Part shown: positions 1 through 64,000 of the stretch, piece by piece
Layout of the letters: each line of letters starts with the position of its first letter
How positions within the stretch are numbered: position 1 is the stretch's first letter
Virus record (IMG/VR): IMGVR_UViG_3300021963_000036
DNA length: 64,000 nt
Direction: 5' to 3' (one strand)
Origin: a virus
Taxonomy: Duplodnaviria; Heunggongvirae; Uroviricota; Caudoviricetes
Notes under the pieces: generated by a model
The model's input: the letters and a program-made list of their open reading frames with translations, nothing else
Told to the model about the DNA's origin: nothing
The model's database searches: none
Program-made: the position numbers and the translations under genes

Positions 1-176
1 GAGTCTTGCACAAAGTCGATACAAACATTCAGGCAGGTATGCGTACATTCGTTAAGATCAGCGTTTCAAAAGACGTGTATGCCTTGAAAGGTAACTCAAT
101 CAACCACGAATTGCCGATTGCTGAAGTATATCAAGAACGTGGTGTTGAAAGAAATTGCCCGACTGGTCGCAAATAA
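1..176 (+). CDS. 3' end of an upstream gene (partial, C-terminal ~58 codons), product unknown
   Basis: Open frame from the window edge to TAA at 174-176; no recognisable motif. Confidence 0.3.
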   Translation, partial: VLHKVDTNIQAGMRTFVKISVSKDVYALKGNSINHELPIAEVYQERGVERNCPTGRK

Positions 177-177
177 G

Positions 178-207
178 TTGACATTTCGTTAACTATGGTT
201 TATAAAT
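178..207 (+). promoter_or_regulatory. sigma70-type early promoter: TTGACA, 17-nt spacer, TATAAAT; its -10 overlaps a T4-late-like TATAAATA
   Basis: ttgaca at 178-183, 17-nt spacer, tataaat at 201-207; 45 nt upstream of the next ATG. Confidence 0.5.
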
Positions 208-257
208 AACATTGGAACCAGTGAGGTTCCATTACATAGCAAAAGGAGTTTTTGCAC

Positions 258-1304
258 ATGCGTGACGCATTAGTATTCATCGGTAGGTTCCAACCGTTTC
301 ACAATGGACACAAAGCAGTTATCGAAACTGCGCTCAAGCAAGCAAAAGAAGTTGTGGTCGTAGTCGGCTCATGCTTTGCAGCTCGAAACATTCGAAACCC
401 ATTTACATTTGAAGAACGCAAGGCTATGATTGAAGCCTGCTTTACTGAGCCGCAGCACTTTGCTTATGAAGGTGCTCAAGGCCGAGTAAAGATTCCTCGT
501 GTTAAGGTAGTTCCTGTTTCAGATTACCCATATGACGACAACAAATGGATGAATGCTATCCAGAACGTTGTCGATGAGACTGTTCCTCATGCACAAGATG
601 TTGGCCTAATCGGACACTCGAAAGACAGTACCTCGTACTACTTGGAAATCTTTCCTCGTTGGAAAAACCATGTCGAGGTTGAAGACGTCAGGGGCATCAA
701 CGCGACTGACATTCGGAAGGTATTCTTTGAAACCCCGAATACACCGTTTATGCCGGATATGATGCCTTCTGAGGTTGTTTCTATCCTTGGAGATATTCTT
801 ACAAATAAACCATTTTTTACGCTTCGTACGGAATATGAAATGGTTAAGAAGTACAAGGATGCTTGGAAGTCTGCTCCCTTCCCTCCGACCTTTATGACTG
901 TCGATGCTGTAGTGGTTCAATCTGGCCATCTGCTTCTCGTTAAACGTGGCGACATGCCGGGTAAAGGTCTTTGGGCACTTCCTGGTGGTTTCTTGAACCA
1001 GAACGAAACCATGCTTGACGGTGCAATCCGTGAACTGAAAGAGGAAACCAAGATTAAGGTTCCAGTTCCGGTTCTGAAAGGTTCAGTCAAAGAGTCCAAG
1101 ACGTTTGACGCTCCGAATCGTTCTTCTCGCGGTCGCACTATCACTCAAGCATTCTTCATTGACCTCGGTGTTGGTGAACTGCCGAAAGTGAAAGGCTCTG
1201 ACGACGCTGAAAAGGCGTTTTGGGTTCCCTTCAATAAAGTGAAACAGGAAAAGATGTTCGAAGATCACTTCTTCATCATCGACAACTTCCTTAACATTGG
1301 TTAA
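258..1304 (+). CDS. natV: Bifunctional nicotinamide-mononucleotide adenylyltransferase / Nudix ADP-ribose pyrophosphatase (NadM-Nudix, KVP40 NatV-like)
   Basis: N-terminal GRFQPFHNGH (HxGH nucleotidyltransferase motif); C-terminal Nudix box GGF..x..RELKEETKI; GGAG RBS 9 nt upstream of ATG 258 (the ORF track uses a TTG at 252). Confidence 0.85.
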   Translation: MRDALVFIGRFQPFHNGHKAVIETALKQAKEVVVVVGSCFAARNIRNPFTFEERKAMIEACFTEPQHFAYEGAQGRVKIPRVKVVPVSDYPYDDNKWMNAIQNVVDETVPHAQDVGLIGHSKDSTSYYLEIFPRWKNHVEVEDVRGINATDIRKVFFETPNTPFMPDMMPSEVVSILGDILTNKPFFTLRTEYEMVKKYKDAWKSAPFPPTFMTVDAVVVQSGHLLLVKRGDMPGKGLWALPGGFLNQNETMLDGAIRELKEETKIKVPVPVLKGSVKESKTFDAPNRSSRGRTITQAFFIDLGVGELPKVKGSDDAEKAFWVPFNKVKQEKMFEDHFFIIDNFLNIG

Positions 1305-1322
1305 GATAAAGTAGGATATATT

Positions 1323-1865
1323 ATGGCAAAAGAAGAAAATCTATTCAAAATCGGTGACAAAGTCGTTAAGAGTGCCGGCAAAAAGGTTATGACTGTTACT
1401 TGGGTGTCTGGTAATTACCTCACCGCACAGTACGATCATAGTGGGCAGCAGCACCGTGACTATGCCTCCAACTTTAAACTATATGAGGAGACTCAAACTA
1501 TGAGCAATTCAATTTACAAACTGAACCTCGACAACGACTTTAACCCAAAGCCCATCTTTGCCCACTATCGTGGCACCGACAGCACTGGTAACTGGTTGAT
1601 GGAACGCATCGGCGATGGCGGTGGTATCATGGTCGTCGCAAAAGAGAAGTGCGAAGAGGTTCTGCCCTACACATTCAGCGTTCGCATGAACGGCCGAGAG
1701 CAACACTTCCAAGGTGAATCCGGCAAAGTAAAGAAGGGTGACATCCTTCTGTACACCGCTGGTGGTGTCGATAACTTCGCCTTTGCTGTCGTCAAGAACG
1801 TCGATACAAAGAACAAAGGCGCTAAGGTTTGGGAAGGCGTTCGCGTCTTGACCGAAGCCATCTAA
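1323..1865 (+). CDS. hypothetical protein
   Basis: 180-aa ORF with RBS, lying between the two NAD-salvage genes. Confidence 0.45.
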   Translation: MAKEENLFKIGDKVVKSAGKKVMTVTWVSGNYLTAQYDHSGQQHRDYASNFKLYEETQTMSNSIYKLNLDNDFNPKPIFAHYRGTDSTGNWLMERIGDGGGIMVVAKEKCEEVLPYTFSVRMNGREQHFQGESGKVKKGDILLYTAGGVDNFAFAVVKNVDTKNKGAKVWEGVRVLTEAI

Positions 1866-1869
1866 GACA

Positions 1870-1898
1870 TTGACATTATCGCAGAGATGTGGTAATGT
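1870..1898 (+). promoter_or_regulatory. candidate sigma70-type promoter (TTGACA-17-TAATGT)
   Basis: ttgaca at 1870-1875, taatgt at 1893-1898, upstream of nadV. Confidence 0.4.
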
Positions 1899-1953
1899 CG
1901 ACCCAAGTCCATCCAGAGAGGATGGCATAACATAACGATAGAGGAGTTCTATT

Positions 1954-3405
1954 ATGAAAAACGTACTAAACTTAATGACTGCAATCATCCGTACGGATAG
2001 CTATAAGTTCTCGCAGTGGATGCAGTACCCCGCTGATACAGCATACATCAGTTCTTACATCGAATCGCGTGGTGGTGAACCTGAGTCGGTCTTCTTTGGC
2101 CTGCAAGCGTTCATCAAAGAATATATGATGACTCCGATTACGATGAAAGACGTCGATCGCGCTGAGAAGATCGTTCTTGCTCATGGTCTTCCCTTCAACC
2201 GTGAAGGTTGGGAAATCATTGTGAACGACTACAACGGGATGCTTCCTGTCGAGATCGAGGCTGTTCCTGAAGGCACCGTTATGCCTACGCACAACGTTCA
2301 GGTCCAAGTTGTAAACACCGATCCTCGACTGTTCTGGCTGACTTCATACCTTGAGACCGCAATGCTTCGTGGTATCTGGTACCCCTCGACCGTGGCTACC
2401 AAGTCACGTAAGATGAAGAAGATCATTGCGGCCGCTTTGAAGAAAACGTCTGACGTTCCCGTGAACGATCAAATCTTCTTCAAGCTTCACGACTTTGGTG
2501 CACGTGGTGCATCTTCGACCGAAACTGCTATCCTCGGTGGTATGGCTCACCTGATTAACTTCATGGGAACCGACACCTTCGAGGCGATCCCTGCAATCAT
2601 GGAACTTTACAACACCGACGAGGTTGTTGGCTTCTCGATTCCGGCTTCTGAACACTCGACCATCACTTCATGGGGTCGTGAAAACGAGGTCAAAGCTTTC
2701 GAGAACATGATCGACAAGTTTGCCGGTCCTGGTAAGTTGTATGCCTGCGTCTCTGATAGCTTCAACATCTACGAAGCTGCTGGTGACTTGTGGGGCACGA
2801 AGCTGAAGGATAAAATCATTGCGAAAGGCGGCACCTTGGTGGTACGTCCTGACTCTGGTGATCCCGAAACTGTTCCAGTTGAAATCATCGAAATCCTCAT
2901 GGATAAGTTCGGTTTCACTGTGAACTCGAAAGGTTTCAAAGTTCTTCCTCCTTACATTCGTTTGATCCAAGGTGATGGTATCAACGAGAACTCTCTGCCT
3001 AAGATCATCGACAACATGATTGCAAAGGGTTTCTCGATCGACAACATCGCTTTCGGCATGGGTGGTGGGCTTCTGCAAGCTTGGAACCGTGACACTCTCA
3101 AGTACGCAATGAAAGCTTCGGCTCGTTGCGATACGAATGGAGTCTGGCACGACGTGTTCAAAGACCCGATCAGCGATCATGGTAAAGTGTCGAAGAAGGG
3201 TCGTCTTGGCTTGGTTCTTGATGGCGGTATCGGATCGCTTACTCTGCAAACCTTGCCTAAGGATATTGCAGACAAGCGTGGTAACGTACTTCGTAAAGTG
3301 TACCGTAATGGTGAACTTCTGATTGAAGATACGTTTGAACAAATCCGTGAACGTGCAACTTTGAAGGAGAAAGAATATGTCTTCGAAATCGTCGACCGTT
3401 ACTGA
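1954..3405 (+). CDS. nadV: Nicotinamide phosphoribosyltransferase (NAMPT/NadV)
   Basis: 483 aa; N-terminal RTDSYKFSQW..YP motif and overall NAMPT-like length and composition; GAGGAG RBS. Confidence 0.85.
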   Translation: MKNVLNLMTAIIRTDSYKFSQWMQYPADTAYISSYIESRGGEPESVFFGLQAFIKEYMMTPITMKDVDRAEKIVLAHGLPFNREGWEIIVNDYNGMLPVEIEAVPEGTVMPTHNVQVQVVNTDPRLFWLTSYLETAMLRGIWYPSTVATKSRKMKKIIAAALKKTSDVPVNDQIFFKLHDFGARGASSTETAILGGMAHLINFMGTDTFEAIPAIMELYNTDEVVGFSIPASEHSTITSWGRENEVKAFENMIDKFAGPGKLYACVSDSFNIYEAAGDLWGTKLKDKIIAKGGTLVVRPDSGDPETVPVEIIEILMDKFGFTVNSKGFKVLPPYIRLIQGDGINENSLPKIIDNMIAKGFSIDNIAFGMGGGLLQAWNRDTLKYAMKASARCDTNGVWHDVFKDPISDHGKVSKKGRLGLVLDGGIGSLTLQTLPKDIADKRGNVLRKVYRNGELLIEDTFEQIRERATLKEKEYVFEIVDRY

Positions 3406-3518
3406 TACCAGCTCGAAAGAGTTTGTTGAATGGATGAGTGCAGTATGGAAGGCTAACGACCTTCGTAATCAGTTCCTCGAGCAACTTAAAGTTTGTGAGA
3501 GACTGAAACCAAATTGAG

Positions 3519-3548
3519 GAGTGGAGCTTCGGCTCCACTTCTTCTTTA
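3519..3548 (+). terminator. rho-independent terminator
   Basis: GTGGAGC-ttcg-GCTCCAC hairpin followed by a TTCTTCTTT run, directly after nadV. Confidence 0.6.
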
Positions 3549-3559
3549 GAGGATTTGAA

Positions 3560-4120
3560 ATGAGTGATATTTGGCTAATCTCTGATACCCACTTTGGGCA
3601 TGAGAATATTTTGAACTTCATCGACTCTCGTACGGGTCTGAAGGTTCGACCCAACTTTGCAAACGTCGATGAGATGGATGAATGCATGGTTGACAACTGG
3701 AACTCTGTCGTTAAGAAGGGCGATAAGGTCTGGCATCTTGGTGACGTCATGTTCGGCGATGCTAAGCGATTTGAAAAGCTATGGCCGAAGCTGAACGGTA
3801 GTAAACGACTGTGCGTAGGAAATCATGACGACATCAAATACTTAGCATCTGGTGGATTCTTCCAAAAAGTGCATCTCGAGCGGAAGTTCCGTGATGAAAA
3901 ACTACACTTCTCGCACATCCCACTACACCCCTCGCAACACGAGGTCGGTGCACCCGGCAGTAAGAACTTCTTCTGTAACATTCACGGTCATATCCACGGG
4001 AACCCGACTCCGGTTGGTCGCTACATCAACGTCTCTGTTGAAGTGATTAACTACACACCTGTTGCGTTTGAAGACATTCAGTTGCAAGCAAAAGTGCTTC
4101 TTGAAAAGTACCCTGACTAA
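3560..4120 (+). CDS. calcineurin-like metallophosphoesterase
   Basis: SDTHFGHEN, HLGDVMFGD, GNHDD and HGHIH motifs; ATG 3560 with AGAGGA RBS (the ORF-track N-terminal extension reads through the terminator hairpin). Confidence 0.7.
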   Translation: MSDIWLISDTHFGHENILNFIDSRTGLKVRPNFANVDEMDECMVDNWNSVVKKGDKVWHLGDVMFGDAKRFEKLWPKLNGSKRLCVGNHDDIKYLASGGFFQKVHLERKFRDEKLHFSHIPLHPSQHEVGAPGSKNFFCNIHGHIHGNPTPVGRYINVSVEVINYTPVAFEDIQLQAKVLLEKYPD

Positions 4121-4165
4121 AAACTTGTTGACACTTCTTCTAAAGTAGTATAGAACAATACTGTA

Positions 4166-4357
4166 GTGAAAGGAAGAGTAATGATTTACGTAGTGATGCG
4201 GTTTTATCGGCAGTCACAGTTTACCAATTCCGTAGCAGCATTTGACAGTCATGTCGATGCTTGTAAATATGCTGATCGACTGCGAGACACCGATCACGAC
4301 ACATACTCATATCGAGTTGATTCCGTTCATCTAAATCCGAAAGAACCAAATGCCTGA
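4166..4357 (+). CDS. hypothetical small protein
   Basis: 63-aa ORF with GGAAG RBS downstream of a TTGACA promoter at 4128. Confidence 0.35.
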   Translation: MKGRVMIYVVMRFYRQSQFTNSVAAFDSHVDACKYADRLRDTDHDTYSYRVDSVHLNPKEPNA

Positions 4358-4535
4358 AATTCAAGTGACTGATGTGATCGAGCATGAAGACGGTAGTTGC
4401 ACCATGTCCTTTGATATGGACTACGAAACTACTAAGAGCATGGCACAGATCGGACTTAGGTTCGTGTTGTGGTGTGCTGCTGCTCAAATGAGTACTGAAG
4501 AAGCACTCAAAATGATCATCGCTAAATCCGACTAA
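4350..4535 (+). CDS. hypothetical small acidic protein
   Basis: 61-aa ORF overlapping the previous stop (ATGA). Confidence 0.35.
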   Translation: MPEIQVTDVIEHEDGSCTMSFDMDYETTKSMAQIGLRFVLWCAAAQMSTEEALKMIIAKSD

Positions 4536-4559
4536 TCAACCAAACAAAAGGAGAAATGA

Positions 4560-5936
4560 ATGTTTGGTATTTTCTTTGCTATTATCTTTGTGATTGGTGC
4601 TATTATTGTTCGTGCGCTTCCCGTGCCAGAAGCCATGAAACGAGTACGAAATGTTGGTACGACTGTTGCTGGTGTCCTTGGTATCTTGATTGGCCTCAGC
4701 GGTGGCGTAAGCTATAACGATGCAGGCTATTGCCAACACATTCAGACGATCTTTGGTTCTGAAGGCGCAGAATGTGGAACTGGTTGGTATTTCAGCGGTT
4801 GGGGCAAAAGCACTGCGTGGCCCTACTACATTACTGTTGCTCACACGACCGACCCTGGCGCAGACGGTAGCAGCGTAAACGAACCCTACAACGTTCGAAT
4901 GAGCGATAACTGGACTGGTGACGTAACTGAAACGACTCGCTTTGGTATCCCTCAAGATCCTGAACAGTTCCTTAAAATGGCTCGCGACTTCCGGACTCCA
5001 GAACGTCTGATTAGCACCACACTGAAACCGAGTGTTACTACTGCGATCGATACCGTTGCTAACATGTTCACGATGGAACAATACTACAGCGGTCAAATGC
5101 GAGATCAATTTAAGACTGAATTCAAAGACACCCTGATCAAAGGTCAACCTAAAGTTCAGATGGTTCAGAAAGAAGTTACAAATCCTGATCCTGCCCAAGC
5201 TGCTGCAAGTGATTCCGCAAACGCTCAAGATACTTCAAGTGTTGGTGATACGACAATCATGATCAGCGTTGCCGAAAAGGTCCTTGACGAAAACGGCAAA
5301 GAAATCCGCACCATGCCTGAATATCTGCAATATGGTATCCAAGTATCCAGTGCGATTCTCGAAAAGATCGATGCCGACCCTGCCTTTGAAGAACAACAGA
5401 AAAAGCGTAAAGATGCCGTGAGTCGTCGTGTTATCGCTAAGGAACAACGACTGGAACAAGAAGAACAGCGTCTGTTGGAAATCGCAAACGGTGACACTGA
5501 GATCGCAAAGCGTCAAGCCGAAGCTAAGACTGAACAAATCCAGCTGACCACTGAAGCTGAAACTCAGAAGAAGCTGGCCGTCACTAAAGCTGAACAACAG
5601 CGTGAAGAAGCTCGAGTAGCAAAAGAAACTGCTCAGATCGATCTGGAACGTGCAAAGATTGACGCTCAAGCTGTAACTGTTGCTGCTGATGCTGAAGCCT
5701 ACGCTAAGAAAGCAATCCTTGAAGCTGACGGTGCTCTTGCCCAGAAGTTGAATGCTTGGATTGAAGCTCAAAAAGTATGGGCTACTGCGGCTGCACAGAT
5801 CAATGTTCCTTCTACTGTAATCGGTGGAAATGGCAACTCTGGTAGCGCTCTTGGTACGGTTGACAGCTTCATGTCGATGCTTATGGTTAAGACTGCAAAA
5901 GATCTGCAGGTTGACCCTACCATCGCCACTAAGTAA
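4560..5936 (+). CDS. membrane-anchored SPFH/band-7-like coiled-coil protein
   Basis: N-terminal TM helices, central globular region, long Ala/Glu/Gln/Lys coiled coil (EQRLEQEEQRLLEIANG...); AAGGAG RBS. Confidence 0.45.
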   Translation: MFGIFFAIIFVIGAIIVRALPVPEAMKRVRNVGTTVAGVLGILIGLSGGVSYNDAGYCQHIQTIFGSEGAECGTGWYFSGWGKSTAWPYYITVAHTTDPGADGSSVNEPYNVRMSDNWTGDVTETTRFGIPQDPEQFLKMARDFRTPERLISTTLKPSVTTAIDTVANMFTMEQYYSGQMRDQFKTEFKDTLIKGQPKVQMVQKEVTNPDPAQAAASDSANAQDTSSVGDTTIMISVAEKVLDENGKEIRTMPEYLQYGIQVSSAILEKIDADPAFEEQQKKRKDAVSRRVIAKEQRLEQEEQRLLEIANGDTEIAKRQAEAKTEQIQLTTEAETQKKLAVTKAEQQREEARVAKETAQIDLERAKIDAQAVTVAADAEAYAKKAILEADGALAQKLNAWIEAQKVWATAAAQINVPSTVIGGNGNSGSALGTVDSFMSMLMVKTAKDLQVDPTIATK

Positions 5937-5956
5937 GACCACCGAAAATAGTCTAG

Positions 5957-5986
5957 AAAAAGAGCGCTTCGGCGCTCTTTTTTGTT
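5957..5986 (+). terminator. rho-independent terminator
   Basis: AAAAGAGCGC-ttcg-GCGCTCTTTTTTG. Confidence 0.7.
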
Positions 5987-6036
5987 TACATTGCCGGATA
6001 CATGTGATAAGTATAACTTAAGAAAAGGAGATCAAC

Positions 6037-6264
6037 ATGTTTCTGACGAACATCGAATACGAATTTCTTCTCGCTGGTCGAGTTACTGCAGTCCAAGGTA
6101 ATCTTGCCAAACTGACGGTTTCCGGCAAAGATCAAGATGCTCGCTTTCTGATGGAAGGCCCTTCAGGTAAGCATAGCCTGCTCGTTGCAGCCACTGACCT
6201 CAATCGTCTGAATGCCCATTGGGTTCAGTTCGCAAATCACTCTCTGAATACCGTTCGCGCTTAA
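6037..6264 (+). CDS. hypothetical protein
   Basis: 75-aa ORF with AAGGAG RBS. Confidence 0.4.
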   Translation: MFLTNIEYEFLLAGRVTAVQGNLAKLTVSGKDQDARFLMEGPSGKHSLLVAATDLNRLNAHWVQFANHSLNTVRA

Positions 6265-6274
6265 GGAGATCGAC

Positions 6275-6523
6275 ATGAAAATCAGCGAAGTCTTCAAAGT
6301 AACTACCACTCGCCCGTTGAATGCACTTAACAGTGTAGGTATCGCAGAACTTGCTCAGTTCACACCGATTACCCTTCACTCGATGCCTTTCTCTGCCGCT
6401 TGGCAGACTCTGGTAAATGAATGGAAGTTCGAATACAACCCTCGCGATGATGAATACCAAACGATGAGCGGTTTGCAGATGTTCTTCAAAGACGGTTCGT
6501 CGATCACATTGAAACGGAAATAG
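6275..6523 (+). CDS. hypothetical protein
   Basis: 82-aa ORF with AAGGAG RBS. Confidence 0.4.
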   Translation: MKISEVFKVTTTRPLNALNSVGIAELAQFTPITLHSMPFSAAWQTLVNEWKFEYNPRDDEYQTMSGLQMFFKDGSSITLKRK

Positions 6524-6524
6524 T

Positions 6525-7049
6525 ATGACAGTCCTCGAAAATCTCAAGTCTAGGCACTTCGATATGAATGTGCATACCGTCTGGATTGACGAGGACGAAG
6601 GTGTTGCAACTTATCCTCTGTGGAACCTGACCGGTCAGATGGTTGGCTATCAGCAGTATCGTCCTGCAGCCAATAAGAAGAAAGACAACCATCCTCGCGA
6701 GTCTCGATACTTCTCATGGCGCAAAGACAAAGTCGTCGGCGTTTGGGGTCTCGAGTCTTGGAACTTCTCTAACACTTTGTTTGTAACTGAAGGAACGTTC
6801 GATGCTGCTCGTCTTACTGCTCGTGGTTATTCAGCTGTTGCTACTCTTAGTAATGACGTGGATCCACCTCTCGCGCGATGGCTTTGGACGGTACGACGAA
6901 GTCGCCATGTCGTTGCTGTTTGCGATAACGATAACGCTGGGCGTAAGCTTGCTAAGTGTGGTCATACCTCTCATGTGATGGAAGATGGTAAAGACATGGG
7001 CGAAGCCTCTGATGAATATGTCACTAACTTTTTGAAGGAATACAAATGA
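6525..7049 (+). CDS. stand-alone Toprim-domain protein (DnaG-primase-like catalytic core)
   Basis: LFVTEGTFDAARL ... VAVCDNDNAGRKLA resembles the Toprim E...DxD signature; no zinc-ribbon region. Confidence 0.5.
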   Translation: MTVLENLKSRHFDMNVHTVWIDEDEGVATYPLWNLTGQMVGYQQYRPAANKKKDNHPRESRYFSWRKDKVVGVWGLESWNFSNTLFVTEGTFDAARLTARGYSAVATLSNDVDPPLARWLWTVRRSRHVVAVCDNDNAGRKLAKCGHTSHVMEDGKDMGEASDEYVTNFLKEYK

Positions 7050-8170
7050 AAACTGTACTGACTAGCGAAACTCTCTACAAACTTGACTCGAAGAGTAAGA
7101 CTCGAGTCTGGCATTGTGAAACTGGAACTGATGGAACTCGTTGGGGTCTGCGATCGATTGCTGGCCTTGAAGATGGCAAGAAAGTAACTTCTGAATGGAC
7201 CTTTGTTGAACAGAAGAACATTGGTCGTTCAAACGAAACTTCTCTCGAAGAACAAGCAACGTCTGAGATGGCTTCTGAAGTCCAGAAGAAAAAAGACCGC
7301 GGTTACTTCGCTGACTTGAAGAACATCGACACTTTCGACAAGTTTAAGCCAATGTTGGCTGAAAAGTTTGAAGACGTCACTGTGAACTTCGCTGCGGGTA
7401 ATGTCTATAGCCAACCAAAGTTGGATGGTATTCGTTGTATTGCTCGTGCTGATGGTTTGTGGACTCGATCCGGTAAAGAAATCACTGCAGTGCCTCATAT
7501 TTGGGAAGCGATTCAACCATTCTTTGAAAAGCATCCGAACATGATCCTCGACGGTGAACTATATAACCACGAACTCAAGGACGACTTCAATACTATCACT
7601 TCGATGGTTCGCAAGACAAAGCCGAAGCCTGAAGACTTGGAGAAATCTAAAGAACTCGTGCAGTACCACGTATACGACGTGATCGTCACTGACGAACCTA
7701 ATCTTCTTTTCAGCAAGCGCGAATTGCTTCGCTATGAAGCCTCAGGGAATTACGTTCGAATGGTGCCGACTATGCACGTTCCCACCCGTGCAGGACTCGA
7801 TTCTTTGTATGAAGGTTACCTCGAGCATGGTTATGAAGGGCAAATGGTTCGTATTGACAAGCCATATGAGAACAAGCGTACGAAGAACTTGCTGAAGCGT
7901 AAAGAATTCTTGACTGAAGAATTCGAAGTGATCGAGATGCTCGAAGGTCAAGGTAACTGGCAAGGTTGTGTGAAGCACTTTATTCTTCCTTTGAACGCTG
8001 AGAAGAACTTCCAAGCAGGTGTTCGTGGCGATATGGATACTCTTCGTGAGTTGCTTAAGAACGGGAAAAAGCCTGATTGGGTTACTCTCCGCTACTTCAC
8101 TCCGACTCCTGATGGTGTCCCACGTTTCCCTGTTGTGATCGACTGGGGCTTTGGAAAGCGAGAGGACTGA
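7046..8170 (+). CDS. ATP-dependent DNA ligase
   Basis: Motif I KLDGIRC (KxDGxR) with downstream nucleotidyltransferase motifs; ~370 aa, typical phage ligase size. Confidence 0.85.
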   Translation: MKTVLTSETLYKLDSKSKTRVWHCETGTDGTRWGLRSIAGLEDGKKVTSEWTFVEQKNIGRSNETSLEEQATSEMASEVQKKKDRGYFADLKNIDTFDKFKPMLAEKFEDVTVNFAAGNVYSQPKLDGIRCIARADGLWTRSGKEITAVPHIWEAIQPFFEKHPNMILDGELYNHELKDDFNTITSMVRKTKPKPEDLEKSKELVQYHVYDVIVTDEPNLLFSKRELLRYEASGNYVRMVPTMHVPTRAGLDSLYEGYLEHGYEGQMVRIDKPYENKRTKNLLKRKEFLTEEFEVIEMLEGQGNWQGCVKHFILPLNAEKNFQAGVRGDMDTLRELLKNGKKPDWVTLRYFTPTPDGVPRFPVVIDWGFGKRED

Positions 8171-8237
8171 TCATGGATGGTTTCACACTCTTTTTGATTA
8201 TTTTAACGTTTGGCATCATTTATGTTGGTTTGAAGGG

Positions 8238-8266
8238 TTGACATTTGTGGTTGGATTGCTTATATT
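8238..8266 (+). promoter_or_regulatory. sigma70-type early promoter (TTGACA-17-TATATT) followed by AATAGTAAACA
   Basis: ttgaca at 8238-8243, tatatt at 8261-8266. Confidence 0.5.
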
Positions 8267-8293
8267 CGAATAGTAAACAAAAGGAATCCAACC

Positions 8294-8458
8294 ATGAACC
8301 TCGCTACTCGTAAAATTGCTGAAATGTTGAACATCGACTTGAAAATTGCTCTTGAAGTTCAACACGTTCTCGAGTGCGAATGGTTCGACTTCAGTGAGTG
8401 TTCCAACGCAAGCCTGAAGCGTAATGCAAAACGCGTCTTGAAAGAAATGACCGCGTGA
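8294..8458 (+). CDS. hypothetical small protein (first of three short translationally coupled ORFs, 8294-8736)
   Basis: 54 codons with AAGGAA RBS; next ORFs at 8482-8613 and 8610-8736 (the latter a hydrophobic peptide). Confidence 0.3.
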   Translation: MNLATRKIAEMLNIDLKIALEVQHVLECEWFDFSECSNASLKRNAKRVLKEMTA

Positions 8459-8835
8459 AGCTTTCAGAAGAAATCGCTAACATGACTGCTGTTATGGAAA
8501 CTGACAGCAGTCAACCAACACGACAAGAAGTGTACACGATCTTGCTTCGAGCATTCGTCGAACTTCGTATGTTAGAAAATCGTATCCGTTCCTTAGAAGG
8601 AAAACTCGAATGACTGAACTCATTTTGTATTATGTATTGCCGAATGTCGTGATGTTTGGTGGACTCTATCTTCTCGCAACAGGTATTGAAAACCTGACGT
8701 GGAAGTTCATTCTCTGGTATTGTGACAACTACTGAACTTTACCTGTTGACATCACTCTGCAACAATTACCGAAGTCAACAAGAATGAATTTCATGTTTCT
8801 GACTTCTCTCATCTTCGTAAAGTCTGAGGTATATC

Positions 8836-9960
8836 ATGCACTACAAGTTTCCTGAAATTCGCACGATCTATGATGTGTTGCTTGCGATCGAAGGTCGCCC
8901 AGAGTTCATCGTTGCCGAGCGCGACTTTGGCAAAGTGATCAACTACATGGTCTCGATGCCAGACACTTTCAAGATGGAAGGTCCTGACGACGTGATGGGT
9001 GCTATTCGTCGTGAGTGTCGAGGCTTGATCTTCGACGATGAAGGCAACATCATGTCTCGCCCGTATCACAAGTTCTTCAACGTGAACGAGAAAGAAGAGA
9101 CTCAGTCGCATCTTCTCGACTTGACTCGTGCTCACTCTGTGATGGATAAGTTGGATGGTTCTATGATCCGTCCGATCTGGATGCATGACACGGTTCGTCT
9201 TGCTACGAAGATGGGTGTGACTGACATTGCGATCGAAGCTGAGAAGCTGCTGGATTATGATCAGTGGACGTGGCTTGAAGATATGATGGTCGACAGTCTG
9301 ACTCCGATCTTCGAATACGTTGCTCCGACGAACAAGATCGTTGTTGAGTATGCTGAAGAAAAGCTAATCTTGACCGGTGTTCGCGAAAACGTTAGCGGTG
9401 AATATCGTAGCTTGCGCCAGTGGAATGCACCGTTTGAAATCGTTCGCACTGACTCGAATGTTCATGACTTCGATGCTTATCTTACTTTCAAGCGCGGTGA
9501 AACGAACCGTGAAGGTGACATCATCCGCTTTGCTGATGGACATATGATCAAGATCAAGAACGACTGGTACGTGCAAATCCACAAGACCAAGGACGTCGTT
9601 CGTGTTGATCGCAACATCGTTGAACTCGTACTAAACGAGACGATCGACGATACTCGCGCCGTACTTGATCCTTCGGACTTGGTTCGAGTCGATGAAGTCG
9701 AAGCTAACTTTTGGAAAGCTTTCGAGAATGTTGTTGGTCGATTGGAAGGGCTGGAACTCTTGGCTCGCACTATCTACGGTGCCGACAAGAAACGTATCGC
9801 TTTGGAAATGGCTCCGAACTTGATTAACAAACAGGATGCCGGTTTCATGTTCAAACTGATCGACGGTCATGACGTTCGTGAACTGTTGCTGACCCATTGT
9901 AAGAAGAACATCGGTTCGACTCCGAAGTATGATGAACTGATGGAATGGATGAAAGCATGA
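8836..9960 (+). CDS. rnlA: RNA ligase 1 (T4 Rnl1/gp63-like)
   Basis: HKFFNVNE (T4 Rnl1 has EKFFNLNE) and motif I MDKLDGSM; length matches T4 Rnl1. Confidence 0.8.
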   Translation: MHYKFPEIRTIYDVLLAIEGRPEFIVAERDFGKVINYMVSMPDTFKMEGPDDVMGAIRRECRGLIFDDEGNIMSRPYHKFFNVNEKEETQSHLLDLTRAHSVMDKLDGSMIRPIWMHDTVRLATKMGVTDIAIEAEKLLDYDQWTWLEDMMVDSLTPIFEYVAPTNKIVVEYAEEKLILTGVRENVSGEYRSLRQWNAPFEIVRTDSNVHDFDAYLTFKRGETNREGDIIRFADGHMIKIKNDWYVQIHKTKDVVRVDRNIVELVLNETIDDTRAVLDPSDLVRVDEVEANFWKAFENVVGRLEGLELLARTIYGADKKRIALEMAPNLINKQDAGFMFKLIDGHDVRELLLTHCKKNIGSTPKYDELMEWMKA

Positions 9961-10280
9961 CATCGGAAACTGAACTAAACTACTACGAAGAGCTTTGCAG
10001 ACTTAAGGTCCAATACAAAGCTCTTCGTGAAGAATACTTCTTGGTGTCAGCTTCTTCGCGCTTTCATGACATTGAAGAAGGAGACTTTTGTCCGGAGTGC
10101 AATGGTTCTGGCTACAAGTTGTATGGTTCTACCGCAACTTGGAGAGGTGGCATCGGCGGACAAGCTATGACTACTTCAGTATGTGATAAATGTTGGGGTT
10201 CTGGCTCTAAGTCGGCTCCTTGGCCATCATGGAGAGAATACGAAGCTCTAAAAGAAAGGTTGACAAATGACTCCGTTTAG
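9957..10280 (+). CDS. zinc-ribbon protein
   Basis: CPECNGSGYK ... CDKCWGSGSK paired CxxC motifs. Confidence 0.45.
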   Translation: MTSETELNYYEELCRLKVQYKALREEYFLVSASSRFHDIEEGDFCPECNGSGYKLYGSTATWRGGIGGQAMTTSVCDKCWGSGSKSAPWPSWREYEALKERLTNDSV

Positions 10281-10461
10281 AGTAGATTTTGATCAAGTAA
10301 ATTACATGAAATTTCGTCCAGGAACCAAACTTGTGCTTGGACCAGAAATTGCTATAGTGATGGCTTCGTGCAATAAAATTCCGCGCGTGTTCAAGCCTAT
10401 TGTTGATTTGTCAAAAATGATGCATCACCCTGAAGTCGAAGCACTTCTGTTTGGAGTATGA
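10267..10461 (+). CDS. hypothetical protein
   Basis: 64-aa ORF overlapping the upstream stop. Confidence 0.3.
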   Translation: MTPFRVDFDQVNYMKFRPGTKLVLGPEIAIVMASCNKIPRVFKPIVDLSKMMHHPEVEALLFGV

Positions 10462-10723
10462 CATGAAAGTACGTGAAGCGTTTCCCGGATTTACTACGCT
10501 GTTCAAGCACTGCCGTCCAGCCGCTGGTGATGCGGTTGTATATGAAGTCGATGCTGGAGCACCAGCCGATCCAAACCTTGTTATGAAAGCATCTTGCTTT
10601 GATGATGAGAAACCCGTTGGTGAAACGTTCGAGTTCATTATCTCTAAGGAATGGGTTCTTGAAAACATTGTAAGTATCCTAGCTGCGTACGAACCAGTTG
10701 ACAATGTAGCAAGTTCGGTATAA
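10451..10723 (+). CDS. hypothetical protein
   Basis: 90-aa ORF. Confidence 0.35.
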   Translation: MEYDMKVREAFPGFTTLFKHCRPAAGDAVVYEVDAGAPADPNLVMKASCFDDEKPVGETFEFIISKEWVLENIVSILAAYEPVDNVASSV

Positions 10724-10748
10724 TATCCGATTGAAATAGGAGATAAGA

Positions 10749-11870
10749 ATGTTCGAACGTAAACTAGCGTCTATTCGGCGCATCGCTGACATCCAACCGA
10801 TCGAAGGCGCTGATCAAATTGTAGTCGCCACCATCGATGGCTGGAAAGTTGTTGTTAAAAAAGATGAGTTTCGAGTTGGTGATCTTGCAGCATATCTTGA
10901 GATCGACTCGTGGGTTCCTCATGAACTCGCCCCATTCCTCTCGAAAGGTCAAGATCCTCGCGAATACAACGGTGTGAAAGGTGAACGCCTGCGCACTATC
11001 AAACTTCGCGGACAGGTTAGTCAAGGGCTGCTGCTTCCACTTCGGCCAGTGTTTGCAGAGTGGACTGATGAGAATTTTCAAAAGAATATTCTTGAAGATG
11101 AGGAACGTGTCGGCGACGATCTTACTGAAGCACTTGGCATCCAGAAATGGGAAGCTGTGCTGCCTGCACAACTTCAAGGTCAGGCCAAAGGCACGTTCCC
11201 AACGTCACTGATTCCAAAGACTGATCAAGAGCGTATTCAAAACTGCTTTGGTGAAATCCAAAAGCGGGCAAAGCGGTTCGCTACTGAGAAGGTCTGGAAT
11301 GCTGAGACTCAGACTCTGGAAGAGCATCCAGTTGTTGTTCCTACTGACTTCAAAGAACAGACCTACGAAGTCACCATGAAACTGGATGGTTCGAGTTGTA
11401 CTATCTTCCGCTGGGAAGACGAACTTCGTGTTTGCAGTCGGAACCTTGAGCTCAAGATCAACGATGAAAACAAAGACAACACCTTCGTTGCCATGGCTCT
11501 CAAGATCGGCGACCGTGTTCCTAATGGGTTTGCTTTTCAAGGTGAAGTGATGGGACCTGGCATTCAGGCCAACCGTGAAGGATTTATTGAACATAAGTTC
11601 TTCGTGTTTGATGTGTTCCTCATTAAAGAACATAAGTATGCCGGTCCAGCCTACCGGCGAGCGTTTTGCCAAGAATACGGATTCGAACACGTTCCAGTTC
11701 TTGAGCATAATCTCAAGGCACCCGTGAGCGTCGCAGAAGGTCTTGCTATGGCAGAAGGTCCGAGCATCAACCACAAGATCCGTGAAGGTCTTGTTTGGAA
11801 GTGCAACGAAGACCCGAGCTTCAGCTTCAAGACGATCAGCAATCAGTTCCTGCTGAAAGGTGGGGACTGA
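10749..11870 (+). CDS. second ATP-dependent RNA ligase, Rnl5/DraRnl-like, with an N-terminal OB/tRNA-binding-like domain
   Basis: Motif I MKLDGSSCTIF at residue ~211; the N-terminal 100 aa (IRRIADIQPIEGADQIVVATIDGWKVVVKKDEFRVGDLAAY) follows the Trbp111/CsaA OB-fold pattern. Confidence 0.55.
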   Translation: MFERKLASIRRIADIQPIEGADQIVVATIDGWKVVVKKDEFRVGDLAAYLEIDSWVPHELAPFLSKGQDPREYNGVKGERLRTIKLRGQVSQGLLLPLRPVFAEWTDENFQKNILEDEERVGDDLTEALGIQKWEAVLPAQLQGQAKGTFPTSLIPKTDQERIQNCFGEIQKRAKRFATEKVWNAETQTLEEHPVVVPTDFKEQTYEVTMKLDGSSCTIFRWEDELRVCSRNLELKINDENKDNTFVAMALKIGDRVPNGFAFQGEVMGPGIQANREGFIEHKFFVFDVFLIKEHKYAGPAYRRAFCQEYGFEHVPVLEHNLKAPVSVAEGLAMAEGPSINHKIREGLVWKCNEDPSFSFKTISNQFLLKGGD

Positions 11871-12175
11871 TGTGTAACTGCAAAGGATGGGACGTTGCGT
11901 TCTTCCAAGATGATGAGATCACGGTAGTACAGCACTTTTGTCGAGTGTATGGAGACTGTGGTCACGTCGATAACACCCTTGAAGAGGCTGCAGATCAAGT
12001 CGCCTCTGAATACGACAAGAACTATGATTGGTACTGTGATGCGAGAAATCGTGACATAGTAGAAGTCACAGACGAGAAACTCGATTGGTTGCTTGCTCAA
12101 GCGAAGTCTTGGAAAGATCGTACACATACGAGCTATTTGTACTACGCAATTGGCGAAAATATTGGCCTTTTGTGA
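11870..12175 (+). CDS. hypothetical Cys-rich protein
   Basis: ATG overlaps the upstream stop (TGATG); MCNCKGWD... frame. Confidence 0.35.
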   Translation: MCNCKGWDVAFFQDDEITVVQHFCRVYGDCGHVDNTLEEAADQVASEYDKNYDWYCDARNRDIVEVTDEKLDWLLAQAKSWKDRTHTSYLYYAIGENIGLL

Positions 12176-12237
12176 AAAAGGCTATTTACATCCTTTGTGA
12201 ATAGGGTTATACTATATTCATAGCCAAGGAGATAAAC

Positions 12238-12771
12238 ATGACTGTCAATGCTTCCGATCGTAACGGCCTCGAGCTTACCCCCGCTGCAGACACCTTGAAC
12301 GCCTACCGCTTGACTGCGGTAAACACCAAGACCAAGAAGTTCACAGCTTACGCAGCCGGTACTCGTAAATCGAACCAAGAGTTCAATATGTTCACGATCG
12401 GCTTATATGACGATCCTCGCGACGCTGCTTATGTTGCTCAAGAGTTCGAAAAGAAAGTCAGCAAATCTCAAGTTCGTGAGATGGTTACCGACAGTACTTT
12501 CGCTGAGTTTGCTAAAGACTTCCGGTCGAACATCGAAATCCCTGAGTGGGTCTACCCTGCTGAAGGTATGACGATCGACGAGATGCTGAACACCACCTAC
12601 AAACGCAACTATGTTCTCGATGCCCGTGAAGCTCTGGTTGAAGCGATCAACGTCTTCAAAAAGCCGGTTCCTTCTCTGAAAGATGCTGCAGCGATGATCA
12701 AGAAAGTTGAAGCTGCGGTGAAAGAAGGTATGACCCTCCGTGCAGCTGCGGCGAAAGTGATCGGCGCCTAA
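12238..12771 (+). CDS. hypothetical protein
   Basis: 177-aa ORF with AAGGAG RBS after a TTTACA-17-TATACT promoter (12185-12213). Confidence 0.45.
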   Translation: MTVNASDRNGLELTPAADTLNAYRLTAVNTKTKKFTAYAAGTRKSNQEFNMFTIGLYDDPRDAAYVAQEFEKKVSKSQVREMVTDSTFAEFAKDFRSNIEIPEWVYPAEGMTIDEMLNTTYKRNYVLDAREALVEAINVFKKPVPSLKDAAAMIKKVEAAVKEGMTLRAAAAKVIGA

Positions 12772-12808
12772 GCAAAACATAAATAGTAAGCAATATCATG
12801 GAGGAACC

Positions 12809-13567
12809 ATGCGCTTACTATTCATTCTTGCCCTCATCCCAACGTTTGCTTATGCAAATCCAATAGACGACAAATGCCCAGAGCACACCGCTCTGGGTGC
12901 TCCTATATCTAAGCTAGTTGAAGATACACAGTATGTATGTCATACCAACTATGCAATTCACTATCGCTTTGATACTAAGACTGCTGAATACGTAGTCGAG
13001 CATCTAGACGATGCTGACATCAATGGTCCAGCAAAGCGAAAAGACGACTTCAGACCAGACGATCAAATTCCAGCTGAGCATTCAGCAACGCTTGAAGATT
13101 ACTCTGGCGAACCATACGATCGTGGGCATCTAGTCCCAGGCGCAGACAATAAAGCAGATCAAGAGATCATGAGTGAAAGCTTCTTTCTTTCAAACATGGT
13201 TCCTCAAGTGCCAAACAACAACCGCGGTATCTGGAGAATGCTTGAGCTCAAAGTACGTAACTGGGCTCTTGAAAAGAGAGACCTCTATGTGGTCTCTGGT
13301 ACGATCTATGAAGAAGGATACAAGACCATCGGTGATGGTAAAGTTGGTGTCCCTACGTACCTCTGGAAGGTTGTGTATGATAAGACTACCAACACAACCG
13401 TGGCATACCTCATGCCGAACGCTGAGCTTCCAGTGAATGATCTACCAAAGTACGTAACCACAGTAGACCAAGTTGAAGAACTTACTGGTCTGAATATCTT
13501 CCCACAGCTTGAAGAATCTGCAGAAGGCGTTGCAAATCCTGAAGTATGGACCAACATTTCTGATTGA
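12809..13567 (+). CDS. secreted DNA/RNA non-specific endonuclease (Serratia NucA family)
   Basis: N-terminal signal peptide MRLLFILALIPTFAYA; active-site DRGHLVP and Mg-site FFLSNMVPQ motifs. Confidence 0.8.
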   Translation: MRLLFILALIPTFAYANPIDDKCPEHTALGAPISKLVEDTQYVCHTNYAIHYRFDTKTAEYVVEHLDDADINGPAKRKDDFRPDDQIPAEHSATLEDYSGEPYDRGHLVPGADNKADQEIMSESFFLSNMVPQVPNNNRGIWRMLELKVRNWALEKRDLYVVSGTIYEEGYKTIGDGKVGVPTYLWKVVYDKTTNTTVAYLMPNAELPVNDLPKYVTTVDQVEELTGLNIFPQLEESAEGVANPEVWTNISD

Positions 13568-13616
13568 CATTTTTCCTTCTGTGGTGTAGAGTTGAACCAT
13601 AGAAGGAGATTACACA

Positions 13617-14072
13617 ATGAAAAAAGGCGAACTCCTGAGCAAGATGCTCCATATCGCTACTAATGCCCACCACGGCCAGTTTGATCGTGGTGGCAATCCC
13701 TACATCCTGCATCCGATCAAAGTGATGCACTACATCAAATCCGAAGACGAAGAGCTGCAGTGTATCGCACTTGGCCATGACGTAATCGAAGATACAGATG
13801 TGACCTTCCTCGATCTTGTCGATGCTGGAATGACCACTCGAGTTATTGAGGGTATCCGAGCTCTGACAAAGATGCCGGGGCAAACCTACGATGAATACAA
13901 AGAAGGCGTCTTCAAGAATGTTGATGCCATGAAAGTCAAGTTGGCGGATCTTCGCCATAATACAGACGTGCGCCGGCTGAAAGGTGTCTCTGAAAAAGAC
14001 ATCGCCCGCATGGAAAAGTACCATCGTTTCTACCTTGAAATCAACTTCCGCTTGAAGGAACTCGAAAAATGA
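13617..14072 (+). CDS. HD-domain (p)ppGpp hydrolase (small alarmone hydrolase, Mesh1/SpoT-like)
   Basis: HGQFDRGGNPYILHP ... LGHDVIEDT motifs; 151 aa. Confidence 0.75.
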   Translation: MKKGELLSKMLHIATNAHHGQFDRGGNPYILHPIKVMHYIKSEDEELQCIALGHDVIEDTDVTFLDLVDAGMTTRVIEGIRALTKMPGQTYDEYKEGVFKNVDAMKVKLADLRHNTDVRRLKGVSEKDIARMEKYHRFYLEINFRLKELEK

Positions 14073-14485
14073 AACCGTTTAAGATCAACCGTAGCTCTTG
14101 GCACTACAAACTGAACCAGCACTTCTTTAACATGGAAGGAAGTAGCGAATATTGGATGCAACGGGACTGGGAACCGAAGCACAACACCTTCTGTTCATAT
14201 TGGCGCGCAACGATGTTTCGCTTCATTTTTGCGTCTGCACTCATGGCCTTTTTTGGTACGCTTTTCACTGCTCTTGGAGTAGCAACTTATCAAGACCCGT
14301 TTGCGGCACTCATCACGTTCCTTTCGATCGCCACTGTTTTTGGTTCGGTTATCGGTTCTTTCGCGATCTTTCAATACTTCAAAAATCGTAGCGAAAAGAA
14401 CAGCAATGAACCTAAGTCGCTGTTCGTTCAGAAATACCGTGCATACAAATCGAAAGTATGCCCAATGGTGGAATTCGAAAAATGA
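14069..14485 (+). CDS. membrane protein
   Basis: two or three predicted TM helices (FIFASALMAFFGTLFTALGV..., ALITFLSIATVFGSVIGSFAIF). Confidence 0.45.
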   Translation: MKPFKINRSSWHYKLNQHFFNMEGSSEYWMQRDWEPKHNTFCSYWRATMFRFIFASALMAFFGTLFTALGVATYQDPFAALITFLSIATVFGSVIGSFAIFQYFKNRSEKNSNEPKSLFVQKYRAYKSKVCPMVEFEK

Positions 14486-15126
14486 AAACTCGTCTGATCG
14501 GAGACATTCACGGTGAATGGGAACTCTATCATCAAACCGCAACTGATGCGATCAATTCCGGATGCGAACGCACGATCCAAGTTGGTGACTTCGGTGTTGG
14601 ATTCTCTGGTCCATATTGGCACGACCGCGCTGACGAATTTCACTGGGACCGAACGCATCGCTTCATCCGTGGCAATCATGATGATCCATCACGTTGCAAG
14701 AAAATGTCTGGCTGGATTCAAGATGGCCTTATCGAAAATGACGTGATGTTCATCGGTGGTGCATGGTCAATCGACCATATGCTACGCACTGAAGGAACTT
14801 CTTGGTGGGCTGATGAAGAACTATCGATGGAAGAACTCTATCGCATGATCGAGATCTATGAGCAGGTCAAGCCTCGAGTTATGATCACTCATGACTGTCC
14901 GCAAGAAGTAAGCACAGCGATGTTCATTCAAACCGGTCTTGCTTTGTTCAAAGGGAATGCTAAGACTATTCCTACTCGAACTGCAATGGCATTCAGCACG
15001 ATGCTTGATATTCACCAGCCCGATGAGTGGTATTTCGGACATTGGCATAACACAATGCAATACAAACATGGGCGTACGATGTTCCAGTGTCTTGGTATTC
15101 ATGATTATGTGGACGTAGAACTATGA
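14482..15126 (+). CDS. Ser/Thr-phosphatase-like metallophosphoesterase (lambda-PPase fold)
   Basis: GDIHGEW, VGDFG and RGNHDD motifs; start taken at MKTRLIGDIHG. Confidence 0.7.
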   Translation: MKTRLIGDIHGEWELYHQTATDAINSGCERTIQVGDFGVGFSGPYWHDRADEFHWDRTHRFIRGNHDDPSRCKKMSGWIQDGLIENDVMFIGGAWSIDHMLRTEGTSWWADEELSMEELYRMIEIYEQVKPRVMITHDCPQEVSTAMFIQTGLALFKGNAKTIPTRTAMAFSTMLDIHQPDEWYFGHWHNTMQYKHGRTMFQCLGIHDYVDVEL

Positions 15127-15332
15127 CCGAATATAATCCATTCACTGAGTGTGAAGCAATGAGTTCTGAACATGGTACCGGATGGTCGGTTGTTTCAAAA
15201 TATTGGAGCATCCCATGCGCAAATGAAGGTACAGCCAAACGTATTGCCGAGATTATTAAATTTGCTTATCACCGCGGTGTATCTGATAATCAAAACATGA
15301 TAAAAAAGGTAATGGGAATTCCGTATGAATGA
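15123..15332 (+). CDS. hypothetical protein
   Basis: 69-aa ORF coupled to its neighbours. Confidence 0.35.
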   Translation: MTEYNPFTECEAMSSEHGTGWSVVSKYWSIPCANEGTAKRIAEIIKFAYHRGVSDNQNMIKKVMGIPYE

Positions 15333-15651
15333 ATATAGACCAGATAATTGGGTAGTGATCAAAATCAAAGGCGATGACCCTCACTACAAAGTTCTTGCTG
15401 GCTGGTCTGGTGGATATACTACAGGTGATTCGTGGCGTATGAACAGCGGCATCACTATGGTTGACGAGATCGAGAATGCGTTTATGTTCAAGGGGTCTAC
15501 TGGTTCAGTGTACACATGTCGTAAGGAAAGTTATTGCTTGCGCATGAACAATGCACACGTCTGGGCTCGGCTTCAAGAGCTTCATGGTGACAAAGTCGAA
15601 CTCATGCCAGAAGATACCGACTGGATGAACATTGATTGGATCATTAAATGA
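15325..15651 (+). CDS. hypothetical protein
   Basis: 108-aa ORF. Confidence 0.4.
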   Translation: MNEYRPDNWVVIKIKGDDPHYKVLAGWSGGYTTGDSWRMNSGITMVDEIENAFMFKGSTGSVYTCRKESYCLRMNNAHVWARLQELHGDKVELMPEDTDWMNIDWIIK

Positions 15652-16121
15652 TTGACCTGTCCACTTTTGATAAAGGTGGCTTTGGAAAAGTCGACCACTC
15701 TCTTGTGAATAACTGGACTTGGGATTCACTTGGCGAGATGGTTAAACATATCGCACAAAACGATATCCGCCGATACTCCCCACTTGGAGACGGCGGATTC
15801 GCTTGTTGGGGTTGTGAACCTTGGTTCAAAGAGGTGTTGGACTTTCTTCAGCCTCTTAAGCCGGAGTACCAACCTCGTGCCGCAGCATATTGTAGCACAA
15901 GCGATACTTCTAAGTCCTTTGATCTTCATCGTGATCATGAGCAGTATATCTGGGTTTGGCAAATCATTGGGTCGACTCCTTGGCAGGTAGAGGATACTGA
16001 GTTTGTACTCGAAACAAATGAGTTGCTCTATGTTAGTCCTAACATGCTACACTGCGCCAAACCAAACTCACCGCGTGCAAGCATCACATTTTCTCTCGAA
16101 AAAGAGCATTTTTATGGTTGA
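15648..16121 (+). CDS. hypothetical protein (possible cupin-like fold)
   Basis: 157-aa ORF; His-rich LHRDHEQYIWVW segment. Confidence 0.35.
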   Translation: MIDLSTFDKGGFGKVDHSLVNNWTWDSLGEMVKHIAQNDIRRYSPLGDGGFACWGCEPWFKEVLDFLQPLKPEYQPRAAAYCSTSDTSKSFDLHRDHEQYIWVWQIIGSTPWQVEDTEFVLETNELLYVSPNMLHCAKPNSPRASITFSLEKEHFYG

Positions 16122-16146
16122 CATTACTTTCGTGATGTAATAGTAT
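16118..16146 (+). promoter_or_regulatory. sigma70-type promoter (TTGACA-17-TAGTAT)
   Basis: ttgaca at 16118-16123, tagtat at 16141-16146. Confidence 0.45.
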
Positions 16147-16189
16147 GTACACATAGGCAATAGGAATCATAACGGTCAAGGAGGACCAT

Positions 16190-16417
16190 ATGAATAATGT
16201 GCCGGTGAGCCAAGTTGAAAGTTGGCTCGGTAAACGCCGAATGGCTAAGGTCGGAAAGATCTGGTCTGAAGGCAATGGTGTCATGGTTATCCTGAAAGAA
16301 GGATTAACGAATGACAAATGGGATACCAACGGTATCTTCATATCACACGAGGAGACGATCTCCGACCAAAAGGCGGAACTCCTCCAGTTCTTCGAAGATA
16401 TTGTAGAGGATACATAA
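16190..16417 (+). CDS. hypothetical protein
   Basis: 75-aa ORF with AAGGAGG RBS. Confidence 0.35.
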   Translation: MNNVPVSQVESWLGKRRMAKVGKIWSEGNGVMVILKEGLTNDKWDTNGIFISHEETISDQKAELLQFFEDIVEDT

Positions 16418-16818
16418 TGACTCCAACTCTCTATTGCCTCATGCGTGAGGATCTACAAGACCTGAATCCAGGCAAAGGCATGGCTCAAGCCATGCATGCT
16501 CAAGCTGACTTCGATGAATGGGTCACGAAGAACAAAAACAGCGGACATATTCCATTCATCAAAGAATGGAAAGAAGATCGATCATTTGGTCGAACTCTTG
16601 TTCTTGAAGCTTCGTTTGATCAGATTAGCAATATCATAGCGATTGCGATGTGCACTGCAGAACCTGCAGATGTAACGGTCGACCCAACTTATCCTTGGCG
16701 AAACTATTACGGCAAGTTGTTTGTGACGTCAGAAGTCACCTGCGCATGGGTATTCGCCTGCGACATCACCCCGCAAAACGTTCTCGATGAACTACGTAAA
16801 CTCTCTCTTCATAAGTAA
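16418..16818 (+). CDS. putative peptidyl-tRNA hydrolase, PTH2-like
   Basis: NPGKGMAQAMHAQ resembles the PTH2 GKG..AQ..HA core; assignment is tentative. Confidence 0.35.
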
Positions 16819-16828
16819 GGAATATACA

Positions 16829-17137
16829 ATGAAAACTGTTCTACTTGGCACTGCAGCAATCGTCGGTCTCGGTCTATTGACTTGGGGCGGAATTTACGTG
16901 AATGGCTTCTTTGATGCAGCGCGTGAAGCACAGCGCACGAAAGTGTTTCAAGAATCGCAAGCGCATACCGATGGTATGAAACTGCAACTGAACAATCTCT
17001 ACATGGAATATCAGAAAGCAGACACCGCTGGTAAGATTGGCATTGCGAATGCTACTCGTGACATCTTCGCATCGGTTGACACCACTGATTACCCGAAGCA
17101 CCTTCAGAATTTTCTCATGGAAGTACAGGCTCGATAA
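16829..17137 (+). CDS. membrane-anchored protein
   Basis: N-terminal TM helix MKTVLLGTAAIVGLGLLTWGGIY; AAGGA RBS. Confidence 0.4.
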   Translation: MKTVLLGTAAIVGLGLLTWGGIYVNGFFDAAREAQRTKVFQESQAHTDGMKLQLNNLYMEYQKADTAGKIGIANATRDIFASVDTTDYPKHLQNFLMEVQAR

Positions 17138-17668
17138 ATGAAAAAGATCCTTCTCGCAACTACTCTTGCACTGATGACTGCAACCACTGCAAATGCTGGT
17201 TGGTTCGATGAACCGGCTCCGTCCAGTGATGAAGCTGTGTCCGATCAAATGGAAAAACTCCTGAAAGAAGGTGAGCGCCAAACTGGTCTGCCGGCTATCA
17301 CCAACTTCACTGAAAAGCGCATGGTCAAATGGTTGTACGAACTTCGTGATCAACCCAATTATCGTACTTACACTTACATCACCACCATGAACGGTGCGCT
17401 GGTCAAGATCTGTGATAGTGTTGGTTATGGTATCAGCGCTTCGATTCAGTACAGCAATCCTGATAAAGTCGTCGACTACGAAGATTACCTAGGCACTGGT
17501 TATGTTGACGCGAACCTTGGTACTCTGCCTCAAGCAGAACCGAATGGTCTGTTTATGCCTGAAGGTCTCGCGGCAACTTACGTGATGTGCGTGGTTCCTG
17601 GGAAAGACGAAGTTCAAGCAGTTTATATTGAACCTGAAATCATTGTTTCGCCATTTCCCTTGAATTAA
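17138..17668 (+). CDS. secreted protein
   Basis: Signal peptide MKKILLATTLALMTATTANA. Confidence 0.45.
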   Translation: MKKILLATTLALMTATTANAGWFDEPAPSSDEAVSDQMEKLLKEGERQTGLPAITNFTEKRMVKWLYELRDQPNYRTYTYITTMNGALVKICDSVGYGISASIQYSNPDKVVDYEDYLGTGYVDANLGTLPQAEPNGLFMPEGLAATYVMCVVPGKDEVQAVYIEPEIIVSPFPLN

Positions 17669-17672
17669 GTGG

Positions 17673-17701
17673 TTGACACTTAGAAAGAATGATGATATTC
17701 T
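17673..17701 (+). promoter_or_regulatory. sigma70-type promoter (TTGACA-17-TATTCT)
   Basis: ttgaca at 17673-17678. Confidence 0.4.
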
Positions 17702-17725
17702 ATTCATGTAAGCAAGGAGCTACTC

Positions 17726-17926
17726 ATGAAAAAGATCGTCATTCTCTCTGTTCTTCTTCTTTCTGCTTGTGCTAGTGCTGGCATTCCGATCGAACAAGAT
17801 CGTGAAATGCAGTTGCAGTACATGCAAGATGTTTCTGAGCGTAAAGTGTTTCGACCTGAAGTGTATGCTGAACCAGAGTTCGAAGCAGACTGTGAAGAAT
17901 ATCAAATGGAAGAATGCTTCAATTAA
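17726..17926 (+). CDS. small lipoprotein
   Basis: MKKIVILSVLLLSAC lipobox-type signal peptide. Confidence 0.45.
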   Translation: MKKIVILSVLLLSACASAGIPIEQDREMQLQYMQDVSERKVFRPEVYAEPEFEADCEEYQMEECFN

Positions 17927-17937
17927 GGAATAAAAAT

Positions 17938-19182
17938 ATGCGAATGTTTCTGGTCGGTGGCTTTGTCCGCGACCACCAAATGGGTATGATGCCACAAGAC
18001 CGCGACTATGTCGTTACTGGCACAACTGAAGAAGAATTCCTGAAAGCTTCACCCTTTGGGCATACGTTCTCAAAGGTTGGTGCAGCATTTCCAGTTTACA
18101 TCGATGATACCGGCAATGAGTGGGCTCTGGCTCGTCGCGAAAAGAAAGTCGGTAAAGGTTATCATGGCTTCGAATCAACCTCTGGTCCTGAAGTGACGAT
18201 CGAAGAAGATCTGTCTCGTCGTGATCTGACCGTGAATGCTATGGCTATCGAGATCTTCGAAGATATGAAGACTCGCATCGTCAACACCATCGATCCTTTC
18301 AACGGTCAAGAAGATCTGAAGAACAAAGTTCTGCGACACACCTCTGATGCTTTTGCTGAAGATCCTGTTCGTGTTCTGCGACTGGCTCGATTCCGTGCAC
18401 GCTTTGGCCCTGAATGGACAGTTGCTCCAGAGACTGTTGCTCTGGTTTCTTCGATGGCGAAGAAGGGTGTTCTGAATGAGCTGACGGCTGAACGTGTTTG
18501 GAAAGAACTGAGTCGAGCTCTGATGGAAGATCATGCACGGCTGTTCTTCGATACTCTGCTGGAATGTGATGCGCTGCATGTTCTGTTTCCAGAAGTCTAC
18601 AAACTGAAGACTGCTCTGGAAGCGCGGCGTTGGCACCCAGAAGGTGATGCTTACGAGCACACTATGCTGGTTCTGACTCAAGCTGTCGAGAGCAACTTCG
18701 ATCTGGAGACACGACTGGCTTGTCTGGTTCACGACTTCGGCAAGGGTCTGACTCCTCGTGATCAACTGCCCAAGCACTACGGGCACGAGGTTTCGGGTGT
18801 TAAGGTTGCTAAGGACTTCTGTGATCGTCTGACTGTTCCGTCGAAGATGCGGGATCGAGTGATGAAGACCACTCGTTTCCATATGCATATGCATAAGCTG
18901 GATACCCTGAACCCAAAGACTTGGGTAAAGATGTTCATGGAAATGGATGCGTTTCGTGATCCGGAAGTCGTCCTGCTGCTGTGGGCTGTTGGTGTCTGCG
19001 ATGAAAACGGTCGACTGGGTTCTGAGGACTCCGATACTTCTCACCTGATGAAGGTTCGACAAGTCTTCGATCGTGTTCGTATGGTAAAGTTTGCCGATGT
19101 CTTTCCGAATGGTGAAAAGAACCCTATGAAGATCAAGGACGGTATCTTCAAAGCGCGTGTTCAGGCGGTTAAGTCTGCCTGA
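17938..19182 (+). CDS. cca: tRNA nucleotidyltransferase (CCA-adding enzyme) with C-terminal HD domain
   Basis: GGFVRD and RRDLTVNAMA polymerase-beta-type head motifs; VHDFGKG HD motif; start at MRMFLVGG with AAGGAA RBS. Confidence 0.8.
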   Translation: MRMFLVGGFVRDHQMGMMPQDRDYVVTGTTEEEFLKASPFGHTFSKVGAAFPVYIDDTGNEWALARREKKVGKGYHGFESTSGPEVTIEEDLSRRDLTVNAMAIEIFEDMKTRIVNTIDPFNGQEDLKNKVLRHTSDAFAEDPVRVLRLARFRARFGPEWTVAPETVALVSSMAKKGVLNELTAERVWKELSRALMEDHARLFFDTLLECDALHVLFPEVYKLKTALEARRWHPEGDAYEHTMLVLTQAVESNFDLETRLACLVHDFGKGLTPRDQLPKHYGHEVSGVKVAKDFCDRLTVPSKMRDRVMKTTRFHMHMHKLDTLNPKTWVKMFMEMDAFRDPEVVLLLWAVGVCDENGRLGSEDSDTSHLMKVRQVFDRVRMVKFADVFPNGEKNPMKIKDGIFKARVQAVKSA

Positions 19183-19203
19183 ACTTTAATAAGGAAATGG
19201 ATA

Positions 19204-19641
19204 ATGTCTGTAATTGAAAAACTGAAAGCTGAATCGCTTGCTCTTCGCAAGACGAAAAATCCTGTTGCTGCTTCGATCGTATTTGCTTTGAGCGAAATCG
19301 AGAAGTTTGGTAAGAACAATGGCAACCGTGCTACAACTGAAGACGAAGCCATCAAGGTTATCCAAAAGCTGATTGCAACAATCGACGAAAACTTGAAGGT
19401 TACCACCGATGATGGTCGTAAGGTTGCTTTCAACTTCGAGAAGAATATTCTAATGGGTGTTCTGCCCCAGATGGCATCTGACGATGAAATCTTGGATTTA
19501 ATTAATTCTATCATGGCAGGTAAAACTGCTGAAAACATGCCAAAGAAAAGTGAATTCATGCAAGCTGCGCGGTTTACCTTTGGTGCAAAGGTTGACATGA
19601 AACGTGTTAGCCAAATCCTTCTTGACACGTACGGAGTATGA
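19204..19641 (+). CDS. GatB/YqeY-domain protein
   Basis: 145 aa; YqeY-like helical pattern (…DEILDLINSIMAGK…MKRVSQIL). Confidence 0.5.
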   Translation: MSVIEKLKAESLALRKTKNPVAASIVFALSEIEKFGKNNGNRATTEDEAIKVIQKLIATIDENLKVTTDDGRKVAFNFEKNILMGVLPQMASDDEILDLINSIMAGKTAENMPKKSEFMQAARFTFGAKVDMKRVSQILLDTYGV

Positions 19642-19644
19642 TAT

Positions 19645-20128
19645 GACAAAAGTAGTTAAAGCGCCTGAGAAGTACGAAGAAACGAACGCCATTCGAATCT
19701 TCCTTGGTGGTTCAATTGATATGGGTGCTGCAGAAAACTGGCAGGATCGTTTAGTAAAAGATCTTGCTGACTATGCTGATGAAGATGTGATTCTGCTTAA
19801 TCCTCGCCGTGATGATTGGGATTCGTCATGGATTCAAGACCCTACTCCTGGGACTCAGTTTTATGAGCAGGTTGCATGGGAACTTGAAGAGCAGGAGAAC
19901 GCTGAGGGTATCGTTTATTACTTTGCTGCAGATTCGAAAGCACCGATCACTCTGCTCGAACTCGGACTGTTTGGTCAAGGTAATGCTATCGTGTGTTGCC
20001 CGAAAGAGTTCTATCGGTATGGCAACGTGAAGATGGTGTGCGATCGATACAATATCACAATGGTTGAAACTTATGATGAACTCGTGGAGTTTCTCAAAGA
20101 AGCGATCGACGACGAACTTAACGGTTGA
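19645..20128 (+). CDS. nucleoside 2-deoxyribosyltransferase-like protein
   Basis: IFLGGSIDMG ... ITLLELGLFGQGNAIV flavodoxin-like Rcl/NDT pattern. Confidence 0.5.
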
Positions 20129-20192
20129 CATTTTTTCAACTTATGATAGACTGAATAAATATGGTCGCATGACCTAACATAGGAGAACTAAA

Positions 20193-20477
20193 ATGGCTAA
20201 AAAGGGTGGTAAAAGCAAAGGCTTCATCTCGAAGGGCATTCACAGCAATGTGAGCCGTAAGATCACGAATGCTATGCGTTCCGAGTATCTGCAATCGGGT
20301 GAACGCGTCCTGAACCAAATGGCAGCTTTGCGTAAAGGTAAGGATGTAGTTATGACCATTGCGAATCCGAATAAAGAACAGACGAACAAGAAGTTCATCA
20401 AAGTTCGCATCTCGGGCAAAGAGTTTGTTCAACGTCTGAAGGATAACTCGCGTGTCCAGAAGACTGTCGAGGCGTAA
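20193..20477 (+). CDS. basic small protein (possible nucleic-acid binding)
   Basis: 94 aa, Lys/Arg-rich; preceded by a TTGACA element at 20125. Confidence 0.4.
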   Translation: MAKKGGKSKGFISKGIHSNVSRKITNAMRSEYLQSGERVLNQMAALRKGKDVVMTIANPNKEQTNKKFIKVRISGKEFVQRLKDNSRVQKTVEA

Positions 20478-20731
20478 TGATTACGATCTACGGCGCAGAA
20501 TGGTGCGCATGGTGCAAGAAAGCTAAAGAGCTTGCCGAAGATCAACAACTGAAATATGAATGGAAGGACGTCGAAGATCTTTCCATTTATGACGAGATGA
20601 AGTCACGTATCCCTGCAGGAAAAACAACCATTCCTCAGATATTCTGGGATAAACGGCACATCGGTGGATACACTGACTTTGCGATGGAAATAGAAAATAC
20701 ATCTGGAGGATACGGTGATGGAAAATTCTAA
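20477..20731 (+). CDS. nrdC: glutaredoxin/thioredoxin (NrdC-like)
   Basis: MITIYGAEWCAWCKKAKEL CxxC active site; 84 aa. Confidence 0.7.
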   Translation: MITIYGAEWCAWCKKAKELAEDQQLKYEWKDVEDLSIYDEMKSRIPAGKTTIPQIFWDKRHIGGYTDFAMEIENTSGGYGDGKF

Positions 20732-20963
20732 AGTTATCGAACTATTAAAAGAAGAAGTTGTAGATATCGAATTTACAAAGAAAGACGGCACACGTCGTAT
20801 TATGACGTGTACTCTTATGCCTGAAAAGCTTCCTAAACAAATTGATGTTGAAGAAGTTGCTCTCAATACAGAGTCGCTTGCCGTCTTTGATCTTATTAAT
20901 CAAGGCTGGCGCTCTTTCCGTTGGGATAGCCTTGAAAAGGTTAATGGAGAATCTTTTGTCTAA
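20715..20963 (+). CDS. hypothetical protein
   Basis: 82-aa ORF overlapping both neighbours. Confidence 0.3.
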   Translation: MMENSKVIELLKEEVVDIEFTKKDGTRRIMTCTLMPEKLPKQIDVEEVALNTESLAVFDLINQGWRSFRWDSLEKVNGESFV

Positions 20964-21855
20964 TAACCCTGCACGGGGTGGAACAGAACTCATGGCGGAT
21001 CGGATTAACTCCCTTCCGCCTGAGTTGCTTTCTCACTTCCAAATTATTCATTCACGAGTGCGTGAACTTGATTCTACTAAGAAGAAGATTCTAGTTCTAC
21101 ATGATCTAGCCGGCGATCCTGAAGTCCAGCATCTCAGAAACGATGGCTGGAAGAAATTTGATAAGCTTGTATTTGTTAGCCATTGGCAACAACAGATGTA
21201 CAACGCATACCTTGGTGTTCCGTTTGACGCTGGGGTTGTTCTACAAAACGCAATTGAACCTATTGGCATCCATCTGAAAAAGGCTGATAAGGTTCGTCTG
21301 ATGTACTTCTCGACTCCTCATCGTGGTCTTGAGTTGTTATACCCATCATTCAATCATTTGTACAAGAAGTACGGTGACAAGATCGAACTGAATGTGTTCT
21401 CTTCTTTCAACCTCTATGGTTGGGAAGAACGTGATAAGCAATATGAGTCAGTATTCAAGTTGTTGAAAGCACATCCTGGAATCAACTACTCGAAAGCGGT
21501 GTCTAACGAAACAATTCGTGAAGAACTGAAGCGTTCGCATATTCTAGCTTATCCATCTATCTGGCAAGAGACTTCGTGTTTAGTCTTGATCGAAGCGATG
21601 TGTGCTGGACTCACGTGTGTTCATTCATCACTCGCAGCACTTCCTGAGACAGCTTTGGGTTGTACATACATGTATGATTATACTGAGAACCAGATCACAC
21701 ATATGCAGAGGTTCACTCAGACTCTTGACGAAGCTATTCAGGATGTTGCCGATGATATGTCAATGTCAGAAGATCGTATTGAATTCGTCAACGAGACATA
21801 CTCGTGGCACAACAGAAAACTGCAATGGGAAAACCTGTTGACATCTCTCCTGTGA
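20944..21855 (+). CDS. glycosyltransferase (GT-B / GT1-like)
   Basis: C-terminal ...ILAYPSIWQETSCLVLIEAMCAGLTCV resembles the GT1 E-x7-E region; alternative start at ATG 20992. Confidence 0.45.
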   Translation: MENLLSNNPARGGTELMADRINSLPPELLSHFQIIHSRVRELDSTKKKILVLHDLAGDPEVQHLRNDGWKKFDKLVFVSHWQQQMYNAYLGVPFDAGVVLQNAIEPIGIHLKKADKVRLMYFSTPHRGLELLYPSFNHLYKKYGDKIELNVFSSFNLYGWEERDKQYESVFKLLKAHPGINYSKAVSNETIREELKRSHILAYPSIWQETSCLVLIEAMCAGLTCVHSSLAALPETALGCTYMYDYTENQITHMQRFTQTLDEAIQDVADDMSMSEDRIEFVNETYSWHNRKLQWENLLTSLL

Positions 21856-21885
21856 TGGAGTATAGTTTGACTGAAGGAGTAAACT

Positions 21886-23094
21886 ATGGCAAAAGCATCA
21901 CTTAAGACTATTACGGCTAAGAAGAAGAAACCGGATCTTAAACCGGTTCCTCAACGCAAGTCAAGCGCAGCCAAGATCCTTGAAGAACGGCATATCGGTG
22001 CAGAGATCACCGATTGGTCGACTGTTAAAAACATGGATCACGCGATCTATCAGAACCTTCGTAACTATGGTTACTTCTATGATCATAAAGAAGCTTTTGG
22101 TTGGGCTACCACTTGGGTAAAGAAACACCGTACAGCTTCAGAACTTGCTGACTTCAAAGAGTCTGAAGATTGGCGCGTGAATACTACACTTGGTGGGCTC
22201 GCAAAAATGCATATGGCTGGTGCACCTCTCGAAGAGAAGTATATGAAGCGTTTGAATGATGGTATCAACGCTGCTATCAAAGCCGGTGCAGCAAATCGTG
22301 CTGTAACAGAAGCAGCTTTAAAAACTATGCCGGTGAAAACCGCTGCAGACGTTTTGAATAGTCGTATCAGTGACTTTATTGCTGAAGTCGAGTATGTGAT
22401 TGATCTTTATCATGATCCGAAGACGTGGGTTGATGGTGAGAACTATTCGGTGTTTAATGAACTCAAAAAGATCGCTGCGCCAAAGCCTTTGGCACAAAGT
22501 GTGTACGACTATTACAAACCGCTGTATGATGAGATTGATGAACTCATCACAAACAAGACGCCAGATCTTGTTGAAGGCTATGGACATCTGAAGACTGCTA
22601 AAGAAAAGAAAGACTATTGGTCCTTCATCAAGAATATCATCGATGATTGCCAAAAGTATCAGAACGCTCAAGCCGCAACTAAAGTCCGTGCTGTTCGTCA
22701 GCCACGCGCTAAGAAGAAAATTCCTGTTGAAAAACTTGTTGCTAAGGTTCAATATCAAAAAGAAAGTGCTGAATACAAACTCACTTCAGTCGACCCTGCA
22801 AATGTGATTGGCGCAACTGATGTATATCTATTCAACACGAAGAGTCGACAGCTCATCCAACTGGTTGCAGCTTCAGTCGATGGGTTTAGTATCCGTGGTA
22901 CAACTATCACAAACTTCTCAGAGACATCATCTTGGCGAAAGACTTTGCGTAAGCCTGAAGAAGTTCTTACAAGTATCGGTAAAACGACCAAAGCACGAGT
23001 TGCAAAGGTATTCATTGATATTACGACAAAGGCTGCTCCGGCAAACGGTCGACTCAATGAAGATACAATCATCCTGAAAGTGTTTAAGGGTTGA
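21886..23094 (+). CDS. hypothetical protein
   Basis: 402-aa ORF with strong GAAGGAG RBS. Confidence 0.5.
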   Translation: MAKASLKTITAKKKKPDLKPVPQRKSSAAKILEERHIGAEITDWSTVKNMDHAIYQNLRNYGYFYDHKEAFGWATTWVKKHRTASELADFKESEDWRVNTTLGGLAKMHMAGAPLEEKYMKRLNDGINAAIKAGAANRAVTEAALKTMPVKTAADVLNSRISDFIAEVEYVIDLYHDPKTWVDGENYSVFNELKKIAAPKPLAQSVYDYYKPLYDEIDELITNKTPDLVEGYGHLKTAKEKKDYWSFIKNIIDDCQKYQNAQAATKVRAVRQPRAKKKIPVEKLVAKVQYQKESAEYKLTSVDPANVIGATDVYLFNTKSRQLIQLVAASVDGFSIRGTTITNFSETSSWRKTLRKPEEVLTSIGKTTKARVAKVFIDITTKAAPANGRLNEDTIILKVFKG

Positions 23095-23119
23095 CATTTG
23101 AAAAAAAGTGATATATACT
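23091..23119 (+). promoter_or_regulatory. sigma70-type promoter (TTGACA-17-TATACT)
   Basis: ttgaca at 23091-23096, tatact at 23114-23119. Confidence 0.5.
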
Positions 23120-23150
23120 TATCTAGTTATAAATTCTCAGGAGCTCTAAC

Positions 23151-24005
23151 ATGGCCATTCTGGTCGATCTAAATCAAGTAATGATTGCTAACCTTATGGT
23201 TCAAATTGGCAATCATCATAACGCCGAAGTTGACGAGAACATGATTCGTCACATGGTACTTAACTCTATCCGGTATAATCGGGTAAAGTTTAAAGATGAG
23301 TTTGGTGAACTCATCATCTGCGCTGATGATAAGAATTATTGGCGTCGAGCGCAATTTCCCTACTACAAAGCAGCCCGTCGCAAGAATCGTGAAGAGTCAG
23401 AACTCGATTGGTCTTCGATCTTTGCAGCACTGAATAAAGTTCGTCAAGAACTGAAAGACGTGTTTCCGTACAAAGTCATTCAAATCGACGGCGCTGAAGC
23501 TGATGACATCATTGGTACGATTATCCACAAAGAAGGTAAGCTTCTGAATGCTGGTGAAAAGTTCCTTATTCTATCAGGTGATAAGGACTACATCCAACTT
23601 CATAAGTATGCAAACGTAAAGCAATACAATCCGGTGATGAAGAAATTCGTGGTTCATTCGAATCCTGAAGAGTATCTATTTGAGCACATCGTTAAAGGCG
23701 ATGCTGGAGATGGTGTGCCTAACATCCTTTCTCCGGATAACTCCTTTGTTCTTGGTATCCGTCAGAAGCCGGTTACTAAGAAGAGATTGGAAGAGTGGCT
23801 TGATATAAATAAGATGAGTTCAGAAGTTAAGCGCAACTATTTGCGTAACAAAGCACTCATCGATCTATCAGAGATTCCCTCGCATATCCAAGAAAAAATC
23901 ATCGAAGAATATGAACGTGAAAACACGAAAGATCGGTCGCAACTTCTCAACTTTTTTATCCAAAACAGATTGAAACTGCTCACTGAAAATCTCGGTGAGT
24001 TTTGA
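23151..24005 (+). CDS. rnh: RNase H / 5'-3' flap exonuclease (T4 rnh-like)
   Basis: IRHMVLNSIRYN (T4: VRHLILNSIKFN) and LHKYANVKQYNPVMKKF (T4: LHKYPNVKQWSPMHKKW); acidic metal-site residues conserved. Confidence 0.85.
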   Translation: MAILVDLNQVMIANLMVQIGNHHNAEVDENMIRHMVLNSIRYNRVKFKDEFGELIICADDKNYWRRAQFPYYKAARRKNREESELDWSSIFAALNKVRQELKDVFPYKVIQIDGAEADDIIGTIIHKEGKLLNAGEKFLILSGDKDYIQLHKYANVKQYNPVMKKFVVHSNPEEYLFEHIVKGDAGDGVPNILSPDNSFVLGIRQKPVTKKRLEEWLDINKMSSEVKRNYLRNKALIDLSEIPSHIQEKIIEEYERENTKDRSQLLNFFIQNRLKLLTENLGEF

Positions 24006-24017
24006 CCGGAGAACCAA

Positions 24018-24497
24018 TTGAGTAATACACGTTCATTATCAGAAATCGTGACTAAAGCATGCGAAATGAAAACCCAAGAAGAAAAGGTATCTTGGCTTAA
24101 AGAAAACAATAGCGAAGCATTACGCACGATTCTAACTGTCATGTTTGACAAAGCAAACTTTGTGTGGAATATCCCGAGTGATTCGATTCCACCCTATAAA
24201 CCATCACCGCATGTAGAGTCTCATGGTATGTTGTATCGTCAGACCCGTAAACTTCGATACTTTATCAAAGGGTACGACGGTGAAAATCTAAGTCAATATC
24301 GTAGAGAGTTCTTGTTTATTGAGATGCTCGAAAGCATTGATCAAGAAGACGCTAAGCTTATGGAAAAAGTCCTTCTACAGACACCACCTGATGGACTCAC
24401 ATTAAACGCAGTAAATGAGGCACTTGGCCTTACTATTGCTACTACAGACGAAAAACCTGAACCGAAGAAAAGAGGCAGAAAACCTAAAAATGTCTAA
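24018..24497 (+). CDS. hypothetical protein
   Basis: 159-aa ORF. Confidence 0.45.
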   Translation: MSNTRSLSEIVTKACEMKTQEEKVSWLKENNSEALRTILTVMFDKANFVWNIPSDSIPPYKPSPHVESHGMLYRQTRKLRYFIKGYDGENLSQYRREFLFIEMLESIDQEDAKLMEKVLLQTPPDGLTLNAVNEALGLTIATTDEKPEPKKRGRKPKNV

Positions 24498-24663
24498 GAA
24501 GCAGAAGAATTTTAAAGAATGGCATGATGACGAGTGGGGTACATCTGACGATGTTAAGCGAGATGGAAAGCGCTACAACGCAAAGAAAGAGTTCGTAAAA
24601 CAAGAAAGAGATCGTAAGTCTCGTCAGAAAAATAGCTTCTTTGAGATTGATAAGAGCAATTGA
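24494..24663 (+). CDS. hypothetical basic small protein
   Basis: 57 codons, Lys/Arg-rich, overlapping the upstream stop (ATGTCTAAG). Confidence 0.3.
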
Positions 24664-24688
24664 CATTTCTTCGGGAATGACTTAATAT
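24660..24688 (+). promoter_or_regulatory. sigma70-type promoter (TTGACA-17-TAATAT)
   Basis: ttgaca at 24660-24665, taatat at 24683-24688. Confidence 0.5.
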
Positions 24689-24714
24689 ACAATGTAACTG
24701 AGTGAAAGATAGAT

Positions 24715-25296
24715 ATGAATCTCGCGAAAAAAGTAATTCTAGTCGACGCAGACGGTGTTCTGCTTGACTGGTTCCATAGTTTTGCACAATGGATGAACTT
24801 CCATGGATACCCCATCGTTGTAAATGATGAGTATCAAATTGAAAAGACTTTTGATATTCCTAAGGAACAAGCAAAAGCTCTTGCTCGGCACTTTAATGAA
24901 AGTGCACGAATCGAACACCTTCCGCCCTTTCGTGATGCTATCAAATATGTCCGTAAGCTTCACGAAGAACACGGTTATGTATTCCACTGTATCACATCGT
25001 TGAGTTCTGATCCTTTTGCTGGACACCTGAGGCAGAAGAACTTAAAAGCGCTGTTTGGTGAAACTGTGTTCGAAAAAATCATGTGTCTCGATACTGGTGC
25101 TGATAAAGATGAAGCTTTGGCACCATACAAAGACACTGGCTGTATCTGGGTAGAAGACAAGTTTGAAAATGCTATGGCTGGCCTGAATGCGGGATTGACT
25201 CCATTCTTGCTAGATCATGGGCACAACAAAAATCAGCATCATCCTGACATCCAACGTGTAAATAACTGGCGCCACATTTATGAGTTGATTGTCTAA
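24715..25296 (+). CDS. HAD-superfamily 5'(3')-deoxyribonucleotidase-like hydrolase
   Basis: ILVDADGVLLDW is the HAD motif I (DxDG). Confidence 0.6.
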   Translation: MNLAKKVILVDADGVLLDWFHSFAQWMNFHGYPIVVNDEYQIEKTFDIPKEQAKALARHFNESARIEHLPPFRDAIKYVRKLHEEHGYVFHCITSLSSDPFAGHLRQKNLKALFGETVFEKIMCLDTGADKDEALAPYKDTGCIWVEDKFENAMAGLNAGLTPFLLDHGHNKNQHHPDIQRVNNWRHIYELIV

Positions 25297-25300
25297 TAGA

Positions 25301-25308
25301 TATAAATA
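25301..25308 (+). promoter_or_regulatory. candidate T4-late-type promoter TATAAATA
   Basis: tataaata inside the near-palindrome AGATATAAATATCT, 58 nt upstream of ATG 25366. Confidence 0.3.
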
Positions 25309-25325
25309 TCTTTGTGGTAGTGAAC

Positions 25326-25353
25326 AAAGGGATCCTACGGGGTCCCTTTTTTA
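25326..25353 (+). terminator. rho-independent terminator
   Basis: AAGGGATCC-tacg-GGGTCCCTTTTTT. Confidence 0.7.
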
Positions 25354-25365
25354 TTGGAGACAAAT

Positions 25366-25600
25366 GATGCCAACTTATACATTCAGAAACGAATCAACCG
25401 AAGAGGAAGTAACGCACTTCATGACTTGGGCTGAACGTGAAGAATTTGTTAAACAAAACCCCGACTTCAAACAGATTCTCACTGCACCAGCTATTGCTGA
25501 TTCAGTGCGTCTAGGTGTGCGAAAAATTGATAGAGGCTTTAACGACGTCCTTCAGAAAGCCAAAAGCGCGCATCTACATTCAACTATCGAGACACTCTAA
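25366..25600 (+). CDS. hypothetical protein
   Basis: 78-aa ORF beginning MMPTYTFRNE. Confidence 0.4.
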
Positions 25601-25614
25601 CACAAGGACCAATA

Positions 25615-26367
25615 ATGCCTCTGCAACAACAAGCAAGAATAACTAAGCGGCAGAAACGAATTAGTAAGCAACAAGGGATGCACGACGAGACTAGAGAACC
25701 AAAAGCGTTCTTAATGAAAGATGATATTAGTCCCATGACAGACAACCAGCGTGTTGCATTTGACCAGTGGGATGATGGATATAACCTAATGCTGCATGGC
25801 ATCGCGGGAACAGGTAAAACTTTCATCGGTATGTATTTAGCACTCAGCGAAGTACTCAAAACAAGTTCACCATATAGAAAAGTCTATATTGTTCGTTCTA
25901 CAGTGTCGACTCGCGATCAAGGGTTTCTTCCAGGATCGCTTAAAGATAAAGCCAAAGTCTTTGAAGCTCCATATGTTCCAATTGCAACCAAACTATTTGG
26001 TCGCGGTGATGCGTATGAAGTCTTGAAAGGAAAGGGCATAATCGAGTTCATCACTACGTCTTATCTTCGTGGCGAAACATTTGATAACTGCATTTTGCTT
26101 GTTGACGAAGTTCAAAATATGGGTGACGGAGAACTTCACACGGTTATGACTCGCGTTGGAGAAAATTGCCGGATCTTGTTCTGTGGAGACGTTAAGCAGG
26201 ATGATCTTACATCTGAACGTAAGAAAGAATTGTCTGGTCTACGAGACTTCATGAGAATCATCCAGCATATGCGTGAATTTGAGTTTGTTAATTTTGAGAT
26301 TGAAGATATTGTTCGTTCGAAGCTCGTTAAGTCCTACATCATAGAAAGAGATAGACTAGGACTATGA
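25615..26367 (+). CDS. phoH: PhoH-family ATPase
   Basis: Walker A GIAGTGKT, Walker B ILLVDEVQN, and PhoH-like C-terminal region. Confidence 0.85.
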   Translation: MPLQQQARITKRQKRISKQQGMHDETREPKAFLMKDDISPMTDNQRVAFDQWDDGYNLMLHGIAGTGKTFIGMYLALSEVLKTSSPYRKVYIVRSTVSTRDQGFLPGSLKDKAKVFEAPYVPIATKLFGRGDAYEVLKGKGIIEFITTSYLRGETFDNCILLVDEVQNMGDGELHTVMTRVGENCRILFCGDVKQDDLTSERKKELSGLRDFMRIIQHMREFEFVNFEIEDIVRSKLVKSYIIERDRLGL

Positions 26368-26552
26368 GCGCAAAAATTACAGGTATATCACGAGTAAAAA
26401 CCGATGTTGACGGTGAACCATATATAGAATTCAATCCTCGTCTCCTAGCCCAAGTGGGCTGGGATGACAGGACTCTTCTCGAATGGGAAGTGATGGGCAA
26501 CATGGCTGTCATAAGGAAGAAAGAAGATGGCGGGAATAGCACGACAAGGTGA
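26364..26552 (+). CDS. small protein with AbrB/MazE-like swapped-hairpin pattern
   Basis: KITGISRVKTDVDGEPYIEFNPRLLAQVGW resembles SpoVT/AbrB/MazE N-terminus; weak. Confidence 0.3.
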   Translation: MSAKITGISRVKTDVDGEPYIEFNPRLLAQVGWDDRTLLEWEVMGNMAVIRKKEDGGNSTTR

Positions 26553-26826
26553 TTCAGTAGCAACTGGACATTTATGTGATACTACAACTACTTTAGACAC
26601 ACCTGGACAGTCGACTGTTTTTGTCGACGGTATCCTTGTTGCATGTCAAGGTGATTTAACAGTAACTCACGACTATAAGGTCGGTGATGCATGTGTACCC
26701 CATGTTGCATCAATTTCTGGTGCGACTTCAACTGTAAAGATCGGTGGTATATCCATCGCAAAATTAGGCGATGCTTGTGATGCAGGATCTATCACTAGTG
26801 CGTCATCAACTGTATTCATAGGATAA
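26527..26826 (+). CDS. PAAR-repeat spike-tip protein (T4 gp5.4-like)
   Basis: Three PAAR-like repeats: ARQGDSVATGHLC, VFVDGILVACQGD, VKIGGISIAKLGDAC; 99 aa. Confidence 0.6.
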   Translation: MAGIARQGDSVATGHLCDTTTTLDTPGQSTVFVDGILVACQGDLTVTHDYKVGDACVPHVASISGATSTVKIGGISIAKLGDACDAGSITSASSTVFIG

Positions 26827-26828
26827 TC

Positions 26829-27323
26829 ATGATAGGATTCAGGCAGTTTATGGAAAGAGCACCAACAAAGAAGTACGTAGCCGTACAGTATGATGCCGCC
26901 ACTCAGAAGAAGCTTCGTAAATGGGCTGAAGACAATGGTTTTGACTTGTCAACAAAGTACGACGGAACCAAACAGGATCCAGAAGACTTCGACTTTCATA
27001 CGACGATCTTCTTCACGTCTTCAGAGCACGATATTCCAAACTATATCAAGACAATTGCCCCGTCTGGAAGCGCAAAAGTAGTTGACATTATGATGCTTGG
27101 GGTTAATAATGACATACCTGTTCTGAAGATAGAATCACCTATGGTGTTACGTCTGCGTAAGCACTATGAGGATGCTTTCGATATGAAAGACGAGTGGCCT
27201 GAGTACAAGCCACATGTTTCCATATCGTACTCGAAAGATCTGCCTGACATGAACAAAGTGAAACTACCAACGTTTGAACTAACGTTTAACCAAGTGAAAG
27301 TTGATGATGGAGCAAGTTCGTAA
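26829..27323 (+). CDS. 2H phosphoesterase (LigT / 2',3'-cyclic phosphodiesterase-like)
   Basis: Two H-x-T/S-x motifs: FHTTIFF and PHVSISY, ~90 aa apart. Confidence 0.5.
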   Translation: MIGFRQFMERAPTKKYVAVQYDAATQKKLRKWAEDNGFDLSTKYDGTKQDPEDFDFHTTIFFTSSEHDIPNYIKTIAPSGSAKVVDIMMLGVNNDIPVLKIESPMVLRLRKHYEDAFDMKDEWPEYKPHVSISYSKDLPDMNKVKLPTFELTFNQVKVDDGASS

Positions 27324-28002
27324 GTATGAAATGATACGCGATGCTGATGTGCGCGTAGGAGAAAAGACAGTTTGTTTTATTCGTGCACTAGTCGACTTTG
27401 GTGACGTGAAAGCTGGCGATATCGGTGGGGCTATCGAGAGAGAAGATAATCTATCTCATGATGGTGATTGTTGGGTCTATCACTCAGCAAAAGTATATGG
27501 CTTCGGCAAAGTTATGGGAAATGCAAAGATCAAAGATAACGCCGAAATATTTGACTTTGCCACAGTCGCGGATGATGCGATAGTGGCTGGTAATTCTAAA
27601 GTATTCCAACAAGCAACCGTGTATGGAAAAGCTGTAATCGATGGACATGCTTCAGTATACGGTGCAGCGCAGGTTTTTGGTAATTCTCGAGTGATTGGAT
27701 TCTCAAGAGTACATGACGATGCATGGATCTATGGTGATCTGCTTGTAGATGGATACTCAAATATCACGCGCAAAACAACTATGCAACCTATTACGCTGTT
27801 AGGTCTAGAATACAATGTAACCATCATGGACGATGATATAAGTATTGATTGTCAGACCAAGTCGTTCGATGAATGGCGAAAGGTTACTCGAGAAGAAGCG
27901 TTTGCATTGAATGGCAAAGCAAGTCTGAAGTTCTTCAACGAGTCTTATGACACCTTCGAGTTCCTTGTACAAAAATATAGAAAGAAGAAGTCAAATGTTT
28001 AA
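27301..28002 (+). CDS. beta-helix repeat protein
   Basis: Tandem pseudo-repeats AxVxGxxKV (NAKIKDNAEIFDFATVADDAIVAGNSKVFQQATVYGKAVIDGHASVYGAAQVFGNSRVIG). Confidence 0.4.
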   Translation: MMMEQVRKYEMIRDADVRVGEKTVCFIRALVDFGDVKAGDIGGAIEREDNLSHDGDCWVYHSAKVYGFGKVMGNAKIKDNAEIFDFATVADDAIVAGNSKVFQQATVYGKAVIDGHASVYGAAQVFGNSRVIGFSRVHDDAWIYGDLLVDGYSNITRKTTMQPITLLGLEYNVTIMDDDISIDCQTKSFDEWRKVTREEAFALNGKASLKFFNESYDTFEFLVQKYRKKKSNV

Positions 28003-28663
28003 CCATGTACAGCATGGAATAGAACTAGAGCAGCTCGGTTGTGATACTACTCCAACCGGGCGTTTCTATTTTCCACCATCGGGTGAAAAGTATCCTTCAG
28101 TCACAACAGTATTGAGTGTTCAAGATAAGTCTGGTCTCGACGCGTGGAAAGCTCGAGTTGGTGAAGAAGAAGCAAAACGAATCAGTATCCAAGCAGCGAA
28201 TCGTGGATCAGACGTTCACCTGATCGCTGAGAACTATTTGAACAATCTTCCAGACTACAAGAAAAAGTGTATGCCGATCAATCTCATGACGTTCAACACA
28301 TTGAAGCCAGTCATTGATGAGAGAGTGAACAATATCTATTTCCAGGAAGCACCACTATACAGCCACAGAATTAAGACTGCTGGACGAGTCGACTTGATCG
28401 CAGAGTTTGATGGTCAGTTATCAATCATCGACTTCAAGACATCACGTAAGCCAAAGAAGGCAGAGTGGATTGAAGGATACTTTATGCAGGAATCATTCTA
28501 TGCTGCAGCGTTCTATGAACGTACAGGTCTGGCTATCAAGCAGCTTGTGACTCTTGTTATGGTAGATGATGATAAGCCTCAAGTGTTCATTGAACAACCT
28601 ATGAAATGGCTACCGAAGTTCCTTGAACTAAGGAATAAGTATAAATCCGTTCATGGTATCTAA
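27995..28663 (+). CDS. PD-(D/E)XK nuclease (Cas4/RecB-like exonuclease fold)
   Basis: GRVDLIAEFDG ... SIIDFKTSRK matches the D-x(n)-(D/E)xK core. Confidence 0.5.
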   Translation: MFNHVQHGIELEQLGCDTTPTGRFYFPPSGEKYPSVTTVLSVQDKSGLDAWKARVGEEEAKRISIQAANRGSDVHLIAENYLNNLPDYKKKCMPINLMTFNTLKPVIDERVNNIYFQEAPLYSHRIKTAGRVDLIAEFDGQLSIIDFKTSRKPKKAEWIEGYFMQESFYAAAFYERTGLAIKQLVTLVMVDDDKPQVFIEQPMKWLPKFLELRNKYKSVHGI

Positions 28664-28804
28664 CAGAATTATTTGAAGACCATAAGGTATTATACACATA
28701 GTACGAAAGTTGTCAACCAAAAAATAAATCAAAAAGGTTGAAATAGCCTATGTACATTCCCGTTGAGAAGTACTATATCTGAATAGTAAGCAACGGAGAA
28801 GAAA

Positions 28805-28960
28805 ATGTCTGACATCGTAACGATCTTGACCGACCTTCTGATCAAAGCTCAAGAAGAGCTTGCCTCGGCTGTAACTGTGACTTCCATCGACGTCGCAAAG
28901 ACGAAAGTCAAACAGCTCGAGATGAAACTCGATCGTATCATGACTCTTGCAGATCTCTGA
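28805..28960 (+). CDS. hypothetical small protein
   Basis: 51 codons with GGAGAAG RBS. Confidence 0.3.
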   Translation: MSDIVTILTDLLIKAQEELASAVTVTSIDVAKTKVKQLEMKLDRIMTLADL

Positions 28961-28970
28961 GGTATTCAAT

Positions 28971-29378
28971 ATGACCTACACCTACGACTCCAAACTCGTT
29001 TCCGATCTTCATAAAGACACTTACGGGTTTCGCCCGTCGGTTCACTACATGGTCGAGTGGGACAAAGCAAGTCCTTCCGGCAAACAGGCAATCTGGGATG
29101 GATTGCTGGTCGACCTCGATCGTGAGATTGATCGTGAAAAGCAGGAGACTGCTCGTAGTGTAGAAATCTTCGAGTCGATGATCACCAACTCGATCAAGCT
29201 CGGAGCTGCAGATCGTGATACTGCTATCCGGTGGCTGACTCAAGCTGAAGAGTTCGAACATTCTCAGGATGTTGAGCAGTTCGTTTGGAGTCACGGTATC
29301 CTCTTCACTGACCTTGGCCGCGAGATCGTAAAGAAAGTTTGCGACGAACGTGGCATCTATTTGTTTCAACCAGAATGA
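28971..29378 (+). CDS. hypothetical protein
   Basis: ORF starting MTYTYDSKLV with GAGG RBS. Confidence 0.4.
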   Translation: MTYTYDSKLVSDLHKDTYGFRPSVHYMVEWDKASPSGKQAIWDGLLVDLDREIDREKQETARSVEIFESMITNSIKLGAADRDTAIRWLTQAEEFEHSQDVEQFVWSHGILFTDLGREIVKKVCDERGIYLFQPE

Positions 29379-29387
29379 AAGCACAAA

Positions 29388-29588
29388 ATGAAATTCGCTA
29401 ATCAAGTTGCAGCTCTGTCTCACGGATTGTCAGAGATGGCTAAGACCCATCCAAACGACATGATCTCGAATGCTATGGCTGCACTCGCAGATAAGCTCAA
29501 CACAAAAGGTGATACTCTCACCACAAAGATGTTGACAAGGTCTGAGAAGATGCTTATTGCTTACTATCATGCAAACAAGGTGAAATGA
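29388..29588 (+). CDS. hypothetical protein
   Basis: 66-aa ORF. Confidence 0.3.
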   Translation: MKFANQVAALSHGLSEMAKTHPNDMISNAMAALADKLNTKGDTLTTKMLTRSEKMLIAYYHANKVK

Positions 29589-29750
29589 AATGATCGGTCT
29601 TTCTATTCTAATCGGCGCGTACTGGATTGCTGACGCAATCATGTTCGTGCATGGTTACAAAAGTTTCTGGTTCTGTGCTAAAACAGATCAAGAAAAAGCT
29701 GTACGCAAAGCGTTCTTCGAAACCAAAAGCATTGAGTGGGACGGTAAGCA

Positions 29751-30305
29751 ATGAACCTCTTCATCCTCGATAAAGACCCCGTAAAAGCAGCTCAACTGCA
29801 GTGCGACAAGCACGTCGTCAAGATGATCGTCGAGTCTGCTCAAATGCTCTCAACGGCTCATCGTATGCTTGACGGTGTCTTGAAGCGTGCGCCTTCGAAG
29901 TCTGGCAAGACGATGTCGAAGCACTGGACTTTGCCTGACGATCGTGAAAGTGTTTTGTACAAAGCAGTTCATATGGCACATCCCTGCACTGTCTGGACTA
30001 CACTGTCAAACAACAACTACACGTGGCACTGGGTTCACTTCGCTGCTCTCTGCGACGAGTACAAGCATCGCTACGGCAAAACTCATGCGACTGATACGCT
30101 ACTTCGTGAAAAGCTGAAAGCCCTTCCTCGTAACATTCCAGTTGCACCTCTCACTCAACAGCCTCTTGCAATGAAAGCAAATCCTGAGTGTATACATCCC
30201 AATGATCCGGTTCGTTCGTACCGTGAATTCTACCAGACGAAGCAAGGCAGGTTCAAGATGGTCTGGACAAATCGTGAGGTGCCGGAATGGTTTACAGTGA
30301 AGTGA
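29751..30305 (+). CDS. hypothetical protein
   Basis: 184-aa ORF, His/Trp/Cys-rich. Confidence 0.45.
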   Translation: MNLFILDKDPVKAAQLQCDKHVVKMIVESAQMLSTAHRMLDGVLKRAPSKSGKTMSKHWTLPDDRESVLYKAVHMAHPCTVWTTLSNNNYTWHWVHFAALCDEYKHRYGKTHATDTLLREKLKALPRNIPVAPLTQQPLAMKANPECIHPNDPVRSYREFYQTKQGRFKMVWTNREVPEWFTVK

Positions 30306-30499
30306 AGAATGAGTATGGCTTCAGCGCTGAAGATGTTCGCACTTATCGCGAGTTGACTGGCACTGGCATGATGGAAGCGAAGAAGCACTTCATAGACATC
30401 TACCATCAAAAGCAGAAAGCCGAGATGGTGAAGCTTATAGAGTCTGGCACACTCGAAGATATTCAAAAAATTGTGAAAATTTTGATCGAGAGGTATTGA
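30287..30499 (+). CDS. hypothetical protein
   Basis: 70-aa ORF overlapping the upstream stop. Confidence 0.3.
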   Translation: MVYSEVKNEYGFSAEDVRTYRELTGTGMMEAKKHFIDIYHQKQKAEMVKLIESGTLEDIQKIVKILIERY

Positions 30500-30524
30500 C
30501 ACTTCTGCACCAATTGCTTATATT
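30496..30524 (+). promoter_or_regulatory. sigma70-type promoter (TTGACA-17-TATATT) followed by AATAGTAAGCA
   Basis: ttgaca at 30496-30501, tatatt at 30519-30524. Confidence 0.5.
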
Positions 30525-30554
30525 CTAATAGTAAGCAGCGGCTAGGAGGCCACT

Positions 30555-30872
30555 ATGATCACCATCTATCAAATCCCTCTCAACGGCGCCTTTTCTGATC
30601 CCAAACTTCTTTCTGCAAAGTCTGACTTGATGCTCGGCTTCAATCGTTGGAAAGACGATTATTCGAAGATGTACGTTCGCACTTACGAAGTCGACACTGA
30701 CGATCTTGAACAAGCTTTCGAGTCGACCAACCTCTGGGAGGACAACAAAGTTGTTCGTCACCGTAACGGTTCTTCTACCTCTGTCGGTGATATCGCGGTG
30801 AAAGACGGTAATTGCTACTTCTGCGACAACTACGGTTGGGTTGCACTCGGCAAATATGAAGGGATGAACTAA
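30555..30872 (+). CDS. hypothetical protein
   Basis: 105-aa ORF with AGGAGG RBS. Confidence 0.4.
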   Translation: MITIYQIPLNGAFSDPKLLSAKSDLMLGFNRWKDDYSKMYVRTYEVDTDDLEQAFESTNLWEDNKVVRHRNGSSTSVGDIAVKDGNCYFCDNYGWVALGKYEGMN

Positions 30873-30873
30873 C

Positions 30874-31227
30874 ATGGCTTACATCAGTGTTGAAGAAGTC
30901 AAGAATGTCCGTGAGAAACTCAAAGCAGAGTTTCCGAAGTTCAAGTTCTCTGTAAGCGGAGGTAGTAGCCTCGAACTGAAAGTCTCGATCATGAAAGGTC
31001 CTGAAGACTTCAGCGAACTGACGAAAGACTGGTCGAACCCGTCGATCAACGAGTTTCACTTGTATCAGTACGGTAAGTTCGAAAAGCTCTTCGAAAAGAT
31101 CCTGAGCGTCATGAAGAGCCAAGACTGGTTCGATCATTCAGACTCTTCAGTTGATTACTTCCACATCGCTTACTACGTCAACCTCTCGATCGGTAAGTGG
31201 AACAAAAAGTACGAACAAGTAAAATAG
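30874..31227 (+). CDS. hypothetical protein
   Basis: 117-aa ORF. Confidence 0.4.
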   Translation: MAYISVEEVKNVREKLKAEFPKFKFSVSGGSSLELKVSIMKGPEDFSELTKDWSNPSINEFHLYQYGKFEKLFEKILSVMKSQDWFDHSDSSVDYFHIAYYVNLSIGKWNKKYEQVK

Positions 31228-31280
31228 CTGTGTACATCATGTGTTGGATGGTATAGTCTGGTATCAGAAAGGAACTCATC

Positions 31281-33407
31281 ATGTCTCTTCTCACTAAAAA
31301 GTCTATCCTCGCCCGTCTGCTCGCGAATGAAAATGTCGCTGTTGAGCAGACGAACCATCACACAGCTTTCTTCGATGTCACCAACCGCGTGCTCGGTCTT
31401 CCGTTCTGGAAGGACATCGACAAAGATCTATACGATCTTCTAGTCGGCCACGAAATCGGCCACGCTCTCTTCACTCCGGCTGACGGCTGGCATTCCTGCA
31501 CTACCGATATTCCCGGTTGCCCTCGTGACTACGTGAACGTCGTTGAAGACATCCGCATCGAAAAGAAAGTCCTGAGCAAGTATCCAGGGCTGCTCGCTTC
31601 GTTCATGCGCGGCTACCAAGATCTTCTCAATCGCGACTTCTTCGGTCTTTCCAAGAAAGAGATCAACAAACGTTCCTTCATGGATCGCTTGAACGTCTTC
31701 TCTAAGTCTCGCGGCTTGGTGAAAGTCCACTTCAATGAAAAAGAACAACCCTACGTTGATATGGCCATGGCCGTAGAAACTTGGGAAGATGTTATCGAAG
31801 CTTGCCGCAAAATCTACGAATTCGTCAAGGGCGAAATTCAAAACGAACAAAATGCTGATCCTGACGAACAAGCATCTGGTATGCCTTCGAAGGTGATCAT
31901 CAAAGCCGGTAAGCCAAATGAAAAAGGTGAAGAGCTTTCGAAAGAAGAGATGGAAGCCATCGTGAATGGCGACATCGAAGTTGAGATCGACACCGAGTCC
32001 TTCGAGGCAGCAGCTGGTGAAGAAGGTGAAGATGGCGACGAAGGTCAAGACGGTCAAGGTTCTTCTTCGAATGAAGAAGGTGATGAGGAAGCTGAAGCTG
32101 CTCCTAGTGTTTCCACTGGTGCTGGTTCGGCTGCTGATCAAGTCGACACTGACAAAGAGTTCCGGAACAACTTCATGAAGAAGCTGGTCGACTCAGTCAA
32201 TACCGGCGGAAAGACTCTCTATGCAAAAGGTCCTACCGTTCAACAAGCAATGGCGACCATCAGCAGCTACGAAGATGTGCACGACTCTCGCTTCAGCAAA
32301 CTTCGTGCTGAAGACGAAAAGTACAAGAAAGCTCTTGCTGAAACGAAGCAGACCGTGATGCTTATGGTCAAAGAATTCGAAATGCGTAAAGCAGCTTATC
32401 GCTCTGCTCGAGCTCGAGTGTCGACCAAAGGTAGCCTCGACGTTAATCAACTCCACAAGTACAAGTACGACGACCAGCTCTTCAAGCAAGTCACCTACTT
32501 GGCAGACTCTCAATCTCACGGCATGATGATGCTGGTGGATTACTCCGGATCGATGTCGAATACCATCAAAAGTGTTCTCAAGCAGATCGTAGTGATGGTT
32601 GCCTTCTGCAAGCGAGTGAACATTCCCTTCGAAGTTTACGGCTTCACATCTATGGTAGCCGGTCCAAGGTTCGAAGCGAAACGCTTGATGGTTGAACGTA
32701 CCGCTTCGAAGTTGACGAGCGTCAGCATGGTGGGTTCTCATATTTTCAAGTTGATCGCCTCTGATATGTCGAAGCCAGTCTACGAAGAAGCATATCGTTC
32801 ACTGTGGGCTCAAAGCTACTATGGCGCAAGCTACCGTGGCAACCTCGAGCAAATGAATGGTACTCCACTCAACACTTGCCTGTTGACTATGATGCAAGTA
32901 ATCCAAACTTTCAAAGCTAAGCACAAAGTCCAGAAGATGAACTTCATCACTCTGACTGACGGTGAAAGCGAAAACATGGGTGTTCAGTACGGTATCGACA
33001 CTCAGAACCGCGGGCAGAAGTGTATCGTTAACCACATGGGCTTCAACATCGAGCAAATGTTTGGTTATGGACATGCAGCTCTGAACACGAAGAACATCTT
33101 GGAATGCTTCACCAAGATGGGTGTTCGCACTATGAACTACTACGTCAACCCTGATCGCTACCAGCTCAGCCAAAAAGCTGTAAAAGAGTTGAGCAAAGAA
33201 GGTCTGTCAGTGGTCGACAATGATGGTGGCTATGATCGCCGGTTCTACCTCCGCAATAACTCTGAGCAACTGACTGGTGTTGTGGCTGACATGGACTTTG
33301 ATGATACGGCCACTTCGTCGAAGATCGCTCGCGAATTCTCCAAGCATGCCACTTCCAAGCAAAACGCTCGGACCTTGGCTTCGAAATTCGCCGAAGTTAT
33401 TTCGTAA
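31281..33407 (+). CDS. cobT: CobT-like protein with C-terminal von Willebrand A domain (partner of the MoxR ATPase)
   Basis: 708 aa; central acidic low-complexity linker; C-terminal MIDAS-type LVDYSGSMSN; N-terminal HEIGH motif. Confidence 0.6.
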   Translation: MSLLTKKSILARLLANENVAVEQTNHHTAFFDVTNRVLGLPFWKDIDKDLYDLLVGHEIGHALFTPADGWHSCTTDIPGCPRDYVNVVEDIRIEKKVLSKYPGLLASFMRGYQDLLNRDFFGLSKKEINKRSFMDRLNVFSKSRGLVKVHFNEKEQPYVDMAMAVETWEDVIEACRKIYEFVKGEIQNEQNADPDEQASGMPSKVIIKAGKPNEKGEELSKEEMEAIVNGDIEVEIDTESFEAAAGEEGEDGDEGQDGQGSSSNEEGDEEAEAAPSVSTGAGSAADQVDTDKEFRNNFMKKLVDSVNTGGKTLYAKGPTVQQAMATISSYEDVHDSRFSKLRAEDEKYKKALAETKQTVMLMVKEFEMRKAAYRSARARVSTKGSLDVNQLHKYKYDDQLFKQVTYLADSQSHGMMMLVDYSGSMSNTIKSVLKQIVVMVAFCKRVNIPFEVYGFTSMVAGPRFEAKRLMVERTASKLTSVSMVGSHIFKLIASDMSKPVYEEAYRSLWAQSYYGASYRGNLEQMNGTPLNTCLLTMMQVIQTFKAKHKVQKMNFITLTDGESENMGVQYGIDTQNRGQKCIVNHMGFNIEQMFGYGHAALNTKNILECFTKMGVRTMNYYVNPDRYQLSQKAVKELSKEGLSVVDNDGGYDRRFYLRNNSEQLTGVVADMDFDDTATSSKIAREFSKHATSKQNARTLASKFAEVIS

Positions 33408-33423
33408 AGCTACACTTAGGGGG

Positions 33424-33452
33424 TTGACACTTCTCCCTAAGTGACTTATATA
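33424..33452 (+). promoter_or_regulatory. sigma70-type promoter (TTGACA-17-TATATA) whose -35 lies in the loop of a 7-bp hairpin
   Basis: ttgaca at 33424-33429; CTTAGGG (33415-21) pairs with CCCTAAG (33435-41). Confidence 0.5.
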
Positions 33453-33487
33453 GAATAAGTAAGCTAATCAAAACTCAGGAGACTTAA

Positions 33488-34624
33488 ATGTCCGACATCC
33501 AGTTCTTCATCGATGCTATCCGCAGTGCCAACAACGGTTCTTCTACCTTCACTCGTAAGCAGATGTTTGACTTCGCGAAAACCGCCGGTGTTAAGCAGAA
33601 AATCGTTTGGGAGACGATCAAATCTCGCCCGTCTCAGACTCGCGGCATCGTTGATCTTTCCGCTACAGTTACTCAATTGCATCCCATCCAAGATGCTCCT
33701 GCTCCAGCCGTAAAAGCCAAAGTTCAGTCGACTTCCAACGAAGACTGCTATGTTCCTTCGAAGTTGAAGACCTACGTCAAGTGGGGCCACGCAAAAGACA
33801 TCACCCAGATAATCGCTTCTCGTATGTTCTATCCTGTCTATGTCACCGGCCTCTCGGGCAATGGTAAGACCATCATGATCGAACAAGCTTGTGCTGACCT
33901 CAACCGCGAATACATCCGAGTTCAAATCACTCCTGAGACTGATGAAGACGATCTGATCGGCGGCTTCCGTCTTGTGAATGGTGAAACGGTCTTTGCCAAG
34001 GGTCCGGTTATCAAAGCGATGGAAGCCGGTGCGATCCTGCTTGTCGACGAGATCGACCGCGGTTCGAACAAGTTGATGGCTCTTCAAGGTGTCCTTGAAG
34101 GTAAGCCGGTCATGATCAAAAAGACTGGTGAGGTTATCATCCCTGCTAATGGCTTCAACATCATTGCCACGGCAAACACCAAGGGCAAAGGTTCTGAGGA
34201 TGGCAAGTTCATCGCAGCGACCATCATCGACGAAGCTTTCCTTGAACGGTTCACCATCACGATGGAACAACCTTACCCCAACCAGTCGGTTGAAAAGAAA
34301 ATCGTGATGAAGCACATGGAACTCTTCGGCGAAGTTTCTGACGAGTTTGCAGAGCTTCTGACCAAGTGGTCTCAGGCTATCCGCAAAACTTATGAAGACG
34401 GTGGTGTGGACGAACTCATCTCCACTCGTCGACTGTGCCACATCGTTCAAACTTTCTCGATCTTCAAGAACCGGAAGAAAGCAGTTGAACTCTGTGTGTC
34501 TCGCTTCGATGATGATACCCGCACGGCCTTTGTTGATCTTTACACGAAGATCGATGCTACTGCTCCGACGGTTACTCCGGTTGCTGCAGATGAAGAAGAC
34601 TACCGCAATGACTCTCCCTTCTAA
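33488..34624 (+). CDS. cobS: CobS-like MoxR-family AAA+ ATPase
   Basis: Walker A GLSGNGKT, Walker B ILLVDEIDR, sensor region ...IIATANT. Confidence 0.8.
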   Translation: MSDIQFFIDAIRSANNGSSTFTRKQMFDFAKTAGVKQKIVWETIKSRPSQTRGIVDLSATVTQLHPIQDAPAPAVKAKVQSTSNEDCYVPSKLKTYVKWGHAKDITQIIASRMFYPVYVTGLSGNGKTIMIEQACADLNREYIRVQITPETDEDDLIGGFRLVNGETVFAKGPVIKAMEAGAILLVDEIDRGSNKLMALQGVLEGKPVMIKKTGEVIIPANGFNIIATANTKGKGSEDGKFIAATIIDEAFLERFTITMEQPYPNQSVEKKIVMKHMELFGEVSDEFAELLTKWSQAIRKTYEDGGVDELISTRRLCHIVQTFSIFKNRKKAVELCVSRFDDDTRTAFVDLYTKIDATAPTVTPVAADEEDYRNDSPF

Positions 34625-34633
34625 GGAAATACA

Positions 34634-34984
34634 ATGCTAATTTCAGGAATCTGTCTTGTGGCTATCTTGGCCACAAGTTTCAATATCCAAGGTGGCCAAG
34701 AAGTCTTGGCTCTTGTCGTTTCTGGCGTAGCTGCTATGTTCTATGGCCTTATGTGTCGACTCATGGTTGGTCTATCACAGGCTGAATTGAATCATGATGC
34801 TGACATCCATAAGATGCTTATGTCATACTCCATTCAAGTAACTTCAGTAGCTATCGTGTTCATGGGACCATATTATCAAATCGCTTTGGTTGCTATGCCA
34901 TGGATCGCTATTGCAACCTTTAGCAACACTCTCTCAGTGTTAGCCAAATTTGGTTATTTGGAGATCCACGATCGTGACAAATAG
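34634..34984 (+). CDS. multi-pass membrane protein; candidate holin
   Basis: 116 aa with 3-4 predicted TM helices, directly upstream of the SAR-endolysin candidate. Confidence 0.35.
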   Translation: MLISGICLVAILATSFNIQGGQEVLALVVSGVAAMFYGLMCRLMVGLSQAELNHDADIHKMLMSYSIQVTSVAIVFMGPYYQIALVAMPWIAIATFSNTLSVLAKFGYLEIHDRDK

Positions 34985-35050
34985 GGTTGACAGCATCAAC
35001 CTTATGTGATAAGTATTGGTTACCGAAGTAAACAAACAGAGGTACTTACT

Positions 35051-35677
35051 ATGAAACTTTCAACATACATCGGACTAGGATTGTCCACGGCTACGGTTAT
35101 CGCAATGTCAGCTATTACTGTTAATGCATATGGTGACAATAATATTCCGATGAATCCTATTCAAACTGAAGTTTTTGATCCAACATTCGGATCCTCTTTA
35201 CTAAATATTCCAACGTATGATCCAGTTGTAATCACTAACGTGATTGTGGAAGTTATAGAATATCAAAAAGAACGCGACTGTCTAGCTCAAAACATTTACC
35301 ACGAAGCAATGGGTGAGTCAGAGCTTGGCCAACGAGCTGTTGCTTATGCTACCATTAATCGTACGAAAGATAACAGGTATTCTACCAGCATCTGTGAAGT
35401 GGTACATCAGGCAGTACTTGACGACAACGGCCAACCAATTCGTAACAAGTGCCAATATTCGTGGTACTGTGATGGTAAGTCTGACAAGATCAAAGACGAA
35501 GAAGCATATGAAGAAGCAATAAGGGTTGCTACCATTGTTATAAATACGTATGGTAATTCATTCGACCCTACGATGGGTGCGACCATGTACCATACTGACG
35601 ATGTTAAGCCAGAATGGCGCACTTCGTTCAACAAAACTACTGAGATCGAAAATCACATCTTCTATAGTAAGGAGTAA
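35051..35677 (+). CDS. SleB-type cell-wall hydrolase; candidate signal-anchor-release endolysin
   Basis: Hydrolase_2/SleB motifs NIYHEAMGE...GQRAVAYATINR; weakly hydrophobic Gly/Ala/Ser/Thr-rich N-terminal segment YIGLGLSTATVIAMSAITVNA. Confidence 0.55.
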   Translation: MKLSTYIGLGLSTATVIAMSAITVNAYGDNNIPMNPIQTEVFDPTFGSSLLNIPTYDPVVITNVIVEVIEYQKERDCLAQNIYHEAMGESELGQRAVAYATINRTKDNRYSTSICEVVHQAVLDDNGQPIRNKCQYSWYCDGKSDKIKDEEAYEEAIRVATIVINTYGNSFDPTMGATMYHTDDVKPEWRTSFNKTTEIENHIFYSKE

Positions 35678-35679
35678 CC

Positions 35680-35946
35680 ATGACTCGAGTTGTTCAACGT
35701 GTTCAGATGACTAGCGATACCGTTACCATCCGAACTTCCATCGGCGCTTTTAAAGTTCTTACTGTTCATGAACGAGAAGGCGTTCCAACCGTTTGGTACG
35801 AAACACTTGAGAAGGCGGTTGTTCCCGTCGAAGTAACATTCACTATTGTACCAACTGGCGGTGCGGTTCCTGATCACTCGATATATGTCGGTACTGCATT
35901 TGTGGACAACAGAGCCTCACACATCTATCAACATCCAGACGTGTGA
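35680..35946 (+). CDS. hypothetical protein
   Basis: 88-aa ORF coupled to the upstream stop. Confidence 0.35.
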   Translation: MTRVVQRVQMTSDTVTIRTSIGAFKVLTVHEREGVPTVWYETLEKAVVPVEVTFTIVPTGGAVPDHSIYVGTAFVDNRASHIYQHPDV

Positions 35947-36111
35947 GTAGAACATGAGTGAAGTCAAAACAGAAGAAGAAAAAGACGAGGGCTACACTCA
36001 GCGTGAATGGGATCGTACCGTAGGTATCGGAAAGGTTCCAGAAGAATATGCTAAACGCATCAAAACATATGAAGAAAAACAACGTAGGTATGATCGAGGC
36101 TAAACTTTTTG

Positions 36112-36141
36112 TTGACATTAACGAGTAAGTAGTGTATAAAT
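36112..36141 (+). promoter_or_regulatory. sigma70-type promoter (TTGACA-17-TATAAAT, also matching T4-late TATAAATA) driving the ORF-free ssrA-like region
   Basis: ttgaca at 36112-36117, tataaat at 36135-36141. Confidence 0.5.
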
Positions 36142-36159
36142 AGACTTGTAGTGATGATA

Positions 36160-36485
36160 TTCACTGAACACGTTCTGGACTCGGGGGCGGTACCCGAATC
36201 GTCCACCACAGATACCGGTCAGTTTATGGAACCCTTGGATGTATGAAGTATTGCTATCATATGGCGAGATAAGTTTATGTAAACAAGAAGATCGGTATCT
36301 TTGCTGGGCGATAAATAGGATCGACAGGCGAACTAGGCAGGATGGAGCTATCGGGATCTAAGCACCGTTATCGCGAAGAAACTTACAAATGCAAATGAAA
36401 ATTCTGCACCTGTAGCTTACGCTCTCGCAGCCTAATCTACATGGGTATGGGTTCCACCTCGAAACAGAACGGGCCCGCTTACACA
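36160..36485 (+). ncRNA. ssrA: circularly permuted (two-piece) tmRNA, ssrA-like: acceptor piece ~36160-36208, intervening hairpin 36210-36300, coding piece ~36306-36485
   Basis: No ORF longer than 30 codons across ~400 nt. GGAC-TCGGG-GGCGGTA-CCCGA-ATCGTCC-A-CCA at 36177-36208 reads as T-arm, 3' acceptor strand, discriminator and CCA. GGGCGAT at 36306-36312 pairs with ATCGTCC to give a G3:U70 wobble, and is followed by AAATA-GGATCGACAGG (E. coli tmRNA 5' end is GGGGCUG-AUUCU-GGAUUCGACGGG). Tag ORF at 36391-36435. CGTTCTG at 36171-77 pairs with CAGAACG at 36465-71. Confidence 0.65.
36391..36435 (+). other. tmRNA tag reading frame: GCA resume codon ... TAA, encoding ANENSAPVAYALAA*
   Basis: GCA AAT GAA AAT TCT GCA CCT GTA GCT TAC GCT CTC GCA GCC TAA; A-rich stretch before the resume codon as in E. 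coli; ends in the ClpXP/SspB-type YALAA. Confidence 0.6.
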
Positions 36486-36513
36486 ACACACATTTACACA
36501 TGAGGCATATAAC

Positions 36514-37377
36514 ATGGCAAATTCACGTCGCATTACTGCACAAGCTGCAGTTATCCCAACTTACATCGGTGGATACGTTCAACCCGCTACTTCTGCAATT
36601 CCTACAGGCAATCTTAGCACTTTGACAATCCCTTCACCAATTACCGCACCGGCAAATCTAGTCGACGCTTTCAAACCGAAGCGTGCAGGTAAGAACCCTA
36701 AGCTTTCTCATATCGTATTCGTTCTGGATGAATCGTCTTCGATGTCGTCCTGCTGGGATCAAACTGTTTCTGGCTATAACGAATACCTGAAAGCTCAAAA
36801 GGAAGATGCTGAGAAGACCGGCATTGAGACTTTGGTATCTCTTTACAAATTCAATGGTTATGATGTCAAAGCTATCTTTGATCGTCAGAACGTTCAAGAA
36901 GTTCAGCCACTTGATAAGAATAGCTATCGCCCAAGTGGTGGTACTAACCTTCATGATGCTATGGGTGGCGTCATGATGAAGATCAACTTGCTTCTTTCAG
37001 AAAAGAAGAAAGCTGATCGCGAATCGGTTATCATCACTGTTCTAACCGATGGTGAAGAAAATCAATCCCGCACTTTCCGCTCGACCGACGTTAAAGGTAT
37101 GGTCGAAAAAGCTGAAGGCAAGAACTGGGGCTTCATGTTTCTTGGTGCTAACATCGATGCGTTCCATGCTGGCTCTGCTCTTGGTTTCAATGTGAATAAC
37201 ACCATGCAGTTCGCAACTGCTAATGCCGCTGAGACTATGCGTGGTGCTTCTGCTATGACTTCTCGTATGAAAGGTGCATATGCTTCTGGTATGGACACCG
37301 GTTCTACTTATGCAGCTACAGCATTCTTTGACAGCGAACGTTCTGCTGCTGTAGGTGACAAAGATGCAGGGAAATAA
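36514..37377 (+). CDS. von Willebrand factor A (VWA) domain protein
   Basis: MIDAS motif FVLDESSSMSS, downstream TDGEEN, GANIDAF. Confidence 0.65.
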   Translation: MANSRRITAQAAVIPTYIGGYVQPATSAIPTGNLSTLTIPSPITAPANLVDAFKPKRAGKNPKLSHIVFVLDESSSMSSCWDQTVSGYNEYLKAQKEDAEKTGIETLVSLYKFNGYDVKAIFDRQNVQEVQPLDKNSYRPSGGTNLHDAMGGVMMKINLLLSEKKKADRESVIITVLTDGEENQSRTFRSTDVKGMVEKAEGKNWGFMFLGANIDAFHAGSALGFNVNNTMQFATANAAETMRGASAMTSRMKGAYASGMDTGSTYAATAFFDSERSAAVGDKDAGK

Positions 37378-37624
37378 GAACCCATACGAAGTTCGACTCG
37401 ACATTCTCAAGATGGCACAAGAGATGCTCAACAATGAGAAGCGAATTGAAGAGAACACTTTCTTTGCGAAGCTTGATGCGTATCGGGCTTCCAATAAATC
37501 CGTTGATGAGATAAACACTTTCATCGACCAAAACAAACCGAAAGCGTATGATTCGGGCGAAGTGGTGGCTCGCTCAAATGCACTCTATGCCTTCGTTAAC
37601 AACTCCACCACAAATAAATCCTAA
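37364..37624 (+). CDS. hypothetical protein
   Basis: ORF overlapping the VWA gene end; start uncertain. Confidence 0.3.
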   Translation: MQGNKNPYEVRLDILKMAQEMLNNEKRIEENTFFAKLDAYRASNKSVDEINTFIDQNKPKAYDSGEVVARSNALYAFVNNSTTNKS

Positions 37625-37631
37625 GGAGAAT

Positions 37632-38000
37632 ATGAATATGATGAAAACTATTTTGATGGCTACCGCTGCTGTTGTTACTATGACTGGTGCAGCTTCAGCA
37701 CTTGACTTTGGTTCTACTAATCTTCAGTTGAACTCGACGATCGTTGCAGAATACGATACCAATGTTGAAGTGTATACCACTACTTACACCCCAGAACTGC
37801 GTTACACACCTGTTGAAGGTTTGTCGGTATATGCAGAGACTGACTTCGATCTTCAAGACATCGATTTTGTTGGGGCAACGGTTGGTGCTGAGTACTACCC
37901 AGGTGTAGCTAACGTCGATCTAGTGGCTTACATCAAGTCGACTTCTGATGCTGACTTCAACTTTGATGGCGCGATCATCGGGGCTGAACTGAACTTCTAA
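37632..38000 (+). CDS. small outer-membrane beta-barrel protein (OmpX/OmpW-like)
   Basis: Signal peptide MMKTILMATAAVVTMTGAASA; alternating amphipathic beta-strands; C-terminal ...AELNF ending in Phe; start may be ATG 37638. Confidence 0.5.
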   Translation: MNMMKTILMATAAVVTMTGAASALDFGSTNLQLNSTIVAEYDTNVEVYTTTYTPELRYTPVEGLSVYAETDFDLQDIDFVGATVGAEYYPGVANVDLVAYIKSTSDADFNFDGAIIGAELNF

Positions 38001-38032
38001 TTCGGCATGGGGTGGTTACCTAATAAACCCGC

Positions 38033-38065
38033 GGGGAGCCACGGTTAGCTCCCCACTTTTATTTC
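38033..38065 (+). terminator. rho-independent terminator
   Basis: GGGGAGC-cacggtta-GCTCCCC followed by ACTTTTATTTC. Confidence 0.7.
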
Positions 38066-38137
38066 AGTTGTAATACTCTTGTTACAATAATGTGATACAA
38101 TTATCCTGAGCAATACTGCTCTTTTGAAAGGATACTC

Positions 38138-39118
38138 ATGAAATTTCTATCAATCTCTCTTTTAGCACTTACTGCAGCATTCCCAGCGTTTGCTCGTGAT
38201 AACGTTCACGTCGTCGGATCTTCAACAGTTCTTCCATTCGCTGTAATCGCTGCAGAGTCGTTTGGCGAGAACTTTGAGTTTGTAACTCCAGTCGTTGAAG
38301 GTGGTGGCACCGGTGCTGGCATCAAAAAGTTCTGTGAAAGCGCTGATGAAGAATCTGTTGACATTGTGAACGCAAGTCGTGCAATGAAAGACGAAGAAAA
38401 AGCTGATTGTGCTGCTGCTGGTGTTACTGACATCACTGAAGTAAAAATCGGTTATGATGGTATCGTCTTTGCTTCTGACATCAATGGCCAACCTTTTGCA
38501 CTAACACCAGCTATGGTATATCTTGCAATCAACAAAGACTCAGTGATTCCTTCATGGGATGTCGTTGATGCGTCATTGCCAGCTCAGAAAATCTCGATGC
38601 TAATTCCAGGAACTAAGCACGGTACTCGTGAAGTGTTCGACATCAAGGTTCTTATCCAAGGTTGTAAAGACACTGGAATGTACGAAGAGATCCTTGCAAA
38701 AGTTAGTGATGCTAAGGAAGCTGAAAAAGAGTGTGCATCTGTACGTACAGATGGTGCTGTAGTCGAGATCGATGGCGACTACACTGAAACTCTGAGCCGT
38801 ATGAAGACTGAACCTTCTTCAGTTGGTGTGTTCGGTCTTTCGTTCTATGAGAACAACTCAGACGTTCTTCATGTCGCAACGATCAATGGTGTTGAGCCTA
38901 GCGTACAAACTATCAGCGATGGTAGCTATCCAGTCAGTCGTCCTCTGTTCTTCTACGTGAAGAACGCGCACCTTACTTCAATTCCAGGTCTGCCTGACTT
39001 TGTGAAGTACTTTGTAAGCGACGAAGTTGCAGGTCCTGGTGGTATGCTTGAAGAGTATGGTCTAGTTCCAGATCCTGAACTGAGCGCAACTCAAGAGGCA
39101 GTCTCAGCTATTAAATAA
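38138..39118 (+). CDS. pstS: periplasmic phosphate-binding protein PstS
   Basis: Signal peptide; VVGSSTVLP ... GGGTGAGI motifs typical of PstS. Confidence 0.85.
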   Translation: MKFLSISLLALTAAFPAFARDNVHVVGSSTVLPFAVIAAESFGENFEFVTPVVEGGGTGAGIKKFCESADEESVDIVNASRAMKDEEKADCAAAGVTDITEVKIGYDGIVFASDINGQPFALTPAMVYLAINKDSVIPSWDVVDASLPAQKISMLIPGTKHGTREVFDIKVLIQGCKDTGMYEEILAKVSDAKEAEKECASVRTDGAVVEIDGDYTETLSRMKTEPSSVGVFGLSFYENNSDVLHVATINGVEPSVQTISDGSYPVSRPLFFYVKNAHLTSIPGLPDFVKYFVSDEVAGPGGMLEEYGLVPDPELSATQEAVSAIK

Positions 39119-39146
39119 ATATCTGAAATATCTCTTGGAGAAATCA

Positions 39147-39788
39147 ATGGAAGACTTTCAGGTTTGGCAATCGTTTCCCTATGTGAGGCAGTGGTTTAAT
39201 AAAATGCACCTCGCTGAACTTATGGGTTACTATTGCGGACCTGGAGGTGTTCCACCAAGTAAGTCTGGTTACTATTGTGTAAGACCTATCTATAATCTCG
39301 ATGGCATGTCTGTAGGTGCTAGAAGACAATGGATCGAAGCTGAAGACCGAACCGGGGTAGAACCCGGTTATTTTTGGTGTGAATGGTTTGATGGTGATCA
39401 ATATTCGGTTACGTATGAAGCTGAATTAGATGTTTTATGCGGATACACTCAAAAGTCTTGTTTCAAAGCTGAACGTGATATCGATAAGCTATTTAGATTC
39501 AAAAAGTGGACTCGTTCAGAAGAGAAAATCTCTATGCCTTTTCGTATTGAAGACGAGTTGATGTTTTCTGGCATCAACTATATCAACATCGAGATGATAG
39601 GCGACAAAGTAATAGAGATCCATTTTCGCGATACGCCCGATCCAGACTATGACGAGTTGATACCCGTTTGGAGTGATGATCAACAAGTAGTTGACATTTA
39701 TACCAAAATGGGTTATATTTTTATAGAAGCCCCTGACAATTCAAACGGATACCTCGAAACCTATCGTCTAGGCTTCATGGTCAAATAG
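39147..39788 (+). CDS. hypothetical protein (possible ATP-grasp-like fold)
   Basis: 214-aa ORF; GGAG RBS 5 nt upstream of ATG 39147 (the ORF track uses a TTG start). Confidence 0.35.
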   Translation: MEDFQVWQSFPYVRQWFNKMHLAELMGYYCGPGGVPPSKSGYYCVRPIYNLDGMSVGARRQWIEAEDRTGVEPGYFWCEWFDGDQYSVTYEAELDVLCGYTQKSCFKAERDIDKLFRFKKWTRSEEKISMPFRIEDELMFSGINYINIEMIGDKVIEIHFRDTPDPDYDELIPVWSDDQQVVDIYTKMGYIFIEAPDNSNGYLETYRLGFMVK

Positions 39789-39796
39789 GAGTATGA

Positions 39797-40003
39797 ATGC
39801 TTATAACAACTTATTTTAAAGAAAATGCGAATTCTGCTAGAGCAGAAGTCATGCGTAACGAAGCTGGTGAATACTACTACATCGATTATTACGATGCTGG
39901 TGGTAACAAATTTCACACCGAAACGTTCCCTGGAAAGGCCCAAGTCTATGTCGAAAACGCGGCAGAAAACTGGACCCTTGGCATTAAGGTATTACACGGA
40001 TAA
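39797..40003 (+). CDS. hypothetical protein
   Basis: 68-aa ORF. Confidence 0.3.
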   Translation: MLITTYFKENANSARAEVMRNEAGEYYYIDYYDAGGNKFHTETFPGKAQVYVENAAENWTLGIKVLHG

Positions 40004-40227
40004 TGCAAGTAGAACTGACGGCGGAAAGTATTCTTCGTGAAGTCAGTAAGTATGTGAATGAAGAAGTGTCATACATTGATGCCCTTGTACACTATGCTGA
40101 CATTCACGGGATTGAAGTAGAAGTAATTGGCGACATTGTTCGTCGCAGCCAAATCATGAAAGCAAAAGTTCATGAAGACGCTGAGAAACTCAATTTAGTA
40201 GCAAAAACTCAGAGGTTACCAATCTAA
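40003..40227 (+). CDS. hypothetical protein (sits where T4 has gp33/dsbA)
   Basis: 74-aa ORF immediately upstream of the gp59 gene. Confidence 0.3.
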   Translation: MQVELTAESILREVSKYVNEEVSYIDALVHYADIHGIEVEVIGDIVRRSQIMKAKVHEDAEKLNLVAKTQRLPI

Positions 40228-40832
40228 TGTCTATCTATTCAACGCAAGATGCATTTGGAATATACATCTACTATCTTGCGTTGAAAAGACACTTTACCAC
40301 AGATTACGACTTCTTTAAGTATAACGGCAAAGTGAAATCTTCTCAGCAAGCTTTCGAAAACCGTAGAGACAAGTTCTTTTTCTACAAACTCTCTAAGCGT
40401 AAAGATGCTAAGGAATTCATCCTTGCTAACATGATTGCCGAACCTACATTGTGGGTAGGTGATATGCTCGACAATGATCGAGCAGAACAGATCTTTCAGG
40501 AATGGGAAAAGCGTCAGCAGTCTTTATCTCACGTATTCCAGAATGATCTATCGGAGTTGAAAGAAGACTTCAATTCCAACTTACTTGTGAAAGATGGACA
40601 ACATCCGTATCTGCTGAAACTCTATAATATGAGACGAGTCAATATCGAGACTCTTGTGATCATCGACGACCTCGTAGGAAATTTTTCTTACTGGGAGAAG
40701 AAAATTGCGGACCCAATCATCTTTCCGAGTATAAATAGATTTGTTGGCAAGGTTAGACCATTCATCAAGTACGAACGTCCTAAGATGAAGTCTATCTTAA
40801 TCAACAAATTTCAATCGCAACAAGCCGCATAA
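40227..40832 (+). CDS. 59: gp59-like helicase loader
   Basis: RRDKFFFYKLSKRKDAKEFILANMIAEPTLWVGDM (T4 gp59: RRDKYFFQKLSEKYKLKELALIFISNLVANQDAWIGDI); adjacent to gene 32 as in T4. Confidence 0.75.
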   Translation: MSIYSTQDAFGIYIYYLALKRHFTTDYDFFKYNGKVKSSQQAFENRRDKFFFYKLSKRKDAKEFILANMIAEPTLWVGDMLDNDRAEQIFQEWEKRQQSLSHVFQNDLSELKEDFNSNLLVKDGQHPYLLKLYNMRRVNIETLVIIDDLVGNFSYWEKKIADPIIFPSINRFVGKVRPFIKYERPKMKSILINKFQSQQAA

Positions 40833-40859
40833 AATCGCAAAAATCGTAAAGGAACTACT

Positions 40860-41810
40860 ATGTCGTATCTCGATAAACTCAAATCCAATCGTTCGTCTTC
40901 TTTTGACAAGCTTAACTCACAGCTACAGAAGACCATTGGTGGCCAATCCAAAAATAGTGATGACAAATACTGGAAACCCGATGTCGATAAGGCAGGTAAC
41001 GGGTATGCAGTTTTGCGTTTTCTACCAGCACCTGAAGGTGAAGATTATCCGTTCGTTAAGATGATCGACCACGGTTTCCAAGGTCCTGGTGGTTGGTATA
41101 TCGAAAACTCACTGGCTACTATCGGCCAAGAAGATCCTGTTTCTGAATTCAACTCTAAGCTCTGGAATGCAAGTTCCGATGACGAGTCGAATGAACGTAA
41201 ACAAGCTCGTAAGCAGAAGCGTCGTACTAACTTCACGTCTAACGTGTACGTTGTAAAAGACTCTGCTAATCCTGCCAACGAAGGTAAAGTATTCCTTTAC
41301 AAGTACGGCAAGATGATCATGGAGAAGCTTCAAGAAGTCATGAACCCGCAGTATGAAGGTGACGAAAAGGTCAATCCTTTTGATCTGTGGGAGGGTGCTG
41401 ACTTCAAATTGAAGATCCGCAATAAGGACGGCTATCGTAACTACGATCGTTCGGAATTCAGCGAACCTGCTCCTATTACTAATCCAAACGGAAAAGAGCT
41501 CAGCGATGAAGAACTTGACTCAGTCATTGGTTCGATGCATTCGTTGAAAGAAATCGTCGATCCTAAAAACTTCAAGAGCTACGATGAACTGAAGGCTAAA
41601 CTCCATAAGGTTCTCGGTCTTGATGGCGGGGCACACGCACCCATGAAATCCACCGCCGAGGATGACGACAAGGAGATGGACTTCACTCCGAAGTTCAAGG
41701 AGCGCCCTGCACCTAAACTAGAGGAAGCTCCATCTCCTGCCTTTAATCCAAGCATGGATGACGACGAGGATACTCTCGACTTCTTCAAGAGCCTCGCTGC
41801 TGAAGAATAA
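40860..41810 (+). CDS. 32: gp32 single-stranded DNA-binding protein
   Basis: DKAGNGYAVLRFLPAP...FVKMIDHGFQGPGGWYIE (T4: DNAGNGQAVIRFLPSK...FAILVNHGFKKNGKWYIE); acidic C-terminal tail. Confidence 0.9.
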   Translation: MSYLDKLKSNRSSSFDKLNSQLQKTIGGQSKNSDDKYWKPDVDKAGNGYAVLRFLPAPEGEDYPFVKMIDHGFQGPGGWYIENSLATIGQEDPVSEFNSKLWNASSDDESNERKQARKQKRRTNFTSNVYVVKDSANPANEGKVFLYKYGKMIMEKLQEVMNPQYEGDEKVNPFDLWEGADFKLKIRNKDGYRNYDRSEFSEPAPITNPNGKELSDEELDSVIGSMHSLKEIVDPKNFKSYDELKAKLHKVLGLDGGAHAPMKSTAEDDDKEMDFTPKFKERPAPKLEEAPSPAFNPSMDDDEDTLDFFKSLAAEE

Positions 41811-41840
41811 GTCAACTAAAAGAAAGGGCCCCTCGTGGGC

Positions 41841-41866
41841 CCTTTTTCTTATTTAGAGGATAGAGT
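41841..41866 (+). terminator. rho-independent terminator
   Basis: AAAGGGCCCC-tcgt-GGGCCCTTTTTC. Confidence 0.7.
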
Positions 41867-41872
41867 AGAGAT

Positions 41873-42277
41873 ATGGCAACGAAGAGAACAACCCGAACAA
41901 TAGGGAATCGTCGATACACTACGACTATAACAAGCAGTGGCAAGACGACAAGATCCGAAAGCTCGGCTGGTAAGACTAAACCCGGTCAAACACGAATCAC
42001 TACAACCACGACGAACGGTAAAACAAACACTACTAGAACTACTAATATGGGTGGCGGTTGGTATGAGAGAAAAAGTACACACAGTGATGATGCTGCACGC
42101 CGTCGCTCAGAAAAAGCTAATCGTGAAATGTGGAAAAAGCTTTCAAAGGGTGTTTCAAATATGCTTAACAGTGCACAGATCGAACCACCAAAGAAAAAAG
42201 AACACGAAGAAGGTGGACTTCTCGGTGTTCTTTTTCTGTTTTTGATAGTAGGTTTTGTGATGTGGTTGTTCAGTTAG
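41873..42277 (+). CDS. Thr/Arg-rich low-complexity protein with C-terminal TM anchor
   Basis: TTRTIGNRRYTTTITSSGKTTRS...TTTTTNGKTNTTRTTN then LLGVLFLFLIVGFVMWLFS at the C-terminus. Confidence 0.4.
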   Translation: MATKRTTRTIGNRRYTTTITSSGKTTRSESSAGKTKPGQTRITTTTTNGKTNTTRTTNMGGGWYERKSTHSDDAARRRSEKANREMWKKLSKGVSNMLNSAQIEPPKKKEHEEGGLLGVLFLFLIVGFVMWLFS

Positions 42278-43953
42278 AACGGTAAGTATGCGCCATCCAG
42301 AGCTGTGCCTTGATTAGCATAGTAGTTTGTGACTTGAGTAGCCGTAGTGTTCGTACTGTTGTTGTTACCACCACTATGTGAAACAACAGTCGGTGCTGTA
42401 GCTGCTGTTCCGCTCTTAGCTGCTTGTTCTTCAGCATGACGGCGAACTCTTTCTTGCAGCATAGCTCTTTTTTCTGCTTCAGTGTTAGCCATAATCTGCT
42501 TCTGTACCGCTTCAGCGCCAGCCTGATTTGTAGCTACGTCTGCTCTTGCTCCAGCGACCATTTCTTCGTCTACAAGGTATCCACCAACTGTAGTGCCTGC
42601 CAAATATTCGAGTACGCTGAGATAAATGCGATCACCTAGACCGCCAACCCAATATGCAAACGCCGCCATTCCTGAAAGCAGCTTGCCTTTCGTTTCGATC
42701 CACATGTCTTCGAAGTACTCTACTAATTTAGTAGGAATTGCGCTGATCCAATCGACTACAGCAGTAAACATCTCACTGAAACTAAAACTATCAAGCCATG
42801 CTGAGGCATTCTCAAATCCGAATAGACTTGCAGCCCAAGATACGAGATCCTTAAGAAGATCAAGTGGCTTCATCACCATCAATTGGAAGTACTCGGTGAG
42901 TAGAGTACCCATACCAGACATTATGTCACCAGTTTTAAACGCTTCTAGAATCGTATAGAATGATTCGGTGATTGCGCCAAACATATCACCAACAAGACCG
43001 AATACACCACTGACTAATTGTGAGAACAGATCTGAGAAGCTAAAACTATCAAGTGTTTCAGCAGCGTTGCTAAAACCAAGTTTACCAAGAACCCAAGACG
43101 TCATATCTTTGAGTAGGTCTAATGGACCAAAGATAAGTGAGTTGAAGAATCCTGTTACTGCACCCTCAAGTGCTCCAAGTATTCCACCTTCAGCATATCC
43201 AGCAATAGCTGCTTGGATCGTATCAAATAGAGTCATGATGACAGTCAGTGGTAGGAATAGTTTACCTACAACACCACTCACGTTTTTAACAATCTTCAAT
43301 AATCCACCGAAGTAACTAGCGATACCAGAAACCGTATCACCAAATCCTAGAACATTTTTTACGATGCTGAATATCGTTTTGCCAGCTTCCACGAAAGGTT
43401 TAACGATGTACATAACACCGTTTTTAATCTTCAACAGCGGGCCATCGAGTCCAAGAACTGCTTGCTTTACGCTGTTTATAACGTTTCTACCTGTAGTCCC
43501 AAAGTCTCTAATCACCTTCATAATAGATGATCCGACACCTTCAATAGCATCGAGGATCTTCTTCGGTGTGAAGAATTTGATAGCGTTGATCCAACCCTTG
43601 AACATACCAATCAAGCCACCAATAGCTCCTGCTCCAAGTGTTGCAAGCAATCCAATATTTGGTGGTTCACCTGCTTCAGCATTTGGTCCTGCTCCTGGAG
43701 GATTAGGGCCGCCTGGAGGTGGCGCTCCTCCGCCTTGATTGCCCAAAGCAGCTAATGCTGCAAGTCTATCTGCATCATTGATAAAGTCCTGAAGAACCGT
43801 AGCCTGACCTGTGATTGCAGCCAACGTTTGTACCGCAGTATCTCGAATATCGAGAAGCAGCATATTTGTGACTTTAATAGAGTTAGTGCCGGTGTTTCGG
43901 GTCAGTTGACCTTCGGCTTTAATTCTATTGATGAGATCTGCAATATCAGCCAT
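42274..43953 (-). CDS. gp29-like baseplate hub / tail-length determinant candidate
   Basis: 559 aa; Gly/Pro-rich linker; internal duplication ...LDSFSFSDLF... / ...LDSFSFSEMF...; size and position (with the tube-family paralogue) resemble T4 gp29. Confidence 0.35.
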   Translation of the reverse strand: MADIADLINRIKAEGQLTRNTGTNSIKVTNMLLLDIRDTAVQTLAAITGQATVLQDFINDADRLAALAALGNQGGGAPPPGGPNPPGAGPNAEAGEPPNIGLLATLGAGAIGGLIGMFKGWINAIKFFTPKKILDAIEGVGSSIMKVIRDFGTTGRNVINSVKQAVLGLDGPLLKIKNGVMYIVKPFVEAGKTIFSIVKNVLGFGDTVSGIASYFGGLLKIVKNVSGVVGKLFLPLTVIMTLFDTIQAAIAGYAEGGILGALEGAVTGFFNSLIFGPLDLLKDMTSWVLGKLGFSNAAETLDSFSFSDLFSQLVSGVFGLVGDMFGAITESFYTILEAFKTGDIMSGMGTLLTEYFQLMVMKPLDLLKDLVSWAASLFGFENASAWLDSFSFSEMFTAVVDWISAIPTKLVEYFEDMWIETKGKLLSGMAAFAYWVGGLGDRIYLSVLEYLAGTTVGGYLVDEEMVAGARADVATNQAGAEAVQKQIMANTEAEKRAMLQERVRRHAEEQAAKSGTAATAPTVVSHSGGNNNSTNTTATQVTNYYANQGTALDGAYLPF

Positions 43954-44116
43954 TACTTGTTTTCCTTCTGAGACTCGATAAAGTCTATTAGCATTGCATA
44001 ATAAATATCTCGTTCAAATGGAATAAGATTCTCAATCTCGCTTATTTGGTATTTATGGTGTTGAGCCAAACCGAATACAATCTTATAATACAATTGCAGG
44101 GTGATGTGACTCAACG

Positions 44117-44830
44117 TTAGGTAAAAAAAGTTTCCATACCTTGAGCGACAAACGTCTTTTCTTTTCCAGTCTTATCTCTGTACTTCTTCTCATAACGCAT
44201 TACCGGAATCGTATCAAAGAACTTCTTGATCTTCATAACAATATCTGAGCTTAGCGATTCAATGAAGTCGTTTACTTCCTTTTCAGTAAAGTCTTCAAAC
44301 TTAAATACTTGATCACCTTGTGCAATTACACCAATGCATTCTTTCATGACTGCCATAATTGAGTCTGAGTTGTTTTCTTCTTCACCTTCTGCACTCACCT
44401 TTAATGTTTCAAGGTAAGAGATTGATGGGTACTTCATTTGAAATACAATGTCGTCTGAAACTTGAATAACCTTGTTATGTCCTTCGAATCTCTTAATCTC
44501 AACTTCATTAATGTTGATTGTGAGTTCAACTTTCTCTTCAGTGTCTGGATCTTTTACACTAAATGTAATCTCGTCATTTACCGACTTGGCACGAATATTA
44601 AGTAGGACATACTCAAGGTCAAACGTAGCGAGTGTTTCAACATTAATGTCTTGTAAACAGTTACCAAGAATTTGCTTGATCGCTAAAAGAATTTGCTTCA
44701 CATCTTTTGATTCTTGAGCGATGAGAAGGATCTTTTCTTCTTTCACAGTGAATGGGCGATACTTGACTTTCTTACCAGTTGATGGCAGTACGAGTTCAAA
44801 TAACGGTAGATCAATTTTAGGTAGTGCCAT
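44117..44830 (-). CDS. virion structural protein candidate
   Basis: 237-aa ORF inside the late minus-strand module; GGAG RBS. Confidence 0.35.
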   Translation of the reverse strand: MALPKIDLPLFELVLPSTGKKVKYRPFTVKEEKILLIAQESKDVKQILLAIKQILGNCLQDINVETLATFDLEYVLLNIRAKSVNDEITFSVKDPDTEEKVELTININEVEIKRFEGHNKVIQVSDDIVFQMKYPSISYLETLKVSAEGEEENNSDSIMAVMKECIGVIAQGDQVFKFEDFTEKEVNDFIESLSSDIVMKIKKFFDTIPVMRYEKKYRDKTGKEKTFVAQGMETFFT

Positions 44831-44841
44831 TTATGACTCCA

Positions 44842-45594
44842 TTATAATGCATTGAATATGGTATTCACATTCGTTAATTGGTTAATAGTATCTTGTATGT
44901 TAGTTGGTCTTTTGATTTGATTAATCGCTTGACCGAATCCGTTAATAGCAGAAAGATATGACATAAAACCATTGCTGCCATTTGTTGTTGCTCTTACTTG
45001 GCCGAGTTCGAGTGATTGTACTTTGAACTTATCATATTCGAAACTTACTGGTAGAGTCATGATATCCGAATCATTACCCCAGTCGATGTCTACTGTTCCG
45101 AGCACAGTAGGAAATACGTTACCAAATGTGTAATAGTATACTTTACTTGCGTCGTTGCCAGAGTAGACTAGAATCTCTACAGTTGCTGCGTAGTCTTCCT
45201 TATAGGCGAACTCATAAGGTAACTTACCTTGTGGATCTTCTTGATCATGACCGTCATAAGTGTTGTAGTTCATTATGCCTTGCATCCAACGCTGAAAGAA
45301 CTTCATCGTACCAAAGTCGCTATCCATCATAAAGATACAATTGAGAGGTGCATGCGCAAAATCACCAGGACGGTGTTCCATCTTACCAAATCCGTAAGGA
45401 CGAATTTCTTGCGTAGTGAATGATAACTCTGGAAGACTCATCGTCTTGCATAAGAAAGTCAGCTCTCGAGTACTAATGTTTTGCTCAAGAAACTTCATGG
45501 TAGACGGCAGAGTAATTTGCGCCATCGCGAGATTGTTTTTAGCTAACCCGCGACTTGCTATTTGTGCTTTAAATTCGCTTAGATTGAATGCCAT
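44842..45594 (-). CDS. tail-tube family protein (gp19/gp48/gp54 paralogue)
   Basis: C-terminal YYYTFGNVFPTVLGTVDIDWGNDSDIMTLPVSFEYDKF parallels T4 gp19 IEIKGLWPTNVGELQLDWDSNNEIQTFEVTLALDYWE. Confidence 0.5.
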   Translation of the reverse strand: MAFNLSEFKAQIASRGLAKNNLAMAQITLPSTMKFLEQNISTRELTFLCKTMSLPELSFTTQEIRPYGFGKMEHRPGDFAHAPLNCIFMMDSDFGTMKFFQRWMQGIMNYNTYDGHDQEDPQGKLPYEFAYKEDYAATVEILVYSGNDASKVYYYTFGNVFPTVLGTVDIDWGNDSDIMTLPVSFEYDKFKVQSLELGQVRATTNGSNGFMSYLSAINGFGQAINQIKRPTNIQDTINQLTNVNTIFNAL

Positions 45595-45603
45595 TTCTTG
45601 ACC

Positions 45604-46194
45604 TTATTTGATGAGCTTCTTGGAATCCGCCCAGACCTTCTGTTTGGTTGCGCCTTGGAATCTTTCGAGAGGCAGGAATAGTGCGATGTCCCATTCAGAA
45701 GGATACACATATAGGAATCTACTTCTAACTTGAGATGTAAGGTATCGTTTGACACATGGTGCAAAGTATTTGAACTTTGATGCGCCATCGAGGAGGCTGT
45801 AATTCATCTTCAACTTTGTAGTCTCATCATAGTTCTTGTTATTCGTTACATCGTATAGAGCATCCATCAACTTTGCTCTAAAGTTCAAAGGTAGATAGTG
45901 CATGTTCAGACCCATAAATCCGTCAGGTGTTTTCTTGTACGGAAATACAAGAGGAAATCTATCGAAATATGGAAGAGTATCTTTATGCTTAGCATCATAG
46001 TAATACATATACATCGAACCGACTCTAGGGCGAGCCGTAAGTCTTTCAACATCACTCTTCATGAGTGACGTCTCATTGATCTTCTTGTACTCTTGAGCAG
46101 TATTACGATACCACATGCGCGCTTGTTCGGTGCGAGCCGGAATCTCTCCCGCTCTCACGCCTTTAGTTAGCACTGTATCAAATATGGTTGCCAT
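45604..46194 (-). CDS. virion protein candidate
   Basis: 196-aa ORF with Tyr/Phe-rich core (MYMYYYDAKHKDTLPYFDRFPLV). Confidence 0.35.
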   Translation of the reverse strand: MATIFDTVLTKGVRAGEIPARTEQARMWYRNTAQEYKKINETSLMKSDVERLTARPRVGSMYMYYYDAKHKDTLPYFDRFPLVFPYKKTPDGFMGLNMHYLPLNFRAKLMDALYDVTNNKNYDETTKLKMNYSLLDGASKFKYFAPCVKRYLTSQVRSRFLYVYPSEWDIALFLPLERFQGATKQKVWADSKKLIK

Positions 46195-46195
46195 G

Positions 46196-46708
46196 TTACT
46201 TTCCGAATAACTGTTTTTCTGTCATAATCTGGAATGTCCATCCGCGGTCTAAGCAATACTCTTGTGCTGCCTTCCACTTCGCTTCATTAGTTCCCCAAGT
46301 CTTTACTTCATTCAGGTATCTTCTGCTGAGGTTACCTTTTGCCGTAAGTTTATTACCTGGGTTCGGCGGGCGAGTTTGTGCGTCTGGTTTAATTTCAATC
46401 AGAATCTTTTGTTTCTTACCATCTATATTTATCTGTTCTACATAGACGTCCGGGTAGTAACGATGCCATCTGCCATCAATTGGGCTCTTATACGGAATGA
46501 TTGTTTCTTCACTTGCCCACTTCAATACATTTGGATGCGCATCAAGATAACTGAACAGTCTTAATTCCCAACTTGAACGATATACAATTCCAGTCGGATC
46601 ACCCATGTATTTGGCAGGGTTCTTTGGCTTGAAGTAGCCTTGATGATATGTGGCCATGGACTTCCCATATAAATATTGATAGCACGGCTTATTTATAGGG
46701 ATAATCAT
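46196..46708 (-). CDS. 4: gp4-like head completion protein
   Basis: HRYYPDVYVE...ILIEIKPD and C-terminal EYCLDRGWTF parallel T4 gp4 YTPDFLLP...IFVETKG ... KHGIKFADK. Confidence 0.55.
   Translation of the reverse strand: MIIPINKPCYQYLYGKSMATYHQGYFKPKNPAKYMGDPTGIVYRSSWELRLFSYLDAHPNVLKWASEETIIPYKSPIDGRWHRYYPDVYVEQINIDGKKQKILIEIKPDAQTRPPNPGNKLTAKGNLSRRYLNEVKTWGTNEAKWKAAQEYCLDRGWTFQIMTEKQLFGK
46668..46675 (+). promoter_or_regulatory. candidate T4-late-type promoter TATAAATA for the plus-strand baseplate operon, embedded in the gp4 coding sequence
   Basis: tataaata 32 nt upstream of ATG 46707. Confidence 0.35.
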
Positions 46709-47648
46709 GGCAAACGGTTTCTATGATTTAATTAAACCAGTTGACTCAATTATGAGCAACAATAGAAGAAACAACACTGAAGTTGCATCGCTTAGATTCC
46801 CACAGGATCTAGGTGCGCATGCTATGATCTTCAACTTTAAAGACTACAAATACGGCGGTGGAACTGTTCAAAACGCAGTTACAACTGGATCGATTGCTCT
46901 ACCGTTGCCAAAGGTTTTACAAGATACCTATTCGCCAAACATTCGAGATCAAGAACTTGGCATCATTGGCGGCGCTACAGCAGATGCAGTGAGTGCAATA
47001 GTAAATGGGCCGAATGCTGGAAGAGTCAATATAAACGACATCATGCAGAACAAAGACTTTGGTGCTCTAGCATCTGATGCAGCATCAGCAATGAGATATT
47101 TTACAAGAGCAGGTTTAGGTAGTATTAGCCCAGAAATTGGACAAGGTATCGACGCTGCGGTTGGCACGGCAGTAAACCCTCAGCAGACTATTGTGTTCGA
47201 CGGTGTTGCATTAAAGAGTTTCACCTTTGACTGGTCTTTCTCTCCAAAGAGTGCAAGTGAAAGTGAAACTCTACGTAAGATCATTAATACTATTCGAGCT
47301 GCATCTCTTCCTGCATATGCAAGTCCATTTGGCGCAGCACCAAATACTGGTACATCATTAAGCCGAGGTCTTCTTAAGTTTCCAAAGATGGTTGACATTA
47401 TGCTAGTTGGTGTTGATTCATCGTATTTCATTCAATACAAAACAAGTATGATTACTCAATTCACAGTTGATTATACTCCAAACGGAAGTGTAGCGCTATA
47501 CAGAGGCGAAACTGGTGCAAGACCGTCGTTTGTCAACATGACGATCGCGGTCAAAGAAGCAGCAATTCACACTCGAGACGATTATACTGGAGCTGAAGAT
47601 AGTAATATCATTTCTACTGCTACCGGTGGTCGTACGAACGGATTTTAA
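46707..47648 (+). CDS. virion structural protein candidate
   Basis: 313-aa ORF; start codon overlaps the divergent gp4 start (CATG at 46706-46709). Confidence 0.4.
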   Translation: MANGFYDLIKPVDSIMSNNRRNNTEVASLRFPQDLGAHAMIFNFKDYKYGGGTVQNAVTTGSIALPLPKVLQDTYSPNIRDQELGIIGGATADAVSAIVNGPNAGRVNINDIMQNKDFGALASDAASAMRYFTRAGLGSISPEIGQGIDAAVGTAVNPQQTIVFDGVALKSFTFDWSFSPKSASESETLRKIINTIRAASLPAYASPFGAAPNTGTSLSRGLLKFPKMVDIMLVGVDSSYFIQYKTSMITQFTVDYTPNGSVALYRGETGARPSFVNMTIAVKEAAIHTRDDYTGAEDSNIISTATGGRTNGF

Positions 47649-47662
47649 CTTAGGATTAACAA

Positions 47663-48229
47663 ATGTCAAAATATTTTGAGTACTTTCCAAAAGTTACATA
47701 TAGAGATACGTCTGTTACTGATATTACTCGCAGAGTAAAGATCAAAGACTCTTTACTTGCAGATCCATACGCATTCCTTCCGTACACTATAAAAGATGGT
47801 GAGAGAGCTGAAGACATTTCATACTATTATTATGGTGATCAAGGTAAAGTGTGGTTAGTATATCTAGCGAATAATATAATCGACCCATATACACAATGGC
47901 CGATGTCAAATGAAAATGTTGCAAAGACGATTGCTAAAAAGTATAAAGTGCAATCAGGTCAATCTACAGATGAAGCAGTTATTTTTTGGTCAATGTCAAC
48001 AGGTACAAGCAACAATATAGTGCATTACGTGAACAATGACGACCCAACAGTATTTGTAAGTAAAGATACGTATTCGTATAATCCTTCATTCATAAGTTCA
48101 GAATGGACAGCTGTACGAGTCTATGATTACGAAATGCAACTGAATGAAGATCGCCGTAACATCTATTTAGTCAACGTGGCATATGCAGATCAAGTTGAAA
48201 GAGATTTAGAGACGGTACTCAATGTCTGA
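47663..48229 (+). CDS. 53: gp53-like baseplate wedge protein
   Basis: YYYYGDQGKVWLVYLANNIIDPYTQWP (T4 gp53: NAIYGNPQLYWVLLMCNDNYDPYYGWI) and IVHYVNNDD (T4: IVYHVNENG). Confidence 0.65.
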   Translation: MSKYFEYFPKVTYRDTSVTDITRRVKIKDSLLADPYAFLPYTIKDGERAEDISYYYYGDQGKVWLVYLANNIIDPYTQWPMSNENVAKTIAKKYKVQSGQSTDEAVIFWSMSTGTSNNIVHYVNNDDPTVFVSKDTYSYNPSFISSEWTAVRVYDYEMQLNEDRRNIYLVNVAYADQVERDLETVLNV

Positions 48230-49583
48230 TACAAACGGAATTAAACAGGCCGGATCATATACACTTGAGTCGTTCAAAATATCAAAGTTGGACGGATCGA
48301 AGAGTAGTGATATCAGACTTATCATACATTCATTTAATATAGTTGAATCAATGTCAACTGGTTCCATACGCGGAACTGCAATGGTATACGATTCGAGTGA
48401 TCTTATAACCACCTTTCCTTTAATAGGAGAAGAGTTGATCGAGATCACTTATACTGATTATTACGGCACTAAGCGAACTGATACGATGTTTCTATATGGC
48501 GTGACTGATGTCGGTTATGCTGCAGAGAGTAGCGGCAGCATGACTAAATATACACTCAGCTTTGCATCTCTTCCAAAAGTGCTTTCAGAAAATGTACGAG
48601 TACAGAAGACGTATAAACCGAATACTGTTGACAACTTTTCAAAGATTAGTGAATACGTTAAGTCTGTATACGACGAATATTATAAGAAACCAGTTGAAGA
48701 ATTAAATAAGACGCCTAAGAACATTGTAATTGAATCGACAGACGGCGCACAGGGATATGTTATTCCGCGTCTCACACCAGAACAGACAATGCACTTCTTT
48801 GCTCGAAAGGCTTATTCTGCAGCAAGCGACACTCAATCATTTAGATTCTTTGAAAGTCGCGAGATGTTCTTTTTTACTACAAATGAGTATATGATAGAAC
48901 GATTGAATCCAAATGCCGGTCGTCCAACAGATGGTCCAGGCGGTGGAGTTCAAATGTCAACTGATCAAGTTGTTGTTCCGATATTCACACGTAACTATAT
49001 GCCAGACCGTAGCGCTGATCGCCAATTAAGTGCGATGAGTGAACTATTAGCAATTGACTTCGGTGCGAAAGTAAACACCGTAGAAGATATTAATAAGGGT
49101 GCATACAAGAAAGCTACTTATGAAATCGACGTGATGCATGGCACAATCACTAAAACTGCATATGATCATACACAAACATTTAAAGAAGAAAAACAAAAAC
49201 TTGTTCATGACGTGTCATTTATAGACGAAAAAATCTCAAAGGAAAAAGAGAGATTTGTTGTAAAGGATTATGCTTCAATCGGTGCGACTCAGGGAACTGA
49301 TATACGCCCAGAGATGTATTATAGCAGCGTCTATAATGTTAAGCCAACAACGTTTTATCATTATGAACGTAATAAGATTACTGCTACAATATACGGTAGA
49401 AACAAGATTTTTGCTGGTAGTGTAATTGAAATCAAACTTGCAGAAGCAACTTCTCAAACTGATTCTGTTAAGATCGATAACGAGAGAAGTGGTAAATATA
49501 TTGTAGAGTCAGTTGAAAATAACTTTAATGAAAACATCTACACACAGAAATTGATTTTATCAAGAGGCGGTATCGGCGCATGA
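48222..49583 (+). CDS. baseplate hub protein candidate (possible gp27 counterpart)
   Basis: 453-aa ORF immediately upstream of the gp5 spike gene, translationally coupled. Confidence 0.3.
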   Translation: MSDTNGIKQAGSYTLESFKISKLDGSKSSDIRLIIHSFNIVESMSTGSIRGTAMVYDSSDLITTFPLIGEELIEITYTDYYGTKRTDTMFLYGVTDVGYAAESSGSMTKYTLSFASLPKVLSENVRVQKTYKPNTVDNFSKISEYVKSVYDEYYKKPVEELNKTPKNIVIESTDGAQGYVIPRLTPEQTMHFFARKAYSAASDTQSFRFFESREMFFFTTNEYMIERLNPNAGRPTDGPGGGVQMSTDQVVVPIFTRNYMPDRSADRQLSAMSELLAIDFGAKVNTVEDINKGAYKKATYEIDVMHGTITKTAYDHTQTFKEEKQKLVHDVSFIDEKISKEKERFVVKDYASIGATQGTDIRPEMYYSSVYNVKPTTFYHYERNKITATIYGRNKIFAGSVIEIKLAEATSQTDSVKIDNERSGKYIVESVENNFNENIYTQKLILSRGGIGA

Positions 49584-51439
49584 TAGGCGAAAATGGCTTT
49601 GACAATTTAGTATGGTTCATGGGTCTTGTTGAAGACAACAACGACCCGCTGAGCGGACGTGTGCGTGTGAGAGCATTTGGTTTTCATCCTCCCTACTCAG
49701 ACGGTTTAGTTGCGACTGATGATCTTCCTTGGGCACATGTTGTTCGTGATAGTAAGTTTGCTTCTGTTCCAGACAATGGAGATTTAGTCGTTGGCTTCTT
49801 TATGGATGGACGCGATGCACAACATCCTATCGTAATCGGCGTCTTGAACAGTGCTAAGTTCTCTCTACCAACAACTTCGAATCCATATTCTTCGCCAGGA
49901 AATACCGGTCGCACTCCACCTACTGGTCAAGGTAAACCTGTTCCAGTCGGACAATCTGCAAACAAAACACTAGAGCCATATCAACGTGCTTTTCTTGATG
50001 CGACTGCTTCAAAGGAATCTGGTGGTGCTTATAACATTCGATACGATGGAAAAGCTGGATCTACATTTGACTTATCTACTGGACAACATCCAAATGTAAG
50101 AGTTCCTCTTGGTAATGGTCAGTATTCAACAGCTGCTGGTCGTTATCAATTCACATATAGTACATGGCAAGAAATTTCTGGAGGTGCGCCATTCACACCA
50201 GAAAACCAAGACTACTACGCATATCAACTCGCAAAGCAGCGCTATCCGGGAGATCTCGATGCTGAGCTACAGTCAGGTGGGCTTAACTCAAACATCCTGA
50301 CTGCATTGACTCCAACTTGGGCGTCATTTGAATCTGGAAATCAGGCATCAATCATCGCCACTTATAATCAAAGTATGGCAGGCCAAGGTGTATCAACTCC
50401 TACAGCAAATACCGCGAATCCAGTAGCTGCTTACGAGAATCCTTATGTCGCTCCTTCTCAAGATGCGATTGACAACTTCGGCAACGGTGCTATGCCACCA
50501 CAGATCTCTGGCGAAAATCTACAGTACACTCCTGCAGTGATCCAAGCCACGGCTAGAAAAGATGTTGCATTCTCTGGTACTGGAGCTTATACAGCAAGCG
50601 AACCAGGTGTCCCAGTGTCAGGTTCAATCAAAAGTTCTGTATGGAGCACTCGTCATGGAGGTTCTCATATTGAGCTATCCGGTAAAACCTCAGATGAAGA
50701 ATATATAAGCATCACCCATGCAAGCGGCTCACGTGTTACTCTTGACTCTCACGGTAACGTTACCGTTAAAGCGTTTGGTAAGCTTCATCTTTCATCTGAA
50801 GGTGTGAGTGAAGACATCTCTGATGGCACAAAGATTAGTAATCACAAAGGTGGTTATATGCTTGAAGTTTCAGGAGGTAACATGGATGTTACCGTAATGG
50901 GCGATTTAAACTTCACTGCATCAGGTGACATTAAACTGAATGCTGGTAGAAAAATATCGATGTCTGCAGGTGATGCTATCGATGCAGCAGGATCTAAGAT
51001 CGCTCTTACTGCAAAGGTAGATGCAATTGATATTGTTGCTGCGCAGAAACTCGCGCTCTATTCTGGTGGAACTGGATTAAGTATTCAGAGTGTCGAAGAC
51101 ATGTTTGTGCAAGCGAAGAACCTTAATTTGAAAGGCGACACAAATGCTGCGCTTCAAGCAAAAGGCGGTATGCTTAGCTTACAAAGTAAAGGATCACTTG
51201 CTCTTGCTGCTGAAGGTAATATTGGAATCGGCGCAGACGGCAATGTTGTTGCAAAGGGTGCTCAAATCCATCTGAATGATGGTGCTCCAGCTGCTCCAGC
51301 ATCAGCCGGAGATGCTTTGGCCGCTGTTGCAGCAAATGTACCAGATCCAGTTGGTGCTGGTATCTCAACTCCTACAAAACCACTTCCAACTCCTGGTCAT
51401 ATCTCACCTGAAATGTTAGACGAAAGCGGACCACAATGA
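49580..51439 (+). CDS. 5: gp5-like baseplate central spike with lysozyme-like domain and C-terminal beta-helix
   Basis: N-terminal OB-like region (RVRVRAFGFHPP..DLVVGFFMDGRDAQHPIVIGVL); central SGGAYNIRYDG...AAGRYQFTYSTWQ hydrolase-like region; C-terminal ~250 aa of Gly/Ser/Ala-rich beta-helical repeats. Confidence 0.7.
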   Translation: MIGENGFDNLVWFMGLVEDNNDPLSGRVRVRAFGFHPPYSDGLVATDDLPWAHVVRDSKFASVPDNGDLVVGFFMDGRDAQHPIVIGVLNSAKFSLPTTSNPYSSPGNTGRTPPTGQGKPVPVGQSANKTLEPYQRAFLDATASKESGGAYNIRYDGKAGSTFDLSTGQHPNVRVPLGNGQYSTAAGRYQFTYSTWQEISGGAPFTPENQDYYAYQLAKQRYPGDLDAELQSGGLNSNILTALTPTWASFESGNQASIIATYNQSMAGQGVSTPTANTANPVAAYENPYVAPSQDAIDNFGNGAMPPQISGENLQYTPAVIQATARKDVAFSGTGAYTASEPGVPVSGSIKSSVWSTRHGGSHIELSGKTSDEEYISITHASGSRVTLDSHGNVTVKAFGKLHLSSEGVSEDISDGTKISNHKGGYMLEVSGGNMDVTVMGDLNFTASGDIKLNAGRKISMSAGDAIDAAGSKIALTAKVDAIDIVAAQKLALYSGGTGLSIQSVEDMFVQAKNLNLKGDTNAALQAKGGMLSLQSKGSLALAAEGNIGIGADGNVVAKGAQIHLNDGAPAAPASAGDALAAVAANVPDPVGAGISTPTKPLPTPGHISPEMLDESGPQ

Positions 51440-53040
51440 GCTGTAACACATTCAATTCTCCTACATCAAAATTCTCTGAAGCAGCTTTAACGACTGATCA
51501 GTTGAGAGCAAATCTGTATAGTTTCAATAGTCTTATAGATGTTCAAAACGACCCAGTAAAACGCTACGACGTTGTAAGTGTATCACTTGCAATAAGCGGT
51601 ACTTATACACTGTTTAATAATCTTACAAATAAAGATGAATATGAATACCTACACGATAGAATTAATCGTGGTATTATTCCTTCTTCTGAATATGCTGACT
51701 TCCTAGATAAAAGCAAAATAAGTTTAGATGCAATTACTGCTATGATGAATGGATTACTTATTGGTCTACAACCATCAGATTATCTATCACAATTAGATCA
51801 ATACTATAATAAGAATTTTGCGAATAGTCAAACAGGTGGTTTCTGTTCACTATTTAACGGCGCAGTAATGCAGTTACTCGGATTAGTTTCATCTGCAGCA
51901 AATATGATTAATCAATTGAAAAATGGTCTTGCTTCTATTATTGCCCAATTGATGTCTTTTAAAGATTTGTTACATAATCTAGTTGATAAGTTAAAAGATA
52001 TGATGCTTAAGCAGATTCAGAATATTGTAAATCAAGCTATGGGTGCAGTATCAAAAGTAATTGGCGCAGCAACTTTCTTTATGAACAAAGCAAAACAAGT
52101 TCAAGCTTTCTTTAGTGATGCTAATATCGCGAGCCTAAAAGCAAAGATCGAAGAGATAATGTCTCAAATGGCCGGCGGATATGAAAAACTTACACCAGAA
52201 GTGATAGCATATCTTCTATTTAGATTGTGTCAATTAAGTGAAGTAATAACTAATTTTATGAAGTCTCCAGTCGATGGTCTTAATGCTTTAATTAGTAACT
52301 ACGCAATGCAAGAAATGGTATTGACAAACTTCTCGAATGAAGCATCAATGAGAGCTGTACAAGCCGGTGGGTATCGCATGGATCCATTCGAAGTAGCTCG
52401 ACTTAGATCTGAAGCTGCTTCTAAAATCAATTCTGATTATTCTGGAGAAGGTTCTGTTGATCCTTCAAGTTATATCACAATGGGATTCACACAAGAAGAA
52501 ATCGAGATGGCGATGAATATTACTGACGCTGGTAATAAGTATCTAAAATTTCAACCTCAAGTTCTAAGTCAAAATGACCCCGTCGAAGGGGCTGGTTATA
52601 AGTATGTAAAACATGAAGTATGGATGAGAATATTTAGAATATCAAGAAGACTTGGTATCCAACTATATTGCAATAGCGGATATCGTAGTCCTACATATAA
52701 CGCTAAGCAGCCAGGTTCTGCAAAGAGCAGTCTTCATATGTCGGGGATGGCTTGTGATATTAGCATGGATAACGTGCCGAAATCTAGAATTCCGGAATAT
52801 ATCAAATACGCAAGTCAAGAGGGATTCCAAGGTATGGAATACTACGCTTCTGGTAACTTCGTACACACTGACATTGGTAATAGACGTAGATGGTATCCTG
52901 GCAATGGTGCTACACCAAATGCTATTGAAGATGCTATACAAATTCATATGAAAGACGGATTTAGAAGAGGCAGACCTGCTGATCCAATTCAACCAGCAGC
53001 TCCATCTACTCCAGCAACACCACGCTTTGGACTTCAATAA
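51436..53040 (+). CDS. baseplate/tail protein with C-terminal peptidase M15 (VanY-like peptidoglycan peptidase) domain
   Basis: C-terminal SGYRSPTYN ... SSLHMSGMACD ... FVHTD (zinc-site H-x6-D ... H pattern). Confidence 0.55.
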   Translation: MSCNTFNSPTSKFSEAALTTDQLRANLYSFNSLIDVQNDPVKRYDVVSVSLAISGTYTLFNNLTNKDEYEYLHDRINRGIIPSSEYADFLDKSKISLDAITAMMNGLLIGLQPSDYLSQLDQYYNKNFANSQTGGFCSLFNGAVMQLLGLVSSAANMINQLKNGLASIIAQLMSFKDLLHNLVDKLKDMMLKQIQNIVNQAMGAVSKVIGAATFFMNKAKQVQAFFSDANIASLKAKIEEIMSQMAGGYEKLTPEVIAYLLFRLCQLSEVITNFMKSPVDGLNALISNYAMQEMVLTNFSNEASMRAVQAGGYRMDPFEVARLRSEAASKINSDYSGEGSVDPSSYITMGFTQEEIEMAMNITDAGNKYLKFQPQVLSQNDPVEGAGYKYVKHEVWMRIFRISRRLGIQLYCNSGYRSPTYNAKQPGSAKSSLHMSGMACDISMDNVPKSRIPEYIKYASQEGFQGMEYYASGNFVHTDIGNRRRWYPGNGATPNAIEDAIQIHMKDGFRRGRPADPIQPAAPSTPATPRFGLQ

Positions 53041-53051
53041 AGGAATACGTC

Positions 53052-53459
53052 ATGGCTATCACACCATTAACGCGTAGAAAAGAAACATATTCAGACTTTT
53101 ATAAAGATCTGACTCTTAGTCCAATCAATGCTGACTTAGCAAGAAAGACTGATGAGGAATCGATCAAAGAGGCAATTCGTAATATCGTATTGACTGATCG
53201 TGGAGAAAGGTTATTTCAACCAGAACTCGGTTGCGATATTCGAAAGATCCTGTTTGAAAACATCGGACCTGAAACTATTGTTACTGCACGCGAAATGATT
53301 AAGTCGGCAATCAGCGCGTATGAACCGAGATGTGCTCTTCTCGGTGTTGACGTGTACGGCGCAAAAGATGACAATGTAATCAATATCACCATTACGTTCC
53401 ACATTATAAATAAACAAGAGCCAATTACACTCAATCTAACAGTTGACAGGGTACGATAA
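53052..53459 (+). CDS. 25: gp25-like baseplate wedge protein (GPW/gp25 family)
   Basis: 135 aa; RNIVLTDRGERLFQPELGCDIRKILFEN matches the gp25/GPW core. Confidence 0.65.
   Translation: MAITPLTRRKETYSDFYKDLTLSPINADLARKTDEESIKEAIRNIVLTDRGERLFQPELGCDIRKILFENIGPETIVTAREMIKSAISAYEPRCALLGVDVYGAKDDNVINITITFHIINKQEPITLNLTVDRVR
53404..53411 (+). promoter_or_regulatory. candidate T4-late-type promoter TATAAATA inside the end of gene 25, upstream of gene 6
   Basis: tataaata 48 nt upstream of ATG 53459. Confidence 0.3.
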
Positions 53460-55237
53460 TGACGTCAAATGCACCAATAACAGAATTAGACTTTAATCAG
53501 ATTAAGACTAATCTGAAGACGTACATGAAGGGCCAAGCTCAGTTTGCTGACTACAACTTCGAAGGATCGAACATGAATGTTCTCCTCGATGTTCTATCAT
53601 ATAACACTTTTCAAAATGGATTCTTCACTAACATGGCAATGAACGAGATGTTTCTCGATTCAGCTCAATTGCCAGCTTCTGTTGTATCACATGCAAAAGC
53701 TCTAAACTACGTCCCTCGTTCGCGTACGTCAGCTAGAGCTAAAATCAACGTGACTCTCGCTTGTAACGATACTCCAACGTTCGTGGTAATTCCAGAGAAA
53801 ACAAAGTTTGTTGCTAAGTGCGGCACAAAGACCTTTAACTTCTACAATGATACAGCTGTTACGATCTATCCGGTTAATGGTGTCTATACCTATTATGGTC
53901 TTGAAGTCTACGAAGGTCGTTATGTTAGTGAATCATATTTAGTAAACGGAACGTCTCAAAAGTATATTCTATCAAATTCAGATATTGATACATCAAGCAT
54001 CCGTGTTTACGTAAAAGAATCGTCAAGCGCCACAGTAGAAACTGAATACTCACGTCAGACTTCACTCTTTGGTTCAGCTAATGACTCAACTGTCTTTTAT
54101 ATACAAGCACAAAACGATACACAATATGAATTGATCTTTGGAGAAAATATATTCGGCATTCAGCCATCAAACGGTAACGTAGTAAGAGCTGAATATCGTA
54201 TCACGGCAGGCGAAGAAGCAAACGATATCATTAGCTTCGTCCCAAGTGGAAATATCCAAGGCTATCCAGCGACGACTGTTTTGAGCCAGAAATCAACAGA
54301 TGGCTCAGAAAAAGAGGGTATTGAATCAATTCGATACTTCGCGCCACGAGCTTTACAAGTACAAGATCGTGCAGTTACCGAGCATGACTATGAGATCCTT
54401 CTTAAGAACCACTTTCCAGAGATTCAAGCTGTTTCAGTTTATGGTGGAGAAGAATTGAATCCTCCACGTTACGGTAAAGTTATTGTCGCGGTAGATGTTC
54501 AAAACGCATATGGTGTTTCTGAAAATAACAAAGTAAAGTATACAACGTATTTGCGTGATAGAACACCCATTGGTATTCAGCCTGTTGTGATCTCGCCTGA
54601 ATTTATGTATCTTGCGGTAAATACAAACGTTTCTTATAACACAAAGAAAACTGCAAGCTCAGAAGCTACAATTCGTCAATCAGTACTCGATTCTATTCTT
54701 GCTTATAATACCGCAAACCTGTCTAACTTTAAAACAGTGTTTAGAGCTTCACGCCTTTCAGCAGCAATTGACGACGCAGATATAAATGTTCTATCTAATG
54801 ATTTAGATGTTCTTGCGATTATTCCTTTGAATCCTAATCTAAATGTTACAAACAATTTTGATATTACTTTCAATAACGCTCTTAATATTGACCATAGCCT
54901 ATCGTCAAATGAAGTTCTATCTGAACATTTACCAGCTGTAAAGTCTTCAACTTTCACATATGGTGGTTCAATTGGCTTTATTCAAGACAATGGTAATGGT
55001 GTGCTACAGATTATTAAAGCATCTGGTGCCTCATTCGTTTATCTAAACGCAAATATTGGTTCAGTAAATTATGAAACTGGTAGAGTAATTATCAAGAAGT
55101 TTAATATCTCTTCATACGACGGAACAGAAGTTAAACTTTACGGTAGAACAAGAACATCTACTATTGAACCGCCAAAGAACAGAATATTGACTATTCGCCA
55201 AGAAGATATTACTATCAATGTCGCCGGAGTTAACTAA
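53459..55237 (+). CDS. 6: gp6-like baseplate wedge protein (Baseplate_J family)
   Basis: 592 aa directly after gp25, as in most T4-like phages. Confidence 0.55.
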   Translation: MTSNAPITELDFNQIKTNLKTYMKGQAQFADYNFEGSNMNVLLDVLSYNTFQNGFFTNMAMNEMFLDSAQLPASVVSHAKALNYVPRSRTSARAKINVTLACNDTPTFVVIPEKTKFVAKCGTKTFNFYNDTAVTIYPVNGVYTYYGLEVYEGRYVSESYLVNGTSQKYILSNSDIDTSSIRVYVKESSSATVETEYSRQTSLFGSANDSTVFYIQAQNDTQYELIFGENIFGIQPSNGNVVRAEYRITAGEEANDIISFVPSGNIQGYPATTVLSQKSTDGSEKEGIESIRYFAPRALQVQDRAVTEHDYEILLKNHFPEIQAVSVYGGEELNPPRYGKVIVAVDVQNAYGVSENNKVKYTTYLRDRTPIGIQPVVISPEFMYLAVNTNVSYNTKKTASSEATIRQSVLDSILAYNTANLSNFKTVFRASRLSAAIDDADINVLSNDLDVLAIIPLNPNLNVTNNFDITFNNALNIDHSLSSNEVLSEHLPAVKSSTFTYGGSIGFIQDNGNGVLQIIKASGASFVYLNANIGSVNYETGRVIIKKFNISSYDGTEVKLYGRTRTSTIEPPKNRILTIRQEDITINVAGVN

Positions 55238-58200
55238 TGTCACTAGAAAATTTCACCAAAGAAATTTCTCAACTTATTGAGTCGCAATTTCCTGCGGTTT
55301 ACCGTGAAGATGGTGAAACATTAGTTGCGTTCATTCAAGCGTATTATGAATTTCTAGAAAGTAGTAATAAGTACACTTATAATGTTGGTCGTCAAATGTT
55401 TGATATTGACGACATTGACACTACTCTTGATGAGTTTATATCTCATTTTAAAGAGATGTATCTAGCTGATTTTCCTTATGTATTAAAAACAGATAAACGT
55501 TTTGCAATTAAGCACATTGGTGATTTTTACAAAGCAAAAGGTTCCGAAAGATCTTTAAAGCTCTTGATGAAACTTATCTTTGATCAAGAAGTTACTATTT
55601 ACAATCCAAGTTATGATGTGCTGAGAGCATCAGACTCTCAGTGGGTTAAACCGAAGTATATTGAAGTTACAAAGACTGATCGTAACAAAACATTCCTCAA
55701 CAAGCAAATCACCGGTGTGAAATCTGGCGCGAAAGCTTTTGTTGAGAGTGTTGTTAGAAAACGCGTCAAAGGTAAAGTTTTTGACGTCTTATATCTCAGT
55801 TCATTACAGGGTGACTTTGAAACTAACGAGAATGTAACTGATGATGGAATAATTGAGGGTTCTCCAAAGATTGTTGGATCTCTTTCAGAAATTGTTATTG
55901 ACCTTGGTGGCAGAGAAAATGCCATCGGTGACGTTTTTAGTGTTATCACATCAGAAGGTTTACAAGGCAGAGCAAAAGTTGCAAGTGTTAGAGCTGCGAC
56001 CGGCCGCGTTGACTTTTCAATAGCTAACTCCGGCTGGGGTTATACTACAGACGCTAACACTGATGTCTATATATCAAAAGCATTGTTATTTGTTAACAAC
56101 TCGGTGAATGATAGTTCAACTGCAAATACACTATACTATACTTACGAAACAGTATATCAGCCAGTAGAAGTAGTTAAAGTAATTTCTGGTGCTACTGTGC
56201 TTTCAGCCAGTCTTGGAAGTTACCTACTTGGGATGGCAAACACTACATCACAAGTCGCGAATGGCACTATTGTAGCTATTGCAAACACTGATTCTAATGG
56301 CGCAATCACTACTGCTGCGACGTCAAATGGTATTATCACTGTGATAACAACCTCTGGTACTTTTGCAGATCAGCGTGTTCTAACCATGAACACTACTCCG
56401 AATTTTTCGACTGGAGAGATTTTAAGCGAACAGAATCAATACGAACTTGGATACACAAATCTCGTTGGTAGCGGATTCCAAGTTGGAGAGATCGTAGAAC
56501 AGTACACTCGTGAATCCGTCTCAAATACTACTACTAACTATGCATTTGGTACAGTGTCAGTCTCCGGTTCTGGTACTATGACTCTTGAGCCAGCTTGGGG
56601 CACGTTTGATACTTCTGCATCAGCAGCTCTTGTTGTCGGTAAGACGTCTGCAACATCAGCTCTACCTACTTCGTTTGTTATTACGACTGCTGGTGCAAAA
56701 GGCACAATCACAAATATCACTGGCAACGATGTCACAGTTACCACACAATACGGTACCTGGGATATTAGTAATAAAGTACGTAGTGATAAGACACGAGTTA
56801 TTCGAACGGTAACTAACAGTGTAGTCGGAGGAGCAGCGATTGTCTATCTAAATGGAGTGTCAACATCTAATGCTGTACTTACATCGGCTAATGCTACACC
56901 GGTTTCAGGTATTGTTGTAGGGCAAAACACTACAGCAATCGGACTGTACGGAAACACATCACCGTTCTACTTTTCAAATGCTTATCCTACGTATGTATCT
57001 ACTAAGAGATCAGAATTAATATCACCTCCACGGTATGCAAATAATGATATTATTGAAATCAATAAACAAGTTTTACGTATTGCTGGTGGTATTGGCGCTA
57101 ATTTTGAAATTGGAACTATAGAAGATATTGAATCTAACGTCACTCTTTACACTGATATTATTGGCGCAAATAACGTGAGTGGATCAAGATTCGTCGATAT
57201 GAAAATCGATGGTAGAGGTTCTGGTTTTGGATATGTTACAAGTATGACTATCAATAGTGGTGGAACCGGTTACGCCAACCTACAAACAGTTTCATTCTCA
57301 GGTGGTGGTTATGCTGCCGGTGATCCACTTATATCGGCTTCTGGTACAATTACGACGAACGCTTCTGGTGTAATCACTCTTATCACGATAGATACTAATG
57401 GTGAAGGTTATTATGATTATCCTACAGTAGTTCTACCATCTAATGGTGGTGGCACAGTCGCGAATGTTACACCGAATATGACGTTCGGTTTTGGATTCCC
57501 AAAAAACCCAACTGCAAGTGTTTCAAACTTAATCGGTGATGCGCTTAACACAAGTATAGCGAATCTTGGTTCTATTTCAATCTTGAGTAAAATCAACCCG
57601 GGAACTGCATACACAGCAGATCCTTTTGTGTCTGTTCGCAATAAGTTTGTTGCGTCCTACCAGAGAAGGGATTTTATTCTAAACGTAACAAATATAGTTG
57701 GCTCGTTCTCAGTTGGTGAAGATATTGTTCAAGTAATAGGTGGAACAACTACGTTCAAAGGAACAATAAAAGCTTTAAGCATTTCTGGAGGAGCAGGCGC
57801 AATCTATGTTTCGCGTAAACTACTTGGAACTAGCTTTAACTTAGCATTCCCTATTAGAGGTTCATTGACCTCAGCTCAAGCAACTATTTCAAGTGTAGTT
57901 GACGACAACGATTCTAGATACATTGGCGATAATGCGAATGTAAGTGCTATAGCAATTTCTGCGAATGGCATTGCAACGTCTCTTGAAATTGTCTCGTCTG
58001 GATTCGGTTATATAAACGACGGTCCAGTTGTTCTAGAATACATTCCTACAGTAAATAAACCTGCAAATCCTTATATCATTACTGGCATTTCGCAGACACG
58101 TAAGCAAGGTCAAGGTCTTGGATACTGGAAGACTACTACTTCTCACTTAAATTCAGAGAAGAAAATCCATGACAATAAATACTATCAAGAATACTCTTAT

Positions 58201-58446
58201 GATATACAATCTGGCATCTCACTTGATAAGTATGAGAAGGTCTTAAAGAAAGCTTTCCACGTTGCCGGCACAAGAATGTTTGGTAGTGTAGTTAAGACGT
58301 CTATGATCGATTCTCAGGCTTGGATGGCTGCAAGTAGTATTACTAAGAATCAAATTGCAAATACTTATCTGGTTACAGAAAGCGGTAGCAACCTAATAAC
58401 AAAATCCGGATCCTATCTAGTGATTCGTAAGGAGACTCAAGTATAA
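55237..58446 (+). CDS. 7: gp7-like large baseplate wedge protein
   Basis: 1069 aa (T4 gp7 is 1032 aa) following gp6; Thr/Ser/Gly-rich repetitive C-terminal half. Confidence 0.45.
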   Translation: MSLENFTKEISQLIESQFPAVYREDGETLVAFIQAYYEFLESSNKYTYNVGRQMFDIDDIDTTLDEFISHFKEMYLADFPYVLKTDKRFAIKHIGDFYKAKGSERSLKLLMKLIFDQEVTIYNPSYDVLRASDSQWVKPKYIEVTKTDRNKTFLNKQITGVKSGAKAFVESVVRKRVKGKVFDVLYLSSLQGDFETNENVTDDGIIEGSPKIVGSLSEIVIDLGGRENAIGDVFSVITSEGLQGRAKVASVRAATGRVDFSIANSGWGYTTDANTDVYISKALLFVNNSVNDSSTANTLYYTYETVYQPVEVVKVISGATVLSASLGSYLLGMANTTSQVANGTIVAIANTDSNGAITTAATSNGIITVITTSGTFADQRVLTMNTTPNFSTGEILSEQNQYELGYTNLVGSGFQVGEIVEQYTRESVSNTTTNYAFGTVSVSGSGTMTLEPAWGTFDTSASAALVVGKTSATSALPTSFVITTAGAKGTITNITGNDVTVTTQYGTWDISNKVRSDKTRVIRTVTNSVVGGAAIVYLNGVSTSNAVLTSANATPVSGIVVGQNTTAIGLYGNTSPFYFSNAYPTYVSTKRSELISPPRYANNDIIEINKQVLRIAGGIGANFEIGTIEDIESNVTLYTDIIGANNVSGSRFVDMKIDGRGSGFGYVTSMTINSGGTGYANLQTVSFSGGGYAAGDPLISASGTITTNASGVITLITIDTNGEGYYDYPTVVLPSNGGGTVANVTPNMTFGFGFPKNPTASVSNLIGDALNTSIANLGSISILSKINPGTAYTADPFVSVRNKFVASYQRRDFILNVTNIVGSFSVGEDIVQVIGGTTTFKGTIKALSISGGAGAIYVSRKLLGTSFNLAFPIRGSLTSAQATISSVVDDNDSRYIGDNANVSAIAISANGIATSLEIVSSGFGYINDGPVVLEYIPTVNKPANPYIITGISQTRKQGQGLGYWKTTTSHLNSEKKIHDNKYYQEYSYDIQSGISLDKYEKVLKKAFHVAGTRMFGSVVKTSMIDSQAWMAASSITKNQIANTYLVTESGSNLITKSGSYLVIRKETQV

Positions 58447-59762
58447 TGGCAAATACAACGATTGATCAGCTAACGTCACTTACAGGAACAGATGTTGCTA
58501 CTAACGATTTGTTCTTGGTGTATGATGCGAGTGCTAATATCGAGAAGAGCATCTCTTCTGCCGAAATGAAGAACATGATCGGTAACGGTTCATTCACCTT
58601 TACAACATCTGGCGTTAGTGATGCGTTAGTTGTTACAAGCACTGATGCCTTAGCAACCGCCGCACCAGATATTGTCTTCTATCGAAATAGTGCATCTCCT
58701 GCAGTGAATGATCTTCTAGGTAATATCATATTTAGAGGTAAAAACTCTGCAGCAGTAAATAAAGATTATGCTGGTATTTACACTGGAATCGCTAGTCCAA
58801 CGAGTTCTTCTGAATCTGCTTTCATGACATTAAACACAATGAGTGCCGGTACTTTAACTGAACGTGTAAGAATTCGTGAAGATGGCGGTGTTGGAATCGG
58901 TTATATCGGTGCGAATAATATCAGTCTTAGCGTAGCAAAAAATAGCACAGGACAAACTACATCATACGGTATTGCATCTGTAGGAACTGTTCAGAGCGAT
59001 GTTACGGTCGGCACCAGTTATTTTGTAACAACTGCAGGTACTGCGGCTACATCATTCACGTTGCCTGTTTTAAGACATTACCAAGCTGCCCAAGGAATAT
59101 TCGGTGCTGGATCTACTGTAACGAACCAATACGGATTTGTATCTGAATCCACTTTAGTAGGTGCTACAAATAACTATGGATTTTATGCTGCTGCCGTTCC
59201 TGCAGCAAACGTAACAACTGGTAAACTTGTAATAGGTGCTAGATCAGAACATCCTATTGCAACTGGAGGTGGTACTTCTTATAACTTCTATGCCGGCGGA
59301 ACTGCACCAAACTACTTCCTAGGTAACACTGGTATCGGTGGTGCATCAAACGGTTCTAAACTACACGTCACAGGTAACACCTACATTTCAACAACTCTAT
59401 CAGTTGGCACTAGCATTCTTTCGAATGGTGCAGGTGGTGTTGGTTACTCAACCGGTGCTGGTGGAGCAGTAACTCAGATAACATCGAGAACGACTGGCGT
59501 AACTCTCAACAAAACTTCCGGCGCTATCACAATGTTTACCGCTGCCGGTTCAACCACTGCAGCAACGTTTACTGTCACAAACTCGACAGTTGCCGCAACT
59601 GATACTATTGTTCTTAATCAGAAGTCTGGGACAAACCTATACATACTGTTAGTAACTGCTGTAGCAGCAGGTAGTTTTAACGTAACGTTCTACACAACAG
59701 GTGGTACTGCGTCAGATGCACCTGTTATTAACTACGCGGTAATCAAAGCTGTTGCAGCCTAA
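58446..59762 (+). CDS. fibre/spike-like baseplate protein
   Basis: 438 aa, Gly/Ala/Thr/Ser-rich beta-rich repeats. Confidence 0.4.
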   Translation: MANTTIDQLTSLTGTDVATNDLFLVYDASANIEKSISSAEMKNMIGNGSFTFTTSGVSDALVVTSTDALATAAPDIVFYRNSASPAVNDLLGNIIFRGKNSAAVNKDYAGIYTGIASPTSSSESAFMTLNTMSAGTLTERVRIREDGGVGIGYIGANNISLSVAKNSTGQTTSYGIASVGTVQSDVTVGTSYFVTTAGTAATSFTLPVLRHYQAAQGIFGAGSTVTNQYGFVSESTLVGATNNYGFYAAAVPAANVTTGKLVIGARSEHPIATGGGTSYNFYAGGTAPNYFLGNTGIGGASNGSKLHVTGNTYISTTLSVGTSILSNGAGGVGYSTGAGGAVTQITSRTTGVTLNKTSGAITMFTAAGSTTAATFTVTNSTVAATDTIVLNQKSGTNLYILLVTAVAAGSFNVTFYTTGGTASDAPVINYAVIKAVAA

Positions 59763-59772
59763 GGAATAACTA

Positions 59773-61818
59773 ATGTCACTAAAAATCATTACTCCAAACT
59801 TTAAAACTCACTCCGCAGCACAGTTCTTAGAATCATTTAGTGAACCACAGAATACTGTGTATTTCGTGGGTGCACATAGAAGTCAACCATTTCCAAGTGA
59901 TGCAACACCACCAGACGCTTTGACTGATGTATATTCTACACATTATAATCTTTATGATGAACTTGTTTTTGGTAAACATGTGACTCCGTCCGATGTGGTC
60001 CATATGATTCGAAATGTACAGTGGATATCTGGTACTGTGTACGATATGTACGACGACAAAAGTTCTAACTTATATTTGAAAAACTTTTTCGTAGTCTCGC
60101 AAGAAGCCGGTAATTATCACATATTTAAATGCTTGAACAATAACGGTGGCATTGCATCGACGAGTCAACCATTATTTTCTGAAACATCACCGGAAGATGA
60201 GTTCTATAAAAAAGATGACGGTTACGAATGGAAGTATATGTATTCGGTGACCCCATCTCAATATATAAAATTTGCAACGACGGAATATATACCAATATTT
60301 GTTAATCAGGATGTTACTGCTAACGCAATATCGGGTTCTATTGATACGGTAATTATTTCAAATGCTGGTGCGCAGTATAAAAGTTATGCGATAGGTACTA
60401 TTAAGGAATCAGCAGTAGGAGGTAACAACCTTATATTTGCACTTGAGAGTTCTTCAATGACGTTGTCGAGCAATTCAAGTTTCTATAATAATTGTTCTAT
60501 CTATATAGATGAAGGTGCGGGTAACGGAGAAATTAGAACCATTCTTGACTATTACACGTCTGGTGGAGAAAGACGTATTCTTGTTGATAGGGCTTTTGAT
60601 ACTCTACCAGCTCGTAACAGCGTATTTAAAATTGCCCCGCGTGTTATTATTTCGGGAGATGGGCAAAATGCTTTAGCTAGAGCTGAAGTCGCAAATGGGT
60701 CTATTTCTGAAGTAGTCATTATTTCTCGTGGCTCTGGATATACATTTGCAGATATAGTAGTAGTCGGAAACACTGGTATTGTAAGCGCAAGCACAACAAC
60801 ATCAGCGATTGTAAGACCTATTATCTCTCCGCCAGGTGGACATGGATCAGACATTATCAATGAACTATACGGATACAGAGTAGGTATTTCTGTTGACTTC
60901 GCTGGGTCTGAAAGTTCAACAATTCCTACAGCAAATGACTTTAGAAAAATTACTCTTCTTAAAGATCCTCTGTTTGAAAGAGGTACACTGACGCTCAATA
61001 CTGGATCAGAAACATTCACTGCTGGTGAAAAAGTGATTCAAATTTCAACAGGTGCTTCTGGTACAGTGTATGATCGTTCGTCTAACAATATCACGTTGAC
61101 AAACATCTCAGGCGTTTTTGCTACGTCAGATATTTTAGTTGCTAATACAGCACTTACGGGTATTACTTCATCACAGTCTGCATATATTAACTCTATTGAT
61201 CGTACTTTTGAAACTTTTGATCAAAGAAAACTATACACTGTAAGTGTTCTTGACGGAACGTTTGTACAAGATGAGCAAGTTGTTCAGGCTGGTCTAAATA
61301 CTGTTCAGACAGAAATTGTAAAACTATCTCTTGCAGGATCAGCTTATACATTCGTGGACGGTGAAATTGTTACACAAGATACGACTGGGGCGACTGGTAA
61401 GGTTATCGCTAGATTTATAGATATTCTAACTCTTACAAACACAACTGGTAATTTTGCAGTCGGCTATACTATCACCGGTGATAGTTCAGTAACACCAGTA
61501 AATGTTACAAAGTTTGATGCCACTTTTGATGCTACTGCAGTCGGTAATGTACATCAAATTACTCCTGTGAGTGGTTCAACAAAAATTATAGCTCTAACAG
61601 ACGTAGTCGGTAGCTTCTTGCTCTCTGACATATTAACAAACACTATAAATACTTTCAGTGGTCAAACATCTCACGCGATTGCAAGTTTAACTGGTCTTGA
61701 TATTTCTAAAAACAGATTAGTAGATGGCAGTGCTGAAATTATGTATGTGGAAAATATGGTTCCTATTGCGAGAAATGCAGACCAAACAGAACGCGTCAAG
61801 CTAATTATTGAATTCTAA
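59773..61818 (+). CDS. baseplate/tail-fibre structural protein
   Basis: 681-aa ORF with GGAATAA RBS context, in the late operon. Confidence 0.4.
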   Translation: MSLKIITPNFKTHSAAQFLESFSEPQNTVYFVGAHRSQPFPSDATPPDALTDVYSTHYNLYDELVFGKHVTPSDVVHMIRNVQWISGTVYDMYDDKSSNLYLKNFFVVSQEAGNYHIFKCLNNNGGIASTSQPLFSETSPEDEFYKKDDGYEWKYMYSVTPSQYIKFATTEYIPIFVNQDVTANAISGSIDTVIISNAGAQYKSYAIGTIKESAVGGNNLIFALESSSMTLSSNSSFYNNCSIYIDEGAGNGEIRTILDYYTSGGERRILVDRAFDTLPARNSVFKIAPRVIISGDGQNALARAEVANGSISEVVIISRGSGYTFADIVVVGNTGIVSASTTTSAIVRPIISPPGGHGSDIINELYGYRVGISVDFAGSESSTIPTANDFRKITLLKDPLFERGTLTLNTGSETFTAGEKVIQISTGASGTVYDRSSNNITLTNISGVFATSDILVANTALTGITSSQSAYINSIDRTFETFDQRKLYTVSVLDGTFVQDEQVVQAGLNTVQTEIVKLSLAGSAYTFVDGEIVTQDTTGATGKVIARFIDILTLTNTTGNFAVGYTITGDSSVTPVNVTKFDATFDATAVGNVHQITPVSGSTKIIALTDVVGSFLLSDILTNTINTFSGQTSHAIASLTGLDISKNRLVDGSAEIMYVENMVPIARNADQTERVKLIIEF

Positions 61819-61831
61819 GAGGAAGTAACAA

Positions 61832-64000
61832 ATGGGTCTTAATACCGACTTCAACCAATCGCCGTACTTCGACGATTTTGATGAAACGAATAATTATCAT
61901 CGTGTTTTGTTCAAGCCTGCTGTTGCTGTACAAGCAAGAGAACTTACGCAACTTCAAACAATTCTTCAAAATCAAATCGAACGCTTTGGTAACAATATTC
62001 TTACCGAAGGCACAATCGTTCAAGGTGGTAACTTTGTTGAAGAACGTAATCTTGCGTATGTTAAAGTACGAGACATTGCTATTACTAGTGCCGGTACAGA
62101 AACTCCCACTGACGTAAATCTTTATGTTGGCATGAAAGCTGTTGGTCAAACTACTGGACTTGAAGCAATTGTTATTGCTACAGAGTATGGTCTTGAAACA
62201 CAGACTCCAAACCTAAATACACTCTTTGTTAAATACACGAAGGGCGCGCTCAGTGCCAACACCAACATCAGTAAGTTTTCTGCAACTGAAGAAATTAGTC
62301 TATATCCACAAAATGAAGTGACTGGTGAATACAGCTCAACTCTATTCCATAAACTTACCGCGGCTGGTGGTGTATCAGGCGAAACATCTACCACGGCTGT
62401 TAACAATGGTTACGGTGTTAGATGCGGCGAAGGTATCATCTATCAAAAAGGGCATTTCATTCGCTTTACAAATGCTTTAACAATCGTTTCTAAATACAGT
62501 AACGCCCCAGATGGAGTTGTTGTTGGTTTTAAGACCGTTGAGCAACTAGTAGATTATAACACTGATTCGTCTCTTCTTGATAACGCAAATGGTTTCAGCA
62601 ATGAAAATGCGCCAGGTGCAGATAGACTGCAGTTAATTCCATCATTAGCGGTATTGACAACGGAACAAGCTGCGCTCGACGAAACATTCTTTGCTATACA
62701 AGAATATGTTGCTGGCCGCGTTGTTCGTAGAAAAACTACGACTCAGTATAACCAAATCGCTAAAACAATGGAACAGCGTACGTCTGAAGAGTCTGGCAAC
62801 TATGTTGTTAACAGATTCCCAGTACGTGTAGGCGAATCTCTTACTGATGCCAACAACATTTCTGTGTACATTGGAAAAGGTCTTGGCTATGTAGATGGAC
62901 GACGTGTAGAATTACTAAACGAAATTTCGATCGATATTCCAGAAGCAAACACTACATCGACCATTACTAATCAAAACATAAATGCTAACTATGGACAGTA
63001 TGTAATCGTAAATGGTTACACTGGCAAGTTTGACTTTACGACGTTTGAACTTGTAAATCTTAAAAACAGCGGCGGTACAACGATTGGTACAGCTAGAATA
63101 AGATCTGTTACACGTGACTCAACTGGTGTATATAGACTATACCTTTTCGCTATTAAGATGAATAGTGGATATACGTTTAAGAATACACGTACAGTTGCAG
63201 CATCAGTCTCAACTGGCTCAGCGAACACGGTATTGGTTTCAAACAACAGTGTACTTGTTGACTCATCATTCTCAAGAATGTTCTTTGAAACAGGTAAGTC
63301 TGCTGTTAGCACAATTACGTCTTCTAACTATACATACAGAACATCTGCTACTCAAACTGTTGGCTTATCTACTAATACCTTTACATTAACTCCTGCTGAC
63401 TCCGATACCTTTCCATACACTGGATCTCTAACATCTGATCAGATTAAAGAGATTATGGTTGTCTCCGACTCATCTGCAACAGCTTCCCCAAGTAATATTA
63501 GTATTGGAGAAGTTCTTGAGATTACGAGTGCAAGTGTAGCAGGATCCGTACTTACGGTAGTGTTGGTTAAAACTCCCGCATCTAATATCAACGTCACTGC
63601 GTATTTTAATGCTAAAAGAGCTGGTGCTATTAACAGTATCAGAAACGCTAAAACTCTTGAGACCACTTACGTCAAGTTTAGTGCTAACAGTTTAAACGCT
63701 GGAACTACTACTGGTAGTTACATTCTAGGCTTGCCTGATGTGTACTCTATTGAAGGCGTTTGGAAAGTTGGGAGTGCTGTATCTGATGCTACTCTAGAAG
63801 GTTATGCTACGTCAAATAGCTCAACTTCAAACTATACTTCTTATTTCAGATTGGAAAATAGACAGTACGACGACTACTACGGTTTGTCTCGTATTACTCT
63901 TAAGACTCCTCTGACCATTAGTACAAACGATAAAATTATTGCAAAAGTTCGTACATTCAAAAAAGATAGCAATCCTGGTCATTTCTTCGTTGTAAATAGT
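61832..64000 (+). CDS. large structural (fibre-like) protein, 5' partial; continues past the window end
   Basis: ATG 61832 with GAGGAAG RBS; frame open for more than 720 codons to 64000. Confidence 0.5.
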   Translation, partial: MGLNTDFNQSPYFDDFDETNNYHRVLFKPAVAVQARELTQLQTILQNQIERFGNNILTEGTIVQGGNFVEERNLAYVKVRDIAITSAGTETPTDVNLYVGMKAVGQTTGLEAIVIATEYGLETQTPNLNTLFVKYTKGALSANTNISKFSATEEISLYPQNEVTGEYSSTLFHKLTAAGGVSGETSTTAVNNGYGVRCGEGIIYQKGHFIRFTNALTIVSKYSNAPDGVVVGFKTVEQLVDYNTDSSLLDNANGFSNENAPGADRLQLIPSLAVLTTEQAALDETFFAIQEYVAGRVVRRKTTTQYNQIAKTMEQRTSEESGNYVVNRFPVRVGESLTDANNISVYIGKGLGYVDGRRVELLNEISIDIPEANTTSTITNQNINANYGQYVIVNGYTGKFDFTTFELVNLKNSGGTTIGTARIRSVTRDSTGVYRLYLFAIKMNSGYTFKNTRTVAASVSTGSANTVLVSNNSVLVDSSFSRMFFETGKSAVSTITSSNYTYRTSATQTVGLSTNTFTLTPADSDTFPYTGSLTSDQIKEIMVVSDSSATASPSNISIGEVLEITSASVAGSVLTVVLVKTPASNINVTAYFNAKRAGAINSIRNAKTLETTYVKFSANSLNAGTTTGSYILGLPDVYSIEGVWKVGSAVSDATLEGYATSNSSTSNYTSYFRLENRQYDDYYGLSRITLKTPLTISTNDKIIAKVRTFKKDSNPGHFFVVNS

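Follow-up and report, generated by a model that had tools for sequence, protein, structure and literature searches.

A conserved, probable start-site block in repeated T4-type early promoter cassettes of an uncultivated phage clade

We found that an 11-mer repeated in the 64,000-nucleotide stretch of phage DNA analyzed here (the window) is real and selected, and that it extends a known kind of phage promoter and does not represent a new regulatory system. The element is a previously undescribed form of the T4-type early promoter cassette. In our preferred reading, to which we assign a probability of about 0.6, the motif comprises the discriminator, the start site and the initially transcribed segment of paralogous strong early promoter cassettes, which are read by the host primary-sigma RNA polymerase.

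The five sites listed in the first-pass annotation were recovered on re-check with identical coordinates and sequences: 8269-8279 (AATAGTAAACA), 12782-12792, 28782-28792 and 30527-30537 (all AATAGTAAGCA), and 33454-33464 (AATAAGTAAGC). When one mismatch is tolerated, AATAGTAAGCA has 8 matches in the window compared to a mean of 1.17 in shuffled sequence, and 0 of 100 shuffles reached 8, which confirms that the motif is not random. Four of the sites (8269, 28782, 30527 and 33454) follow a -10 box as had been described, whereas 12782 has no sigma-70-type promoter. GTAAGC or GTAAAC lies exactly 6 nt past the hexamer at all four promoter sites; 33454 is in register with 8269, 28782 and 30527 without any insertion. 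The -35/-10 spacer is 17 bp at all four sites, and an ATG follows 18-29 nt downstream of the G of the block. Judged from the sequences, the true unit is longer than the 11-mer. The promoters in the window are as follows.

8238 to 8296, plus strand: cassette E; -35 TTGACA 8238-8243, -10 TATATT 8261-8266, discriminator CGAATA 8267-8272, start block GTAAACA 8273-8279, 11-mer 8269-8279, SD AAGGA, ATG 8294.
17673 to 17728, plus strand: promoter 17673; -35 TTGACA 17673, -10 TATTCT 17696-17701, ATTCAT, then core GTAAGCA 17708-17714, SD AGGAG, ATG 17726.
28751 to 28807, plus strand: cassette A; -35 TGTACA 28751-28756, -10 TATATC 28774-28779, TGAATA, then GTAAGCA 28786-28792, 11-mer 28782-28792, SD GGAG, ATG 28805.
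30496 to 30557, plus strand: cassette B; -35 TTGACA 30496-30501, -10 TATATT 30519-30524, CTAATA, then GTAAGCA 30531-30537, 11-mer 30527-30537, SD AGGAGG, ATG 30555.
33413 to 33490, plus strand: cassette D, before a CobS-like ATPase gene; -35 TTGACA 33424-33429, -10 TATATA 33447-33452, GAATAA, then GTAAGCT 33459-33465, 11-mer 33454-33464, SD GGAG, ATG 33488.

The promoter at 17673 (TATTCT-attcat-GTAAGCAaggag) is a fifth one bearing the core, and its orthologue in the relative L121 reads TAGTCT-gatcat-GTAAGCAaggag. An inverted copy of the motif on the minus strand (12812-12822) was missing from the earlier list. Three near-matches were attributed to chance: 25660 lies inside a conserved PhoH reading frame in which the motif letters are not conserved, and neither 29558 nor 39266 (both minus strand) is conserved.

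Cassettes of this kind occur in 4-5 copies in the window, in at least 10 copies in the 195-kb contig and in 42 non-redundant copies in the clade. Their layout is a TATAT-type hexamer, 6 nt, GTAA(G)CAA, and then GGAG and ATG; the consensus of the 42 copies is TATATC-TAACTA-GTAAGCAAC-GGAG, with an unconstrained -35/-10 spacer. The geometry is fixed in both halves. Upstream, TTGACAtt is followed by a spacer of 17 bp, whose last letters are gaTTGCT or gAAGTAC, and by TATAT(C/T/A); downstream, there are 6 nt, GTAAGCAA, 1-2 nt, GGAG, 6-8 nt and ATG. The register is constant, the G being the 7th nt past the hexamer at the four window sites, at 17673 and at ~25 sites in relatives. The 6-nt stretch after the hexamer reads TAACTA in the clade and xGAATA or xTAATA in this genome, an 'AATA-G' flavour peculiar to this lineage.

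Among promoters at loci chosen without the motif (from the window, L015 and L094-L096), GT[AG]A was present in 12 of 12 with a TATAT hexamer compared to 2 of 26 others (Fisher p = 3e-8). GTAAGCA occurs as 76 distinct words across ~629 kb from the clade, 26 of which lie 6 nt past a TATAT-type hexamer with a -35 box. The search pattern for the 42 cassettes fixed the TATATC hexamer and GTAA, and non-independence among orthologous sites inflates the statistics; at search-free positions, -5 to -1 carry 0.7-1.2 bits and +5 to +8 carry 0.6-1.3 bits, +11 (in the SD) is conserved, and spacer positions -26 to -20 carry ~0 bits. In the three orthologous sets that were checked (A, B and E), the block is kept while the spacers differ: the E orthologues in L094, L095 and L096 keep TTGCTTATATC-N6-GTAAG next to a different spacer, those of A (L015@5108, L010@4787) keep TATATC-N6-GTAA(A/G)CAA, and those of B are L015@6852 and L010@6965. 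The orthologues of cassette D (L010@9973, L015@9936) retain GTGA alone. Because the start block decays there in two relatives while the promoter survives, it cannot be essential. At the level of the sequences compared, these data establish the architecture, its fixed register, its tight tie to a single kind of -10 hexamer, its persistence despite spacer drift and its restriction to the clade.

The G of the block falls at the expected start. Within the conserved T-A-G, transcription would begin at either the A or the G, with +1 placed by distance rules only; this agrees with the established preference of bacterial RNA polymerase for a pyrimidine at -1, a purine at +1 and a G at +2 (core recognition element). 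The earlier proposal that the motif covers the transcription start together with the ~10 nt transcribed first holds geometrically for a subset of promoters. Initiation there would yield a uniform short leader, 5'-(A)GUAAGCAAC-GGAG-N6-8-AUG; the promoter-initiated leader has a mean predicted folding energy of -1.0 kcal/mol. We infer that the block is kept because the start point, the stability of the open complex and promoter escape depend on it, and that it also provides the 5' end for a leader that is short, unstructured and well translated. The recurrence of the exact 11-mer in the window would follow from a shared constraint on paralogous copies. The promoters have the features of sigma-70-type early promoters, namely a TTGACA-like -35, a 16-18 bp spacer, a TAnnnT-like -10 (TATATT, TATATC or TATATA) and a co-directional gene with SD and ATG, and we propose that the cassettes are transcribed early by unmodified host polymerase. 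Conservation from +3 to +9 goes beyond known start-site and core-recognition needs, and likely reflects a further constraint at the level of RNA or protein binding. A sigma-70-dependent promoter-proximal pause element of the lambda PR' type was rejected, as the -10-like hexamer (A2, T6) is mostly missing from the initial transcript: AATAGT in the window would fit it, but A at position 2 is mostly absent from its counterparts in the clade (ACTAGT, TCGAGT and TATAGT). Moreover, the block straddles the start, whereas the PR'-type element follows it.

The site at 12782, previously counted as a fifth promoter site, turned out to be a hairpin arm before a nuclease gene.

12778 to 12822, plus strand: site F; T4-late-like box CATAAATA 12778-12785, 5' arm AATAGTAAGCA 12782-12792, no sigma-70 promoter, SD GGAGG and ATG 12809 within the hairpin, 3' arm GCTTACTATT 12813-12822 in codons 2-5.
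12809 to 13567: endonuclease gene; signal peptide, non-specific endonuclease (Endonuclease_NS, 3e-50).

The predicted fold of the hairpin has -15.1 kcal/mol (z -4.1), compared to -12.9, -14.1 and -18.6 kcal/mol in relatives. Five genomes retain the 11-mer at site F despite the absent sigma-70 promoter, so selection can act on this sequence for something besides initiation; here, it is probably selected for the hairpin. The late-like box is CATAAATA in the window (7/8 against the late-promoter sequence TATAAATA) and TATAAATA in L098 and L103, and RNA from 12792 keeps a predicted -4.5 kcal/mol only. A gp33 homologue was found in the window; gp55 was not seen among the proteins of the window, which covers ~1/3 of the genome. 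The T4 genes e, soc, 49 and I-TevI have hairpins that sequester the ribosome-binding site together with an internal late promoter (Uzan & Miller 2010, PMC3014915). Similarly to the gene e type, SD and AUG of site F are buried in a stable helix of the longer, read-through transcript (predicted fold), the late-like box overlaps the 5' arm so that RNA begun there would lack it, and the product, a secreted non-specific nuclease, could do harm if expressed early. Unlike in the gene e type, the 5' arm shares its sequence with the start block of the early cassettes. The box may act as a late promoter. The leader sequence would be reused here, without a sigma-70 promoter, as an arm hiding the ribosome-binding site in read-through RNA, and RNA from the T4-late-like box would begin past this arm and free the site, as in T4 lysozyme.

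It is conceivable, at a low probability, that the block is a cis-regulatory signal for a putative trans-acting factor, either a protein binding the dyad TTGCTTA-N11-TAAGCAA around the bubble or a factor acting on the 5'-AGUAAGCAAC leader. This would imply a separately timed regulon of at least 10 promoters per genome in a T4-like clade without MotA-type middle promoters, and hence another solution to the early-to-middle switch. As a DNA operator, TTGCTTA (-17 to -11)-N11-TAAGCAA (+2 to +8) would bracket the melted region and allow a dimeric phage or host regulator to turn this subset of early promoters off (or on) together, as one regulon. In the clade consensus there is a perfect 7-bp inverted repeat whose arms have similar conservation profiles, lowest at -14 and +5, and the dyad is limited to one promoter class; missing covariation is no argument against a protein site. 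Repressors typically sit over -10/+1, and the position of the dyad therefore counts in its favour. However, gAAGTAC-TATATC cassettes (sites A and C) lack the left arm and keep GTAAGCAA, the half-site centres are separated by ~18 bp, a non-integral number of helical turns, and the two copies at site F point outward with a 20-bp gap. In addition, T-12 and A-11 (TATATC) and T+2, A+3 and A+4 (GTAA) were fixed by the search, which leaves 4 of 7 positions per arm informative. The window showed no candidate regulator, phrog_624 at 29751 resembling a DenV-type glycosylase. An operator is thus rather doubtful. Post-transcriptional recognition of the 5'-terminal (A)GUAAGCAAC in the RNA, for example by a RegA-like translational repressor or an endoribonuclease, or by the ribosome with the sequence acting as an enhancer, which would give this class of early transcripts a common fate, is unlikely as well. 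It would account for the strictly single orientation with fixed SD distance (G at +11 in 34 of 42), for the conservation of +3 to +9 past known polymerase contacts and for the persistence of the block in the 5'-UTR of site F without a sigma-70 promoter, and it has precedents in T4 RegA and RegB, which exert class-wide control of early mRNAs (PMC3014915). Yet the same sequence data fit the promoter-level explanation equally, clade sequence has no recurrent promoter-less intergenic copies besides site F, which the hairpin explains, and no RegA/RegB homologue was identified in the part of the genome covered by the window.

Pairing of the motif with the -10 flank (TTGCTTAUAU / AUAGUAAGCAA) in read-through RNA from upstream genes, forming a processing site or an occluding structure absent from RNA that begins at the promoter, is very improbable. 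Some cassettes do form a long perfect hairpin, for example CUCCGUUGCUUAU/AGUAAGCAACGGAG (-23.5 kcal/mol, z -6.2), spacer-to-SD/AUG hairpins show compensatory changes at site E (window vs L095) and site A, and cognate pre-start/leader pairing is slightly above non-cognate pairing (p = 0.013). Against this, the arms do not covary (126 paired cells vs 123.5 +/- 3.5, p = 0.28), and this lack of covariation in the inverted repeat makes a hairpin from TTGCTTA/TAAGCAA unlikely. For the motif and the -10 flank, cognate did not differ from non-cognate pairing (p = 0.14; median rank near random); the median fold z-score is -0.4, with 7 of 41 below -2, and at window sites B and D the fold is not better than in shuffled sequence. 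We give hardly any credence to a MotA-type middle element, in which TAAGCA/TGCTTA would mark sigma-appropriation promoters. The T4 MotA box, with the core (a/t)(a/t)TGCTT(t/c)A and the fuller form (a/t)(a/t)(a/t)TGCTTtA, lies 12 +/- 1 bp upstream of -10, has its centre at -30 and takes the place of the -35 element (PMC2988021). TTGCTTA and TAAGCA match its core as words (PMC2988021), but the likeness drawn previously does not extend to position: TTGCTTA at -17 to -11 abuts the hexamer, TAAGCA at +2 to +7 is in the opposite orientation, and the -35 element is not replaced, a canonical TTGACA (once TGTACA) with a 17-bp spacer being present at every site. There is no usable TAnnnT 11-13 bp downstream of TTGCTTA, and no MotA/AsiA homologue was found among ~60 proteins scanned in the window, ~1/3 of the ~195-kb genome. 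Nothing supports the separate 'middle' class, the RNase site or the transcription-factor site that had been suggested.

In T4, the consensus of early promoters includes further regions outside the sigma-70 elements (PMC2988021), and repeated early-promoter cassettes are known from T4-type phages (PMC2839356, PMC4122927). Like the T4-type 'uber' UP/-35/TGn/-10 promoters, which host sigma-70 polymerase reads (Hinton 2010, PMC2988021), the cassettes combine a near-consensus -35 with a 17-bp spacer, are A-rich upstream, show additional conservation beyond the canonical hexamers and stand in many copies before small early genes of a single strand in a T4-superfamily genome. In contrast to T4, the hexamer is TATATC/TATATT instead of TATAAT, the start is predicted from sequence, and the extra conservation at -6 to +9 (TAACTA-GTAAGCAA) is linked to the hexamer and has no equivalent described in the cited T4 literature. 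PeSLs (promoter-early stem-loops; Arbiol 2010, PMC2839356; Comeau 2014, PMC4122927) are likewise repeated, conserved modules of a strong sigma-70-like promoter, SD and start codon of the downstream ORF between small genes in variable regions, with lineage-specific consensus flavours and presence or absence at orthologous junctions, as at site C. However, PeSLs carry a stem-loop/terminator directly upstream of the promoter, whereas here a strong stem occurs only in 7 of 42 cassettes and at window site D, and it surrounds the -35 box instead of preceding it. At site D, CACTTAGGGGG/TCCCTAAGTGA encloses the -35 TTGACA (predicted -17.4 kcal/mol); such a stem is absent at sites E, A and B (-0.6, -0.9 and -4.8 kcal/mol). 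The conserved start-site/leader block is not part of PeSL descriptions. Homogenisation or recombination between cassette copies within the genome left no global sign (p = 0.52).

The window encodes gp32, gp59, gp33, a gp5-like hub and RnlA. By these markers the phage is an uncultivated T4-superfamily myovirus, and the cassettes are confined to its clade. That the motif is phage-specific was borne out: the 20-mer core has 0 matches in 596 Gb of bacterial genomes, in which the loose architecture gives 10 scattered single matches vs ~75 clustered ones in viral contigs. Distant relatives have other cassette flavours (TATAAT-TAATCA-TA in four copies in L098), with GTAA at equal offset in 4 of 25 promoters. 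The alpha-type tmRNA of the phage and the TATATC hexamer suggest an alphaproteobacterial host. The site C cassette is present in L015 and L010 and absent from the window, where the ORFs abut, which points to cassette turnover at this junction.

The first-pass annotation had placed the same 11-mer at positions 8269, 12782, 28782, 30527 and 33454, and we found it at each of these. Allowing at most one mismatch, AATAGTAAGCA has eight matches in the 64-kb window compared to 1.17 expected from dinucleotide-preserving shuffles, and none of 100 shuffles attained this number. Four of the sites lie directly 3' of a sigma-70-type -10 hexamer, each with a 17-bp spacer, and 18-29 nt downstream an ORF on the plus strand starts with ATG. 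These promoters are the following:

-35 at 8238, -10 at 8261, plus strand, promoter of cassette E
-35 at 28751, -10 at 28774, plus strand, promoter of cassette A
-35 at 30496, -10 at 30519, plus strand, promoter of cassette B
-35 at 33424, -10 at 33447, plus strand, promoter of cassette D

At all four, GTAAGC or GTAAAC starts exactly 6 nt past the hexamer. The insertion that had been assumed at 33454 ('AATAAGTAAGC') is unnecessary, as the normal register holds there. The block is more regular than the first-pass annotation could see. The same core stands in the same register in a promoter at 17673 (TATTCT-attcat-GTAAGCAaggag). The near-matches at 25660, 29558 (minus strand) and 39266 (minus strand) were classified as chance hits; a promoter-less leader at 25660 was discarded, since this match is coding, within the conserved PhoH reading frame, and relatives do not keep it.

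A megablast search of the window against cultured phages gave no match. Judged from its proteins, the window belongs to the T4 superfamily. Its gp32-type SSB shows ~50% identity to the nearest isolates, and the T4 gene order 33-59-32 is found at 40003-41810 (gp33 late-transcription co-activator, gp59, gp32). Other proteins include a gp5-like baseplate hub, tail tube, RnlA- and RnlB-type RNA ligases, a DNA ligase, NAD salvage enzymes, PhoH, CobS/CobT-like proteins and a CCA-adding enzyme. About 20 GGTTGACA-N17 promoters are directed along the plus strand. The T4 late-promoter consensus, TATAAATA, is found in plausible positions, among them a divergent pair (46668/46697) that sits where the opposed tail and baseplate gene blocks join; the gp33-gp59-gp32 order and this pair are consistent with T4-type late transcription. 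Relatives were recovered as environmental contigs from the viral contig collection: L015 (~80% DNA identity) and L010 (72-75%) over window 23.7-34.8 kb, and L094-L097 (71-87%) across window 1.9-23.9 kb, one of the latter from a 195-kb contig.

Alignment of the promoters in the window and these relatives revealed a subclass of the form TTGACA-N17-TATAT(C/T/A)-N6-GTAA(G/A/C). Among loci that were not retrieved via the motif (promoters followed by a Shine-Dalgarno (SD) sequence and ATG in the window, L015 and L094-L096), GT(A/G)A at the 6-nt offset was present in 12 of 12 TATAT-type promoters compared to 2 of 26 promoters carrying another hexamer (Fisher p = 3e-8, a generous value, since orthologous sites are not independent). 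The more distant relatives sampled have TATAAT hexamers and cassette flavours of their own, such as the four copies of TATAAT-TAATCA-TA in L098, and 4 of their 25 promoters have GTAA at this offset.

In a scan of the viral collection, TTGACA-N17-TATATCT-N5-GTAA had ~75 matches at 51 loci, often many on one contig and all in this clade, and 42 cassettes were left once near-duplicates had been collapsed. Counting from the invariant G of the block as +1, conservation in these cassettes extends to several positions left free by the search pattern, namely TT at -29/-28, GATTGCT at -19..-13 (0.5-1.2 bits), AACTA at -5..-1 (0.7-1.2 bits), GCAA at +5..+8 (0.6-1.3 bits) and the SD G at +11, whereas the spacer at -26..-20 carries essentially zero information. 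Because of this positional conservation, the clade consensus can be written as TTGACATT-N9-GATTGCT-TATATC-TAACTA-GTAAGCAAC-GGAG-N6-8-ATG; in the window's lineage, AACTAGTAAGCA takes the flavour AATAGTAAGCA. Clade sequence totalling ~629 kb contains 76 distinct GTAAGCA words, and 26 of these lie exactly 6 nt past a TATAT-type hexamer with a -35 box. The shuffle enrichment, these word counts and the hexamer association rule out chance as the source of the motif copies.

Within orthologous cassettes, spacers drift freely while the block stays, both at sites A and B (window, L015 and L010) and at site E (window and L094-L096). Ahead of the CobS-like gene (site D), the block has decayed to GTGA... 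in two relatives. A further cassette, site C, is found in L015 (7231-7290) and in L010 between homologues of ORFs 30555-30872 and 30874-31227, whereas in the window these two ORFs abut at 30872-30874 and the cassette is missing, an instance of cassette gain or loss. In 596 Gb of bacterial genomes, the 20-mer core has no occurrence and the loose architecture gave only 10 scattered single matches, about chance level; the element is therefore the phage clade's own and no copy of a host promoter, and host promoter mimicry was dismissed on the absence of the core from that collection. Concerted evolution behind the identical 11-mers found no global support (p = 0.52). Within-genome likeness was seen anecdotally, with 'AATA-G' at the window's four sites and 'tatcga' at two L095 sites.

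Promoters with TAGAAC, TAGACT and TAAGCT hexamers share a post-hexamer block of their own, ATATCTAT(A/G)A..GCAAC, which resembles the TATATC-class sequence shifted by ~6 nt. This shifted likeness suggests that the promoter classes may be related. The non-TATAT block promoters are:

4128, 13564 and 16118 in the window
1054 in L094
3604, 14154 and 14410 in L095
4166 and 14342 in L096

On the best reading of these data, the block belongs to the core promoter and leader shared by a family of paralogous cassettes and is no separate regulatory site. Its strong link to one type of -10 hexamer, its strict orientation and its fixed register fit such a role. Bacterial RNA polymerase prefers to start at a purine (+1) that is preceded by a pyrimidine (-1) and followed by G (+2), and the core recognition element of the polymerase prefers a non-template G at +2. 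With the hexamer at -12..-7, the invariant G would occupy the usual sigma-70 start position; if the A before it were the start instead, T-A-G would supply pyrimidine(-1), purine(+1) and G(+2). From either start, transcripts would open with (A)GUAAGCAAC and reach the SD after ~10 nt and the AUG after ~20, and predicted folding of such promoter-initiated leaders is negligible (mean -1.0 kcal/mol). Selection would keep the block for start-point choice, for open-complex stability or escape, and for a short open leader. The core-promoter and leader reading fits the 'additional regions of consensus' that T4 early promoters have besides the sigma-70 elements (PMC2988021), as well as the repeated, lineage-specific early promoter cassettes of T4-like phages, termed PeSLs (PMC2839356, PMC4122927).

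The motif resembles the right arm of an inverted repeat with the -10 flank (TGCTTA...TAAGCA in the window), the clade consensus contains the perfect 7-bp repeat TTGCTTA/TAAGCAA, and some cassettes do form read-through hairpins that bury the SD or the AUG. One pairs CUCCGUUGCUUAU with AGUAAGCAACGGAG (-23.5 kcal/mol), and in cassette E the spacer (8249-8257) is complementary to the SD-ATG stretch (8285-8293; GGTTGGATT/AATCCAACC, -19.4 kcal/mol, z -4.75), with a compensatory counterpart in L095 (6963-7020; GCCGGATT/AATCCGGC, -24.4 kcal/mol); site A has a hairpin of this kind as well. The overall cognate preference was slight (p = 0.013), and the median rank was near-random. However, the arms do not covary (126 paired cells compared to 123.5 +/- 3.5 in shuffles, p = 0.28), -10 flanks showed no significant preference for their own motif over those of other cassettes when register was left free (p = 0.14), and strong folds are a minority property (z < -2 in 7 of 41, median z -0.4), so that we reject the hairpin as a general explanation. 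A palindromic protein site needs no covariation, and a protein bound to the dyad over -17..+8 is a possible reading, but the half-sites are spaced by ~18 bp, the left arm is missing from the gAAGTAC-TATATC flavour (sites A and C), which retains GTAAGCAA all the same, and no candidate regulator was found among the window proteins. The phrog_624 'DNA binding protein' (29751) was set aside, its sole Pfam hint being a sub-threshold pyrimidine-dimer glycosylase match.

The block might also be recognised in leader RNA, given that positions +3..+9 are conserved and that the 11-mer persists at site 12782, where it has no sigma-70 promoter; by sequence analysis alone, such a role looks the same as one at the promoter. 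That a trans-acting reader of the block exists at all appears rather unlikely to us. An Rfam search at the motif sites returned no family. The likeness to the T4 MotA box raised earlier fails on the defining geometry and was rejected, since that box lies 12 +/- 1 bp upstream of the -10 element, centred at -30, and replaces the -35 element (PMC2988021). A sigma-dependent pause element was dismissed, as its -10-like hexamer is unconserved across the clade, and so was a reading of the four promoter-linked sites as T4-type late promoters, given that the TATAAATA-aligned positions vary (TCTGAATA, TTCTAATA, TCTAACTA) and other TATAAATA boxes of the window have no GTAAG after them. Tandem stop codons (TAG-TAA) acting as a translational stop signal were likewise rejected, as they would close only two of three frames and no upstream ORF runs beyond the -35 box.

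Site 12782, previously counted as one more promoter site, has no sigma-70 promoter; the motif is a hairpin arm instead. Together with its reverse complement (12812-12822), which forms codons 2-5 of ORF 12809-13567, the motif (12782-12792) is predicted to enclose GGAGG and AUG in a hairpin (-15.1 kcal/mol, z = -4.1) that recurs in L094, L095 and L096 (-18.6, -12.9 and -14.1 kcal/mol). The ORF encodes a non-specific DNA/RNA endonuclease (Pfam Endonuclease_NS, 3e-50) with an N-terminal signal-like segment. CATAAATA overlaps the 5' arm; close relatives have AATAAATA or GATAAATA, and the more distant L098 and L103 carry a perfect TATAAATA at this place, which in L098 is itself the 5' arm of the equivalent hairpin. 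RNA begun just beyond the 5' arm would retain a predicted -4.5 kcal/mol. This layout, as predicted folds and sequence, matches the one described for T4 genes e, soc, 49 and I-TevI, whose read-through RNA is not translated while RNA begun at an internal late promoter is (PMC3014915). Since it shares 12 identical nt with cassette A (AATAGTAAGCAA), the arm may derive from the leader of a cassette whose early promoter was lost. Overall, the finding is real: a repeated early-promoter cassette carries an extended block of core promoter and leader, which is reused once as a hairpin arm.

For an uncultivated T4-like branch, this provides a compact and testable promoter-class definition, TTGACA-N17-TATATC-N6-GTAAGCAA-N1-2-GGAG, which helps to place transcription units and the starts of genes when metagenomic phage contigs are annotated. 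The more than 40 natural variants show a primary-sigma promoter under strong selection at its discriminator, its start site and the first nine bases transcribed. As it stands, the finding extends the known theme of extended early-promoter cassettes and opens no new one. A trans-acting reader would make it more interesting, and if the block were read by a phage factor, it would show how T4-like phages without MotA/AsiA sort pre-replicative genes.

Several local features accompany the cassettes. Only read-through RNA from upstream can fold the cassette E pair, so ORF 8294 may need its own promoter in order to be translated. Cassette A has a comparable pair, CCGTTG/CAACGG (28760/28791), and a UCCUUCUGUGGU/ACCAUAGAAGGA pair was noted by eye at the non-GTAA promoter at 13564. 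Around the -35 hexamer of the CobS-gene promoter (33413-33444), a stem (CACTTAGGGGG/TCCCTAAGTGA, -17.4 kcal/mol) shows compensatory changes in L010 (~9960-9995) and L015 (~9925-9960), with TTAAGGGG/CCCCTTAA and ATTTAGGGG/CCCCTAAAT; such -35-enclosing stems occur in 7 of the 42 clade cassettes (cognate versus non-cognate, p = 0.0006). Three further features were recorded:

8173-8241, plus strand, hydrophobic 22-codon mini-ORF (MDGFTLFLIILTFGIIYVGLKG) between the DNA ligase gene and cassette E
28716-28689, minus strand, perfect consensus promoter TTGACA-N16-TATAAT, back to back with cassette A
36108-36479, plus strand, permuted (two-piece) alpha-type tmRNA (Rfam RF01849, 102.7 bits; RF04321, 94 bits)

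The minus-strand promoter reads in antisense towards the 3' end of the exonuclease gene 27947-28663, has no obvious gene downstream of it on that strand, and may drive an antisense RNA. The alpha-type tmRNA hints at an alphaproteobacterial host. Its tag peptide according to ARAGORN is ANENSAPVAYALAA, and TTGACA-N17-TATAAATA stands immediately upstream (36112-36142), this promoter and the RNA start being kept in L010 (12528). The mini-ORF has its TGA stop within the -35 TTGACA of cassette E, and its protein is kept in L094-L096.

Follow-up and report, generated by a model that had tools for sequence, protein, structure and literature searches.

Genes for tRNA care, already known in kind from large phages, in the variable early region of a T4-like aquatic myophage

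The Pnkp-Rnl1 pair of phage T4 counters PrrC; breaks of the PrrC, RloC and colicin types carry a 5'-OH and a 2',3'-cyclic phosphate. T4 Rnl1 also promotes the attachment of tail fibres. Ends of the other kind, with 3'-OH and 5'-phosphate, are the products of metal-dependent PIN or Toprim nucleases. Iyer et al. (2021; PMC7824862) described a broader repertoire in jumbo phages, in which PTH2, CCA enzymes, ligases and phosphoesterases were assigned to RNA repair and the rescue of ribosomes. In phiN3 (Emdodecavirus, with phiM12), a T4-superfamily phage of Sinorhizobium, a YqeY-like 'tRNA amidotransferase', NMNAT, NAMPT, an aminoacyl-tRNA hydrolase, a metallophosphoesterase, Rnl5-type and Rnl1-type ligases, a tRNA nucleotidyltransferase and a RelA/SpoT-family protein are annotated, spread over approximately 30-32 kb with dozens of unrelated ORFs in between. 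SAH enzymes reverse the CCA pyrophosphorylation of tRNA and so restore it (10.1101/2021.04.30.441581), the phage SAH PaSpo neutralises toxSAS toxins (PMC9712102), and the specificity residues of Aph1 have been defined (PMC10083569). The tmRNA of phage Melnitz was proposed to maintain the hijacked translation machinery or to recycle host proteins (PMC9004378).

The whole stretch of DNA analysed here, called the window, covers 64 kb of a genome of at least 141 kb. The genes treated here lie in the variable early-gene region of an uncultured T4-like aquatic myophage, whose host is probably an alphaproteobacterium; the T4-like background is apparent from gp59, gp32, baseplate proteins, RNase H and a CobS-like AAA_5/CbbQ_C ATPase. 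The initial annotation had described positions 8836 to 27323 as rich in RNA-directed enzymes; nearly all of its gene calls stand, and enzymes acting on tRNA or RNA ends are abundant. By sequence and fold the inventory consists of Rnl1, Rnl5, a CCA-adding enzyme with HD domain, an Aph1-like HD hydrolase, a Pth2-fold hydrolase, a YqeY protein and Acb1, together with two metallophosphoesterases and a two-piece tmRNA. This is a real tRNA-care gene set, of a type on record for large phages, and the window is without the kinase on which classic tRNA repair depends. Its members are as follows.

3560..4120, + strand: second metallophosphoesterase (MPE2), 186 aa (motifs, PDB 1xm7, phrog_547)
8836..9960, + strand: Rnl1-type ATP-dependent RNA ligase, 374 aa (Pfam, PDB, phrog)
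10749..11870, + strand: Rnl5 (NgrRnl/DraRnl-type) RNA ligase, 373 aa (Pfam, PDB, TIGR02306)
13617..14072, + strand: small HD-domain alarmone hydrolase, Aph1-like candidate, 151 aa (PDB 7smg, phrog_990)
14482..15126, + strand: calcineurin-like metallophosphoesterase (MPE), 214 aa (phrog_1649, motifs, AlphaFold fold)
16417..16818, + strand: divergent Pth2-like hydrolase, 133 aa (profile search, AlphaFold/Foldseek)
17938..19182, + strand: class II CCA-adding tRNA nucleotidyltransferase with C-terminal HD domain, 414 aa (Pfam, NF008137, phrog_2244)
19204..19641, + strand: YqeY/GatB-tail domain protein, 145 aa (Pfam YqeY, phrog_1460)
26829..27323, + strand: Acb1-family 2H phosphoesterase, 164 aa (Pfam PF23474, PDB 7t26)
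36108..36526, + strand: two-piece (permuted) alphaproteobacterial-type tmRNA (Rfam, ARAGORN)

Both RNA ligases named in the initial annotation were confirmed. The Rnl1-type enzyme matched Pfam RNA_lig_T4_1 (84.4 bits) and phrog_562 (E 1e-66), and it aligned with the T4 Rnl1 structure 2c5u over residues 59-358, the C-terminal domain included (E 1.7e-27), with the motifs KxDG (DKLDGS), EG and KxK in register; for the TIGR02308 equivalog it scored under the cut-off (148.7 vs 242). The second ligase has an N-terminal OB domain (Pfam PHA02142, residues 6-98, 106 bits) and a C-terminal nucleotidyltransferase domain (Pfam RNA_ligase, residues 205-361, 92.5 bits), and was recognized both by the Naegleria RNA ligase NgrRnl (PDB 5cot, E 3.4e-63) and by TIGR02306 RNA_lig_DRB0094 (176.3 bits, cut-off 151.15). 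The likeness to the T4 system lies in an Rnl1 homologue that has the ligase motifs together with the C-terminal region specific to Rnl1 and that is, in a T4-like genome, an early gene; in relatives the full trio includes it. Unlike T4, the window contains neither a Pnkp kinase nor a HAD phosphatase, and the phage adds Rnl5, CCA, Pth2-like, MPE and Aph1-like genes that are absent from T4. The two ligases would join broken tRNA or RNA whose ends are already 3'-OH and 5'-phosphate. Since T4 Rnl1 aids tail-fibre attachment, Rnl1 may be kept here for reasons other than RNA repair.

The CCA-adding enzyme, whose gene starts at 17914 or 17938 and ends at 19182, was borne out by the Pfam domains PolyA_pol, PolyA_pol_RNAbd and HD, by phrog_2244 (E 2e-113) and by a full-length match to NF008137, the multifunctional CCA addition/repair protein (433 bits; cut-off 451). 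The YqeY gene begins 22 nt downstream, and its assignment was likewise sustained (Pfam YqeY, 42 bits, cut-off 27; phrog_1460); the two genes are also neighbours in the related loci L001, L002 and L027. Trimmed tRNA 3' ends would be rebuilt by the CCA enzyme, and its HD domain may serve to remove 2',3'-cyclic phosphate or 2'-phosphate from those ends.

The small alarmone hydrolase was not only upheld but could be refined. The 151-aa protein, a single HD domain, matched phrog_990 (E 7e-57) and, over residues 5-140, the (p)ppApp hydrolase of PDB 7smg (E 3.4e-26), while the hydrolase domains of RSH proteins matched it at E 6e-13 or weaker. When the 7smg alignment was read against PMC10083569, D23, R120 and Y135 were found to be the equivalents of Aph1 D24, R119 and Y134; the residues defining Aph1-type (p)ppApp hydrolases are thus kept. 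Unlike Aph1 and PaSpo, the candidate comes from a lytic T4-like phage and has no toxin gene next to it. The enzyme would destroy (p)ppApp, and it might also remove the A76 3'-pyrophosphate set by toxic alarmone synthetases; (p)ppGpp is a further candidate substrate.

Direct Pfam, NCBIfam and PDB sequence searches with the proposed PTH2 candidate returned no match, so that the Pfam side of this claim failed; a profile search and the predicted fold, both remote methods, speak for Pth2. Its gene start at 16417 agrees with public gene calls, and the protein carries the motifs NPGKxMAQ and DPTYPWRN. Precomputed PF01981 matches were present in 14 of 117 homologues, and a 29-sequence profile compared with PDB gave only Pth2 structures at the top (1rlk, 7e-4; 1xty, 4e-3). 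In the alignment to Sulfolobus Pth2 the invariant K20 falls on K18. With the AlphaFold model (pLDDT 92.7) the first 11 Foldseek matches were all Pth2 chains (probability 1.00, TM 0.56-0.80). Such an enzyme would free tRNA of peptidyl or N-blocked aminoacyl adducts.

Two metallophosphoesterases had been placed between 8836 and 27323; both exist, and one of them lies in that range. It is MPE (start 14482 taken from the public gene call, alternative 14458), which matched phrog_1649 (E 1e-37) and has the motifs DxH, GD, GNHD, H and GHxH invariant across 22 homologues. Its AlphaFold model (pLDDT 92.7) shows a metallophosphoesterase fold, for which Dbr1 was the best match (E 2e-8), followed by GpdQ, purple acid phosphatase, Rv0805 and Mre11. 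MPE2, at 3560-4120, contains the motifs DTH, GD and GNHD, scored under the cut-off of Pfam Metallophos_2 (22 bits), and matched PDB 1xm7 (aq_1665; E 3e-9) and phrog_547 (E 5e-51); its homologues in relatives adjoin the Pth2-like gene or Pnkp/Rnl1.

The one identity that had to be replaced was that of the 2H protein, earlier regarded as LigT-like: Pfam Acb1 (PF23474) was passed at 43.7 bits and 2_5_RNA_ligase2 was missed at 21.8, the cut-off being 27 for both, and the LigT-like identity was dropped. Among PDB entries Acb1 7t26 matched best, and the crystal-structure sequence aligned at both HxT/S motifs, although at about 20 bits to the solved Acb1 this is a distant member. By its sequence the protein is a candidate anti-CBASS cyclic-nucleotide nuclease of the Acb1 family and stands outside RNA repair: it would degrade CBASS signals, a fight separate from tRNA care. 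An NAD salvage pair, also counted as counter-defence, was observed among the neighbouring genes.

The tmRNA suspected at 36 kb is a two-piece alpha-type molecule on which Rfam and ARAGORN agree. Both RF01849 alpha_tmRNA (102.7 bits) and RF04321 tmRNA_permuted (94 bits) exceeded their gathering scores, and ARAGORN placed a permuted tmRNA at 36115-36526 with the tag ANENSAPVAYALAA. It would rescue ribosomes stalled as a result of tRNA or translation damage. The nearest matches among cultured phages are Sinorhizobium phage Phosso and the SsrA of Melnitz. What the phage shares with Melnitz and the pelagimyophages (PMC9004378) is a permuted alpha-type tmRNA flanked by CobS-like and VWA genes, in the genome (about 141 kb) of a T4-like aquatic myophage; unlike there, no glutamine riboswitch was detected in or beside the window's tmRNA, and the blastn match to the Melnitz gene extends over only about 60 nt (81% identity).

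The earlier remark that no polynucleotide kinase was recognised holds for the 64-kb window: the Pnk kinase and HAD_PNKP ORFs of relatives found no homologue in it (tblastn, E > 0.1), and AAA_33 and HAD_PNKP had no Pfam match among the window ORFs scanned. A kinase could be encoded outside the window, in the rest of the genome of at least 141 kb. [quoted passage not shown] For end-healing the 2H and metallophosphatase enzymes had been offered as substitutes; with the 2H protein assigned to Acb1 one of these two routes falls away.

The arrangement of the genes was also considered. Four sigma-70-like early promoter candidates, each a consensus match only (10/12), stand before them.

10698..10726, + strand: TTGACA-17-TAATAT, 5' of the Rnl5 gene
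13564..13592, + strand: TTGACA-17-TAGAGT, 5' of the HD hydrolase-MPE unit
16118..16146, + strand: TTGACA-17-TAGTAT, 5' of the Pth2-like unit
17673..17701, + strand: TTGACA-17-TATTCT with extended TG, 5' of the CCA-YqeY unit

The 13 best promoter-like sites (at least 10/12) are all on the + strand and mostly in gaps just 5' of ORFs. Promoter-like sites of all scores number 42, which does not clearly exceed the 33.6 ± 6 expected from shuffling. Judged from these sites, Rnl5, HD-MPE, Pth2-like and CCA-YqeY appear to belong to at least four separate early units amid unrelated genes, and for this reason a single pathway is not shown.

We therefore lean towards stand-alone enzymes, each directed to a different kind of tRNA or translation damage and interleaved with unrelated counter-defence genes, with substrates suggested by family membership. 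The original proposal, a single coordinated pathway for healing and sealing tRNAs cut by anticodon nucleases, would need the metallophosphoesterases or the HD domain of the CCA enzyme in place of the Pnkp phosphatase and an unrecognised kinase for the 5'-phosphate. MPE and the Pth2-like gene do adjoin HAD_PNKP, the AAA_33 kinase and Rnl1 in L014, L018/L071, L011 and L041, Dbr1, the best structural match of MPE, is an RNA phosphodiesterase, and a healing role was proposed for calcineurin-like and HD phosphatases of some jumbo phages (PMC7824862). Nevertheless the absence of a kinase and a Pnkp-type phosphatase from the 64-kb window, the Acb1 identity of the 2H candidate and the apparently separate units all oppose it, and of the 43 loci that have the Pnk phosphatase as anchor, 5 contain the Pth2-like gene and 7 MPE, against 27 with Rnl1 and 30 with the kinase; being so rare there, they are not needed by the core Pnkp-Rnl1 trio, and we consider one pathway unlikely.

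It is about equally doubtful that the set is housekeeping for the needs of the phage itself, the CCA enzyme and YqeY maturing phage tRNAs, Rnl1 serving as tail-fibre attachment factor, and the tmRNA and Pth2-like enzyme sustaining the small translation apparatus of a streamlined host under the load of phage protein synthesis. The annotation of phrog_562 as 'RNA ligase and tail fiber protein attachment catalyst', the translation-maintenance or protein-recycling role proposed for the Melnitz tmRNA (PMC9004378) and the inheritance of the set across a whole clade, rather than by sporadic acquisition, agree with such a role; however, no tRNA gene was found in the 64-kb window, Acb1, the Aph1-like hydrolase and the NAD salvage genes are counter-defence neighbours, and two different RNA ligases are hard to account for by tail-fibre assembly.

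That the set is unusually rich proved to be an overstatement, since phiN3 has the same dispersed early set already annotated and the concept was published for jumbo phages (PMC7824862). With the latter the phage has in common several ATP-dependent RNA ligases, CCA and PTH2 enzymes, calcineurin-like and HD phosphoesterases, a 2H protein and an HD alarmone hydrolase, read alike as defence against attacks on tRNA; it differs in a genome of about 141 kb or more, which is not jumbo, in a ligase pair of Rnl1 and Rnl5/NgrRnl type, in the absence of Pnk, RtcB and RlaP from the window, and in a divergent Pth2 subfamily below the Pfam threshold. The Sinorhizobium phages phiM12 and phiN3 are distant relatives only (protein identities 34-47%, no nucleotide similarity); gene order differs from phiN3, a macro-domain protein near the Pth2-like gene is a feature of phiN3, and the window adds Acb1, with the tmRNA nearby.

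Related loci contain these genes again, though their combinations and orders vary, and in many relatives a split T4-type Pnkp (two ORFs) stands beside Rnl1. In L018/L071 MPE, the Pth2-like gene, Pnk phosphatase, Pnk kinase and Rnl1 follow each other within 4.3 kb, and in L010 Rnl5, MPE and the Pth2-like gene abut. Such tight clusters, in some relatives with true T4-type Pnkp and Rnl1, support an RNA-repair theme for the neighbourhood and imply more functional coupling than the term independent enzymes would suggest. In most relatives MPE is located just upstream of the Pth2-like gene, and this position may be a new lead: the metallophosphoesterase perhaps works with the Pth2-like enzyme.

The initial annotation had described a dispersed toolkit for tRNA and RNA repair and for translation maintenance at 8836-27323. 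The genes and the theme proved to be real, but its 2H phosphoesterase was wrong in kind, and of the two metallophosphoesterases that it counted only one (14482-15126) lies inside this range, the only other one in the window (3560-4120) being outside. The genes discussed here are the following.

3560-4120, + strand: second metallophosphoesterase (MPE2), 186 aa
8836-9960, + strand: Rnl1 RNA ligase, Pfam RNA_lig_T4_1 84.4 bits against a cut-off of 28.3
10749-11870, + strand: Rnl5-like RNA ligase, PHA02142 OB domain (6-98), then RNA_ligase (205-361), by Pfam
13617-14072, + strand: small HD hydrolase, resembling Aph1
14482-15126, + strand: calcineurin-like metallophosphoesterase (MPE), 214 aa
16417-16818, + strand: Pth2-like protein
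17938-19182, + strand: CCA-adding enzyme, class II, E. coli Cca type, with a PolyA_pol head, an RNA-binding body and a C-terminal HD domain, all above the Pfam cut-offs
19204-19641, + strand: YqeY/GatB-tail domain protein, PF09424 42 bits against a cut-off of 27, residues 13-139 of 145
26829-27323, + strand: 2H protein, predicted Acb1

Between 0.2 and 42 kb every gene of the window is on the + strand. Pfam matches to T4 gp59, gp32, RNase H and baseplate proteins (T4_baseplate, gp53, gp25, gp6, gp8-like), together with a CobS-like AAA_5/CbbQ_C ATPase, PstS and a NAMPT plus NMNAT-Nudix pair, were found, and by its gene content the window comes from a T4-like myophage. No cultured phage has a gp32 more than 50% identical to this one; those of a Stenotrophomonas phage, of cyanophages and of the OM43 phage Melnitz match best. 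Since the region, used whole as a megablast query, matched none of 50,697 phage records, relatives were reached via proteins instead. A 129.6-kb ENA metagenome contig is 100% identical to window positions 11753-64000, and a 141.3-kb contig also carries the Pth2-like protein; in the search beyond the window one 10.6-kb variant contig added no upstream DNA and another contig gave downstream tail and baseplate genes only. Three lines of evidence point to an alphaproteobacterial host: the best-scoring model of the tmRNA is the alphaproteobacterial one, all 32 cultured phages with a Pth2-like homologue infect Alphaproteobacteria, and the MPE homologues listed at no less than 40% identity belong to Sinorhizobium, Rhizobium and Ruegeria phages.

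Both RNA ligases were supported by the database searches. Besides its Pfam match, the Rnl1-type protein aligns over residues 59-358 with the T4 Rnl1 structure 2c5u (E 1.7e-27) with the KxDG, EG and KxK motifs in register, motifs I, IV and V reading DKLDGS, NREGD and IKIKNDWY against TKEDGS, NIEGY and FKIKSDWY in T4. The Rnl1-specific C-terminal helical domain is present, the alignment reaching T4 residue 362 of 374 with only weak similarity in the C-terminal third; against the TIGR02308 equivalog the score was 148.7, under the cut-off of 242.25, and the protein appears to be a divergent Rnl1. The Rnl5-like ligase with its OB domain was the strongest of the earlier calls: in addition to the domain order, it matched the structure of the Naegleria ligase NgrRnl (5cot) at E 3.4e-63 and scored 176.3 bits, over the cut-off of 151.15, against the TIGR02306 (DRB0094) equivalog. 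The 3' end of the Rnl1 gene is overlapped by 16 nt by a gene (9945-10280) for a 111-aa protein with CxxC...CxxCxGxG zinc-finger motifs of DnaJ or Anti-TRAP type; in phiN3, a Sinorhizobium phage of the T4 superfamily, a DnaJ-annotated gene stands two genes past its Rnl1.

The assignment of a CCA-adding tRNA nucleotidyltransferase with an HD domain is borne out by the three Pfam domains and by an end-to-end alignment with the NCBIfam model 'multifunctional CCA addition/repair protein' (433.2 bits, narrowly under the cut-off of 451), and GGxVRD, DxD, RRD, EDxxR and HD motifs are seen in the translation. The YqeY/GatB-domain protein, which passes Pfam, is encoded by a gene starting 22 nt past the CCA gene, an adjacency repeated in three related loci. 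Directly after these two genes a nucleoside 2-deoxyribosyltransferase-like protein (97.8 bits) is encoded at 19604/19646-20128, and its gene is kept alongside them in close relatives. The tmRNA candidate at 36 kb is solid: the Rfam covariance models for a two-piece alphaproteobacterial tmRNA were passed (RF01849, 102.7 against 50; RF04321, 94 against 47), and ARAGORN called a permuted tmRNA with a tag frame ending in ALAA. Two-piece tmRNAs were previously known from Melnitz-like and pelagimyophage genomes (PMC9004378). The Melnitz tmRNA has a glutamine riboswitch, whereas no riboswitch of this type was found with the tmRNA of the window.

The small alarmone hydrolase was not only real but more specific than had been claimed. 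This 151-aa protein with a short single HD domain matched the (p)ppApp hydrolase Aph1 (7smg) at E 3.4e-26, the second-best match being an RSH hydrolase domain (E 6e-13), and its D23, R120 and Y135 align with D24, R119 and Y134 of Aph1. In Aph1, specificity for (p)ppApp is set by D24 and R119; Y134, a conserved tyrosine, probably contacts the substrate pyrophosphate (PMC10083569). The window protein has the look of an Aph1 specific for (p)ppApp, not of a generic hydrolase of ppGpp.

MPE is a metallophosphoesterase by PHROG, motifs and predicted fold (pLDDT 92.7). The metal-binding motifs DxH, GD, GNH[DE], H and GHxH are invariant among 22 homologues, the score against Pfam PF00149 was 18.5, under the cut-off of 21.5, and the structure nearest to the model is that of Dbr1, which debranches RNA, with generic phosphodiesterases next. 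A direct PDB sequence search with MPE gave no usable match; since such searches were fruitless with the Pth2-like protein too, profile and fold searches were needed. Between the MPE and Pth2-like genes a cupin of 157 aa with an HxD...H triad is encoded (15648-16121); it matched JmjC_2 marginally (23.4 bits against a cut-off of 22), a family which includes ribosomal-protein oxygenases.

For the peptidyl-tRNA hydrolase candidate, the Pth2 fold and the N-terminal lysine were recovered by profile and Foldseek searches, but the PF01981 threshold was missed. Its true start is the ATG at 16417, overlapping the stop of the preceding gene, as public gene calls agree (the ORF had been listed as 16318-16818). 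The 133-aa protein gave no Pfam match (PF01981 included, at E 0.01 or better), no NCBIfam and no direct PDB match. Its 117 homologues are all from metagenomes or phages, and 14 of them, at 43-53% identity, carry a precomputed PF01981 match. A PDB search with a 29-sequence profile placed four Pth2 structures on top (best E 7e-4), and the first 11 Foldseek PDB matches of the AlphaFold model (pLDDT 92.7) were Pth2 chains (probability 1.00, TM 0.56-0.80). The invariant K20, within NPGKxMAQxxHA (canonical motif GKxxAQxxHA), aligns with K18 of Sulfolobus Pth2 (1xty), which we take to be the catalytic residue. The invariant D89 opens the family motif DPTYPW (DPTYPWRN), a segment that neither hmmsearch nor hhalign aligned with the canonical Pth2 DAGxT containing the second catalytic Asp; in hhalign of the profile against human PTRH2 the N-terminal lysine motif alone was aligned. 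Profile and fold model support a Pth2 fold of a divergent subfamily for this candidate hydrolase. When the genomes of 185,579 bacterial and archaeal species were scanned by pattern for this family, in search of a cellular context, no member turned up, nor was the pair of MPE and Pth2-like genes found.

The supposed 2H (LigT-like) phosphoesterase does have two HxT/S motifs, but its LigT identity did not stand: the Acb1 model PF23474 was passed with 43.7 bits (cut-off 27), whereas PF13563, of LigT/2'-5' RNA ligase type, gave 21.8 bits, under its cut-off of 27, in a partial match over residues 102-144 only. FHTT and PHVS of the protein align with LHTT and PHIT of Acb1 7t26, its best solved relative. 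It is predicted to be an anti-CBASS Acb1, an enzyme that breaks down the cyclic oligonucleotides with which CBASS signals. As an Acb1-family member it belongs to a different counter-defence category, so it is no longer proposed as an end-healing enzyme, the role it had been offered initially. A PAAR-motif protein (26527-26826) is encoded immediately upstream of it and a PD-(D/E)XK nuclease (27947-28663) about 0.6 kb downstream, with an ORF at 27301-28002 in between; the order PAAR, Acb1, PD-(D/E)XK also occurs in one related IMG/VR locus (L010). At the start of the window an NMNAT (CTP_transf_like)-Nudix bifunctional protein (252-1304) and NAMPT (1954-3405) are encoded, a pair which presumably matches the phage NAD-reconstitution route (NadV/NatV, 'NARP2'); this route counters NAD-depleting defences. 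In phiN3 an NMNAT and NAMPT pair is likewise present, near its Pth2-like gene.

The initial annotation had recognised no polynucleotide kinase, and this holds for the 64-kb window. The Pth2-like gene served as anchor for 79 IMG/VR loci, and clustering of its neighbours there revealed two recurrent ORFs that are absent from the window: a 172-aa kinase (AAA_33, 62.9 bits) and a 149-aa HAD protein matching the Pnkp phosphatase model PF25109 (105 bits). By their domains these are the T4-type Pnkp, a 5'-kinase with a 3'-phosphatase, split into two genes. Tblastn of both ORFs against the window gave nothing better than E 0.17, and Pfam found neither of the Pnkp domains AAA_33 and HAD_PNKP in the ORFs scanned there. 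Another 43 loci were collected around the Pnk phosphatase; the kinase was present in 30, Rnl1 in 27, MPE2 in 11, MPE in 7 and the Pth2-like gene in 5; the kinase and Rnl1 counts indicate that this healing-and-sealing trio is common in the aquatic T4-like clade, and in many of these related phages the split Pnkp usually adjoins Rnl1. Split Pnkp, AAA_33 of about 172 aa with HAD_PNKP of about 149 aa, was located as follows.

L014, 2617-9240
L018/L071, 9273-13553
L088-L124, further loci

Within these 64 kb the window phage has Rnl1 without Pnkp, a gap that is genuine for the window and conspicuous against the relatives. Two other proteins were considered and rejected. The HAD protein at 24715-25296, taken as a hidden Pnkp phosphatase, is NT5C-like (30 bits) and matched the polynucleotide-kinase PHROG marginally (E 5e-4), with no stretch passing; the PhoH protein (25615-26367), taken as the missing kinase, is an ordinary PhoH-family P-loop ATPase.

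The toolkit genes are only partly linked. Of the loci with a Pth2-like protein of 40% identity or more, 28 in all, 19 have MPE upstream on the same strand, at a distance of 9 to about 3,200 nt; MPE2, of an unrelated family, holds this position in 2 further loci, and most others are without upstream sequence. In L018/L071 the genes for MPE, the Pth2-like protein, Pnk phosphatase, Pnk kinase and Rnl1 follow in this order, all in 4.3 kb; in L010 those for Rnl5, MPE and the Pth2-like protein abut; and 8.5 kb of L011 holds HD hydrolase, Rnl1, Rnl5, MPE, Pth2-like, Pnk phosphatase and YqeY genes. By guilt by association an RNA-centred role is suggested for the MPE/Pth2-like pair. Such clusters would suit one coordinated pathway of repair whose kinase has escaped notice, but we hold this to be unlikely. 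Gene combinations and orders vary among related loci, which counts against one pathway. In the window the toolkit genes are interrupted by unrelated ORFs (secreted Endonuclease_NS, membrane and secreted proteins, cupin, glycosyltransferase and others). The best 13 sigma-70-like promoter matches (at least 10/12) between 8238 and 27110 are all on the + strand, mostly in gaps right before ORFs, with a perfect or near-perfect TTGACA and a 16-17 nt spacer; they are consensus matches only, and promoter-like matches of all scores together are no more numerous than shuffling would give. Their pattern is like the regular early promoters of T4 early regions, and they would put Rnl5, HD hydrolase with MPE, Pth2-like, and CCA with YqeY into separate predicted early units. 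The Endonuclease_NS protein (12809-13567, 171 bits), a non-specific DNA/RNA endonuclease with an apparent N-terminal signal peptide, is kept in L004-L006, which suggests a secreted or periplasmic nuclease among the early genes.

The reading to which we incline, with some reserve, is that these early enzymes act on their own, one for each kind of lesion, in roles that we infer. Rnl1 and Rnl5 would seal breaks whose ends are already 3'-OH and 5'-phosphate. The CCA enzyme would rebuild 3' ends, with its HD domain clearing phosphates there, as that of the E. coli enzyme can do at tRNA 3' ends. The Aph1-like hydrolase would remove (p)ppApp and plausibly also the mark left on tRNA by toxic alarmone synthetases (toxSAS), because A76 with a 3'-pyrophosphate is chemically an adenosine 3'-pyrophosphate. 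The Pth2-like enzyme may free tRNA from peptidyl or N-blocked aminoacyl groups and the tmRNA would free stalled ribosomes, while Acb1 and the NAD salvage pair would act against other defences. That these genes are plain housekeeping, serving the phage's own translation and assembly, seems to us improbable.

A narrower proposal, which we regard as quite unlikely, is that MPE and the Pth2-like protein form a two-enzyme, phage-only module clearing blocked tRNA 3' ends, and with the CCA and Aph1-like enzymes a kinase-independent repair of acceptor ends. The Pth2-like protein would strip peptidyl or N-acyl-aminoacyl groups and MPE a 3'-phosphate, cyclic phosphate or pyrophosphate, against toxins modifying the CCA end (toxic alarmone synthetases, GNAT acetyltransferases, CCA-trimming nucleases). 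While T4 repairs the anticodon loop, this route would serve acceptor ends. The recurrent pair, recognised by gene neighbourhood alone, is the sole element here that may be new, and it offers a concrete and inexpensive target for biochemistry.

In phiN3 a stretch of 32 kb holds genes annotated as a YqeY-like 'tRNA amidotransferase', NMNAT, NAMPT, aminoacyl-tRNA hydrolase, metallophosphoesterase, RNA ligases of both types, tRNA nucleotidyltransferase and a member of the RelA/SpoT family. For jumbo phages of Sinorhizobium and Agrobacterium, tRNA nucleotidyltransferase, peptidyl-tRNA hydrolases and RNA ligases are reported, and for Sinorhizobium phage AP-J-162 a tmRNA as well (PMC11242549). The same repertoire was described in jumbo 'and related smaller' phages by Iyer et al. 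2021 (more than one ligase; Pnk; phosphatases of the HAD, 2H, calcineurin-like and HD kinds; a CCA-adding enzyme; PTH2, which would serve jammed ribosomes; and an alarmone phosphodiesterase of HD type), with the rationale that the initial annotation gave (PMC7824862). Small alarmone hydrolases (SAH) have been shown to reverse pyrophosphorylation of the tRNA CCA end (10.1101/2021.04.30.441581), and PaSpo, a phage SAH, neutralises toxic alarmone synthetases (PMC9712102). Given these precedents, both what was observed and how it was read exemplify an idea already in print, here for a new uncultured lineage.

The window adds this abundant aquatic T4-like lineage to the phages heavily invested in tRNA and ribosome upkeep during infection. 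Relatives with split Pnkp beside Rnl1 and this phage, with Rnl1 and Rnl5 and no kinase in 64 kb, make a natural comparison, which could reveal which host nucleases the two ligases answer. The corrected annotations, 2H protein to Acb1 and small HD protein to Aph1-like, stop the spread of error.

Farther along the window, a PstS-type phosphate-binding protein (PBP_like_2, 162 bits) is encoded at 38138-39118; auxiliary metabolic genes of this sort are typical of marine phages related to T4. At 46196-46708 on the - strand, amid tail-tube or baseplate genes, a protein with a TnsA-like endonuclease N-terminal domain (79 bits) is encoded, perhaps a nuclease of mobile or homing type that was inserted into the structural module.

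Follow-up and report, generated by a model that had tools for sequence, protein, structure and literature searches.

Why does a phage that encodes an ATP-dependent DNA ligase and an Rnl1-type RNA ligase carry a third gene with a ligase active-site motif, and to which family does the product of this gene belong? The question is raised by the open reading frame at 10749-11870 of the window, by which we mean the whole 64,000-nucleotide stretch of viral DNA that was analyzed. An earlier note, made from the sequence alone, had described this frame as a second RNA ligase, with a tRNA-binding-like OB domain in front of the nucleotidyltransferase (NTase) core. Based on domain order, family models, residue conservation, and a predicted structure, we conclude that the gene very probably encodes a catalytically intact ATP-dependent RNA ligase of the Rnl5 family in a T4-like aquatic myovirus.

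Gene identification and expression signals

The frame described in the earlier note coincides exactly with an ORF of 373 amino acids on the plus strand. The N-terminal peptide quoted there, IRRIADIQPIEGADQIVVATIDGWKVVVKKDEFRVGDLAAYLEIDSWVP, corresponds to residues 9-57 of the protein, and the MKLDGSS motif, which had been placed about 210 residues into the protein, occupies residues 210-216, with K211 as the lysine of motif I. The gene and the signals in front of it are the following:

10698..10726, plus strand: sigma-70-like promoter match (TTGACA, 17 nt, TAATAT) just 5' of the Rnl5 gene, from a consensus scan
10738..10742, plus strand: Shine-Dalgarno sequence AGGAG with a 6-nt spacer to the ATG, read from the sequence
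10749..11870, plus strand: complete Rnl5-family ATP-dependent RNA ligase gene, 373 aa, ATG-to-stop ORF (stop codon included)

The Rnl5 gene has a good ribosome-binding site. The promoter match upstream of it includes a perfect TATAAT at 10719-10724 and, judging by its sequence, may be a working promoter. Altogether, 13 promoter-consensus matches were found in the region, a total that is not above that in shuffled sequences (9.9 +/- 3.0). All five matches with at least 10 of 12 consensus positions are on the plus strand, and at least four of these five are located just 5' of a listed ORF start. Early expression of the Rnl5 gene seems probable. Two minus-strand ORFs that overlap the gene (10764..11177 and 11205..11774) are presumably shadow ORFs of the coding strand.

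Genomic neighborhood and type of phage

The window comes from the genome of a T4-like myovirus. The genes that define the surroundings of the Rnl5 gene and the type of phage are listed below:

252-3405: NAD salvage genes
6525-7049: Toprim protein
7046..8170, plus strand: ATP-dependent DNA ligase, 374 aa, with a C-terminal OB domain behind the NTase domain, motif I PKLDGIR with K125 (PF01068)
8836..9960, plus strand: Rnl1-family RNA ligase, 374 aa, motif I MDKLDGSM with K105 (PF09511)
23151-24005: T4-type RNase H
25615-26367: PhoH
38138-39118: PstS
40227-40832: gp59
40860-41810: gp32

Three ligases with a KxDG motif (DNA ligase, Rnl1, and Rnl5) are therefore encoded within 5 kb. The DNA ligase was recognized by PF01068 (E 1e-16), PF14743 (E 9.9e-06), and PHROG 114 (E 7.1e-65). 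The Rnl1-type gene that the earlier note had mentioned at 8836 was borne out by matches of its product to PF09511 RNA_lig_T4_1 (E 1.4e-23) and PHROG 562 (E 9.5e-67), as well as to the T4 Rnl1 chain 2c5u (E 1.7e-27, residues 59-358). When all six-frame ORFs were searched with the family HMM, 10749..11870 alone was scored, and no second Rnl5- or Rnl2-like gene was found. The genes 3' of Rnl5 encode a non-specific endonuclease, an HD phosphohydrolase, a metallophosphoesterase, a CCA-adding enzyme (17914-19182), and YqeY.

A megablast search with positions 6000-16000 of the window found nothing close at the DNA level in 50,697 phage records; the phage is thus not catalogued, and we infer its T4-like identity from proteins only. 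Its gp32 has only about 50% identity to gp32 of Stenotrophomonas, cyanobacterial, and Methylophilales (Melnitz) myophages. The order of DNA ligase, Rnl1, Rnl5, and endonuclease, with the CCA-adding enzyme later on, is repeated in a related 195-kb metagenomic contig. In another relative the Rnl5 gene stands alone, away from any ligase, and the ligase order is not kept. The end-healing enzyme Pnkp was not found among about 45 ORFs searched with Pfam and PHROGs (a search that covered small ORFs and the 42-64 kb part incompletely), nor were tRNA genes found in the 64-kb window, so that the context for a repair pathway is incomplete here. A phage tmRNA is located about 24 kb further downstream of the stretch with Rnl1, Rnl5, the CCA-adding enzyme, and YqeY; at Rfam gathering thresholds, it showed no adjacent glutamine riboswitch of the kind present in phage Melnitz.

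Domain architecture and family assignment

The protein was divided into the following parts, given with their coding positions:

10764..11042, plus strand: N-terminal OB-fold core, residues 6-98, with strand 1 adjacent to R4 and with D53 (PF21189)
11037..11117, plus strand: variable embellishment of the N domain, residues 97-123, with short helices 98-101 and 108-116 (alignment, model)
11118..11261, plus strand: conserved stretch from the OB core to the insertion, residues 124-171, with K133 and R162 (residue mapping)
11262..11345, plus strand: 28-aa insertion, residues 172-199, KRAKRFATEKVWNAETQTLEEHPVVVPT, a predicted beta-hairpin (alignment)
11346..11867, plus strand: NTase (adenylyltransferase) domain, residues 200-373 (PF09414)
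11379..11390, plus strand: motif I, K211-L-D-G214, with K211 as the predicted AMP-accepting lysine (aligned to 170-KLDG of NgrRnl)

Pfam searches recognized the 'PHA02142 OB-fold domain' PF21189 at residues 6-98 (E 1.3e-30) and the RNA_ligase domain PF09414 at residues 205-361 (E 4.5e-26). The protein scored 176.3 bits with the NCBIfam model TIGR02306 RNA_lig_DRB0094, an equivalog model built around DraRnl of Deinococcus radiodurans, for which the curated cut-off is 151.15, and it matched PHROG 968 'RNA ligase' with an E-value of 3.8e-90. In a phmmer search against all PDB sequences, strong matches were limited to the crystal structures of NgrRnl, the RNA ligase of Naegleria gruberi (5cot and its mutants), with an E-value of 3.4e-63 overall and per-domain values of 2.6e-34 and 8.9e-26. 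Pairwise alignment with NgrRnl gave 44.7% identity over 320 aligned positions. The E-values for PF21189, PF09414, and NgrRnl place this homology far beyond chance.

The Rnl5 family is defined by its domain order (PMC7261155, PMC4408790). The phage protein has the signature order of this family, an N-terminal OB module followed by the NTase domain without a C-terminal appendage, and its chain terminates 12 residues past the motif V lysine K361. The earlier note had called this order the reverse of that in DNA ligases and characteristic of the Rnl5/DraRnl/NgrRnl type, and the Pfam layout, the TIGR02306 score, and the homology to NgrRnl all agree with it. These data support the identification of the protein as a DraRnl/NgrRnl-type (Rnl5) RNA ligase, a name that can be used with confidence. 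NgrRnl, the prototype of the family, comes from a eukaryotic source, whereas the present enzyme is from a phage. DraRnl (DRB0094; TIGR02306) shares the N-terminal OB-like module and the NTase domain (PMC1807946). In contrast, T4 Rnl2 (PDB 1s68/2hvq) lacks an N-terminal OB module and carries a helical domain at its C terminus; the Rnl2-family layout of T4 Rnl2 and the kinetoplastid RELs, in which the NTase domain is followed by a family-specific C-terminal domain, was not found in the phage protein. Because of this opposite arrangement, we regard the phage protein as a functional analog of T4 Rnl2 and not as a member of its family.

Conservation of catalytic and ATP-contacting residues

The pairwise alignment established the following equivalences between the phage protein and NgrRnl (phage residue first): R4 and R4, D53 and D53, K133 and K121, R162 and R149, K211 and K170, D213 and D172, R231 and R190, E266 and E227, E346 and E312, and K361 and K326. 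The catalytic set of the NTase domain is intact, including K211 of motif I, the glutamates of motifs III and IV, and K361 of motif V. The residues of the N domain and linker that serve the gamma-phosphate and the second metal (R4, D53, K133, and R162) are also retained. In an alignment of 85 diverse family members, R4, D53, R162, K211, G214, E266, E346, and K361 are invariant, and K133 and R231 are each conserved in at least 90% of the sequences.

The roles of these positions are known from NgrRnl. K170 acts as the nucleophile, the catalytic metal is held by D172, E227, and E312, K326 touches the alpha and gamma phosphates, and R149 touches the gamma phosphate (PMC7261155, PMC4408790). The OB module contributes R4, D53, and K121, which make contacts to the gamma phosphate and to the second metal (PMC7261155), and R190 is mentioned solely as a side chain that shifts in the R149A mutant structure (PMC7261155, PMC4408790). 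Experiments established that K170, E227, E312, and K326 are essential (PMC7261155, PMC4408790), and substitutions of K170 were inert (PMC4408790). For DraRnl, PMC1807946 reports H167 and G168, as well as K26, Q31, and R79 of the N domain, as essential. The numbering in this paper suggests that DraRnl has a histidine at the position of D213, where motif I of the phage protein reads KLDG. Since all mapped catalytic residues are present and conserved, the enzyme looks fully functional at the level of its sequence.

Predicted structure and the clade-specific hairpin

The AlphaFold2 model obtained with the diverse 85-sequence alignment had a pLDDT of 93.7 and a pTM of 0.88 and contained both domains, while the model from a shallow alignment (33 sequences of 77-85% identity) was poor (pLDDT 60, pTM 0.39) and was discarded. 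The earlier note had proposed structure prediction as a check of the N-terminal domain, and this domain was modeled as an OB fold with the NTase domain behind it. The model shares the three-dimensional fold of the NgrRnl crystal structure, and the closest folds after NgrRnl are RNA ligases, namely Rnl2 (16.9), REL1 (15.6), and Rnl3 (14.1). The lowest pLDDT values (about 73-76) fall in the variable part of the N domain (residues 97-123), which is 11 aa longer than in NgrRnl and ranges from 8 to 57 aa across the 85 family members.

Compared with NgrRnl, the phage protein differs in three places: a 28-aa predicted hairpin, the loop of the N domain that is longer by 11 aa, and a 6-aa deletion after motif Ia, a segment that is missing throughout its clade. 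The 28-aa insertion (residues 172-199) sits between the helix after R162 and the strand of motif I. It is predicted to form a beta-hairpin with strands 179-184 and 189-194 (pLDDT 87-92 in the AlphaFold2 model). The insertion is near-invariant inside the clade of the phage protein and is also found in P0121, but it is missing in NgrRnl and in the homologs of Synechococcus phage S-CREM1 and Sinorhizobium phage phiM7. Roughly one in four of the aligned family representatives also has an insertion at this junction, but these insertions are unrelated in length and sequence. The pattern suggests a hot spot at which insertions are tolerated, and not a new domain. The 28-aa beta-hairpin is the sole distinctive feature of the phage ligase. 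The hairpin before motif I or the missing 6-aa segment after motif Ia could alter the choice of substrate.

Distribution of homologs

In a collection of 5.8 billion sequences, at least 8,000 proteins matched at E <=1e-5. All 120 of the matches listed contain the same two Pfam domains, and many of them are labeled 'RNA ligase (TIGR02306 family)'. Among representatives of 50%-identity clusters, 2,002 matched at E <=1e-30. More than 100 metagenomic clusters have 75-86% identity to the phage ligase, which indicates that the gene is under selection, and two metagenome assemblies contain a protein of identical sequence.

Homologs are encoded in 338 phage records, mostly of Pseudomonas and Aeromonas phages; in 334 of these the homolog spans 80% or more of the query, and many carry the annotation 'RNA ligase'. 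Bacteriophages had already been named among the hosts of Rnl5 enzymes (PMC7261155, PMC4408790). The phage homologs in PHROG 968 include SCREM1_113 of S-CREM1, gp227 of phiM7, and proteins of Pseudomonas phage pf16 and of Aeromonas T4-like phages. The best tblastn identity to a catalogued phage was 46.5% (SCREM1_113). Both Rnl1 and Rnl5 were matched in Sinorhizobium phages phiM7, phiM12, phiM19, and phiN3 and in Synechococcus phage BUCT-ZZ01, and given this precedent in the phiM12 group and BUCT-ZZ01 the pairing of the two ligases is not unique. In phiM7, the two 'RNA ligase' genes are separated by 10 kb, and their region also encodes an NMN adenylyltransferase, an NAPRTase, a GatB/YqeY-like protein, and a metallophosphoesterase. 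Overall, the protein is a moderately divergent, ordinary member of the well-characterized Rnl5 family, and its phage context has published precedent.

The N-terminal OB domain

The earlier note had compared the N-terminal domain with the tRNA-binding OB domains of Trbp111, CsaA, and Arc1p. This comparison holds at the level of the fold, since the OB topology is common to the tRNA_bind family and the ligase N domain, but not as a sequence kinship: PF01588 tRNA_bind gave an E-value of 0.097 and 13.2 bits against a cut-off of 27, and for residues 81-100 only. Membership of the N domain in PF01588 was rejected for this score, which is far under the gathering cut-off. More generally, the OB domains of this family (Trbp111, CsaA, EMAPII, Arc1p-C, MetRS-C, and PheRS-B2) have no significant sequence match to the Rnl5 N domain. 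The resemblance itself is not new, because Raymond and Shuman had pointed out in 2007 a likeness of the DraRnl N domain to the B2 OB domain of PheRS beta (PMC1807946). In NgrRnl, the N domain serves in binding of the ATP gamma-phosphate and in lysine adenylylation, and not in tRNA binding (PMC7261155, PMC4408790). When it was deleted, adenylylation and overall sealing were lost and step 3 was kept (PMC4408790).

Predicted reaction and physiological role

By homology to NgrRnl and DraRnl, K211 would attack the alpha-phosphate of ATP in step 1 to form ligase-(lysyl-N)-AMP. D213, E266, and E346 would hold the catalytic metal via waters, and K361 would contact the alpha and gamma phosphates. The OB module (R4, D53, and K133), together with R162, would grip the gamma-phosphate and the second metal and so orient the pyrophosphate for in-line departure. 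AMP would then move to the 5'-PO4 at the nick (step 2), and attack of the RNA 3'-OH on the adenylylated 5' end would seal the nick (step 3). The expected substrate is a nicked duplex with RNA on the 3'-OH strand and either RNA or DNA on the 5'-PO4 side. To seal a nicked duplex, NgrRnl and DraRnl require RNA on the 3'-OH strand, and the 5'-PO4 strand may be RNA or DNA; T4 Rnl2 falls into the same class of specificity (PMC4408790). The earlier note had proposed sealing of 3'-OH/5'-PO4 nicks in duplex RNA; the homologs uphold the nick sealing with an RNA 3'-OH strand, but not the restriction to an all-RNA duplex. No biochemistry on phage Rnl5 enzymes was found in the literature, and the activity, substrate preference, and biological role proposed here for the phage ligase are those predicted from its relatives.

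Phage T4 pairs Rnl1 with the nick-sealing Rnl2. By analogy, Rnl5 plausibly fills the slot of Rnl2 in the present phage, which would then have an Rnl1 for ends in single-stranded loops (for example, in a tRNA cut in its anticodon loop) and, beside it, a ligase that seals nicks under the direction of a template. It is reasonable, given the T4 pair, that the two RNA ligases have different substrates, as the earlier note had suggested. According to PMC4408790, no physiological substrate has been established for any Rnl5 enzyme, and several other readings of the locus were weighed. The suggestion that the protein is a DNA ligase, or a degenerate and inactive relic of a ligase, is scarcely credible. 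The order NTase followed by a C-terminal OB domain and the PF01068 match of ATP-dependent DNA ligases are both lacking in the Rnl5-type protein, the window has a separate gene for a bona fide DNA ligase, RNA ligases come next after NgrRnl among the closest folds, the catalytic residues are all intact and invariant, and identities of 75-86% are kept across many metagenomic relatives; together these facts effectively refute it already. Considerably more probable, although still doubtful, is the same chemistry in a DNA maintenance role, in which the enzyme would work alongside the DNA ligase and seal nicks between a 3'-OH RNA patch and 5'-PO4 DNA during phage replication or repair. On a DNA template, NgrRnl and DraRnl are able to ligate the 3'-OH end of an RNA to a 5'-PO4 end of DNA (PMC4408790), and loss of DraRnl sensitizes D. 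radiodurans to ionizing radiation (PMC5397189). The distance of 2.6 kb to the ATP-dependent DNA ligase gene, the nearby Toprim protein, and the DNA ligase, Rnl1, Rnl5 order kept in the related 195-kb contig are consistent with such a role. However, the neighbors also include RNA-directed functions (Rnl1, the CCA-adding enzyme, and YqeY), the Rnl5 gene of another relative lies away from any ligase, and the phiM7 homolog is found among tRNA- and NAD-related genes.

Two further readings connect the enzyme with the RNAs of translation, and we consider each of them improbable. In one, the N-terminal OB domain would be a working tRNA-binding module of the Trbp111/CsaA type that directs the protein to tRNA or tRNA-like RNAs, and the phage would have in it a second ligase for tRNA repair, one that closes breaks in base-paired stems. 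Against this stand the PF01588 match of 13 bits for a cut-off of 27 and the N domain of NgrRnl, which binds the gamma-phosphate of ATP and the metal and is required for adenylylation but not for step 3 (PMC7261155, PMC4408790). In addition, the gamma-phosphate and metal residues of NgrRnl are all conserved in the phage protein, no report of tRNA binding by an Rnl5 enzyme was found in the literature, and neither tRNA genes nor Pnkp were found within the window. In the other reading, the hairpin and the tRNA-binding-type OB domain would suit the phage Rnl5 to structured RNAs of translation, within a module that maintains the translation apparatus by resealing nicks in stems. Such a module may comprise Rnl1, Rnl5, the CCA-adding enzyme, and YqeY, which lie within about 11 kb, as well as the tmRNA; Rnl5 may reseal tRNA, tmRNA, or rRNA stems cut by host defense ribonucleases, while Rnl1 may take the loop breaks. 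If this were true, it would provide the first physiological substrate for any Rnl5 enzyme.

Implications

Beyond the correct annotation of the gene, the importance of an Rnl5 ligase at this locus is slight, as both the family and its occurrence in phages are already well known. The question of the in vivo target belongs to the Rnl5 family as a whole, and this sequence alone makes it no more tractable. A phage with a conserved order of DNA ligase, Rnl1, and Rnl5 could nevertheless be a tractable system for the search for an Rnl5 substrate, if its host were found. The conserved 28-aa hairpin, which adjoins the active-site strand, defines an abundant environmental subclade of the family and may influence substrate selection. 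Finally, a T4-like lineage that has Rnl1 and Rnl5 where T4 has Rnl1 and Rnl2 fits the idea that such phages want both a ligase for loop ends and a template-directed sealer of nicks.

Gene content and organization of the ligase region

Three different KxDG polynucleotide ligases are encoded within 5 kb, with nothing but small ORFs between their genes, and their order is retained in a related 195-kb metagenomic contig. One of the intervening ORFs, between the two RNA ligase genes, encodes a small cysteine-rich protein:

7046-8170, + strand, ATP-dependent DNA ligase
8836-9960, + strand, Rnl1, a homolog of T4 RNA ligase 1
9945-10280, + strand, cysteine-rich protein of 111 aa
10749-11870, + strand, Rnl5, an ATP-dependent RNA ligase of the DraRnl/NgrRnl type

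The cysteine-rich protein gave weak, sub-threshold matches (E about 2e-3) to the DnaJ CXXCXGXG and Anti-TRAP zinc-finger motifs, as well as a weak match to PHROG 20685, a family of unknown function.

The five best sigma-70-like promoter matches associated with this block agree with the consensus at 10 or 11 of 12 positions, and each has a 17-nt spacer:

8238-8266, + strand
10260-10288, + strand
10698-10726, + strand
12185-12213, + strand
13564-13592, + strand

At least four of these five top matches lie immediately upstream of a listed ORF start. Their location on the + strand and their proximity to ORF starts are consistent with early transcription of the block by the host polymerase, a reading of sequence matches whose overall number is not higher than in shuffled controls.

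Genes downstream of Rnl5 include a nuclease and two genes placed next to each other:

12809-13567, + strand, DNA/RNA non-specific endonuclease (PF01223, E 3.4e-50)
17914-19182, + strand, HD-domain protein of the CCA-adding enzyme or poly(A) polymerase family (PolyA_pol, E 1.4e-17; PolyA_pol_RNAbd; HD)
19204-19641, + strand, YqeY/GatB-like protein

The endonuclease gene is kept a short way downstream of Rnl5 in relatives, and the CCA-adding/YqeY pair is likewise retained downstream of Rnl5 in related contigs. The N-terminus of the endonuclease, MRLLFILALIPTFAYANP, looks like a secretion signal, and the nuclease may be exported. No tRNA genes were found in the 64-kb window.

A pair of NAD salvage genes was also identified, and Sinorhizobium phage phiM7 has the same pair close to its Rnl5 gene:

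252-1304, + strand, NMN adenylyltransferase-Nudix fusion
1954-3405, + strand, nicotinamide phosphoribosyltransferase

Accessory genes and the phage-encoded tmRNA

Two further genes have predicted roles in anti-defence and phosphate binding:

26829-27323, + strand, Acb1-like anti-CBASS phosphodiesterase (PF23474, E 2.9e-11)
38138-39118, + strand, PstS-like phosphate-binding protein (PBP_like_2, E 2.5e-47)

The Acb1-like protein also weakly matches the 2'-5' RNA ligase (2H phosphoesterase) superfamily. PstS-like proteins are auxiliary metabolic genes typical of aquatic phages, and the presence of this gene fits the metagenomic origin of the identical contigs.

The phage also encodes a two-piece tmRNA, flanked by an ATPase gene and a von Willebrand A gene:

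31281-33407, 708-aa PHROG 459 'peptidase', upstream of both flanking genes
33488-34624, + strand, MoxR-like AAA_5 ATPase
35006-35677, cell-wall hydrolase, reported among the genes upstream of the flanking pair
36108-36479, + strand, permuted tmRNA of alphaproteobacterial type
36514-37377, + strand, von Willebrand A protein

ARAGORN called a permuted tmRNA with the tag peptide ANENSAPVAYALAA, and Rfam matched the locus to alpha_tmRNA (102.7 bits; gathering score 50) and to tmRNA_permuted (94 bits). Permuted tmRNAs are known from myophages of marine and aquatic habitats, Melnitz among them (PMC9004378). A search of Rfam at gathering thresholds found no glutamine riboswitch adjoining the tmRNA. 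The type of this tmRNA is a hint that the host, or the source of the gene, is alphaproteobacterial.
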